Part shown: one piece after another, positions 1 to 64,000 of the stretch
How the letters are laid out: each line of letters opens with the position of its first letter
How positions within the stretch are numbered: the stretch's first letter is position 1
Source: Bugula neritina
Lineage: Eukaryota; Animalia; Bryozoa
DNA length: 64,000 bases
Direction of reading: 5' to 3'
Assembly: GCA_964035545.1 (NCBI GenBank)
Contig: OZ037772.1
Coordinates: 10,538,818-10,602,817 of the forward strand
Translations under genes and position numbers: made by a program
Notes under the pieces: generated by a model
The model's database searches: none
What the model was told of the DNA's origin: nothing
What the model saw: only the letters and a program-made list of their open reading frames with translations

Positions 1-796
1 TGAATAATGGTAATATAATATTTAGTCACAGTTTCAACATTTCAATAACATTAGCATAGTGTAATATAATCACATTATAACTTTTAGCAGTGGGAGACAA
101 TCACCGATATTCTGTTGTCAAACTCAAAGAAAACTCAGCCAGTTTCACCACAACACAGGAAGATACAAGAGTAGATAAATTTAGTAGTAACTATATGAAC
201 ATAGAGTCTATGGAGAATACACAAGGGTAAAGTAACTTTCAATAACATTGACTAAATTTTAATTAATATTCAAGTATTTAGTTACAGCATATAATAATAG
301 GTAATAGCTCAGCATAATAGTACTTGTTATTGTATATACAATATGTGAATTTTAACTTTTGTTAGATCACCAAATTTAAATTCATAAGAAACTATAAATA
401 TTCTGCATAAATTGAATTATTTCTACAGGAGGAATGCCTGTCAGTCTGGTCAACCCAACAAAGTGTATGAAAACATGAAAGAAGCTGATTTAGTAGATGG
501 AGGCAGTAATTATGTTGGTAAGTTAGATGTTAGTTGAAAGTCCACCATTTTATTCCCAGTTATTCTAAATGAGAGTGGAGAAACGTTTAGATCATTAGCA
601 ATATTATTTTTTCAATTGAAATGGTGGTTAGTTATGTGGATGCAAAATACTGTGCATATATAATACGATTTAACTATATATATGTCTCCTGGAATACAGC
701 TTTAGTCATCTTTTTATACATTCTGTAGGTATGACAACTCCTGGTACAGAGCCTGCTCACGTATACTCCTCATTGAGAGATGCACGTCTAGATTAA
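1..796 (+). CDS. Receptor cluster gene 0 (3' part only): cytoplasmic Tyr-motif tail, close paralog of gene 1
   Basis: Exons <1-9, 91-226, 429-517, 729-796 (TAA), all GT-AG and phase-consistent. They translate to ...GDNHRYSVVKL...SNYMNIE...KVYENMKE...SNYVGMTTPGTEPAHVYSSLRDARLD*. Bases 1-~1320 align to ~6918-8485. Confidence 0.85.
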
Positions 797-3004
797 CACT
801 CTATGGTCTATTTGTCAGGTCTATATATATATCTTTGACTTCCTAGATAACCTGTAATATAACTCATAATCATATTCATAACAAAATGATGAACTTTAAA
901 ACAAATTGATGTTTTTTTATAAAATTATGTTTATATACTATATTTATTTATATCATTTAAAATTCAGTTTATGTGTTTTACTGCTTTCTTTTTAAACTAA
1001 TACGTTTTTCTATACGTGCTATGTTGATAGAAAGCGCTAATAGCTATAAATAGCAAGTTAACCAATTATTTTGATAAGTATTATATATAAGCTGGTGTTA
1101 ATTGGCATGTATTTTCAATGTCTCCCATTATATTAAATAAACAGTTATATATTTATATTACGTTTGTAGCTCAGCAGTATTTTGTCTTTTAATTAACTAT
1201 GGATAATGAAAGCTTGTAAAGCTGTAGAAATTACACAAAGGGCTTATAATATATGCAGAATAGACATCAAGGAGGAAGTTGAATTTACACAATAGCATAA
1301 TATAGCTAAGGAATGTTTTATATATTTTTTGCAAAAGTAGGTTTAGAAACTACAAAGAAAAGTATGATTGTTGGCTCAAGGTGTATGATAATATACTGTA
1401 ATATAAAACTAATATTTATATAGAAACTGTTTTTGGTCATGTTTTTACCCACATCAAAATCTACATGCAAAATACTTCACGGCCTATATGCCAGTAATAA
1501 TAACACTATATATTATGCTAATAATAGTACTGTGTGCTACTAACAATAGCATTGTGCTAATAGTTGGTAACTTCATGTACAATCCATAATTGAATTTTAT
1601 TAATTGAGTTTGGTAAAAAATTAAATTATTTCTATAAAAAAAAATTATACGAAATTATTTAATGAACATTTATTTTACAATTTCATTGTCCATTAACATA
1701 TGCAATTGCAACTTATGGAAAAAGTTGAAATTTTGAATTCCTCCTTTTGATTTTTATCCACTTTATGATATACTTGAAATAAAAAATATGAAATACCCCA
1801 ACTTATTTGCAACATAATAAAAAAAGCTTCAAGATACCACAACTCCGTACAATTATTCTTTTAAATAACTTATATAAGTTAACAATTACACCCCAAGCAT
1901 GTTTTTCTGTTTGTATTGAGAACATAGATTTTGCCTGCAAAAAATCATTTGGACTAAAAAAGCATTTCCTGTCATTATGATTCTGTTTTCGTTATGGTCT
2001 TGTTTTTTCATCAAAGTTGTTCAATATGAGCAGACCTTTGTGATACATAAATAATTAGAACTTGGTAGAGAATTACAAGTATAAATAGTTTATACTAATA
2101 TTACATGTATATTGACTTTAACACAAATCTTCTTAATATTTCTTGGTTAGGGCAAATAAAACATCATTCATAGCATGTGTAAATAAAAGGTGAACATTTA
2201 GCTTCTTTGTAATTCCATAGCAGAAAAAGGTGCTATATATTGAATAATAATAATAACCCTCATGGCAAATAATAGAAATTAATTGGAACCAAGGCTATGC
2301 TTTTCACATACCAGGAAGTTAGCCTGTGCTTGTTGATTGGTGGAAATATTGTCTACAAATGATGGGCTGGCACTGCGGCTATATAATGCTTTTGTGTGGC
2401 AACATGCTATATGATGAAGCTTTCTGGATGTGTGCCTTTATTATTATATTTTAGGAATTCATTTTCAGATTTGTCTCCCTCCCTTAACCAATTTAAACCT
2501 CACTGTAGTACCTTAGGAGGCAAATGGTATAGTGGTTGTTGTGCTTCAACCATAATGTGTTATTTTACTACATATAATGGCTTCTAATTAAGTATCAATG
2601 CTTTTTCATAACAAAAGCTAATATGCTATAGGAGATGTGGTAGTTTACATTGCATTTTTTGTTATAAGCTTGTGTTAAAGTTAGCTAGCCTTCCACCATG
2701 TTTCAAACACTAAGCATACTTTGCAATGATGATTTTAATGCCAATGAATAAGGACATTTTTGCAGCGACTTTTTCAAAGCACAAATTAGATATCAAAATA
2801 CATTATCTTTGATGCATGAGTCAATCAGTTTCTTCCATTCTTACAGTGACTTTTCTTTAACAATAACACTATAAGTATTATTTCAACATCAATAAGGAAG
2901 TGTACTAAAGTAGGAGTATATATAGTATAACTACTGCACACCGTACTAGCTACTAGTTTGCTGTGAATTAAAAAGTGAGCATTGACTTCAGTAGACTCCG
3001 TACC

Positions 3005-6000
3005 ATGGATTCTAGGCTATATAATAAAGTACTCTGGCTATTCACCACTTTGTTTCTCATCAAACAGTATGGTGAGTTTATTTATATTTTATTATTCTCT
3101 AGTGGATCATTATTATAGTTTATTTATTTGTGTACCGAATTTTTAGTTTTTATTTCTTTTCAGACACAATTAAATGTAACTCGTCAATCATACACTTTAC
3201 ATGGTGTGCAGTTTGTTGCTCTGATCAGCTTATAATGGTTTGTCAACCATATTTGTGTGTCAATATATTTACTGCAGTAAATATATCTAAAGTTCTACAA
3301 ACTGTTTGACTTGATTTTATAGGTAGCCACTGCTTTCTCTAGAATTGCCCAAAACATTGTTTATTTTTTTCGAAATGCCGATTAAGTTGACCAGATGCAT
3401 CTGCAGTAAAAATTATCAGTCAATTGAAACTATATTCTCCTCAAGATAATGTGATGACCGCAAGGAATTCTAAATATAATGTGCTGGAAAAAATTGTTAA
3501 TGCAAAATATTGATGTGATTGAACAGTAAAAGGATGTCTTAGCTTTTCTTATTATATAACCAATTATTCGCACATGCAATAAATATCTGAGTTTGGCTTG
3601 AACTGGTTAGCTATAACATTATTTTATGCAGTGCAGAAAAATTGTAAAATTAAGCCATCGAAAACATTGCTTATAAAGATTGAGAGTGTAAATTCTTAAA
3701 ATATGAACTGTTGTAATGTAATGTAGTGATATATAGAATTTATAAGTTTGCAGTTTTAAAGTTATTATTCTTCTATAAGATCATTATACAATACAAACCA
3801 ACACTATATTTATTTGTCTATTTCTTTTCAGGTTGTCAGAGTGTGACTGAGTTCTGCACCAACTCAGTACAGAACATATCTTACAGAGTTGGAAGTTCTA
3901 TCAACATAACCAGTCCAGACTACCCCGGTTCTACTTACAATATATCACATGACTGTGAGATAAATATAGACACAGGAAGTACTAAGAGAGTTGGGTTTAG
4001 AATTGTTCAGACAAATCTTGGAGATGAGTCATCTAAATGTCAGATTGATTACCTCATAGTAGACTCTAGTGGTAATGATATTCCTAGAAAGTGGAACTGT
4101 AGTCTGGCTAATGATAGTGATGCGGTTCTCATTGGACACCATACATATAGTCAGACAGGATTTAACCTCAAGTTACCTGCTGGTTCAACACTAGGATTCA
4201 CCTTGACCTTTACAGGTAACGATGATATGTTAACTCAATGCCAACATTTATACTTAGTTTCTTATATATATAGTATGAGAAATCACTATTCAAAAGTTTT
4301 TTTGCTGGTTATATTATAGGCAGTATACTTGTTTAAGTTTTATCAGTATTTAAAATTTGATTATAGTTTTTATAATCCTATCAACATGCAATTAGATCTG
4401 CAGTGCAGTATATAATGGTATGTATACAAGTTATTATGAGAAGATTAAATTTAAGTTATTAAAGGTACATCTGGTTTAATAGCTCTGTCCATATACAGCA
4501 CATATATAATCTAAGGGATGAGCTATAACTGACTCATTAAGTCGTATCTGAATTTATACTTATTTTATAGTATATATATATAAACAGAAATGAAGTAACA
4601 CAACACAATGCCATATATGTTTAAAATTAATTTAACGTGCACTCAATATTGTAAAATCTGTGCAAAGAAAGTATTGATGTTTTGGTTTTTGCATTTTTCT
4701 ATTAGATTTCAGCTATGAGGGTCTTTTGAAAACATTTGCTCGCATTTACTAAAAATGGATACATGTCTTTCGGAGATTTTTTCTCTCATGCAGATGGCTA
4801 TACTGTAAACAAAGCATGACTCTGAAACATGACAAATCTTTATGCAGTTTTTTATAGCAGGCAAATCTTCTCTTTGATCATTGCAGATTAGATTTTATGC
4901 CCTAAAAATCTTTTAAATTTTGGCTATCTCTTACAGCTTTGCCACTCTACTCTATGACATCATCAACTCAAACTGTATCAGCAGCCACGTCACCAAGTGG
5001 TTACATAATGAGTCATAAAGGGTTTAATATACAGTATGCTAATCTCTATGGTTACAATCTATATAATAAACTTAACCTGACAGACCTCAGAGGAGTTACA
5101 GGAATACATTTAGAATTTATATCCATGAGCATCGGATTTTCATCAAAATGTGGATCTTCTGGTGATGAATTTAGACTAAACTCAAAGCCAACTGATAACC
5201 TCTATTCATGTCAAAACATCATAATGCCACCTTCTCCTCAGTACCTGCCCATCAACCCAGCTATCTCTTCTCTTCTATTCAATTTCACCACAGACTCTCT
5301 CAACAGATTTCCTGGCTTCTTACTGAAATATACAAGTATGTAGACAGCAATTATTATATGGTCGCAAAATATGTTATTTATGATAATGCAAGATTAAAGT
5401 TATAACCTCGATCTGGATACTTTTTGTAGCTTATACCAATGTTGAAATCTCTAGTAGGCCTACTACAACTAGTACAACATCGAGTACCACAATAAAAACC
5501 ACCAGCAGCACTACTGCCAGCACTACTACTAGCAGTAGTGTTGGCAATATAAGTGCTAGTAGTAGTGCTACTATTAGTACCAGCATAACTAGTATTACCA
5601 CTGCAGATCCAACTCATTCAACTACAACATCTGCAACAATGACCTCTAAAGAGCAAATAGCAGGTGAGTTATATAAGCAATATTTTACAGACAAACATAA
5701 CATTAAGCTATAGTGTGGCTCTAAGTATGTGGTCTTAAATATTTAATTCACAAAACTTTATCATAATATTATACTTGGCATGGCTTTTCCTATTTATATT
5801 TCCATACCAATTTAAGCTATATGTAAGTTATTACAGATGCTTGAAACAGTACGGCACATATTATAGAAATCAGAGGTAAATGAACAATCAAATCAAAATG
5901 TTTCATGTTTTTCATACAACTTTTAATGCAATTAAGAAAACAAAGCTATGATTGTAATTACTATAATTCCCAAGATGTTAAATGCATTAATAACTTATAA

Positions 6001-7701
6001 ACCATAGTAAAGGCTTTAAGTTATATGCTAAGGCACTTTAAAAATTTCAAATGGTTTGTGTTATTTTGTTAAGCAAAATCTGGAATCAGTTTTAAATAAA
6101 AATATCATATTATGCTAATTTGCCCGTAAATAAATTGCTGATCAACTATATATACATGCTAATGCTAATACGCTCTTTATGTTACAGGATGCCCTAGAAT
6201 AAATACCAATGTAATAGTTGGAATAAATGTGGCTGCAATCTGTTGTATAATCATCATCAACATAGCTGTGTGTCTACTATGGAGAAGGTAAGTGATAAGA
6301 TATATTATACTAGAATTAATATACTTAAGTGTAGTATACTTATAGTTCTGTTTTGCATATAAGTTGTTTGAAAAAAGAAATGTGTGCCTATATATCACAT
6401 TACGTATTGCTAAAGTTGTATTTTATCTACAAGATTGGAACATTACACAAACAGTAGCACTGAACCGACATTTTGCAATACAAAGCTGGATTTTTCTTTA
6501 TACTTAGAAGAATATTTAGTAAACCAAATTATGTTTTTGTATATTCTAAATGCATTTATTTAGACTTCAAAATTTCTAAACATGCTGTATTGTAAAGCCT
6601 ATATTTAGACATTGAGTTTTCAACAGTTATCCTAAGTGTGCTATAGGCACAGCTATATATAATTATATCTATTTTCCTATATTGCACATGGCCTATAATA
6701 TGCTATGTTATTCCAACGTAAAGTGGTGAAAGCTATAATTACATACTTTTTGAATTAAACATCTAAATATGATGGATAAACTTTCATGCACATGAATTAA
6801 AATATAAATTCAACATTTCCATTACAGAAGGTTCATGACTAAACATGGGACTGATGATCATACCTTGGATACAAACGCCAGTACATCTGATAAACATTAT
6901 GAACAGCTGAACCAAGTGAATAATGGTAATATAATAATTATTTATAGCTTAAGCATTTCAATAACATAAGCATAGTGTAATATAATTACATTATAACTTT
7001 CGGCAGAGGGAGACAATCACCGATATTCTGTTGTCAAACTCAAAGGAAGTTCAGCCAGTTTCACCACAACACAAGAAGATGTAGGAGTAGATAACTCTAG
7101 TAGTAACTATATGAACACGGAGTCTATGAAAAATAAACAAGGGTAAAGTGACTTTTAATAGCATTGACTAAATTTTAATTAGTATAATAGTATTTGGTTA
7201 TAGCATATAATAATAGGTAATAGCGCACACTAAACCTTTGTCAGCATAATAGTACTTGTTATTGTATATTATATAATATGTGAATTTTAACTTTTGTTAG
7301 ATCACCAAATTTAAATTCATAAGAAACTATAAATATTCTGCATAAATTGAATTATTTCTACAGGAAGAATGCCTGTCAGTCTGGTCAACCCAACAAAGTG
7401 TATGAAAACATGGTAGAAGCCAATACAGTAAATGGAGGCAGTAATTATGTTGGTAAGTTAGATGTTAGTTGAAGGTTTACCATTTTATTCCCAGTTATTC
7501 TAAATGAGAGTGAAGAAATGTTTAGATCATTAGCAATATTATTTTTTCAATTGAGATGGTGGTTAGTTATGTGGATGCAAAATACTGTGCATATATACAA
7601 TATAACTATATCATGTTTTTATACGTTCTGTAGGTATGACAACTCCTGGTACAGAGCCTGCTCACGTATACTCCTCATTGAGAGATGCACGTCTAGATTA
7701 A
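3005..7701 (+). CDS. Receptor cluster gene 1: type I membrane protein (~524 aa) with signal peptide, 2 divergent CUB domains, S/T stalk, TM and multi-Tyr tail
   Basis: Exons 3005-3071 (MDSRLYNKVLWLFTTLFLIKQY), 3832-4215 (CUB-like: ITSPDYP..Y....DC...DYL...GFTLTFT), 4937-5335 (CUB-like: SGYIMSH...FTTDS...FPGFLLKY), 5430-5663 (S/T-rich), 6188-6287 (TM VIVGINVAAICCIIIINIAVCLLW), 6828-6925, 7007-7142, 7364-7452, 7634-7701. Total 1575 nt, open frame. Confidence 0.88.
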
Positions 7702-7723
7702 CACTCTATGGACTATTTTTCAG

Positions 7724-7876
<153 letters not shown>

Positions 7877-7913
7877 TGAGTTATATATGAGTATTATATT
7901 ATATTGAGTATTA

Positions 7914-7949
7914 TATGAGTTATATTACAGGTTACCTAGGAAGTCAAAG

Positions 7950-7982
<33 letters not shown>

Positions 7983-8022
7983 ATATCTTTGACTTCCTAG
8001 GTAACCTGTAATATAACTCATA
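7914..8022. repeat. Palindrome: ~37-bp unique arms around (TA)n in the gene 1 3' region
   Basis: tatgagttatattacaggttacctaggaagtcaaaga-(TA)n-tctttgacttcctaggtaacctgtaatataactcata. Only one arm exists in gene 0 (~832-868). Confidence 0.9.
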
Positions 8023-8492
8023 ATCATATTCATAACAAAATGATGATCTTTAAAACAAATTGATGTTTTTTCATAAAATTATGTTTATACACTATATTTA
8101 TTTATATCATTTAAAAATTCATTTTATGTGTTTTACTGCTTTCTTTTTAAACTAATACGTTTTTCTATACGTGCTATGTTGATAGAAAGCGCTAATAGCT
8201 ATAAATAGCAAGTTAACCATTTAATTTGAGAAGTTTTATAAGCTAGTGCTAATTGGCATGTATTTTCAATGTCTCATTACATTATATTCAATAAACTGTT
8301 ATATATATTTATATCACTTTCGTAACTCAGCAGCACAAGTATGCCAAGTATTTTGTCTTTTAACTATGGGTAAAGAAAGCTTGTAAAGCTGTAGAAATTA
8401 TACAATGGGCTTATAATATATGCAGAATAGACATCAAGGAGGAAGTTGAGATTACATAATAGCTTAATGTATGTAAGGAATATTTTTCATTT

Positions 8493-8707
8493 AAAAAGTC
8501 ACGTAAGTTTTTAGCCACTATCTCTGTGAGAAGCCCTTGATGAAAAAAGTTTTTGTTAAAGTGGGCTAAGGACTTATTTAAATGAGGCACAAGAGCAATT
8601 ATGACTGAATGCTCTTCTTAACATCACCAATGGCCTTTGTCAGGGTTCAAACCCATGACTTTGTGCTTACTAGGCAAACGCTTTAATCCCTAGACCACGC
8701 GGCTGCT
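8493..8707 (-). mobile_element. tRNA-derived SINE (family B) at the junction between the CUB-type unit and the mucin-type units
   Basis: Aligns with 46503-46724 (A box tggtctaggg, B box gggtttgaaccc). Older degenerate copies lie at ~20570-20735, ~28975-29140 and ~38140-38305. Confidence 0.75.
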
Positions 8708-8901
8708 TCTCGAATTGAGCATTTTAAAAGGATGACTATATTGCATACCAACACTTTATAACTAGTGAATGCTTTGTAAGTTAACAATATGTTCAAAAAC
8801 TCATTAGCTAGTTGGTTGGTTACATACAAAAAAAATTCTTCATTATGAATGGGTGACTAGTTTTCAATTTTAATCTATAGAAACAGCACAAGGAACTTAT
8901 A

Positions 8902-11900
8902 CACAGAGAGAAATATTAGTGTTAGAGTGAACATTAGCTGACAACTAAAACAGCTCGTTTTTTGGATCCCTAAATTGACCAGCAGTGAATAGAAATTAGT
9001 GTCAGGTACTGTTCACAGTGAATAGTATGTTAGATCAATGTTGATATAAAGAGTTGTGAAGTTGATTCTTTGTATTTATCACAATGAGCCAAGTTATGTT
9101 CAATGGTGATCTTATATATGTTCATTGGTGAGCTTAAATATTTTCGATGGTGATCTTATTTATGCTCAATAGTGATATTATATATGTTTAATAGTGATCT
9201 TATTTATGCTCAATAGTGATATTATATATGTTTAATGATGATCTTATTTCTGTTCAAGTATGATCTTAGATATGCTCAATGCTGAACTAAGTTATATTCA
9301 AAGCTGAACTTATAAATGTTCCATGCTGCTCTAATTTTCGTTGGAAATAAGCTTCTGCAAAAATTATTACTGATCACTCAGAACTAACTTGTCATAACTT
9401 CTAACCAGTATGAGAGTATAGTTATGTGGATTTTATTGTATATGATAGTTGAATATAAGAAATGCAACAAAAAATAACTTCTAAAGATTAAAATAAGAAA
9501 AAAAACATGAAAATAAACATTTGCAGAATTTTTCTACGACCGTAAATTCAGTTAACTTTTCTCAATATTAGCAGAACCTGCTAAGACCATAGTGTGTGTC
9601 ATTACATTCTTGCTCTGTAGTGTAGCGATAACCAAGCAGTTGGGGTGTGTAATGGTTAGCACACCTGTGTGCAAGTCCGGGAGGGGGGAGGGGAAAGTTT
9701 TATAACTAATTCCAGCGGTTAGTAAAGTGTGGTAGTACTCCGAGAGGAGTTGAGTGGTCAGGGAAGCTTGAAGGAGTAGTATAAAAAAGGCAGCTGAGTT
9801 CTTGAAAAGTGTGTAAGGTGTAGTGTCGAGAGCACCCAGTGACGCTTGTAATGTAGTGGTAAATGCGCCTGCTTGCAGGCTGAAGGTCTCAGCATGATTC
9901 AAAGTTTTGTAGCGGTCAAATTCTTTTTTGTGCTCCTATTCAGCATCTTTGGGTGCATGATCTTAAAAATCTACAATAAAAGATAAAAGTTGGGTAATAT
10001 TCAAACTGTATTAGTATGAACAGTAAACATTTGGTTAAGATATACAATCACAAGCAGCTTATAAATTAAGTTCAACTTTGAAGAAGCTGAAGTCTAAGGC
10101 CAAAACTAATAGTATCAATGATGTTAGCTATGAATCTTTCAGCATATTTTCAGCACCATCGTACCAGTCGTTTGATTCTGAATAACCATACAGGCTTTGG
10201 CAAACTTATGATCATTATGTTGCGTAGTGTTTGGGTTAGTTTGAGCTTATCAAAATTTAGTAACAATCATGGCCATCATTTTATTTTTATTTCTTTCTTA
10301 ATTACAAATGCAAGAGCTGTTGGACATAATTGGTTTAGTTAATAGAAGCTTCTCTGCATTAAAATTATCTCAAAATGTCAGTGAACCACAATTTAAGCTA
10401 GATTCAGCATTTTATATGGACCCCTCATATCAAGATAACAGATATTGATAAGTTTCAGTATGTCTATAAATTGAAAAACAAATAAAGTACTACCAAGAAA
10501 AATATTGCTACTTAAACATGTTTTTTTATATTTAATTGTGCTGTGCAAAGATAAATAAAAAAATAAACTGGTAGCACGGAAGTTAATAAAAGATTTTGCC
10601 AACTTTGCCAACTCACCACTAATATTGGCATTTTGGTACTTAGCTATAAGACAAGAAGCTAGCTTGGCAGCTGCTTAAGGCTAATAACTACTTGTAGGCT
10701 GCTAAACTGCATTATTAACAATACTTCTACAATGGGGGGGGGGAGGGAATTCAAATTAATGAATTTAGCACAAATTGCTAGAAGGTGAAGTGGAAATAAA
10801 ACGCCAATTTTTTTGAAAATAGATTGTTACGAGAAAACTCGTATCAAATTGATATAGGAATAGAGTAGTTTGGGAAATATCAGTCAATGTGGTCTTTTAA
10901 AAGTTATAGTTGCACAAATTCAATTATCTGTCTACAGCAATAGTCATACTGTCATTGTGATATAAAATCACAATGACAACACTAAACAAATGATTGAGCT
11001 TACCTTTTGCTGCAATGACAACTTCAGTTCCTAACTCTGAAAAAAAGTGATCACCTTCTATCTCTGAGAGGTAGCTGCAATCTTTACCCATGTGATGAAA
11101 TCTTCAATGTTTTCCATAATGTGAGGTTGTTTGGAAGCACAAATTCACTGAATCTCAAAGCACAACCTCTTAGTCTGAGCCTTTGGTGTTCACTATGCCG
11201 GCAGAATATTTCTTCTGTCAATAGCCGTGAATGAAAACTATGTGCTGTTATGTAATAACCTTTGTTTGCTCTTTCGATGCTTGGTAAGCCAGTTTCTTGC
11301 CTTTGAATTACAATTTAAATATTTCCTTACTATAGCTCTGTTATGCAACATCTTCTTTTGTTCCACCAGGTAGTTTACACAAGTTACTTAGGCTTTTGAA
11401 GTGGTTCACCTAATCCACAATTGACTATTCAGTAGCTTGTTTCATTGTTAATTTTAAGCTTCTTGTTTGAAACACATTTGCTGATAACTGAGTACATTGG
11501 AGTTTAATGGTGCATCTCCCTGATCTCTCTTTTACACACGTTTTAAATTAGTTGGCTTTCCTTTCCATGAATGAAATTGACTAGTGAAGCCTAAACTACC
11601 CATGCAAGAGATACGTGCAGTTGAAATTTTTTGTTGATAAATTCAACTTAAGTCTTTGATAAACAGAGTGGGGCAATGTTTAATAGTAGTCTGGTAACAA
11701 GCTATTTGAAAATGTCTTGGGTTCAAAAAAATTTCGAAATCATAAACAGCTAGTAGGTTGAAGGAGTTTCATTCCACTTATATGCTCCACAGTTAGGTTG
11801 TATTTTTTGTTTTGGTACTAAGTATTATATACCTATATCCCCTTATATAACTTTCATATCGATTGCTAAACATAAAATAACCATTAATATGATATATTTG

Positions 11901-12602
11901 CAATAATATTTAAATTTTCCCAAACTTGTGTTGAATAAAAGCATTAAATGCAATAATAATAACATTTTTTCAAAAAACAAAAAATATAGAAAATGCAAAA
12001 TTAATAGGTTTATGCAGAGCAAAGAAATTTATTTGTGTGCCAATTATAAAAAGCAATTGACTCAAATTTATTTAAATACACATATATTTTAATAGTGCTC
12101 AAATAAATTGCACGCAAAATGTATAAATAGCATCTAACTGGGAAGCACCAATTGAAATGACCCAAATGTAGGGTTCAACTTCATCCTAGCTTCCTATAAA
12201 GGTTTGTGATCATCATTAGTGCACATGTGAACGAATAATGTTGTTAGGCGAACAACTGCCAATTGTTCCATAATTCTTATGTAAATAAAATTTTGCTTGA
12301 ACATAATATGTAGTTGTAGCATTGATATCACTTTCTGCTCCTATCAACTACTGTTTAGCTTCACTCAGACCTAGGGATGATGATTACGTAATACTTGTGA
12401 AAAGTAGTGTTGACTTAACAACTAAGTGGTTTCAGAGCTACTACAAAATATTTTTCAGCTTACACTATTCGGATTAATTTTCAATTTCATCAAAATAAGT
12501 GCAGGTCTAACAACTATTAGAGGTGTGGTGCAGGCTATGCCGACAATAAAAGGCTCTTTGAACAACTTTAGTGCAAGCGCTGCACTAATATTTCTCTCTG
12601 TG
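8902..12602. mobile_element. 3.7 kb TIR DNA element (CAC...GTG termini, TA duplication; CMC/EnSpm-like by termini), no intact transposase seen
   Basis: Perfect 20-bp TIR cacagagagaaatattagtg (8902-8921 / 12583-12602), TA on both sides. Removing the element and one TA gives ggaacttatatatacaaagc, which is exactly the empty site upstream of gene 5 (42821-42840). Confidence 0.85.
9095..9335 (+). repeat. 22-bp subterminal minisatellite (~11 degenerate copies) inside the TIR element
   Basis: Units such as tatgttcaatggtgatcttata, tatgttcattggtgagcttaaa and tatgctcaatagtgatattata. Confidence 0.85.
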
Positions 12603-12694
12603 TATATACAAAGCAAACATTGGGTGTAACACTGAGTGTATATATAACTATGACATGGCGTATGTACTCTACAGTAGCTGAATATATTTCATAT

Positions 12695-12850
12695 ATAGTC
12701 ATCAGTCAGTTTAGTAGTAGCAGGTTTAGCTCATCATTGAAAGCAAATTTGCTTTATAAGATCACATGATTTGAGGTTATATTTATATAAGTAAGAAAAA
12801 CCAACAGCAAACCCCTCCCTATTTGTTAATTTGCATGCATATATATAACT
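12695..12850 (+). promoter_or_regulatory. Putative proximal promoter conserved among genes 2-5
   Basis: Conserved agtcatcagtcagtt block, tcacatga E-box-like site (12762-12769; also ~25449 and ~42969; tcagatga in gene 4) and TATA-like tatataag (12784-12791) ~65 bp before the ATG. Conservation may simply reflect recent duplication. Confidence 0.35.
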
Positions 12851-15341
12851 ATGGCCATGTCTTCCAACTTTATTCTCTGGATATTTCTTCTACTCATGAT
12901 TAAAGGTGAGTACTATATATTTCAACAATTAAAAGCTTATTTAATGCTTCATTACGGGTAATAAATAGTTGTACTGATTTGTGAGAAAATTTAATTAAAC
13001 AATTAATATTATGATGGATATTGTTTTGAAAAAAGGTGACAACTTGCTTGTTAGCTCAATTATTATATTTCAACTACATTTGAATGTTTAGTAATAGGAG
13101 TTGCATCAGGAAAGGCAATGTATTTATGCAGGTGAACACTGTCTTGAAAAAAGTTTATCTAAGTGCATTTCATAAAACTTTACCCTGGCTTTTATTTATT
13201 TTTGTTACTTAATGCAGCTGCAATAAAGAATTTTTAAATTAAAGTCAAATACAAAGTTTATTTCAAACACTTCGTTCAGAAATAGCAATTTGAAAATATG
13301 GCACTATATATAATTAAACATAACAAACATATCCCTGTTTGTTTTATGAATCAGCTGTTATAAGCTACGATAACTATTTATTATTATAGGCTGTCAAAGT
13401 TCTGTAAAAATTTTTAGCCAATAATTAATAGAAGCATGCTATGAAATAAACTGCAACAAAGAGAAACCAAGAATATTATTATAGTTGTTGTCAAATAATT
13501 TAGGGTTCATTCATTTTTAAATTACAATCAAATTATTCCCTCATATAGTTAAGATATTATACATAGAAAACATTTAAGAGTTGAAAATAGATATGGGTGC
13601 ATTTATGATTGTAAAATAATTTTGCCCCCCCAACTGGGATTCGAACCTAACATCTCCGGCTTAAGCAAGCAAGTGTGCTAATCATTACGCCACGGGACCT
13701 GCTGGGTTAACTCAACACAACAATGATGGCTATTACCGACACTTCATATTGCTTAGAAAATAAATATATATCTTCAGGTTTCTTTTGGATATAACATTAA
13801 TCAAAACAATATATTTGTTCATACAGTTTTGAAGAAGAGTCTTATTCGTAAACATATAACAGTCATTATACTTTCATTACAATCTGAATTTAATTTTAAT
13901 GATAAGAAAACCTAATTTAGCAACATTTATAAAGAATATTAATAACTACCAAAGGGTATATTGTTTACTGTTCAGTGTACGAGTATACATTTGCATTCTA
14001 TTGTGTAATTTGAAAGTAAACATATAATATACTATTCAGAATAGATGTTTCAAGTTATTGTATGTTGAAATTATTTTTGTAGATGCTGGTAGTGTTGTAG
14101 CGCCTACTACTGCTGCCCCTACTACTGCTGCTACTACTACTGCTGCCCCCACTACTGCTGCCCCCACTACTGCTGCCCCCACTACTACTTCAGCTCCACC
14201 TACTACTACTACTGCCCCTGCTACTACTACTACTGCTGCCCCTACTACTACTACAGCTCCACCTACTACTACTACGGCTGTCCCCACTACTACTACTACT
14301 GCCCCCGCTACTACTACTACTGCCCCTGCTACTACTACTACTGCCCCCGCTACTACTACTACTGCCCCTACTACTACTACTACTGCCCCCGCTACTACTA
14401 CTACAGCTGCCCCTGCTACTACTACTACTGCCCCCGCTACTACTACTACTGCCCCCGCTACTACTACTACTGCCTCTGCTACTACTACTACTGCCCCCGC
14501 TACTACTACTACTGCCCCTGCTACTACTACTACTGCCCCTGCTACTACTACTACTGCCCCCGCTACTACTACTACTGCCCCTGCTACTACTACTACTGCC
14601 CCCGCTACTACTACTACTGCCCCCGCTACTACTACTACTGCCCCTGCTACTACTACTACTGCCCCTGCTACTATACTACTACTGCCCCCGCTACTACTAC
14701 AGCTGCCTCCACTACCACGACAGCTGTATTTATTACTACTACAGCTGCCCCTGCTACTACTACTACTGCTGTCCCCACTACTACTGCCGCTGCCCCCACT
14801 ACTGCTGCCCTTACTACTCTTACTAAAACTGCCATCACAACCACAACAAAGTGTTGTAAAGAACCAATCACATGTCAGTGTAAATATGATAAACCAATTG
14901 ATTATCACTTGTTAGATAATATGTTTACAACAATAATAAATTCAATCGTCTACTTAATATTTTTCTTAATATATATTTTCATACTGTTTGTACACTGAAA
15001 TATACATAAAACATGTAAATATAATAATTTAAGCAGAGCATTTGCTTGCAGTAGTGATAAAGCAGAGAAAAGCTCATATCTGTGTATCAATTATTATTCA
15101 ATACGTAATTAATAACCTAGTTTACTGTTCCAATGTTTATTCATTTTTATGTGTGCTGTTTTGCAATTGTTTTTGTAAAGATAATTTTTCTGATGCAGGA
15201 TTCATGTTTCAGGTGGATATCCGACTGACAACAAAGTGATAATCGGAATTAGCGTATCTATCCTCTGTGTCATAATAATCACAAACATAGTAGTCTGTCT
15301 GTTATGTAGAAGGTGAGGTCATTGTTGTTGAAGGCAACATT

Positions 15342-15734
<393 letters not shown>

Positions 15735-15737
<3 letters not shown>

Positions 15738-15910
15738 GTATGCTGATTGTCAATCTAGTTGGAGTTCCAGCAAAGTAAAGTGCTCGATATCACGGGTGAC
15801 AGAGCTAATATAATGTAGTGTGTTCAGATTGTTCATGATACATATATATTTTTTTATTTAAAAAAATCTCACACGACTATATAGTTTCGTACAGTAAACT
15901 GCACTCGTCA
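15735..15910 (-). mobile_element. Short fragment of a second hammerhead-bearing (probably Penelope-like) family in the (TA)n tract; paralogous copy at ~36933-37108
   Basis: Minus strand reads TGACGA-gtgcag(ttta)ctgtac-GAAA-ctatatag-TC, a hammerhead core lacking the first C and the 5' strand of stem I. Flanked by (TA)n and absent from the gene 3 intron. Confidence 0.6.
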
Positions 15911-15914
15911 TTAT

Positions 15915-15946
<32 letters not shown>

Positions 15947-15978
15947 GAAATAAAATGAGATTTGATTAATATACTGGC

Positions 15979-16031
15979 ATTTATTACTAGTAGTTTCGTA
16001 CACAAGAACGATGTGCACTCATCAGATAAAT
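15979..16031 (-). ncRNA. Minimal type I hammerhead ribozyme (identical copy in the full-ORF element)
   Basis: Exact reverse complement of 19333-19385. Confidence 0.88.
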
Positions 16032-16121
16032 TAGCCACTATGGTTGCTTACAACTATAAATAATGTGTAAATATACAGATTAAAGCTAGAAGATCAAAAA
16101 GGTAGCATTGTAATTAGTTGG

Positions 16122-18242
16122 CTATGTTACAGCATTCTTGAGTAGAAATTTACTACTATGTCTGCATATGGATAAAAAGTCATAGCGCTTATTGAGGGAA
16201 GACAACTGTGGCTTATAAAGAATGAAAAATTTTTCCCATGAGCATAGCTGACAGATTTTAGTGTTGTTGTTGTGTGGTTGGGCTTTTCTGAGAATTTTCC
16301 AAGATATGGTAAAATCCAGACCTTTGTCTTTTAAGGTCCAGATGTGTTTACTCAACTCAGTTTGCATGCGCTTGGTTGGGTGTCTGAAAGAAGCAAGGTG
16401 GTTGTAGTATCTTGCCTTGAATGCAGTGGAGGAAATTCCTATATATGTTTCAGCAGTATCTTTTGATGGGACGAATACTTTGGCCTGGTACACAATGTTT
16501 GGGGTGGTGCATTCTCCTGGGAGCGGGCATGTCTTTACATTTCTACAGTTACAGCCTGCCTGTGATATAGGGGTGGTGTTGCATTTAGTAACACTTCTGT
16601 TGTGAGCAGTGATGGTCTGCTCTAAATTTGGGCAGCAACTGTAGCTGAGTTTGAGTGTGTTTTTATTAAATATTTTGTGCAGTGGGTGTTTGGTGTTGAA
16701 TATATCTTTTATCAGCTTGAGGTATATGGAGCCGATTTTCGTCTTTACATTGCGGCTATAAGGTGGATTGTACCAGATGACTTGTCTTTGTCTGATGGGT
16801 TTGATGCTTGCATTGGTGTTGTCAGTATAGTCTTTGTATTTGAGTTGGTAGTCATATCCGCTTTTAGCCAAAGCATCTTGATATAGAGGGGTGGCATTGT
16901 TGAAGATAGTTTCATTGGTAGATATGTCACAAAGTCTGCGGTTTATAGATTCTGGTATGTTATTCAGTATGCTGGGAGGATGGTTAGAGTCTTTGTGTAC
17001 ATACAGAGGGATGTTGTTGGGCTTGGAGTACGGTGTATGATGTTTCTTGACCAGATCTAGGGTGACGTCTAAATAGTCAGTTGTCTTGATATTAACATCT
17101 ATGGTGATCTTTAGACCGTGTGACTGGAATAATATGCAAAGATCTTTTTTCAGTCTTTCAGCTAGTTGTGGTTTAAGATCTGTTACACCTAGCCCATCGT
17201 CTCTATATAGTCCAATGTTAGCTTTGAACTTTTTTGAGATTTTACTTAACAAAAATAATCCTACTAATTCACATGTTTCAGCACCATCATGTGAGCCCAT
17301 GGTGACGTCAAACAAATTGTCTGATTGTCTTTTACCCCAAAATGAGTTGTCATGCACCAATATGGATTTTTTTGTGTGCAATATGATATTCCGTTCGTGG
17401 TTGCTGACTGTAGTGTGCAAGTTGGCAAAGTCGAGAGCATCAGATAGTAGTTTTGGCGATATAGATGGATAAAATTCCACAATATCGAACACGATAAAAG
17501 AGTGCCTGTTTGTGGTGGTCAAATTGTCAAACCAATGTAAAACTGCAGATGTGCTTTTCCACTGGTTTAGGCCAAGTTTGCTGTTTATCGATGTATTAAT
17601 TCTGTCAAGTAGTTGTTTACTCACCCTACCTATCTCTGGTTTGGTGGGGTTAATAAGGCGGCAGGTGGGGTTAGTTATGTAGTTAGCCTTATGATCCTTG
17701 ATAGTAATGAAGGCGGGTTTCTTAGCTGTTATAGTAATTCTGTCATCAAGTTCCAATTGTTCAGCCATGGCTTTGTCTTCACTAGTGATGTTGGAGACTT
17801 TGTCATTTGATATTTTCTTATAGGTTTTAGTGATATTGTTAGTTAAGAGTCTGTCATACGATTCTTTGTCCATTTTGTAGAAATTGTTGCTTTTATCTGC
17901 AGGCACTATTATATTGTCGCTCATGGTTATTTTATGCTTGATGTCGGAGGATAGCTTGTCTTGAAAGGTATTGTGGACATGTCTAAACTTAACAGATCGG
18001 ATCATGTCAGCTAATCCTTGCTCGAAACTTTGCATAGCTGTGATCTGTGGTGGGGACTTTTTAGACCTGAATCCATAGGTTTCCTTCATGCTAGATCTAG
18101 AGTCAGGATTTAGGAAGAAGAAGGCAGCCCATCTCATTCTGATGACTAAAGATTCTGTGTATTGGATCAGTCTCCGTATATACAGTGATTGTGATGGAAT
18201 CGGTATATTCATAGTTGAATAATCAAATCTTAGTTGTTCCAT
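16122..18242 (-). CDS. Penelope-like element ORF: reverse transcriptase plus C-terminal GIY-YIG endonuclease (Naiad-type), 706 aa, uninterrupted
   Basis: PADKS (DKG-like motif), RT motifs DIVEFYPSI, MGSHDGAETCELVG and YRDDGL; linker CNCRNVKTCPLPGEC; endonuclease IVYQA...YIG...FKARYYNH...CQLCSWEK...LNKR. Confidence 0.93.
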   Translation of the reverse strand: MEQLRFDYSTMNIPIPSQSLYIRRLIQYTESLVIRMRWAAFFFLNPDSRSSMKETYGFRSKKSPPQITAMQSFEQGLADMIRSVKFRHVHNTFQDKLSSDIKHKITMSDNIIVPADKSNNFYKMDKESYDRLLTNNITKTYKKISNDKVSNITSEDKAMAEQLELDDRITITAKKPAFITIKDHKANYITNPTCRLINPTKPEIGRVSKQLLDRINTSINSKLGLNQWKSTSAVLHWFDNLTTTNRHSFIVFDIVEFYPSISPKLLSDALDFANLHTTVSNHERNIILHTKKSILVHDNSFWGKRQSDNLFDVTMGSHDGAETCELVGLFLLSKISKKFKANIGLYRDDGLGVTDLKPQLAERLKKDLCILFQSHGLKITIDVNIKTTDYLDVTLDLVKKHHTPYSKPNNIPLYVHKDSNHPPSILNNIPESINRRLCDISTNETIFNNATPLYQDALAKSGYDYQLKYKDYTDNTNASIKPIRQRQVIWYNPPYSRNVKTKIGSIYLKLIKDIFNTKHPLHKIFNKNTLKLSYSCCPNLEQTITAHNRSVTKCNTTPISQAGCNCRNVKTCPLPGECTTPNIVYQAKVFVPSKDTAETYIGISSTAFKARYYNHLASFRHPTKRMQTELSKHIWTLKDKGLDFTISWKILRKAQPHNNNTKICQLCSWEKFFILYKPQLSSLNKRYDFLSICRHSSKFLLKNAVT

Positions 18243-19332
18243 TTTGCAGTTTATAAATAGAGTGCTCTACTTAAAGGAGCGTAAAAGACGTCACCCTAGA
18301 TCTGGTCAAGAAACATCATACACCGTACTCCAAGCCCAACAACATCCCTCTGTATGTACACAAAGACTCTAACCATCCTCCCAGCATACTGAATAACATA
18401 CCAGAATCTATAAACCGCAGACTTTGTGACATATCTACCAATGAAACTATCTTCAACAATGCCACCCCTCTATATCAAGATGCTTTGGCTAAAAGCGGAT
18501 ATGACTACCAACTCAAATACAAAGACTATACTGACAACACCAATGCAAGCATCAAACCCATCAGACAAAGACAAGTCATCTGGTACAATCCACCTTATAG
18601 CCGCAATGTAAAGACGAAAATCGGCTCCATATACCTCAAGCTGATAAAAGATATATTCAACACCAAACACCCACTGCACAAAATATTTAATAAAAACACA
18701 CTCAAACTCAGCTACAGTTGCTGCCCAAATTTAGAGCAGACCATCACTGCTCACAACAGAAGTGTTACTAAATGCAACACCACCCCTATATCACAGGCAG
18801 GCTGTAACTGTAGAAATGTAAAGACATGCCCGCTCCCAGGAGAATGCACCACCCCAAACATTGTGTACCAGGCCAAAGTATTCGTCCCATCAAAAGATAC
18901 TGCTGAAACATATATAGGAATTTCCTCCACTGCATTCAAGGCAAGATACTACAACCACCTTGCTTCTTTCAGACACCCAACCAAGCGCATGCAAACTGAG
19001 TTGAGTAAACACATCTGGACCTTAAAAGACAAAGGTCTGGATTTTACCATATCTTGGAAAATTCTCAGAAAAGCCCAACCACACAACCACACAACAACAA
19101 CACTAAAATCTGTCAGCTATGCTCATGGGAAAAATTTTTCATTCTTTATAAGCCACAGTTGTCTTCCCTCAATAAGCGCTATGACTTTTTATCCATATGC
19201 AGACATAGTAGTAAATTTCTACTCAAGAATGCTGTAACATAGCCAACTAATTACAATGCTACCTTTTTGATCTTCTAGCTTTAATCTGTATATTTACACA
19301 TTATTTATAGTTGTAAGCAACCATAGTGGCTA

Positions 19333-19385
19333 ATTTATCTGATGAGTGCACATCGTTCTTGTGTACGAAACTACTAGTAATAAAT
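19333..19385 (+). ncRNA. Minimal type I hammerhead ribozyme in the Penelope-like 3' region
   Basis: atttat-CTGATGA-gtgcaca(tcgttct)tgtgtac-GAAA-ctactag-TA-ataaat: conserved core, stem I atttat/ataaat, 7-bp stem II, short stem III, GUA cleavage triplet. Confidence 0.88.
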
Positions 19386-19484
19386 GCCAGTATATTAATC
19401 AAATCTCATTTTATTTCTTCTAATGTTTACGCTCTAGATTTATTTCTATAGAGCACTCTAGTAACGTTTTATAAACACTCATTT

Positions 19485-19847
<363 letters not shown>

Positions 19848-20168
19848 TATATATAATTATTATAATTATTATATATATAAATAATTATTAATAGTTATCA
19901 TAAATATATATATATATATACTAAATATTACAATTGACCAGTGCAATACTTCATATATATGTATTTGTAGAAAATACATGACTGAATTAACTAATATTAA
20001 AAGGCAAGCAGATAGTCCTCACTCAATTTCTACAGGTAGAGAAGATAAACAGCTGGGGCAGATAATTGGTAATCTTTTATTTCTAGACAAATATTCTCTT
20101 TGTATATAACTCTTTATTGTGATGTATACTTATACACAAACATTACCACTAAGTATAATCATTTTCTT

Positions 20169-20203
<35 letters not shown>

Positions 20204-22834
20204 AAAACCTAATCTGTTTGGAGTATTGTGTATGTTTTTTAAATATAATAAAAATTTATTTTATATTTAAATAAATTGTACATAAGTTTGGTCCTGAATT
20301 GTTAGAAGACTTATAGTCACATGAAGGTTATAATTATTTTTTTTATCCCTATAGCTATAATTGAACATTGAATTCTTATAAATTTTTACTATAATTGGAT
20401 TAAATAAAATATAAAACTGCAAATATATAATTTTGCATGAACAGTGAGACCCTATTTTGGTTACACGCAATGCTATAAGATTCTTTTTCGATTTGAATTT
20501 TCTTTTTAATTTTGCTATATATAAGACTATCGTTTAATTTTAGCAAAAATTGTATAAATATTTTTTTAAAGATTTTTAGTCACTATTTCTGTGAGATTTC
20601 TTAATTAAATATAAAGGACTTATTCACATGTAGTACAGGAGCAATTTATATCTGGCTTGATGCTTTTCCTAATATTACCACCTGTGTTTGAATTCAAACT
20701 GCTGGCCTCGTGTTTACTATGCCAATGCTTTAACTATTTTATCATCTCTGCTTCTTTATTCTGTAAATATTATTTTTTAGTTACTATAGCCTATAAATTT
20801 CATTTCCTAATAAACACTCCTTTTCCAATTACTTTTGAAAAATAATTGCTCCCACCGGGATTTGAACCGGAGACCTCTGGCTTGCAAGCAAGTGCTTGCT
20901 AACAATTACACCACTAGACTATACTGAGTTAACTCAACGCTACAACCAACTATCTAATTGCTGAAATATCAAACTGCTTTTGTTATTTGTCAGATAATGA
21001 TCCGAATCAATACGAAGCTGTGGATCTAACAGGAGTAACAGAGTCTCCTGAACATCCAACTGGTGCTTATAGTAATACAAGAGTAGACAAAGATAGAAGC
21101 AAAAACTACGTTAATACAGAGATTCTAAATAACATTCAAGGGTAAACAATTACTATATTTCAATTTATTTAGCTTAAAATTATTACTTGTTTATTTTGAT
21201 AAAAAATGGTTTATTGCAAAAATAAATTTGGTTTAAAATAAAAAAATTTAAATGTAAGAATTTAGTTCTTAACCTATAATAGCTACATAGATTAAAAATT
21301 AATCCGTCTCTCAAATCTTGCGTTGAGGTGCAATAGAGATTTTATTAGCCTAACTTTGTTAGTGTCTACTACAAACTCAATCATTAAAGCTTCGTAAATG
21401 GCTTCTCATTGCACTTATGATCAGTAAAATAAACACCAAAAACTTTCATTTATTTCGCTTAAAACTAATCACAGCAACAATCAACAACATGTTAATATGG
21501 AAAGCAAATACTATTATTTTGCTAAAATTTAATATAATAAACTATTATTTACAAATCTGTGAGTACCAAGTAGTCCTAAAAGAAAGCTAACTTTGTAAAG
21601 GCCTGTCATTTCAAAACTTGGAAATCATTTCATATATTATAACAGGAAAACTTTATTTTATGTTTTGCGGCATGTTATTATTATTGTATGTTTATTATAG
21701 GAATGAAAAAGATCAAAATAAACAAGAGACTTCTGCATATGAGAATGTAGATGTGGTGAAAATGACTGATCCTAATGAATACATTAGTAAGTGGAAGTCT
21801 GTACTGTTGCGTGTATTAACAGCAAAATGTTATCATACTATATTATTGTATTAGCTATAAAGGCCTATTATTTATTGGCTATATTACACTTAATGTGCTT
21901 TCAAACTGAATATGCTTCCATATAGGCTCAGCAAAAATAATATACATTTAATAGTTTATAGCATGCATTGAAATAGTATTTCATTTTATTGCAAATGTAT
22001 AGGCCATCACGCATCGTTTTGCACTGATGAGGGGACAAATCCTCCCATTGATTAGGTTAACATATATGAATGCTTTTCTAATTAGACGAAGCATCAGTAT
22101 AGTATATACAATGTTGTTTGTACTTCATGTAAGTTAAAGATCCCGCTCTATAATTGTAGTATACTTTTTGATTGCTATGAAACAACAAACTAGTTATATA
22201 GGCCAAATGCCATTGGTGTTTGTTTTGCACAAATATAGTATGGTTTTTTTAAGGCAATTTTTGATTTCTCTTTGATTATGTAATCATCACTTGTCTAAAT
22301 AATGCAAACTGTTTTTTTGTCACATGCAGGTATGACAGCCCTAAATACAGAGTTAGATCATACATATTCCTCGTTGAACAATGCCGGCATCAATCTACAA
22401 GCACATGACCAAATGTAAGCTATTTCATGTTATAAGAAACTACCATAAAAGTGTTTCCATTTTAATGATCAATGAAAGACTTTTGGGTGGCTTTTTTATC
22501 AGCAGTACCTATACTTGTAGACATAGTATACTATTTTGCTAGATTTGTGGTGAAAATAATATGCAGCTATAATACTTGAGATGTGTTTCTACAAACGAAA
22601 CTGTGCTGGCTGTCATATGTAGAAATAAAAGCATTAAAAGTGTTTTTGTCGGTTGAGTAAAATTAATCCGGATTACTTTGCAAAGCCAAAATTCATTTTA
22701 ATATTTTTAGAAGCACTACTTTTGTACTTTTATACTATACTAAGAACATAATTCAAAAATATTAAGTAGTAGTATTTAACTACTGGTTAGCTATTTCATG
22801 CATACTATAATCAAGAAATCATATTATATTACAG

Positions 22835-22977
22835 GTGAGACATCCCCCAATACAGAACAAGCTCATCTATATGTTTCCTTACATTCAAAAGTTATTCTCA
22901 AAATAAAATCGATTGACTCTTTAGCATGCCACAGGCAAGAAATGTATTTTAATAACACAATGACAACTACTACATAA
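22835..22977 (+). CDS. Duplicated/alternative terminal exon of gene 2 (ETSPNTEQAHLYVSL...)
   Basis: Acceptor ttacag. Aligns codon for codon with the normal last exon (MTALNTELDHTYSSL) in the same phase 1; open for 46 codons. Confidence 0.6.
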
Positions 22978-23641
22978 CTAAAAAAGAACATATATTATTC
23001 ATATAAAAATATTTATGTATGTGTGTATCTCAATGAATACACAACTTCAAAGTAAAGGTAAATTGTCTAAATTAATTTGATTGACAATAATATTGACATG
23101 CAATTAGATCAATTTTTGCAGCAAATTTAATATGAACTGGTTACGAGCAATAAAGTATTTTATTTTGGCATATTTTTTTATAAATCTTTCTTTCTTTTTA
23201 TTTGGCATTCATTTTTCAACTTCATTGAAACAAAATATAGGTGCAGCATCCAAATAATATTTTTCATATAAACTAACTAATACCATTATATATATAGCTA
23301 CTGTTAAAATCATATTATTAAAATATTATTCTTATTATATTTTAACTAATAAGCAACTTGCAGGTTGTCTACTGTTTATAGATTATTTATTTTTAGCTAC
23401 TTGGGATTTGATATTTATAGGACTAAAATACATCAGCATTTCTCTTAAAACTTTGCTTTTCACTAAATTTATAATAACCCAGAAGCCATCATTACAATTA
23501 CTGAGTGATCGCATAATCATATTATGACTGTGTAATATACTTTGGTATTTAACATTATAATTTATAACCGTCAGATATTGCAGAAACTTTTTTGGTAACT
23601 TAACTGCATTTTTGAATTCTTGAGATTATAAAAGCTAATAT

Positions 23642-24055
23642 TGTTGTGAATTTACGCATTCACTAATTACTGTATACTTATAGCTAATGCAACACTGCCA
23701 AGTTAGAGTAGAACAATAAAGTGTTTGTTTACACTAAAAGATACGCAAGTAAAACTATACACAAATAATAAAAGCACTGCATAATTTCAGACAGTATAAC
23801 GCAACCTATCTAATTCAATGCTTCTGTCCAACTGCACGCTATCCAAGCTTGCTACTTATTAGCTCTAATTAGTTAGTCTCCTCTTTTGTTCAGAGCGTAC
23901 GTGGGTAGCATAGTAATGTAGACACTGTTAGGCCGAGTGTATTAGAGACACTACACATTAGGATAACAGAATACTAGCAGGAGAGTTGTCCTTTCGATAT
24001 ACAATGGTAGCACAACTCCTTACGGTCAGATGTACATGGGGACACAACCCTTACA
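23642..24055. mobile_element. Probable solo LTR (TG...CA, 4-bp ATAT duplication; Gypsy-like by TSD length)
   Basis: atat|TGTTGTGAA...CCCTTACA|atat, 414 bp, with higher GC than the flanks. Confidence 0.6.
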
Positions 24056-24637
24056 ATATCTCATTATAATAATGTTAATTAAATTTGCAAAGTTTTAATT
24101 CACAAATCAATTATCTTTTCCTTAGAAAAAAGAAATGAATTGAAAAAAAACTAGTACAATGCATTATAGATAACTACCAGATAATGAAACTTATATAAGA
24201 TAACTTTTTATCTCTATATGTAAGTCAATTATAACATACCTACTCAACACAAATACTATAACAATACTATAGCAATCTGTTATTATGCAATAAAATGATA
24301 TTAATACAATAACACAACTCAATTCTATAACTATAGCACATTTACACATTATTTTGTTTAGGTTAGCACAAATTGTCAAGTTTTGAAATAAACAATGATT
24401 TACATCCATTTTCTTAACGAAGTAGCCCTAAATAAATTTAATAGCAAAATGGAAGCTCTGGTATATAAGATTTTTTCCAAAAAGTATTATAATTGTTTAT
24501 TTATAATGCGTATATTACTTTTTAGCAATAAGATAATTGCAGTGTAGGATGAAATTTTTCATATATATACCTTTCCGAAATATAGAATGTGTTCAAAGCT
24601 AGCACATGGTCTACTATCCCAATGTGTAATTTAGTTA

Positions 24638-25021
24638 GGCCTAGGGCCACACTGTTCGTATTTTCGAATGCGAAAATTGATACCACAGGTAGCAAAGGTG
24701 TCCACTGTATGCGTTGAGAAAACATTCACACTTGTCGCTCAGCATTCTGAACGCTGAACTAATTGGCTGGTAGTTATGCCCAATTTCTTTATTTTAGTGC
24801 TACATTCCAGTAAATTGCGTTTTATTGAAAGCAGTGCGATTTAAAAATGAAAACTTCAGTTATCCAGCACTTGTAGCCATAGCAACAAGGCGAGCAGTAA
24901 AGTTAAACGCAAATATTATTAGCTAGTAGTTTTCCAATTTCACTGATGCTACAGTGGACACCTTTGCTACTTTTGGTTTCAATTTTCGATTGCGAAAATT
25001 TGCACAGTGTGGCCCTAGGCT
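24638..25021. mobile_element. MITE with ~70-bp imperfect TIRs upstream of gene 3
   Basis: gcctagggccacactg...tagcaaaggtgtccactgta versus tacagtggacacctttgcta...cagtgtggccctaggc, with TA flanks. The equivalent site upstream of gene 4 (~33090) is empty. Confidence 0.8.
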
Positions 25022-25528
25022 TATTTAACATGCAGACTAGATTAAATTATTAAAATTTCTATCTGCAGTAAACTACCACCACAATAATATCTGCACTGAA
25101 TTGAGCATTTTAAAAGGATGACTATATTGCATACCAACACTTTATAATTAGTGAATGCTTTGTAATTTAACAATATGTTCAAAAACTCATTAACTAGGTT
25201 GGTTGGTTATGTACAAAAAAATTTTTTCTTTCTGAATGGGTGACTAGTTTTCAATTTTAATCTATAGAAGCAGCTTATATATATTATATATATATAAAGC
25301 AAACATTGGGTGTAACACTGAGTATGTATACTATATGGCATGGTGTATGTACCCTATAGTAGTTGAATGTTTTGTTATATAGTCATCAGTCAGTTCAGTA
25401 ATAGTAGCAGGTTCAGCTCATCATTGAAAGCAAATTTGATTTATTAGATCACATGATTTGATGTTATATATTTATAAGTAAGAAGAGAAACAGCAAACAT
25501 CAATTTTTGAATTTACATATATATAACT

Positions 25529-28500
25529 ATGGCCATGTCTTCCAACTTTATTCTATGGATATTTCTTCTACTCATGATTAAAGGTAAATACTATATTTCA
25601 ACAATTAAAAGCTTATTTAATGCTTCATTACAGATAACAAATAGTTGTACTGATTTGGGATAAAATGTGTTTAAACAATAAATATTTTGATGAATATTGT
25701 TTTTAAAAAAGGTCACATAACCTGCTGGTTAGCTCAATTATAATAATATTTCAACTATACATTTGAATGTTTAGTAATAGAAGTTGCATCAGAAAAGGCA
25801 ATGTGTTTATGCAGGTGAACCTGCATGTCTTGAAAAAAAGTTTATTCATGTGTATTTCATAAAACTTTACTACTGGCTTTTATTTATTTTTGTTACCTAA
25901 TGCAGCTGTTATGAAGAATTTTTAAACAAAAGTCAAATAGAAAGTTTATTTCAAACAGTTCGTTCAGAAATAGCAATTTGAAAATATGGCACTATATTGT
26001 AAACATAACAAACTATATCTTTGCTTTTGTATGAATTAACTGTTATAAGCTGCTATAACTATTTATCATTAAGTTATTAGAATTCTGTAAAATAATTAAT
26101 AGAAGCATGCTATGAGATAAACTGCAACAAAAAAAAATCAATAATATATAGTATGTGTCAAATAATTTAGGTTTCATTCATAATAAAATACTATTAAATT
26201 ATTTCTCATAAAGCTAGGCTATTACACAGAGGATTAGCATTGAAGAATTAAAAACAGATGCCTGCATTTATGATTGTAAAACAACTTTTTCCCCACTGGG
26301 ATTCAAACCAAGACCTCCGGCTTGCAATAGCGGTGCTAATCATTACACCACTGAGACTGCTGGATTAACTCAACACTACAATGATGACTATCACTGGCAC
26401 TTCATATTGCTTAGAAAATGAATATATAACTTTATGTTTTTTTTTACGTAATATGAATCAAAATGATATATTTGTTCACACAGTTTTGAAAAAAAGAGTC
26501 TAATTTGTAAACATATAAAAGCCATTATATACTTTCATCTCAATCTGAATTTAATTTTAATGATAGAAAAACCTAATTTAGCAACATTCATAAGGATTAT
26601 TAATAACTACCAAAAGTATATTGTTTACTGTTCAGTGTACAACTATTCATTAGCATTCTAATGTACGTGTAATCTAAAAGTAAACATAATATGCTCTTCA
26701 GAAGAGATGTTTCAAGTTATTGTATGTTGAAATTCTTTTTGTAGCTGCTGAAAATGTTGCTGCCTCCATTACTGCTGCCCACACTACTGCTGCCCCTACT
26801 GTTGCTCCCCCTACTGTTGCTCCCCCTACTGTTGCTCCCCCTACTGTTGCTCCCACTACTACTGCTCCCCCTATTGTTGCTCCCCCTACTACTGCTCCCC
26901 CTACTACTGCTCCCCCTACTGTTGGCCCCACTACTACTGCTCCCCCTACTGTTGCTCCCCCTACTACTGCTCCCCCTACTGTTGCTCCCCCTACTGTTGC
27001 TCCCCCTACTGTTGCTCCCACTACTACTGCTCCCCCTACTGTTGCTCCCCCTACTACTGCTCCCCCTACTACTGCTCCCCCTACTGTTGCCCCCACTACT
27101 ACTGCTCCCCCTACTGTTGCTCCCACTACTACTGCTCCCCCTACTGTTGCTCCCCCTACTACTGCTCCCACTACTACTGCTCCCCCTACTGTTGCTCCCC
27201 CTACTACTGCTCCCCCTACTGTTGCCTCCACTACTACTGCTCCCCCTACTGTTGCTCCCCCTACTACTGCTCCCCCTACTACTGCTCCCACTACTGTTGC
27301 TCCCCCTACTACTGCTCCCCCTACTGTTGCTCCCACTACTGTTGCTCCCCCTACTGTTGCTCCCACTACTACTGCTCCCCCTACTGTTGCTCCCCCTACT
27401 ACTGCTCCCCCTACTACTGCTCCCCCTACTGTTGCCCCCACTACTACTGCTCCCCCTACTGTTGCTCCCCCTACTACTGCTCCCCCTACTGTTGCTTCCC
27501 CTACTACTGCTCCCACTACTACTGCTCCCCCTACTGTTGCTCCCCCTACTACTGCTCCCCCTACTGTTGCCCCCACTACTACTGCTCCCCCTACTGTTGC
27601 TCCCCCTACTGTTGCCCCCACTACTACTGCTCCCCCTACTGTTGCTCCCCCTACTACTGCTCCCCCTACTACTGCTCCCACTACTGTTGCTCCCCCTACT
27701 ACTGCTCCCACTACTACTGCCCCCACTACTACTGCGACCACTACCACTGCGCCCACTACCACTGCGCCCACTACCGCTGTACCCACTGCTACTGCCTCTA
27801 CTACTCTAAATAAAACTGCTATCACAACCACAGCAAAGAGTTATAAAGAGCCAATCACAGGTCAGTGTAAATATGATAAACCAGTTGATTAAAACTTGTT
27901 AGATACTTTATTTACAACAATATTAAATTCAATTGTCTACTCAATTTTTTTTCTACTTCATATTTTCACACTCTCTGTATACAGTGAAATATACATAAAC
28001 ATGTAAATCTATTAACTTAAGCAGAGTATAACCTTGCAGTAGTGATAAAGCAGAGAAAAGCTCATATCTGTGTATCAATTAATATTCAATACGTAATCAA
28101 TAGCTTAGTGTACTGTTCCAATGTTTATTCATTTTTATGTGTTGTTTTGCAGTTGTTTTTGCAAAGAGAATTGTTTCTGATGCAGCATTCATGTTTCAGG
28201 TGGATATCCGACTGACAACAAAGTGATAATTGGAATTGGCGTATCTATCCTCTGCGTCATAATAATCACAAACATAGTAGTCTGTCTGTTATGTAGAAGG
28301 TGGGTTCAAGGTCATTATTGTTGAAGGCATCATTTATAAGCTTACTCACAAAGTTATTAGAAAGCAGGACATATGTATATATATACATATATTTGTAGAA
28401 AATACATGACTGAATTAACTAATATTAAAAGGCAAGTAGATAGTCTTCACTCACATTCTACAGGTAGAGAAGATAAACAACTGGGGCAGATAATTGGTAA

Positions 28501-30828
28501 TGTTTTATTTCTAGACAAATATTTTCTTTATATATAATAATTTTTTATTGCGATGTATACTTATACACAAACATTACCACTAAGTATAATTATTTTCTCA
28601 TCATATACATATAATAATAAAAGGCTAATTTGTTTGGAGTTTGTGTTTGTCTTTTAAATATCATGAAAAGTTATTTTAATTTTAAATAAATTGTACGTAA
28701 GTTTGGTCCTGAATTGTTAGAAGACTAGTCACATGGAGATAATAATTAATTTTTTTATTCCTATAGCTATTTAATTCTTATAAATTTTCACCATAATTGG
28801 ATTATATAAAATATAAAACTGCAAATATTTAGGTTTGCATGGACAGTGAGAGCCTATTTTGGTTACACGCAATGCTATATAAGATTCTTTTTCGATTTGA
28901 ATTTTCTTTTCAATTTTGCTATATAAGACTACCTTTTAATTTTAGCAAGAATTGTATAAATATTTTTTTAAGGATTTTTAGTCACTATTTCTGTGAGATT
29001 TCTCAATTAAATATAAAGAACTTATTCACATGTGGTACAGGAGCAATTTATATCTGGCTTGATGCTTTTCCTAGTATTACCACCTGTGTTTAAATTCAAA
29101 CTACTGCATGACAACGTGTTTACTATGCCAATACTTTATAGTTCTCTTTTATCATCTCTGCTTCTTTATTATGTAAATATTATTTTTCAATTACTATATA
29201 TAAATATCATATTCCCTAATAAACACTCCTTTTCCAATTACTTTTGAAAAATAATTTCGCCCCCTGGGGTTTGAGACCTCTGGCTTGCAAGCAAGTGCTT
29301 GCTAACCACTACACCACTGGACTATACTGAGTTAACTCAACGCTACAACCAACTATCTAATTGCTGAATTATCAAACTGCTTCTGTTATTTGTCAGGTAA
29401 TGATCAGAATCAATACGAAGCTGTAGATCTAACAGGAGTTGCAGAGTTTCCTGAACATCTAACTGGTGCTTATAGTAATACAAGAGTAGACAAAGATAGA
29501 AGCAAAAACTACGTTAATACAGAGATTCTAAATAACATTCAAGGGTAAACAATTACTATATTTCAATTTATTTAGCTTAAAATTATTACTTGTTTATTTT
29601 GATAAAAAATGGTTTATTGCAAAAAAAAATTTGGTTTAAAATAAAAAAATTTAAATGTAAGAATTTAGTTCTTAACCTATAATAGCTACATAGATTAAAA
29701 ATTAATCCGTCTCTCAAATCTTGCGTTGAGGTGCAATAGAGATTTTATTAGCCTAACTTTGTTAGTGTCTACTACAAACTCAATCATTAAAGCTTCGCAA
29801 ATGGCTTCTCATTGCACTTATGATCAGTAAAATAAACACCAAAAACTTTCATTTATTTCGCTTAAAACTAATCACAGCAACAATCAACAACATGTTAATA
29901 TGGAAAGCAAATACTATTATTTTGCTAAAATTTAATATAATTAACTATTATTTACAAATCTGTGAGTACCAAGTAGTCCTAAAGGAAAGCTAACTTTGTA
30001 AAGGCCTGTCATTACAAAACTTGGAAATCATTTCATATATTATAACAGGAAAACTTTATTTTATGTTTTGTGGCATGTTATTATTATTGTATGTTTATTA
30101 TAGGAATGAAAAAGATCAAAATAAACAAGAGACTTCTGCATATGAGAATGTAGATGTGGTGAAAATGACTGATCCTAATGAATACATTAGTAAGTGGAAG
30201 TCTGTACTGTTGCGTGTATTAACAGCAAAATGTTATCATACTATATTGTATTAGCTATAAAGGCCTATTATTTATTGGCTATATTATACTTAATGTGCTT
30301 TCAAACTGAATATGCTTCCATATAGGCTCAGCAAAAATAATATACATTTAATAGTTTATAGCATGCATTGAAATAGTATTTCATTTTATTGCAAATGTAT
30401 AGGCCATCATGCATCGTTTTGCACTGATGAGGGGACAAATCCTCCCATTGATTAGGTTAACATATATGAATGCTTTTCTAATTGGACAAAGAATCAGTAT
30501 AGTATATACAAACAATAATATTCTCTATACTTCATGTAAGTTAAAGATCCCGCTCTATAATTGTAGTATACTTTCCGATTGCTATGAAACAACAAACTAG
30601 TTATATAGGTCAAAGGTCATTCATTGATGTTTGTTTTGCACAAATATAGTATGGTTTCTTCAAAGCAACTTTTGATTTCTCTTTGATTATGTAATCATCA
30701 CTTGTCTAAATAATGCAAACTGTTTTTTGTCACATGCAGGTATGACAGCCCTAAATACAGAGTTAGATCATACATATTCCTCGTTGAACAATGCCGGCAT
30801 CAATCTACAAGCACATGACCAAATGTAA
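25529..30828 (+). CDS. Receptor cluster gene 3: transmembrane mucin-like protein (~563 aa), 5-aa APPTV/APPTT/APTTT repeats, multi-Tyr tail
   Basis: Exons 25529-25583, 26745-27860, 28200-28299 ([26 protein letters not shown]), 28399-28496, 29397-29544, 30104-30189, 30740-30828. Total 1692 nt, open frame, canonical splice sites. Confidence 0.88.
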
Positions 30829-31244
30829 GCTATTTCATGTTATAAGAAACCACCATAAAAGTGTTTCCATTTTAATGATCAATGAAAGACTTTTGGGTGG
30901 CTTTTTTATCAGCAGTACCTATACTTGTAGACATAGTATACTATTTTGCTAGATTTGTGGTGGAAATAATATGCAGCTATAATACTTGAGATGTGTTTCT
31001 ACAAACGAAACTGTGCTGGCTGTCATATGTAGAAATAAAAGCATTAAAAGTTTTTTTGTAGGTTGAGTAAAATTAATCCGGATTACTTTGCAAAGCCAAA
31101 ATTCATTTTAATATTTTTAGAAGCACTACTTTTGTACTTTTATACTATACTAAGAACATAATTCAAAAATATTAAGTAGTAGTATTTAACTACTGGTTAG
31201 CTATTTCATGCATATTATAATCAAGAAATCATATTATATTACAG

Positions 31245-31387
31245 GTGAGACATCCCCCAATACAGAACAAGCTCATCTATATGTTTCCTTACATTCAAAA
31301 GTTATTCTCAAAATAAAATCGATTGACTCTTTAGCATGCCACAGGCAAGAAATGTATTTTAATAACACAATGACAACTACTACATAA
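31245..31387 (+). CDS. Duplicated/alternative terminal exon of gene 3
   Basis: Same sequence as 22835-22977. Confidence 0.6.
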
Positions 31388-32049
31388 CTAAAAAAGAACA
31401 TATATTATTCATATAAAAATACTTATGTATGTGTGTATCTCAATGAATACACAACTTCAAAGTAAAGGTAAATTGTCTAAATTAATTTGATTGACAATAA
31501 TATTGACATGCAATTAGATCAATTTTTGCAGCAAATTTAATATGAACTGGTTACGAGCAATAAAGTATTTTATTTTGGCATATTTTTTTATAAATCTTTC
31601 TTTCTTTTTATTTGGCATTCATTTTTCAACTCCATTGTATTAAAATGTGCAGTATCTGCAAATAATATTTTTCATATAAACTAACTAATACCATTATATA
31701 TATAGCTACTGTTAAAACCATATTATTAAAATATTATTCTTATTATATTTTAACTAATAAGCAACTTGCAGGTTGTCTACTGTTTATAGATTATTTATTT
31801 TTAGCTACTTGGGATTTGATATTTATAGGACTAAAATACATCAGCATTTCTCTTAAAACTTTGCTTTTCACAAAATTCATAATAACCCAGAAGCCATCAT
31901 TACAATTACTGAGTGATCGCATAATCACATTATGACTGTGTAATATACTTTGGTATTTAACATTATAATTTATAACGGTCAGATATTGCAGAAACGTTTT
32001 TGGTAACTTAACTGCATTTTTGAATTCTTGAGATTATAAAAGCTAATAT

Positions 32050-32455
32050 TGTTGTGAATTTACGCATTCACTAATTACTGGGTACTTATAGCTAATGCAA
32101 CACTGCCAAGTTAGAGTAGAATAATAAAGCGTTTGTTTACACTAAAAGATACGCAAGTAAAACTATACACAAATAATAAAAGCACTACATAATTTCAGAC
32201 AGTATAACGTAAGTCGTAACCTATCTAATTCAATGCCACTGTCCAAGCTTGCTAGCTATTAGCTCTAATTAGTTAGTCTCCTCTTTTGTTCAGAGCGTAC
32301 GTGGGTAGCATAGTAATGTAGACACTGTTAGGCCGAGTTTATTAGAGACGCTACACATTAGGATAACAGAATACTAGCAGGAGAGTTGTCCTTTCAATAT
32401 ACAATGGTAGCACAACTCCTTACGGTAAAATGTACATGGGGACACAACCCTTACA
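32050..32455. mobile_element. Probable solo LTR, copy carried by the tandem duplication
   Basis: Same termini, ATAT flanks and context as 23642-24055. Confidence 0.6.
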
Positions 32456-33599
32456 ATATCTCATCATGGTAATGTTAATTAAATTTGAAGAGTTTTAATT
32501 CACAGATCAATTTTTTTTTGTTTAGAAGAAGAAACAAATTGAAAAAAGAACTAGTACAATGCATTATGGATAACTACTAGATAATGAAATAGGATAACTC
32601 TTTATCTTTATATATAAGTCAATTATAACATGCTCAACATAAATACTATATATAGCAATCTGTTATTATGCAATAAAATGATATAATACAATAACACAAC
32701 CTAATTCTATAACTATAGCACATTTACACATTATTTTGTTTAGATTAGCACAAATTGTCAGGTTTTGAAATAAACAATGATTAACAAATATTTTCTTAAT
32801 AAAGTAAATAAATTTAAAAGCAAAATGGAAGCTCTGGAATAAGATTTTCTCCAAAAAGTGTTAATTGTTTATTTATACATTAGTACGTGGCCTATAATAA
32901 TTTCTAGCAACAATATTAATGCAGTGTATAGTTTAATTAATATCTTATAATAATAATATATATTCTCACCTATCTCCGCTTTGTCCTGTACGGGTGACGA
33001 GTAATTTTTTATATATATATGCCTCTCCGAAATATAGACTGGGTTCATAGCTAGCACATGATATATTACTATCTCGATGTTTATTTTAATGTATTTAAAA
33101 TGCAGAATAGATTATATTATTACAATTTCTATCTGCAGTAAACTACCACCACAATGATATCTGCACTGAATTGAGCATTTTAAAAGGATGACTATATTGC
33201 ATACCAACACTTTATATAATAAGTGCGAATGCTTTGTAATTTAACAATATGTTCAAAAACTCATTAGCTAGTTGGTTGGTTATATACAAAAAAGATTTTT
33301 CATTATGAAAGGGTAACTAGCTTTCAATTTTAATCTATATAGAAACAGCACAAAGAACTTATATATATTATATATATAAAGCAAACATCGAGTGTAACAC
33401 TGAGTGTATACTATAATATGGCATCGTGTATGTACTCTATAGTAGTTGAATACTTCGTATATAGTCATCAGTCAGTTTAGTAGTAGGTTTAGCTCATCAT
33501 TGAAAGCAAATTTGATTTATTAGATCAGATGATTTGAGGTTATATATTTATAAGTAAGAAAAGAAACAGCAAACATCAGTTTTTGAATATACATATACT

Positions 33600-39971
<6,372 letters not shown>

Positions 39972-40391
39972 GCTATTTCATGTTATAAGAAACTACCATA
40001 AAAGTGTTATCTTTTTTAATGATCAATGAAAGACTTTTTGGGCAGCGTTTTTTTAGCAGCAGTACCTCTACTTGTAGACATAATATATTATTTTGCTAGA
40101 TTTGTGGTGGAAATAATATGCAGCTATAATACTTAAGACGTGTTTCTACAAACAAAACTGTGCTGGCTGTCATGTAGAAATAAAAGCATTAAAAGTGTTC
40201 TTGTCGGTTGAGTAAAATTAATCCGGATTACTTTGCAAAGCCAAAACTCATTTTAATACTTTTAGAAGCACTACTCTTGCACTTTTATACTACTAAGAAC
40301 ATAATTGAAAAATATTAAGTGGTAGGTAGTGTTTACTTATTGGTTAGCTATTTATTGCATATTATAATCAAGAAATCATATTATATTACAG

Positions 40392-40471
40392 ATGAGACAA
40401 CCCCCAATACAGAACAAGCTCATCTATATATTTCCTTACATTCAAAAGTTTCTCAAAGTAAAATCGATTGA
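40392..40471 (+). CDS. Duplicated/alternative terminal exon of gene 4 (ETTPNTEQAHLYISLHSKVSQSKID*)
   Basis: Acceptor ttacag, phase 1, Tyr motif kept with a conservative V>I change. Confidence 0.6.
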
Positions 40472-41188
40472 CTCCTTAGCATGCCACAGGCAAGAAATGT
40501 ATTTTAATAACACAATGACAACTATTATATAACTAAAAAGGAATATATATTATTGATATATTTATGTATGTGTACCTCAATGAATACATGACTTCAAAGT
40601 AAAAGTAAATTGTCTAAATTAATTTGATTGACAATATTGACATGCAATTAGATCAATTTTTGCAGCAAATTTAATATGAACTGGTTACGAGCAATAAAGT
40701 ATTTTATTTTGGCATATTTTTTTTATAAATCTTTCTTTCTTTTTATTTGGCATTCATTTTTCAACTTCATCGTATTAAAATATAGGTGCAGTATCCAAAT
40801 AATATTTTTCATATAAACTAACTAACTAACACCATTATATATAGCTACTATTAAAATCATACTATTAGAAAATTAATTTTGTATTTTAACTAATAAACAA
40901 CTTGCAGGTTTTCTACTGTTTATAGACTATTTATTTTTAGCTACTTGGGATTTGATATTTATAAGACTAAAATACATCAGCATTTCTCTTAAAACTTTGC
41001 TTTTCACTAAATTTATAATAACCCAGAAGCCATCATTACAATTACTGAGTGATCGCATAATCATATTATGACTGTGTAATATACTTCGGTTATATTTAAC
41101 ATTATAATTTATAACCGTCAGATATTGCAGAAACTTTTTTGGTAACTTAACTGCATTTTTGAATTCTTGAGATTATAAAAGCTAATAT

Positions 41189-41602
41189 TGTTGTGAATTT
41201 ACACATTCACTTATTACTGGGTACTTATAGCTAATGCAACACTGCCTAGTTAGAGTAGAACAATAAAGCGTTTGTTTACACTAAAAGATACGCAAGTAAA
41301 ACTATACACAAATAATAAAAGCGCTGCATAATATCAGACAGTATAACGCAACCTATCTAATTCAATGCTACTGTCCAACTGCACACTATCCAAGCTTGCT
41401 AACTATTGGCTCTAATTAGTTAGTCTCCTCCTTTGTTCAGAGCGTACATCGGTAGCATAGTAATGTAGACACTGTCAGGCCGAGTGTATTAGAGACCCTA
41501 CACATTAGGATAACAGGATACTAGCAGGAGAGTTGTCCTTTCGATATACAATGGTAGCACAACTCCTTACGGTAAAATGTACATGGGGACACAACCCTTA
41601 CA
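41189..41602. mobile_element. Probable solo LTR, copy carried by the tandem duplication
   Basis: Same termini, ATAT flanks and context as 23642-24055. Confidence 0.6.
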
Positions 41603-42174
41603 ATATCTCATCATGGTAATGTTAATTAAATTTGAAGAGTTTTAATTCACAAATCAATTATCTTTTCTTTAGAAAAAAGAAAAGAATTGAAAAAAAACTA
41701 GTACAATGCATTATAGATAACTACCAGATAATGAAACTTATATAAGATAACTTTTTATATGTAAGTCAATTATAACATACTCAACACAAATACTATAACA
41801 ATACTATAGCAATCTGTTATTATGCAATAAAATGATATTAATACAATAACACAACTTAATTCTATAACTATAGCACATTTACACATTATTTTGTTTAGGT
41901 TAGCACAAATTGTCAAGTTTTGAAATAAACAATGATTTACATCCATTTTCTTAACGAAGTAGGCCTAAATAAATTTAATAGCAAAATGGAAGCTCTGGTA
42001 TATAAGATTTTTTCCAAAAAGTGTTATAATTGTTTATTTATACTGCGTATATTAATTTCTAGCAATAGGATTTATGCAGTGTAGTATGAAATTTCTCATA
42101 TATATACCTTTCCGAAATATAGACTGGGTTCAAAGCTAGCATATGGTCTACTATCCCAATGTTTATTTTAGTTA

Positions 42175-42566
42175 AGCCTAGTGCCACACTGTGCGTATTT
42201 TCGCATTCGAAAATTGATACCACAAGTAGCAAAGGTGTCCACTGCAAAACATTCACACTTGTCGCTCAGCATTCTGAACGCAAGTGCAAATCGTCTCTGT
42301 CGTCGTCACCTAATTGACTGGTAGTTATTTAGTGAGCCCAATTTCCTTATTTTAGTGCTACATTCCAGTAAATTGCGTTTTATTGAAAGCGGTGAGATTT
42401 TAAAATGAAAACTTCATTTATCCCGCACTTGTATAGCCATAGCAACAAGGCGAGCAGTAAAGTTAAACGCAAATATTATTAGCTAGTAGTTTTCTAATCT
42501 CACTGACGCTACAGTGGACACCTTGGCTACTTGTGGTTTCAATTTTGCACAGTGTGGCCCTAGGCT
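42175..42566. mobile_element. Paralogous MITE copy upstream of gene 5
   Basis: Same TIRs and same flanking context as 24638-25021. Confidence 0.8.
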
Positions 42567-43052
42567 TATTTAAAATGCAGAATAGATTATATTATTACAA
42601 TTTCTATCTGCAGTAAACTAGCACCACAATAATATCTGCACTGAATTGAGCATTTCAAAAGGATGACTATATTGCATACCAACACTTTATAATAAGTGAA
42701 TGCTTTGTAAGTTAACAATATGTTCAAAAACTCATTAACTAGTTGGTTGGTTTCATACAAAAAAATTCTTATTATGAATGGGTGACTAGCTTTCAATTTT
42801 AATCTATAGAAACAGCACAAGGAACTTATATATACAAAGCAAACAGCAAGTGTAACACAGAGTGTATACTATATGGCATCGTGTATGTACTAGTAGTTGA
42901 ATATAGTCATCAGTCAGTTTAGTAGTAGCTGGTTTAGCTCTTCATCAAAAGCAAAGGTTTTATTAGATCACATGATTTGATGTTTATACTTTCAAGTAAA
43001 CCAACATAAACAGCAAACACCATTTTGTGAGTTTAAATATTATACTATAGCC

Positions 43053-46000
43053 ATGTCTTCCAACTTTATACTTTGGATATTTCTTACACTAATGATTGGA
43101 GGTAAGTACTGTACATTATATTTTAACAGAAAGCTAATTAAATGGTTTATTACAGGCAATATATAGTTGTATTGATTTGTAAGAGAATGCATTTAAGCAA
43201 TAAATACATGATTATGAAGAATATTTTTTTGAAATGATCATCACATGACGATCATTTGATGTTTAGATATATATAAAGATTTCTTTACTGTTTCATAAAC
43301 AATAACAGTTGAATGTTTAGTATAATTTGATTTACATCACAAAAGCTATTGTGCTGATCCAGTTATAAATTATATTCAAAATTAGTTTATCTATGCTTAT
43401 CTTATATAACTTTCTCTACCCCTCTTTTACTTTAAGATGCTATACTGCAGAGCATTTAGAATAATGCAATTGAAATACTGCCATTTTAAACACTTTGACC
43501 AGAAATTGCCGCATTCGGAAATAAATACAAAAAAGACCCAAAAAAGCATGTCTTTGTTGTGTTTATGCATCAAAAATTGTAAAAGAATATCTAACTATTC
43601 AATTTTGAAAAACATAGGTCAGTAAAACTCTGATGCCGACTATCACTAGTATAATTTGGTCTCATAATGAAATGCTATTGGATCATTACCCATAGGCTAA
43701 ATCATGTATCTAAATATATGTAGACATGCATGTGCTTGCCCAAGTGTGTGTTTTGCAAACGCATTCTAAACGCATTCTAAACACTACTTTGCTTAGACAT
43801 TACAATTTAAGTATGTCACATTTTAGTACCTTAAAAAGCTTTTTTATTAGAAAAAACTATTGTGCTAATGATTTTATAAATAATTAAAAACTATATATGT
43901 CCAAATAACTTTGGTGAACAATTAAAATGATATACATAATATATAGCTTCATGCTCTGATTGCATAAAATAGATCAAAACAATTCTAATTTATGTTGCAT
44001 GATTTTTTGTTCGCAATTTGAAATAATGAAAAAATTTTCAACTGGCTGTCATTCTACCCTCATGCATATAAGTTTTGTTAAAACAACTAAACTTAGCAAC
44101 ACTTTAGTATAGTTTATTCTTCAGCATATATAAGTATAATATATGTTTGCATTTTATTCTGTGATCGAAAAAAAACATCCTCTTTTATAGAATACAATGT
44201 GTTTCAAGTTGTGATATGCTGAAGTTGTTTTTGTAGCAGCCATGAGTATTGTTGATCTTCCCCCAACTACTACTACTGCTGCTACTACCACTACTACTGC
44301 CACTACTACTACTACTCCCACTACTACTACTACTCCCACTACTACTACTACTCCCACTACTACTACTACTGCCACTACTACTACTACTCCCACTACTACT
44401 ACTACTCCCACTACTACTACTACTCCCACTACTACTATTACTCCTACTACTACTACTACTACTCTTACCACTACTACTACTCCTACCACTACTACTACTC
44501 CTACTACTACTACCACTCCTACTACTACTACTCCTACTACTACTACCACTCCTACTACTACTACCACTCCCACTACTACTACTACTCTCACTACTACTAC
44601 TACTCTCACTACTACTACTATTACTACTCCTACGACTACTACTACTCCCACTACTACTACTACTCCCACTACTACTACTACTCCCACTACTACTACTACT
44701 CTCACTACTACTACTACTCCCACTACTACTACTACTCCCACTACTACTACTACTCCCACTACTACTACTACTCCCACTACTACTACTACTCCCACTACTA
44801 CTACTACTCCCACTACTACTACTACTCCCACTACTACTACTACTCTCACTACTACTACTACTCCCACTACTACTACTACTCCCACTACTACTACTACTCC
44901 CACTACTACTACTACTCCCACTACTACTACTACTCCCACTACTACTACTACTCCCACTACTACTACTACTCCCACTACTACTACTACTCCCACTACTACT
45001 ACTACTCCCACTACTACTACTACTCTCACTACTCCCACTACTACTACTCCCACTACTACTACTACTCCCACTACTACTACTACTCCCACTACTACTACTA
45101 CTCCCACTACTACTACTACTCTCACTACTACTACTACTACTCCCACTACTACTACTACTCCCACTACTACTACTACTCCCACTACTACTACTACTCCCAC
45201 TACTACTACTACTCTCACTACTACTACTACTCCCACTACTACTACTACTCCCACTACTACTACTACTCCCACTACTACTACTATTCCCACTTCTACTACT
45301 ACTACTACTACTTCTACTACCACTACCACAACTGAAACAACGAATTTTAAAGAATCAGCTACAGGTTAGTTGAAATGTTATAAAACAGTTAAATAAAACT
45401 TGTTAAATACTATTGACAATAATGTATTTATTAATTTCAACTTAACATTATTTCCATCCATATACTCTCATACTATATTTATGCGGCACAATATGCACAT
45501 AGAATGTAAATGATATAATAAGCAGAGAATTAGCTTGCAGCATTTGTTTATGTCAGTGAGTGTTCCAATGTTTTGTAATTGTTATTGTAATTGTTTGTGG
45601 ATAAACAGATATTGTGATAAGAAAGTTTGGGTTAGTTTCGTGTGATAGGTAATCTTTAATCTGTCTCAAACCATAAGCCAGAGAATGTACTTGTAACCAT
45701 AGAATGAAGATGGGAAGCCAAACATATCAGCGTGTTGGGTTATAACAGTTATAGGTTGAATCGCTACAGAGTATCAGTATTAAGTATTTAGTTGATAGCC
45801 TGAGGTCTAAGTCAATTGTCAGACGCCATCATCAACAGCATTGCTAAAACAGAAAAAAGCTCACATTTGTGTATCAATCACTAAATAATTAATTTGTAAT
45901 CAGAAACAACACATACCTAGTACAGTGTTCTAATGATTATTAATTTCCATGTGTATTATTGCTCAATTCATTTTGCAAAGAGAGTTGTGCCTCATGTTTC

Positions 46001-49000
46001 AGGTAGGCTTGACGACAACACAATCATCGGAATTAGCGCATCTATCCTCGGCGTCATAATAATTACAAACATTGTAGTTTGTCTTTTGTGGAAGAGGTGA
46101 GTTCAAGTTCGTTATTGTTAAAGATAACATTCGCTAGCTTACTTAAAAAGTTATTAAAAAACTGAGGTTTAGATTTAACAATTTAAAAATAATTCTTTAT
46201 ATCTATGCTTCTATTAGTATATAGTTATAATGTAAATTTGCTATGTTAAATATATTGTATTTGTTAGCATTAAAGATAACGATAGTTTATAGATGTTGAA
46301 GCTGTATATCAGTATATGTTTGCATAATTCAGTATGTTTGAGGCAAAAGAATTATTAATTATTCAAGATAATATTACTTAATCAACTGTACAGCTCCATG
46401 GCATATTTAGTGTCACAAGATCAAAAATATCATACTAAGTTGATGTAAGCTAGGTTAAGTAAATTAGGTCATAGTATTATATCCATATTGACTAGAATCA
46501 TAATATACTCACTCACGCAAGTTTATAGTCGCTATCCCTGTGAGAAACCCCTGCTGGAGAGGGTTTTTATTAGAACGGGCTAAGGACTTATTGTTCAAAT
46601 GAGGCACAGGAGCAATTATGACTGGATGTTCTTCTTAACATCATCAATGGCCTTTGTCGGGGTTCGAACCCATGACTTCGTGTTCACAAAGCAAACACTT
46701 TAACCCCTAGAACATGGCTGCTCCCTAGAATCATACTAATGAACAATAAACAAAACATAAATTGAAAAAATACATGAGTACAAAAATTGAAAACTAATAC
46801 AATATTTGAGTATTGGAAGAAGTATTGGAAGAGATAAATTCAATGATCAAAAGTGTATTCATTGTTTATTAGTATGATTCCTGTTAATATGGATAAAATA
46901 TTATGGCCTAATTTAAATACAATTATCAATAAGTATTTTGCACACAAATTCAATCTATACTTTTCAAATAATGAAGTATTAAAATTATTTTTTTATTAAG
47001 AACATAAATGTGCAAAAAGCTCAGTTATTAAAATTATTATACTATATAACTGTTACAATTAAACATTATAATGCTTCATATATATTTTATAGTGAAGATG
47101 TAAATTAATCATTTTTTTCACAGAAGACGAGTGACGGAAACTAGAAATGAGGGGCAAACGGATAATACCAATTTACATTCTGTCTGCAAAGAAGATGAAG
47201 AATCAGGTCAGATAAGTGGTAGTATTTTATTTAGCCAAGTATTTTGTTTATATATATAACTTTTTATTGTCAGATATACCTATACATAAACATATCACTG
47301 CATCCCACCCATACCGATCTCTGAACTCCACTGGCCTCTCTAATACTCCTTCAGTCTTCAGGCTCCCCTGGCCACTCAACTTCCTCTGAGTACTACTACA
47401 CTTCACTAAAGACCAAAATAGCCTAAAAAATAACTACCCCCACTAGGATTCGAACCCGAGACCTCTAGCTTGCAAGCAAGGGTGCTACCCATTACACCAC
47501 AGGGACCACTGGGTAAAATCAACACTACAAATTATTTGATTTGTAACGCTATATAATATAATGCCTTTTTATTGGTTAGATGATGAGCTGCACCAATACG
47601 CAGCCATTGATCTCAAAGGAGTTGTGGAGTTCCCTGCACATTCAACTGGTGCTGATAGTGCAGGAGTAGAGGAAGCTAGAATTAGCAAGAGTTATTACAA
47701 CAAAGAGTATGTAAATAACATTCAGGGGTAAAGCTAAAAATATACTGTATATTTCAATTGTTATCAGCTAAGAAATTCTAGCTATATATATAAAGTGGAT
47801 CGTATAAAGTAAAACTCACGCAAGTTTATAGTCACTATCCCTGTGAGAAACCCCTGATAGAAAGGGTTTTTGTTGAAGCGGGCTAAGTACTTATTTTGAA
47901 ATGAGGCACAGGAGTAATTATGACTGGATGCTCTTCCTAACATCACCAATGGCCTCGAACCAATAACCTCGCGATTACTAGGCAAACACTCAAACCCCTA
48001 GACCACAGCTGTTCCCAGTACTGCATATTAATTAGTTCATTGTAGACAATTATTTACTGATAAACAAATTTAATTGTCATGAGAATCAGCTCTCAACTTA
48101 GTTTAAAAATTTCTCCACATAATTTATATACGCATTATATAGTTTCAATATTTGCTCAGACTGTTTACCTACTTAACATGGCTTTAGTTGGAGGCTATTT
48201 TGAAAATATATATCAATAAATGATTGAAAATATATATGGTTTCTTTCATATATAGGTCTATTTTATTTCATAGAACGCAGGTTTTGTTACTGCATCTCCC
48301 TCAAATTTCTAAAAAGTTGATGTTTTTAAACTAATTATAGCAAAAAGCATTCCAATTGCTCATGTTATGTGGTGGCCAGCGAGGCGTACTAATCGCACAC
48401 GTGCACAATAACCAATAGTGTTGAAGCACGTGATTACTCCCTGCGGAGCAGAATGCTTCAGGGGGGGGGGGGGACGTTAATATAGCTAGTTAGTTAGGAG
48501 TAGTACACGAATAGAGATATAGTAGGTTAAGTAGACTTGTAAATATATTGTGGATGCTGGATGTATTTTGATGTTACTTGTATATATATAATTAAATGTA
48601 GTCTTTTATCACGCATTTTCTGTGAAGTTCTTGGAGCTATCATCTAAACAGAATATACAGTTGCACGCATAGAACCCACCCTAAATATTATAATTGACAA
48701 AATTATAACGCATACACAATCTATTTAGTTGGCAGCAAATAATTAATGCATAGAATAAAATCATGTGAATAATTTCCTATTACATTTATGAACTGTAAAG
48801 TAAACACTACATACTTTAGTTTATTTTGCTCAAAATCAAATGAAAAATTAATTCTGAAAACATGTTATTAAGCAAAAGCAAAATATTATCACCCAAATTG
48901 CTATATTTGTAAGGAAAGATTAATTTGGCAAGCACCTATCATTAATAATACCTGGTAATGTTGTTATCTAATTAGGGCCAGGTTATTTTATGATTTGCAG

Positions 49001-49436
49001 CATATCATATTGCAGTGTGTTTGTTATAGGAGTGAAAGAGGTCAAACTGGGCAGGAGAATTCAGTATATGAGAATATAGATGAGGTGAAAATGGCTGGTC
49101 CTAATGAATACATTAGTAAGTTGAAGTCTATACTGTTTGTTATATTAACAGCAAAATGTTATTATATTTTATTGTCATATAACAACACTAACTTATTGTC
49201 AAGCTATGAGTCATGCTACCTATATATTTTTGTTGATTTTAATTTTGTACAAACGATAAATTTTTTCAAAAAACTTTTGAATTGAAGTTCATCTAAATTT
49301 TCATCACTTGAGTCAATGTGGCATAAGGTTTCTCCTGTCACCCCCAGGTATGACAACTCTGGATACAGATGTAGATCATACATATGCCTCTTTAAACAAT
49401 TCCTCAGCTGATCTACAAGCACAACACAAAATGTAA
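43053..49436 (+). CDS. Receptor cluster gene 5: transmembrane mucin-like protein (~562 aa), 6-aa PTTTTT repeats, multi-Tyr tail; most divergent mucin-type copy
   Basis: Exons 43053-43101 (MSSNFILWIFLTLMIG), 44237-45364, 46003-46096 ([25 protein letters not shown]), 47124-47218, 47580-47727, 49030-49115, 49348-49436. Total 1689 nt, open frame. Confidence 0.88.
45545..45837. mobile_element. Probable solo LTR in gene 5 intron 2 (5-bp TSD)
   Basis: gcatt|TGTTTATG...CATCAACA|gcatt, with a 7/8 terminal inverted repeat. The insertion is absent from the aligned introns of genes 2-4. Confidence 0.72.
46503..46724 (-). mobile_element. tRNA-derived SINE (family B) with an 11-bp target site duplication
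   Basis: Minus strand A-box-like tgttctagggg and B box gggttcgaaccc. TSD ctagaatcata at 46492-46502 and 46725-46735. Confidence 0.8.
47300..47529 (-). repeat. tRNA-like dispersed repeat (family A), best-preserved copy
   Basis: Minus strand: tgtagtgttgattttacccagt-ggtccctgTGGTGTAATGGgtagcacccttgcttgcaagctagaggtctcgGGTTCGAATCCtagtggggg. Other copies at ~13625-13722, 20849-20944, 26291-26380, 29258-29347, 34379-34475, 38396-38480 and 51766-51821 (all minus) and ~9616-9800 (plus). Confidence 0.75.
47811..48016 (-). mobile_element. tRNA-derived SINE (family B)
   Basis: Aligns with 46503-46724 over ~200 bp. Confidence 0.75.
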
Positions 49437-49899
49437 GCTTTTCATGTTATAATTAAGGCAACTTAAAGAGGCTTCCTTTTTAAAAATTAGTTATATATAG
49501 TTTATCATTATAGAAACTTTTTGGTAGACTTTTGTTACAACTGTTTTGCACTTGTCAACATAAAAGACATAATAAGTTTTAATGTTGAAGATGACTATAT
49601 AAAACGTTTATGACAACTTTTTTGACAGCTGGTAACGTTATTTATTTAACATATTTTTACCAAAATACAGAATAACCTGGATTTTCATTATTATATGTTT
49701 TTTCAAGTATAAAATAAAAGCATTTATTTTGCTGTTGTTTAAGAAATGAAACTAGTTCTAATTAATATATTTTGCAAAAACAAAAATTATTTCACAGCTT
49801 TTAGAAACGTTATTTGGTTGTTAATTATTGTTTTTGAGCCTCAGATAAAATTTTCCATGTTTAGTTACTTTATTATAATCAGGGACTTATATATTTCAG

Positions 49900-49937
49900 G
49901 TGAGACAACTCCTATTAAAGACTGAGCTCATCAATAG
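49900..49937 (+). pseudogene. Degenerate copy of the duplicated terminal exon in gene 5
   Basis: Acceptor tttcag is retained, but the phase-1 frame reads ETTPIKD*AHQ*, with the Tyr codon position now TAG. Confidence 0.55.
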
Positions 49938-51370
49938 CCATTATAGTTTTTACACCAATATTTTTATAATTGAAATAAAATCCATTAACCTATAGAAAGC
50001 CACTTAAAGAACCGCTATAGCAGCAATTTGAATGATTTATGCAATAAAAAACAGTTAATTTTAGTAATATAAATTTTTTTACAAATGTGCATGACAAATA
50101 TCATCTAAATTAATTTAAAGCTCTAAAGTAGAATTAATTTGTCTAAAATCAATTGATTACTGCAGGCAATTAAATATATACGATTTCTTGCTTCGTATTT
50201 ATGTCATGTCATATGTGCAATAATTTTTATTAATGTACCTTCCTTTAAAAAATCTTGGCTGTTGGATTTTATATATAACTCTATTTTTTTGTGACATAAT
50301 ATTTTTTAGGCTTTTTTGCACTTTCGCAGCAATAATTTTTTTTATTTCGCTTAAACTAATCAATTAATGCAAGTTCAAGTTAACTAGCTATTAATAAAAT
50401 CATTACCGTAATAATATTTTCATCACTTTTGCTGAAAAGCTCAAGGCGCAAATATAATCTAATTTTTATAAAAAAATTGTTGTCCCTTTATTTCTCAACA
50501 TTTGCAAAACAAAACAATTTCTCCTAAAGCTTTGCTTTACACATAATTTTACAATAGCTAGAAACCATTATATATATTTAAAGGCTTCAAACTAATGGTA
50601 ATTCTATTAAGACTTTGGATTTGAGAATATTCTATTTAAAATTATATTATGCTGCTGTTTTTTTATATTATCACTTTTACTGTAATTCTCGCACAATAAA
50701 CTGTTAACCTAAAATAGCTATAAGCATCGTTTGTCTTTCATATAACACTTGGCTTGCAGTACAAATTTAACACAGAAGTTAATGGACGGACAAAAAACAC
50801 AATCAGTAATCCTTCTATTCACGTAGCTTCTATATAAGCTATATTATATATTGCTTAAAGATAATTTACCTATAGTTCTATTTACTATTATATGAGGTTA
50901 CTATAATATGATTATTACTACTACTAATGCTTATAAATTATTTAAACCTAAAACTATGGATTAAAACTTTATAGTCCTTGTAATTGGCTATTTAACACTT
51001 GGCACGTAACTTTCATTTAAGATCTTAGATATTTCTCAGATATAGCATAAAGTTTTTATTACTAGACACACAGTTATGCTTTCAAGCATAAACTTATTAA
51101 ATTAAACTATAATGTAGCAAAAATTAAATAATTTAAAAGTGAATAATTGTTGATACAACTTAAAAAAACCAGTAAACAATTCTAATAATGCGCTTAACTT
51201 GTGCTTTTACGTAATGAGTTTTTGCATACGCACTTATTTTTATAGCAAAGGAATACAGATTCCTGTAATTATGATGTAATAGAGTTATGGCTTGTGTATT
51301 GTTGGACACTGCTCAAGTAGCTGCGGTTTGAGAACATTCTAGAAGCAAAACATTGACTGCATATTCTAAT

Positions 51371-54300
51371 ATGGCGACCTGTAAACGTGACGAGATAGAG
51401 CACAGTGATGGTGGGAACGGGGACAATGTTCATCTGTACGGCCAGCGGGTGATGAAAGAAACAAAAAATAGAAATGGGATCGCTTTGAAAATGAGTAAGT
51501 CTAAAGGTAGTACCATTGTATTTAAGAATTAAAACTTTGTCACTTTCTTGAGAATGCACAAAGAAATGAAAAATATTTTTTCAATGAGCTTTTAGAAATA
51601 CCTCGTACTCATTAATTGTTCTGAAAGATCATGTTTGTTGAACTAGATTGATTTTGAGTTAAAATTCTAAACGGAAAATTTATATATATAGGGCCTAATA
51701 AAAAGATAATAATTTTTTAGCCATATCATGAATATTTAGTAGCATAATGTTTGAAAATTAATTGTTCCCTCTCTCACCGGGATTTGAACCAGAAGGGCTG
51801 CTGAGTTAACTCAACGCTACAATGTTTAAGCTGCCAAATGTAGTTTAAAGCTTGAAAAAAACATAAAAATTAAATGATAGTTTTTAACTTAGCACAAATT
51901 ATTTTCACATAACAAATTGCATTTAAACAATATTTTACAGAGCTTTAAAATATGACCCTGAGGTCATATAACAATTAATATAAGAAATATTAGTGACGTA
52001 AATAATTCAATACAAAATTTTTATACATGCAAGGTTATTGCATGCAAAATTACAAAAAAAGCTCTATAAACTAAGAATATATTTTGCTTATATAATAAAA
52101 ATGTCTCCATGCATAGGTCCTTTTATATTTGTTTAATTGAATCAAATTTAGCTTTGCGCAATATAATAATATTATTATTATGATGATGCTTTGTTTTGTG
52201 CTGAACAATCGATTTTAACGATATGGACACAACAATGCATATCCATTGTATAGTATTGTTGGGCAAAACAATTATTAGGTGTCTATAGTTTGTAAATTAT
52301 AAAAATACTTTGCTCAAAATTTAAAAGATATATATAAAGGCAAAGGTTTTCGTATTATAAGACTATAAATTTGTGCTTTACAAAAACTGTATTTTTTATC
52401 ATTCCCTTTTACCATGCATATTTCACATTTAAATCAAAATTAATTATAATATAAGTCTACATAATAAAAACAACATAAAAATATGCAAAAGAAAAAGTTC
52501 CGAAGTGTTTCAAGTATATTTTGAGGGCTGCCATTACATTTTGCAAATGAATATTGCATCAAATCCTTAATTAATATTTTTGGCCCTATATATTCAGTTG
52601 ACCAATGCATGTACTCTATCACTGTAGCAACTTTATTATGTATTCGTTGCTTTCAAACTATCCATCTTCAATTTTTTTTAAAGCTGTGTACACAGAAATC
52701 TAATTTGTCTAACTTTTGGGCTATGTAAGTTAAAAAAGAGTCTACTGCAATTAATTAACTGTTTGTCAAATTCAAAAGACATTAAATTAATATTAGATTT
52801 GCTTAAAATACGAAGTTAATTGGCAATATTAATTGTTTCTATAAACACACTTTTTTTAATTCTATGATTAATTAATTACTAAACTGTTTGACAATAAAAT
52901 TATGTTTTCAGTTCCATTCGTTTTATATTAAAGTAAAAAGTCATCTATTATAGACGTGGAACAGAGTCTTTGTATATCTATGACAATAAGCTGCAAATAG
53001 CTACTTTAGCATAACAATTATATATAGCTGCAGGTATAAACTATATGCTCACATAGCAATACATGACCACACAGTGATGCAACCTAATAAACAAATATGA
53101 AGAAGTAGTATATATAACATCTTGTGAACAGTGATGGTTTAAATATTCTTGTAGAAGGTTATGTCTGCGATGCTTGTGAATACAGAACTTCAGATTTTAT
53201 GTCCTTCATAACTCACAGAAATGATCATGCTTATGAGAAAAAAGAAAGGATTGAAGAAGGTTTTAAATGTGGTAGGAATAGAAAATACAATTGGTTATTG
53301 TTTGGTTAATCTGGGTACAAAGGTTATATTTTTGAAGTTTTCTTTTAATTATTGGTTTAAATTTTGAAGTCCTAATTGAGGAGATATAAAAGCCTTATAT
53401 ATATGACAAACCATTAAAAATTGTTATAAAGTCTATAAAAACAAACAGCGGTTTTTTGCTTGTAGCATCATTTGTTGCAGATTGTTGATGTATATTAGTC
53501 AGTATAAACTACTGTTTCTAACAGTTTCTTGTATTTGTGTTGCTTACTCTTTCAGGTTGGTGTCCTCTAGTCACTTATTGTGGGGAAGAAATGATAAAAC
53601 ATATTCAATGCCACATTTTTTCTTCTACAACAGTACAAAATGCTAAGAAAATGGCCGGAGCAGATGATAACTGCAAATCAGTAAACGATGAAACTCTCAT
53701 TAAAGATACTAATGAGAAAGTAAGCTGTAGCGCTGTAATGTTTTACCCTGGTGCAATGGCTTTTTATGCACTATTTATGTAACTAAGAAAGTTTCTATAG
53801 ATTGTAGAGTCTAAAATGAAATGAGATTTAGAGAGAAAATTAACTGATGGCACCATAAATTAAAGTATACAAGACTATTTGTTCAGTTAGGATAAAAACT
53901 GATGAACAAAGTTTACAAGAATGTGTAAATTCTGATTTTAGAACAGCTGTGATGGAAGTGAAGGTTGTCAGACAGAAAATTTAGACAGTCAAATAAAGAA
54001 GGTTCACACCCAATCTAACTTTCTTTCACATGGAACAAGCTTTAAAGAATCAATTGATCAGACATCAGATATAAATAATTCAACCTCCTCAATTGTTACC
54101 AAGAATCTCCAGTCTTTTGGGTCAAACTTTCTAAAATGTTCTTCACAGAGAGTTTCTCAACGCCTCAAAATTGATACACATGATGGTGCTAGTAGCTTCT
54201 TAGAAAGTGAAACAGAGCTGAATATTAAACTAGATGAGTTTGCTAAGCTGTTAAATTTACAACCAGTTGATGCTTCGTCTGGGTTTACCATACCCAACTC

Positions 54301-55237
54301 AAGAAAACTGTTTGGTAAGAAAATAAATTATGGGAAAAATTGGTCAGGGAAACAGGGGTTGGTAAAAAAAGCCTTCCTCCCCGATTCAAGTAACCAAGAA
54401 GAGCTGAAAAACAAGTCAGTGCATACAGAAAGCAAAGTAAAGAAAAGGTCAAATAGACCAAAAATGGCTGTTGTCGTCTACAAACATAAACAGAAGTTTC
54501 TAGTAAGTTACCAGACTGACAAAAATTCTATTCTAGTTACTAGTAACAACGTGAAAACTGTAACAGCATCAGATGACGCCCAGACGTTGGTGAATAAAGA
54601 GCAGCAAAGTGACACATGTTCCACAGCTGTATCAACCAATCAAGACGAGGCTGATCAAGAACAACCTGCTGCTATACAAAATAGTGTCAACATTCCACTA
54701 AGCTCAACAAGTCATTGCGAGATTGAAACCCAGATTCATCAAGAAAATGAGAACGGTGTACAACCAGAAGAAAGAGCGCAGCTTCTGGAACCAGAGAGCA
54801 CAACGCTGTCCACTGAAAAATCAAACACGGAATGTAATGAAAATCTCATTAGTCTAAATGAGCTGCCTATGGACACAGCTTTGATTCCACAGAAAACTGA
54901 GCTTGTTTCAAAAGCAAGCTCCAGTTCAACAATTGATCAAAACATCACACTTTGTCAACAGTCACTGCCTGTGACAGAACCTGTACTATTGCCCTCCAGC
55001 CCTCCCAGCACTCATTTCTACCAGAGACCTAGGACTTATGTTCATCCCTGCGCAATGAGTTGCCCACCAAACAAGCTGTTTATATTTGACCCACAACCAG
55101 CGCCCTTACATCTACCGACGGGACTACTCGTACCGTACAGAGTGATATTGGGTCAATGCCATTTGCCACATCCAGCTACTGCTAGATTACCTAGAAAAAG
55201 ATGTCTCCATGCTATAGACTTCAACCGCCAAAGTTAG
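51371..55237 (+). CDS. C2H2 zinc-finger protein (~566 aa), two N-terminal fingers followed by a long low-complexity region
   Basis: Exons 51371-51494 (alternative donor 51506; first exon less certain), 53155-53271 (YVCDACEYRTSDFMSFITHRNDH...FKC), 53556-53719 (GWCPLVTYCGEEMIKHIQCH), 53942-55237. Total 1701 nt, open frame. Confidence 0.72.
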
Positions 55238-56278
55238 CTTGACTAGGATACTCACCAGCTATTGGGAGATCCGTGTATCGAATTCTGTTCACTTATAATA
55301 TGTATTCAAGTTGATGGATGAATTGCTGCTAGTATAACAATAGAAACTTCTAAGAAATCACAAAGCATGATCTCTAGTTATTTAACAATAGATTTAGTAT
55401 GGTTTATTATTATTGTTATTCAAAAATATCAGCCTTCATAAATATCTTTTGTTGTGTTTATTGAAGTTACAACAATGAATACAGTAAAATTCCAAAAATA
55501 CCTTAATTATAGTATTCATTGATTATAATGTAATGGTTTCTATATAACTATGCAAGAAGTTTTGAACTAATTATTAATTTGGCTAAGAAAAACTAATTCC
55601 ACTTAATATTCTCATCCACACTGGTTAAAAAATGGCACACATTTCTGGTTTTTAAAGTAATAAACTCACGTCAATAGACATATTGCCGCAGGCGTGAATT
55701 TGAATTTGCATAAAAATTCAACTTGAATATCTTTTTTCCTCTCAAATTAAAAAACTAATCTTTGAGGTTTAAATTTGCTATTTAAATTTTATTCATTTCA
55801 CTAGCATTATGCTAGTAAATGACACAAATTAACATTTTATTTTGTGAATCAAAATTTTATTAGATATTGGCATACATAAAATATTTATTAGCACAAATAC
55901 TATTTTACATACGATATATGACACTTTGAATTTCTACTAGTAATTACTTGTTAGTACTAAAACTCTAAGTAGTCATTCTGAAATCAAATAGTAAAAATCA
56001 CCAATAATAATACAAATTTTAAAAATAATGTATAGGTCTATATATATATAGAAGCAAAGTTAAAACCTTCAAAATAAGTAAGTAAAGAGCAAAAATAGTA
56101 ATTAAACCAAAACGATGATGACTAAGACAATCATGTGACAAAGTAAGCCATAAAATATACGCACCACAGTGAGCATCATGACAAGAAAGTAGAGTGGTGC
56201 AAAACAATACACAGTATTGAATCTATTTAAATGAAGATAAAATTTTGTCAGCATCACAAGGAATAATTTGAATTCTTT

Positions 56279-59200
56279 TCATTTTTGAGGAGAAATTGGT
56301 GAGTTACGGCACTTGTAGTTCTGTTTCGTATGGCGGACAAGCATTGAACGCATATGAGATTTGAAGTCACAGTTTTTGCACATGTAGATGCTCTTTTTTG
56401 CAGCATGCACTGGTAGGTGCTTGTTCAGACCAGCTTTCCTTTTAGCTGAAAATGGACAATGTGGACACTTGAATGGCCGTTCCTCAGCCATATCGCTTCT
56501 TACTTTGGAGTGAGTCAAATAATGGGCTTTGAAACTATCGCGGCGAGTGTATGCCATGTCACACAAATCACACTGAATAATCACAGAACGTTTTCGGTGC
56601 ATTGATATTCGGTGGTTTTTCAGCACGGTGGTGTCGGCGCAAGAGAAGTCACAAGTGTGGCATTGCAATGGCAAATCACTGTGAGTAGACTGCTGATGCT
56701 CGGTGTAGTTTCTCCACCTAGCTGCGGCGTACGGACAGTGTTTACACTTGTAATGCTTTGTAGTCCCAGTATGTGATCGGATATGAACTTGAAGGTTGTA
56801 GTACTTTTTAGCACGGTAAGGACATACTTTGCAGGAGTAAGGGCGCTCCACAAACTTAGTGCTCTTAGAGTTATTAGATTTGCTGGTTTCGCTTTTTACT
56901 GTCCCAATTTCTGTTGCTGAAGCTAATGTTTTCACGTCTGTAATTTTTAATTTCAAAGAATCAGGAGGTTCAGGAGCAGTGGTTGGAAGTTCAATAATCT
57001 CATCTATTGGCTCATACTTGCATTTTACAGTCGAGTTTGTCAATGGTTGGTCTGAAGTGTTACAGTTCTCTGAAAGGTCTATCACTGTTTCCTGGTGGAT
57101 TTTGGTGTGAGCAATCAGTTTGGACTCCCGGTACGTTACGTAATCGCACGATTTGCAGAAATACATTTTTTCATCTTTGGAGTGCATCTGGTGACAATGT
57201 GCAGCAAACAAAGAAAGGTCCAGCGTACTGTATATACAAAAACTACACTTGAAAGGAGTTCTGCGCTTTCTAACATTTTTAGATGTCCGTTGCACTGCTC
57301 TGTGTCGGTCAACTCTTTTAGTGCTTACTTGCTTGGTTTGGATTGAACTAGTTGGGACAGAAACAGATTTCTTTAATGCTGAAGTTTTCCAGTTTTGCAG
57401 TTTCAGTTTCAGCTTTGAGGCAACAGCAAGAGGTGAACTTAATTGAAACTTGCTTGGAGAGCATCTTGATAAAACTACTTTGCATGCTAGTGGTTTGTTA
57501 TTAGAATTTATTGATACTGGCTCAACATTTTCAACACGAGTGGGTGGACCAGAAAGCTTTTCCAGATGACTGTCAGCTGCATCTTTAGATAAGGTGGATT
57601 CAGCTACAACAGAAGGTTCCTTTACGGATTCGTTTCTGAGATCAGTCTCTTGGTTGGTAGAGAGAGATGTCTGGTTGCACAGCAACTGGATCTTTTCAGC
57701 TGTTATTTCACTTTCAACAATGACTGTTTCCGATTGAGTTATTTCCTGCTGATACCGACGTATTATGGCTTTCTTAGGATTTGCGTACTCTTGCGTAGGA
57801 CTCTGCTCCATATTGGAAAAATCTTTATCTTCTACAGATGGTTTTCTCAGAGGTAGGTCATGTTGCTTGTTGGTAATCGAAGGTGAAGGTTGGACAGAAA
57901 TGTTCTCTTCTGCATTCTCCTTGTCACTATTGCAGTCAATTGAGTTTATTTTCTCAAGAGGCACAGGTTCAAATGTAGTCTCAGACAAACAGAGGTTTTC
58001 TGATTTTTCCAATGAAATTGGTTTCTCAGCACTAAAAACAAATGTATCGAAAGAAACAGGGTCTTTGTTTGCGATATTGTGCAACCTTGCAAAGCTTCTT
58101 GTGATTTTTCCAGGGCTTTGTGCTATTTCAGACAAAACAAAGTTCTCGTTTGGCGAAACCTTTGACAGCTTGGCAGATTTCACCTTTTCCCCATTTGACT
58201 TTGTCTTCGTTTCTTTAAGAGATTTTAATTTTTTATTGCTGATGATCAAAGTCTTTTTATCACTGTGAAAAGAAACAAGGGCTGGATTTGAATGTCTATA
58301 GGCAAAAGTTTTCTTTTTAATTTTACTTGATTTTATCTTTGAAGCCAATTTTATTTTATTGAAATTGCTGCTTCTTTTTTCTCCAATTTTGCTTAAAAAT
58401 TGGTTCTGGCAGTCTGCAGTTTCGACTACTTCAACATCCTTGATAGATGCAGTTAATGCAACATTTTCTTTCTCCATAGTTTCCAATTGTTTAAATATTG
58501 TTGTAGCATCATCTGAAAGCTGGGCCGGGAAGACATTAACACTGCTGGTCAAGTTTAGATTGCGAACCTCTCTATTAATTTTCAAATTTCCTAGCTGCTT
58601 TGGAGACCTATGATTGGTCGGCTTAGGCAAAATCTTTCTGTGACGACCATAAACTTTAAGTGGTTTTCTAACACGAGGGGTAGACTCTAGAATAGCTGGT
58701 GCCTGCAATTCTACAATTTTAGCTGTGCAGGCCAAACAATTCTCTTCAAAAATGCCAACAGTAGTACTACTTGCTTTATTTACAATAACTGCAGGAAAAT
58801 CTTGGATATTTTCAGTTGAAACATCTTCAAGTTGGTAAGTGTCTACATGAATGGTGCATGCTGCATCTTTTGTGCTTAAAGAAGGTTCAGAATTCTCAAC
58901 CACTGATGAACTGTAATCATCAGTAGACATAGTAGATAGTTTTTTGGGAACAGCTGGGCAACACACGGCCTTCCCCGCAGGAGGTTCAGCTACCGAAGCA
59001 TTTCCAAGATTAGGAACTGTAGTATTCTCTACCATTCCGATTAGTTTCCTAACTACAGAATTGAACTCTTCCCCAGACTCCATGATACAAGATTGTTCTG
59101 CAACAGTGGCTCTTTGGTCACTTACATCACCCGACAGAGAAAGTACGGTAGAATCAACTGGGGTGCCACAGAGGGGTGGTGGTGCCGTAGATATGTGGCT

Positions 59201-60820
59201 CTTTATGTGATGAGACATTAGCCCAGGCTTTGGAGTAGTAAAGTTACACAGTCCTATAAACAAGTAGATCATAACTTACTTTAGCTACGGATATAATAAA
59301 TTGTTGTAATACTTTTTTTACATTGTAAAGGATATTTATGTTTTTATAATACTTTATTGAAGCAATTTTTATGGGATATCATAGCACTGTTCAAAACAAC
59401 CCTTATATTTGAGCAGAAGTCATTTGCTTGCTTGCTCATAATTTGTGAACAGTAACTTTTTTCATCTTTTATTGGTCATTTTATTATATAATATAATTTT
59501 AAATAGAAATAAACAATAGAAATTTTTCTTTTTTCAGATGAGCCACATTTCAGTGTGCCTAAAAAGCTTTCTGAAAACCAAGCAAACAAACTTGAATTTC
59601 TACTTAAAAATATTATTACTTTCCCCTTTTCAAGTTCAATTTACAACTTTTATATATAAAAATTAACTATAAATTCAAACCCTTCGTTATATTAGAACTA
59701 AAATGAATTGTTTGAAAGTTACCATATATATATGGAGTTATCATACAATGAAATATCATCTAGGTTGTTATACCTCTCCAAAAAAGCAACATTATTTTAC
59801 CTCATTAATATGTTCTATTGTCTGATTTTGAATAATATTTTTATCACGATTGTTAGAATATTATATATTTAATCAATAATTTTATTAGTATAATGATTTG
59901 TTAAAAGATTACGATGTATAGTTAGGTATTACCACAAGTGAAGAGTGATTTCTTTTTATCTCTGTTGTTGGAATGCTCATTCTTGTGGGTGATGAATTCC
60001 ATAAAGTCATCAGTAATAAATAAGCAAGCATCACATATGTACGTAGCTACAAAGAAAACATGCATTAAAAATTCAATATTTTCAAAAACGGAATTTTTAA
60101 TTATTTAACGTTTCTTTAGTGTTTACAGTTATGTAAATAAGGAAATGTTGAAGATAACTGCATGCTGCAGTGGAAAGATTTAAAGTGGAATATTGTTTTT
60201 ATATCTGATAAAATCTGTCTTATTCCATAAACAGGTAATCTAGGGCTATTTTTTTAGTTTTTCTTCAATTTGTATTAACCATTCAAACTAATTGTACTAT
60301 ATATTCATCGTCAAGCTTTGCTGAACATAAATATAAGTTTGCTTTATTTTATGATGTTTTATTTTTATCCTTTTGCTAATGCACTGAATGCAGTATTCCC
60401 TGTGAAAACACTAAAGCTACAAATAATAATTTGTGCGAAAAAATGCTAAGCTGTAACTTTAAGTCTTTGACAAATGAAGCAGTTTGCAAAATTAGACTTA
60501 CTATTTGATTTCTTAGCTTTTTTGCTGAAACATGAAAAATTTTCACTGATGTCAAGTTTCCTTGATTTAGTATGAGATTCCCCATCTAAAAAAGCATAAT
60601 GCAAAAAATAAGTTACATAATGTTCAGTCAACTCAACAAAGCAACATTATAATATATTATATAATGTAAGAAATAATATAAAGCAAACAACAAACACCAC
60701 ATAACAGAAAGTAAATTACTATATAAACTTAACATGGTGGTGAAAAGTGAAAATAAATCACTATAAGCTAAATTGATGTTTCCAGAAGACTATATTACCA
60801 ATCCTACAAACATTACTTCA

Positions 60821-60913
<93 letters not shown>

Positions 60914-61233
60914 TAATATATATAATATATATAATATATAAATTAGCTATATAGTTTACTATGGTCACGTATTGATTTATTTTGTAAATTTATTCATCAT
61001 TTCAAACCAAAGGCTATATAGAAGTGTCAAATCATCTAGCTAACTGCTAGCTGACATCTAGCTATATATAGGAATTGGTTTCATAGCAACACTAAGCACA
61101 ATGAATATAATGTATAAGCAGGTAAACCATTGGCAGCGGCTGTCAATCTACCTGACAAATCTTCAGTCTCGGGCAGGTATCTTTGCGGAGACTCGGCATC
61201 CCTAAAACCCCACGGTTCTTCGTCTGACTCCAT
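56279..61233 (-). CDS. Multi-C2H2 zinc-finger protein (~1056 aa, ~10 fingers in clusters of 2+2+6)
   Basis: Exons 61233-61152 (MESDEEPWGFRDAE...), 60046-59933 (YICDACLFITDDFMEFITHKNEH...FTC), 59253-56279. Fingers such as ERPYSCKVCPYRAKKYYNLQVHIRSHTG and ERPFKCPHCPFSAKRKAGLNKHLPVH. Total 3171 nt, open frame. Confidence 0.88.
60826..60940. repeat. (TA)n / (TATATAA)n microsatellite in a zinc-finger gene intron
   Basis: Seen directly. Confidence 0.9.
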
Positions 61234-64000
61234 CTTGTTTCCTTGAAGCTGCAAAGTATGTCATGGTACATGTTGACTTATAGACACTGTATATGCAAAC
61301 AAGTCTGTATGTACAAAATATCTTCAAGTTATATACAAAATTATTCATGTTTTTCACAGCAATAGAGGAACTCTTTAAAACCAAAATACTAAAGAGAAAA
61401 TCCTATAATGCTAAACTGAAATAATAAAAAAATCTCCTATATTTAAATAGTTTATATGTTATGTTGTATGAATCATTTAATTCTTAAGAGTCTATATTCT
61501 TAATTCTGCTTCAAATTAAAACTAGCAGTTTTTAATGCATGGGTGAAAAGACATAGCTTTTAAGTAAAAAGTATATAAACAGAAAATATGCATTTCACAA
61601 TAAATATGCTTCATTATGTTGAAACCATGCTTCATATAAATAGAAATTATAGCGCACAGGCATAGTTTTATTGAGTTTAAAACCATAAAACAACAGCTTC
61701 ATGTTTACAGTCTAGCTCGCTTTAAAAATCTTTTAAAAATAAATATATTTTAAATAAGTTGAATTGGAGTGTCCAAGACTTTGGTGCTAATATAAAAAAA
61801 ATGTGGAAGCTGATACTGGCAAGAGTAGACAATTTCTAGAAATAAGCTCTGCAACGACAACTGAGAGTTGCCCTCTCCTGAGAACGGAGACAAATGTAAA
61901 TAAACATAAAATATTTGAATGATAGCAAATTGCTTTTTGGTATCCATATTATAGTATTGCTTTAATACTTTTGACATACCTTCCGTAAATGACAAAATTT
62001 TTCAAAAACTTTTAGTTTGTAAAGTATAAAATTCTCAAGGTCAGTTGAGTTTAAAAAACTAACCGCTGAGTCTATACTAAGCCTAAATCAAAATCTTAGT
62101 TATAGAGTTTTATTTGAATTTACTTATTTTAATTTAAACTTATATTCATGTCAGAGTTATTACAATGCTGTAAAAACAAAGAAACTTCAATCACTGTTGG
62201 TGTGCAGAAACTTTTACTATGTGATACTAAATTATTACCAACTTTTAACCTAGGCTAACCACTGGCGTAGTAAATTAATGCAAATAATGTTGAAGTGCTC
62301 AATACTTTGATGACTGTTAGTCACACCAGCTTTTATCTCTGTTTTTATTACTCTTCAAATTATTGCCACACCACACAAAGGAGTCGGCATTGACACAAGC
62401 TTATAGCAATGAATAGTTCGATGAAAAGATACATTTATTGGGTTGCAACGAACCACAGACTTGCATACATAAAACCCTGCCACTGCAACTGTTAACTTTA
62501 CAGTCAGAATAGAAAATAATTATGCAGAAGTCTTAAAGTTTTCAAGCTTATCAGATAGCCTAGTATAAAGAGCTATACAGCCTACTCTGAGCAACTTTGA
62601 AGATTGCAAATCTCACGATCTACAAGTTTTATCATTGAGAGAATTTATAACCAGTACTTTTCGTCGGAATCCTGTTCAAAAGCAGTAAAATAAACTAAAG
62701 CTATTTGAGTAACTTTAATAGAGACAAGCTTTTCATAAAGTGTTTTCTGATGTTAGTTAACTATACAGTATATGCATGTCTGTTTGTATTTAAAAGAGCT
62801 ACACGTACAAATATATATCATCTTTAATTATATGCACGTGTCGGTTAGTTTTCACCTTTGACCTTGACCTAATTTAAAAAAGGGAAGGAGCCAGTGACTA
62901 CACTTTCGTGTATCTTGAATTATAATTTCATTGGAAAAGAAGTTGTCTTATCTTTGTAATTTATGCATTTTGAGCTTGCATTGCGCTGTTCCTAACTCAT
63001 AGGTTGATTATTAAGGAACAGAACCCAAACACCCACAACGAAAATAATATATAACTTCGAATAACAAGTTTTCAAAGAACTGCAATAAAGTCATTCACAA
63101 TATTTACCCCCCCCCCCTCTATTCCCAAAATGCTTATTAATGTTATTAAACAAATACAAAAATTTATTTTCCATAAGATTTGTCAGTTGCTTCATGGTTA
63201 GCACATGGTGGTGAAATGTAAACAAAGTTGCTGCCAAGCAAAGTGATAAGTCAGCTGACTATATAGCATCACACTTCAAACTTTATCAAATGCAGAGTAC
63301 TTAGGAGTAATAGATTTATCGCTACCCTTCACTTTTCAGTCAGTAATGTGACCATATTGCTATAACCACTGGGTTTTACGTATATTGGCCAAGACTAGCC
63401 AAAGCTTTTGGCTAAAATTTTGCTTAAGCCATACTAATAAAACATATAGTTTGGGCTGCGAAATAATTATTACCATATGTAACTATAGTATAGTAAAACT
63501 GAGTCACAAAGCCATGCAAACCACAATTTCTATCCAGTATTTCAAAGTATCTATGGGTGGCTGCCAAAATTACTTTTAGCAAAATTTAAAAAACAATGTT
63601 TTTCTGTGAGAACTACTAAGTTGTGCTAGTAGAATAAATAGAAACCACTTTGGTTATTTCTCTTCACTTTTTGTGTTGGGCTTTGAAAAGCATGTAATGT
63701 TGCCTTTGTTCAAACCAAAACCCATTAGTTGTTTTACTAATCAACTGAGATTAACAAAAGGCTAAGTTGTATCAATGCACAGCAACCCATTCCACTCTTT
63801 CACTTTAGCTGTTTACTTTGAATACACACAAACGTAGATAACAAAAGCGTGTTGTTTAAAATATGAGTAGTTGGAAAATCCCAAGTAAGCCGTATTTCGT
63901 CATAGGTTGAGAGCGCCCAAGTAGCTAGTCTTGTCAATGCTACGTTTTTAGTAGACTGTATAGAATGCTTGACCTATTAGTATTGTTTGCCAGTGTTCAG

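Follow-up and report, generated by a model that had tools for sequence, protein, structure and literature searches.

In a 64,000-nt window of the Bugula neritina (Bryozoa) genome (assembly tzBugNeri2.1), by which we mean the whole stretch of DNA that was analysed, we found a tandem family of predicted type I membrane proteins whose members have signal, transmembrane (TM) and tail exons in common. As five tail tyrosines are strictly kept, the genes seem to form a lineage-restricted docking-receptor family that has not been described before, and we give a probability of roughly 0.55 to the reading that the cluster encodes Bugula-restricted type I membrane glycoproteins acting as phospho-tyrosine docking receptors.

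Six paralogous genes (A-F), all on the + strand, were rebuilt by hand in the tandem cluster (Table 1), and in these models every acceptor is AG and every donor GT. The exon order is the same throughout, namely signal, one or more ectodomain exons, TM and four tail exons (T1-T4), and so are the intron phases: introns that follow the signal exon or any ectodomain exon are of phase 1, as are those behind T1 and T3, and phase-2 introns follow TM and T2. The exons measure 94-100 nt (TM), 95-98 nt (T1), 136-148 nt (T2), 86-89 nt (T3) and 68-89 nt (T4). An earlier note on this DNA had described six same-strand paralogs with one exon plan, identical intron phases and TM and tail exons of nearly identical size, and the rebuilt models match this description exactly. 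The resemblance among A-F is due to homology through duplication and not to a chance pattern. Reading frames are intact in five of the six genes (A, B, D, E and F; 524-676 aa over 7-9 exons each). This includes the 527-aa frame of gene A, which begins 3787 nt (3.8 kb) upstream of the window, so that only the end of its T1 and T2-T4 lie inside.

Table 1. Exons and other features of genes A-F (positions in the window; negative positions lie upstream of it).
Feature	Position	Strand	Remark
Gene A signal exon	-3787..-3721	+	upstream of window
Gene A CUB1 exon	-3384..-3001	+	upstream of window
Gene A CUB2 exon	-2292..-1894	+	upstream of window
Gene A stalk exon	-1797..-1558	+	upstream of window
Gene A TM exon	-724..-625	+	upstream of window
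Gene A T1	-88..9	+	last 9 nt (1..9) inside window
Gene A T2	88..226	+	Tyr1 RYSVV, Tyr2 NYMN
Gene A T3	429..517	+	Tyr3 VYENM, Tyr4 NYVG/M (split by the exon border)
Gene A T4 + stop codon	729..796	+	Tyr5 HVYSSL
Gene B signal-peptide exon	3005..3071	+	ACCATGG start context, hydrophobic core, phase-1 donor
Gene B CUB1 exon	3832..4215	+	Pfam CUB match; 5 copies in genome
Gene B CUB2-like exon	4937..5335	+	weak CUB matches; 5 copies in genome
Gene B Ser/Thr-rich stalk exon	5430..5663	+	3' end (K-E-x-x-x-G) homologous to C-F mucin exons
Gene B TM exon	6188..6287	+	
Gene B T1	6828..6925	+	KHYEQL, subfamily-specific
Gene B T2	7007..7142	+	
Gene B T3	7364..7452	+	
Gene B T4 + stop codon	7634..7701	+	
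Gene C signal exon	12851..12905	+	
Gene C mucin exon	14083..14873	+	791 nt, not a multiple of 3; frame lost ~225 nt before 3' end
Gene C TM exon	15213..15312	+	
Retroelement in gene C TM-T1 intron	15940..19424	-	~3.5 kb; family outsider
Gene C T1	19971..20068	+	
Gene C T2	20994..21141	+	
Gene C T3	21701..21786	+	
Gene C T4 + stop codon	22330..22418	+	
Gene C T4' (second T4-like last exon)	22835..22977	+	AG acceptor, phase as T4, AHLYVSL kept
Gene D signal exon	25529..25583	+	
Gene D mucin exon	26745..27860	+	APPTV/APPTT repeats
Gene D TM exon	28200..28299	+	
Gene D T1	28399..28496	+	
Gene D T2	29397..29544	+	
Gene D T3	30104..30189	+	
Gene D T4 + stop codon	30740..30828	+	
Gene D T4'	31245..31387	+	
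Gene E signal exon	33600..33654	+	
Gene E mucin exon	34837..36291	+	TTTAPAT repeats
Gene E TM exon	36631..36730	+	
Gene E T1	37558..37655	+	
Gene E T2	38530..38677	+	
Gene E T3	39248..39333	+	
Gene E T4 + stop codon	39883..39971	+	
Gene E T4'	40392..40471	+	spliced to T3 would give YINE instead of YISM
Gene F signal exon	43053..43101	+	
Gene F mucin exon	44237..45364	+	TTTTTP repeats
Gene F TM exon	46003..46096	+	
Gene F T1	47124..47218	+	
Gene F T2	47580..47727	+	
Gene F T3	49030..49115	+	
Gene F T4 + stop codon	49348..49436	+	
Gene F T4', degenerate	49900..49925	+	stop codon ahead of tyrosine

With introns included, C, D and E are 89-94% identical and A and B 87-90%. By this measure both sets are young segmental duplicates, and the six copies therefore amount to about three independent lineages. 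Besides short intronic repeat elements, F can be aligned with C/D/E only over the exons with short flanks and the signal-exon region; T1 is similar at the protein level only, and dS between F and C/D/E is ~0.6. Between E and F the tail dN/dS is 0.5; dN falls significantly short of dS both for the cytoplasmic part alone (p = 0.004) and when the TM exon is added (p = 3e-4), a sign of purifying selection on the tail, while tail ratios in the young paralog pairs (0.65-0.9) are not distinguishable from neutral. For the CUB ectodomain, A versus B gives 1.03, a value near 1 being compatible with relaxed constraint as much as with diversifying selection. Silent sites have reached saturation between the two subfamilies, and five tyrosines are still common to both. 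These results bear on a reading that we consider highly unlikely, in which the array consists mostly of non-functional, decaying duplicates that still show an exon structure solely owing to their youth, or the exons put together in the hand-built models do not belong to one transcript. The identities across introns and the ratios of the young pairs agree with it, as do the frameshift and retroelement in gene C, the truncation of gene d2 (outside the window) and the degenerate T4' of F; however, five long frames stay open across all of their exons, F is old relative to C/D/E and yet has lost none of its exons, phases or splice sites and shows a dN significantly lower than dS, the shared tyrosines have outlasted silent-site saturation, and the same exons are kept in a sibling lineage.

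In each gene, a predicted TM helix followed by RR or KR (a basic stop-transfer signal) leads into a cytoplasmic tail of 132-142 residues with 6-7 tyrosines. No charged TM residue for adaptor pairing was seen in A-F, and no family match was obtained when the tail exons were compared with Pfam exon by exon. Across A-F, five of the six tyrosine columns show no variation, compared with 18 of the 118 remaining ungapped columns of the cytoplasmic part (Fisher p = 8e-4), a statistic that counts six copies representing only about three independent lineages; the tyrosines have indeed been kept while their neighbours diverged, as the earlier note had noticed. For each conserved tyrosine, the distance in codons to an exon border is the same in all six genes, and hence the pattern is not made by the alignment. 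The conserved motifs are YxxV/I, YxN, YEN, YxxM, which spans the T3/T4 junction, and YxxL; the asparagine is invariant at both conserved YxN sites (NYxN and YEN), and the other invariant residues are concentrated next to the tyrosines. On the aligned tails, these five motifs are the only strongly conserved features. The sequence YEQL-x11-YSVV occurs in type 1 tails (A/B) only and is not common to type 2, and a juxtamembrane CxxC is present in C/D/E only, A, B and F (CLLW) being without it. A scan of the window tails for ITIMs gave a fit only at Tyr3 of type 2 (SAYENV, SVYENI), the type 1 counterpart being KVYENM, and none of the 6-7 tyrosines per tail has the Pro at +3 of a YxxP motif.

In the mechanism that we infer, each gene would be expressed as a protein that starts with a short signal peptide, continues with a modular ectodomain and a single TM helix, and ends in the tail. 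The ectodomain would have either CUB, a CUB-like domain and a stalk carrying O-glycans, or no more than this stalk, enlarged to a mucin. These proteins would be docking receptors of the non-catalytic, tyrosine-phosphorylated kind: once the ectodomain is engaged or clustered, a Src-type kinase would phosphorylate the tail, which would then be bound by SH2 proteins, possibly of Grb2/Drk type at the two YxN sites, of PI3K p85 type at YxxM, and others at YxxV/L. At least 30 matches to SH2-domain exons are present in the genome.

The ectodomains (349-491 residues) are as radically different as had been claimed, since A and B carry CUB1, CUB2 and a Ser/Thr stalk, whereas C-F have a single mucin exon per gene with unlike repeat units. 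The mucin repeat arrays extend over 0.6-1.3 kb with units of 15-21 nt: C and E repeat every 21 nt, F every 18 nt, and D at 15, 30 and 105 nt. In D, E and F, 66-92% of the ectodomain residues are Ser, Thr or Pro, and only ~25 non-repeat residues lie between the repeats of C-F and the TM helix. There are three N-glycosylation sequons in the ectodomain of A and eight in that of B. CUB1 of gene B matches Pfam PF00431 with 24.8 bits (cut-off 21.4, E=3e-5) over profile positions 8-64 of 110. The CUB2 exon has no Pfam match, and its sole match in a PDB sequence search was cubilin (E=0.033), over a C-terminal strand motif. AlphaFold gave a poor CUB2 model of pLDDT 52, and a CUB1 model was unusable at pLDDT 32; with the CUB2 model, Foldseek returned TM scores of 0.47-0.54 to Kremen and C1r CUB domains, none at E<=0.001. 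In VIA-align, some 20 of the 50 best matches were CUB domains, with Z of 5.7-7.2, but other beta-sandwiches scored equally well. Only CUB1 passes the Pfam CUB threshold, and CUB2 may be called CUB-like on these weak matches; of the CUB and mucin ectodomains previously proposed, CUB1 and the mucin repeats were found, and CUB2 gave only weak CUB matches.

YxxPhi motifs are also endocytic signals, and the docking motifs seen here are short and degenerate. It is conceivable, if unlikely, that these genes encode structural mucins of the cell surface or epithelial adhesion glycoproteins, with roles in the glycocalyx, lubrication, anti-adhesion or substrate contact, and that the conserved tyrosines are YxxPhi sorting or endocytosis signals for AP-2-type adaptors and not SH2 docking sites. 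The YxxPhi pattern agrees with three of the five conserved motifs (YSVV/YEAV/YAAI, YVGM/YISM and YSSL/YASL), four of the six genes have the mucin domain alone outside the membrane, and repeat unit and length change fast, like those of structural mucins. However, the asparagine kept at both YxN sites is needed at +2 by Grb2-type SH2 domains and not by AP-2, five motifs are kept where one sorting signal would suffice, and the same tail is also found on the CUB pair, a typical ligand-binding module. We prefer the docking-receptor reading.

Nine family genes are present in this genome. The cluster in the window occupies 10.535-10.589 Mb of chromosome 8, and a second cluster lies 0.37-0.39 Mb past the window end, at 10.973-10.994 Mb. 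In this second cluster the CUB pair is coupled to a third tail type, which keeps an ITIM-like (I/V)(L/V)YAVV in all four aligned copies (d1, two in locus L013 and one in L011). In a CUB2 tree, a d1-like clade (support 0.999) contains both tail type 1 and tail type 3, and gene d2 is a chimera that has lost T4. The 5' part of gene B matches downstream-cluster-type genes, the surroundings of its signal exon being homologous to the 5' region of such a gene in a draft assembly, and outer parts and tails occur in different combinations in the sibling lineage. As the ectodomain exons are all of phase 1-1, outer modules and tails can be reshuffled with the frame unbroken, and new members may have arisen via unequal crossing-over in introns. 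Recombination between ectodomain and tail modules, which the earlier note had put forward, is supported by the CUB2 tree and the chimeric d2, and the cluster illustrates cleanly how, with symmetric exons of phase 1-1, a lineage could assemble different receptors around a single signalling tail.

The relatives were retrieved via exon-sized ORFs and the contigs encoding them. The tail-bearing family was found in Bugula lineages only, so that deep conservation cannot be shown; a sibling-lineage contig (L017) carries the same tail with all its tyrosines. A relative in Watersipora subatra (L018) has only CUB2-like domains in common, with no tail homology found, and scans of JGI metagenomes with a T2 alignment and a CUB1 alignment gave no confirmed locus. 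The view that the family is lineage-specific and belongs to no named family agrees with this distribution and with the Pfam result for the tail exons. A spliced full-length product was not found among 1.84 billion representative proteins, which counts as weak evidence, since entries closest to this genome may be missing from that set. The draft annotation of the species contains only single exons of such genes, for example a 135-aa 'hypothetical protein' (P0169), and hence the family is easy to miss.

An immune or self-recognition role of the cluster is speculation, and we regard it as quite unlikely that these are immune or allorecognition receptors of a colonial animal, in the stronger form a paired system of YxN/YxxM (activating or scaffolding) and ITIM-like (inhibitory) tails. 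Such a role would suit tandem clusters on one chromosome, reshuffled ectodomains and tails, the A/B ectodomain ratio and the agreement of the four type 3 copies with the ITIM consensus, and the papers searched describe no bryozoan allorecognition receptor and no molecular receptor for bryozoan immunity or colony recognition. Distinct CUB2 exons number at least 16 in the sibling-lineage data against five in this genome, but the former may include alleles of pooled colonies. The ratio near 1 fits relaxed constraint equally, the ITIM match is a degenerate six-residue pattern, and the window tails have no conserved canonical ITIM or ITAM, SxYENV/I being confined to type 2. There are also just nine genes. 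The receptor-family interpretation of the earlier note stands as a real tandem family with swappable ectodomains, although a small one. The specific proposal that CUB-CUB ectodomains coupled to either a YxN/YxxM docking tail or an ITIM-like tail form a paired non-self or allorecognition system, with mucin-only members sharing the docking tail, is very doubtful; if true, it would have arisen convergently with the paired Ig receptors of vertebrates and the Alr genes of Hydractinia, and in a phylum from which no such receptor is known. For bryozoan recognition receptors, the cluster and its neighbour provide a concrete, small candidate set in which the docking tyrosines are conserved, the outer modules can be swapped, and copy number seems to differ between cryptic B. 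neritina lineages.

With respect to the preferred docking function, there are precedents both for CUB-based tyrosine-docking receptors (CDCP1, DCBLD1/2) and for membrane mucins whose tails carry YxxM and YxN (MUC1), so that the kind is known, although the Bugula family itself is not. The vertebrate CDCP1 (Trask/CD318) is a CUB-based, non-catalytic tyrosine-docking receptor, but it is a single gene and no tandem family, whereas the Bugula family has different motifs (YxN, YEN, YxxM), a mucin stalk and mucin-only members. Orthology with CDCP1 was rejected, as the Pfam and PDB matches of CUB1 and CUB2 are generic CUB proteins with no CDCP1 entry and the tail exons match nothing in Pfam. MUC1-type mucins resemble C-F in their Pro/Thr/Ser tandem-repeat ectodomain of variable length, single TM helix and short tail, and the MUC1 tail has YxxM-type and YxN-type sites. 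However, the ~25 residues after the repeats leave C-F no room for a SEA domain, the Bugula tail is also found on CUB-bearing paralogs, and sequence similarity to MUC1 was not detected. DCBLD1 and DCBLD2 (ESDN) are CUB-containing type I 'scaffolding receptors' in whose tail several tyrosine motifs serve as Fyn/Abl substrates and as binding sites of an SH2 adaptor (PMC6029619). The likeness lies in a CUB-bearing type I protein with several tail tyrosine motifs; the LCCL and discoidin domains of DCBLD and its YxxP motifs, which bind CRK/CRKL, have no counterpart here. DCBLD orthology was likewise rejected, no homology being detected, with no LCCL or discoidin domain found in the ectodomain by Pfam search and no YxxP in the tail. 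If the Bugula tail is phosphorylated and bound by Grb2- and PI3K-type SH2 proteins, CUB-plus-docking-tail receptors would have arisen independently of vertebrate CDCP1 and DCBLD.

The serial YxN sites (YVNT, YENV) and the juxtamembrane CxxC of C/D/E recall the vertebrate TRAPs LAT and NTAL and are consistent with a Grb2-centred scaffold. Unlike the TRAPs, which are almost without an ectodomain, the Bugula proteins would have ~350-490 extracellular residues; CxxC is limited to C/D/E, and homology was not detected. Tandem arrangement, fast-changing ectodomains, module exchange and tyrosine-motif tails are also features of the paired Ig clusters (LILR, KIR, Siglec, CD300) and of the Hydractinia Alr genes, an unusual IgSF family in an invertebrate histocompatibility complex (PMC9546547), and the neighbouring Bugula cluster, like the paired systems, joins the same ectodomain to an ITIM-like tail. 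In contrast, the Bugula family has no conserved canonical ITIM or ITAM in the window tails, no charged TM residue and no Ig domains, the last of which rules out a vertebrate-type Ig immunoreceptor.

The only public sequencing run found behaves as DNA when aligned with gene B, its contigs covering introns too. A joint in this run near the CUB1-CUB2 intron (4219>4931) lies 4 and 6 nt off the splice sites with unknown letters between, and is therefore most likely a paralog contig. In gene C, the mucin-exon frame is lost and hence the gene is likely a pseudogene or encodes a truncated product. The retroelement in its TM-T1 intron also bears on the status of the gene; the inverted arms of this element (15940-17070 and 19424-18286) are 99.3% identical, and it contains an ORF of 706 aa on the minus strand (16122-18242).

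Copies of the family in the window were located by a hydrophobicity scan and by tblastn searches that used tail peptides from the last copy as queries, and the gene models were built by hand. On the plus strand, the TM exon came up five times and every tail exon five or six times. The rebuilt models of the six paralogs (A-F) bear out the earlier note, which had claimed one strand, one exon plan and the same intron phases for all: the plan is signal, ectodomain exon(s), TM and four cytoplasmic tail exons (T1-T4), the phases are 1, 1 ..., 2, 1, 2, 1 in every gene, and the exon lengths (TM 94-100, T1 95-98, T2 136-148, T3 86-89 and T4 68-89 nt) equal the figures of that note. All acceptors are AG and all donors are GT. 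The ectodomains do differ radically, as had been proposed: A and B (527 and 524 residues) carry a signal, CUB1, a CUB2-like domain and a Ser/Thr stalk before the TM and tail, and D, E and F (563, 676 and 562 residues) carry a signal and a single mucin exon. Gene A starts 3.8 kb upstream of the window, and in gene C the reading frame of the 791-nt mucin exon breaks about 225 nt short of the exon's end. All members share a homologous signal exon apart from B, whose divergent one has its match in the downstream-cluster type, and the 3' end of the stalk or mucin exon is homologous across genes, with K-E-x-x-x-G immediately before the donor. It follows that the mucin-only genes are CUB-type genes minus the two CUB exons, with an expanded stalk. 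In C, D and E, T4 is followed after 0.4-0.5 kb by another exon that resembles it (T4'), of which F has a degenerate version; splicing of T4' to T3 would turn YISM into YISE or YINE, which the sequence offers only as a possibility.

CUB1 scores above Pfam's CUB threshold. CUB2 has no Pfam match, and its single match among PDB sequences is cubilin (E = 0.033); its predicted model is poor (pLDDT 52), and fold searches with this model returned many CUB domains (TM about 0.5 or Z 5.7-7.2), level with other beta-sandwiches, which points weakly to a CUB-like domain. The TM and tail exons match no Pfam family at E up to 10, in agreement with the view that the tail falls outside well-described families.

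We then examined the alignment of the tails, in which 23 of the 124 ungapped cytoplasmic columns are invariant across A-F. These include five of the six tyrosine columns of A, compared to 18 of the 118 others (Fisher p = 8e-4), so that tyrosines are kept more often than other residues; the remaining invariant residues adjoin tyrosines. Since the distance in codons from each conserved tyrosine to an exon border is the same in the two subfamilies, gap placement is not involved. The same tyrosines occur in a sibling-lineage contig from JGI metagenome 3300003318 (L017), which carries signal, CUB1, CUB2, TM, T1, T2 and T3. A modular type I architecture, with tail conservation concentrated in five tyrosine motifs, is demonstrated. 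The tyrosines might be pure sorting signals, but the Asn at +2, invariant in two of the sites, argues against this. The predicted proteins are most plausibly non-catalytic tyrosine-docking receptors whose CUB or mucin ectodomains can be exchanged; expression of the genes is putative. A Src-type kinase would phosphorylate the tail tyrosines, upon which the two YxN sites could receive Grb2/Drk-type SH2 domains, YxxM a p85-type one and YxxV/L others; SH2 exon matches number at least 30 in the genome. A role in immunity or self-recognition is speculative.

The suggested comparison of dN/dS between tail and ectodomain was informative in part. In the cytoplasmic exons of E and F, dN is 0.295 and dS 0.567 (ratio 0.52), a significant shortfall of dN relative to dS (p = 0.004, or 3e-4 once the TM exon is added), which indicates a constrained tail. 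Between tail subfamilies the ratio is about 0.2, with silent sites saturated, and young pairs (0.65-0.9) are uninformative. The CUB ectodomain of A and B gives 1.03, which fits either relaxed or diversifying selection.

MUC1-type membrane mucins combine mucin repeats, one TM and a tail with tyrosine motifs, and LAT-type adaptors have serial YxN motifs as docking sites. CDCP1 has a CUB-like ectodomain, and Src-family kinases phosphorylate its tail (PMC4395315, PMC3534080); DCBLD1/2 are scaffolding receptors that contain a CUB domain and YxxP sites (PMC6029619). These are the closest working analogues; the Bugula family lacks defining features of each, and the searches detected no homology with them. 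Viewed as a cluster, it behaves like paired immunoreceptor loci and like Hydractinia Alr (PMC9546547), though it has no Ig domains. The papers searched on bryozoan allorecognition name no receptor.

In self-comparison, C, D and E prove to be segmental duplicates that share 89-94% identity, introns included, and A and B share 87-90% over a stretch running from just 5' of CUB1 to 0.5 kb beyond T4. F is older and, short intronic repeats aside, aligns with C/D/E only in the signal-exon region, mucin exon, TM, T2, T3 and T4, so that the six genes represent about three lineages. The 2.5 kb 5' of B's CUB1 exon, signal exon included, shows no homology with what precedes gene A; its counterpart, at 81-88% identity, is the DNA 5' of a downstream-cluster-type gene on a homologous contig of the Bugula neritina draft genome (L013; GCA_010799875.2, VXIV02002409.1). 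Gene B is hence a mosaic.

The family was counted by exon-by-exon searches of the whole genome. CUB1 and CUB2 occur five times each (A, B and d1-d3 of a second cluster), type 1 tails three times (A, B, d2) and type 2 tails four times (C-F). Genes d1 and d3 have a third type of TM (IIAVAAGG.GLIL...CLLC) and tail, ending in (I/V)(L/V)YAVVNKP...DLYASRESL; (I/V)(L/V)YAVVNKP and DLYASR are kept in four aligned copies of this last exon from this genome and the sibling lineage, and the former of the two fits the ITIM consensus. In the chimeric gene d2, a type 1 tail runs through T3 and then gives way to the end of a type 3 last exon. A CUB2 profile found 41 matches among 1.84 billion representative proteins, nearly all exon-sized ORFs; one is a spliced Watersipora subatra protein with three such domains, a stalk, a TM and an unrelated tail. 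The sibling Bugula lineage has at least 16 distinct CUB2 exons (clustered at 90% identity). In the CUB2 tree, a d1-like clade (support 0.999) mixes the type 1-tailed L017 with type 3-tailed genes, and A/B-like CUB2 exons in two loci (L014, L015) stand before type 3 TM exons. Ectodomain and tail modules have thus been exchanged, as expected of the recombining cluster that had been proposed. The family is real, lineage-restricted and receptor-like.

Coordinates and motifs of the features (window positions unless a contig of the assembly, G000, is named)
Feature	Location	Strand	Description
Tyr1			RYSVV / QYEAV / QYAAI; YxxV/I
Tyr2			NYMN / NYVN / SYYN; YxN
Tyr3			VYENM / AYENV / VYENI; YEN
Tyr4			NYVG-M / EYIS-M; YxxM spanning the T3-T4 junction (hyphen)
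Tyr5			HVYSSL / HTYSSL / HTYASL; YxxL
Second cluster	G000:C8:10975000-10994999 (loci L003 and L006; 10.973-10.994 Mb)	minus	three CUB-CUB genes, d1-d3
L013 match	1345-4219		5' part of gene B
Retroelement	15940-19424		3.5 kb, in TM-T1 intron of gene C
Inverted arms	15940-17070 vs 19424-18286		99.3% identical
Retroelement ORF	16122-18242	minus	706 aa
Partial second copy	18485-19237	plus	C-terminal part
tRNA-like sequence	47435-47506	minus	
tRNA-like copies	13609-13723, 20835-20945, 26291-26381, 34381-34477, 38401-38481		introns of C-F, often just 5' of T2
190-bp element	8712-8901, 25098-25274, 33168-33363, 42643-42830		copies 92-96% identical
Microsatellites, C vs E introns	19488-19844 vs 37113-37433; 15376-15735 vs 36800-36933		long (TA)n/(AC)n and (AT)n
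292-aa open frame	54359-55237	plus	adjoins zinc-finger gene
C2H2 zinc-finger gene	56279-59272	minus	single ORF, 997 aa
COX1 copies beyond mitochondrial contig C321	C6:11174072-11175412; C17:12213-13505; C214:13159-17283; C73:40884-42662		

The retroelement ORF carries a YRDDG-like motif, is GIY-YIG-like at its C-terminus and has no significant Pfam match; the element looks like a Penelope-type one. The tRNA-like sequence scored 32.7 bits with the Rfam tRNA model (cut-off 29), ARAGORN called no tRNA in it, and the intronic repeat is probably a tRNA-derived SINE. The copies of the 190-bp element are more alike than the surrounding duplicated DNA; it adjoins, upstream, the 5' regions of D, E and F, and is parted from C by a 3.7-kb insertion. 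Its candidate identities are a promoter module, a conversion tract and a mobile element. The microsatellites lie at matching intron positions in C and E and were thus inherited with the duplication.

The window is about 30% G+C and rich in microsatellites, and one database match is named 'hypothetical protein EB796_015813 [Bugula neritina]'. The assembly holds 216,009,554 bases in 321 contigs, the last being the mitochondrial genome (15,248 bases); chromosome-level tzBugNeri2.1 (GCA_964035545.1) is described as 216.00 Mb in 320 scaffolds plus a 15.25-kb mitochondrion (PMC11480708). The COX1 copy on chromosome-scale contig C6 is nuclear and near-identical; that on C17 has no TGA codons, and its contig is possibly from a bacterial or other cobiont; those on the small contigs C214 and C73 contain TGA. 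For the 292-aa frame, the only match is faint and PWWP-like (E = 0.34). The zinc-finger gene has a collinear counterpart on a JGI metagenome contig (L008; 89% nucleotide identity, flanks 82-86%), which shows that metagenomes 3300003318 and 3300002729 contain host DNA from a diverged Bugula lineage.
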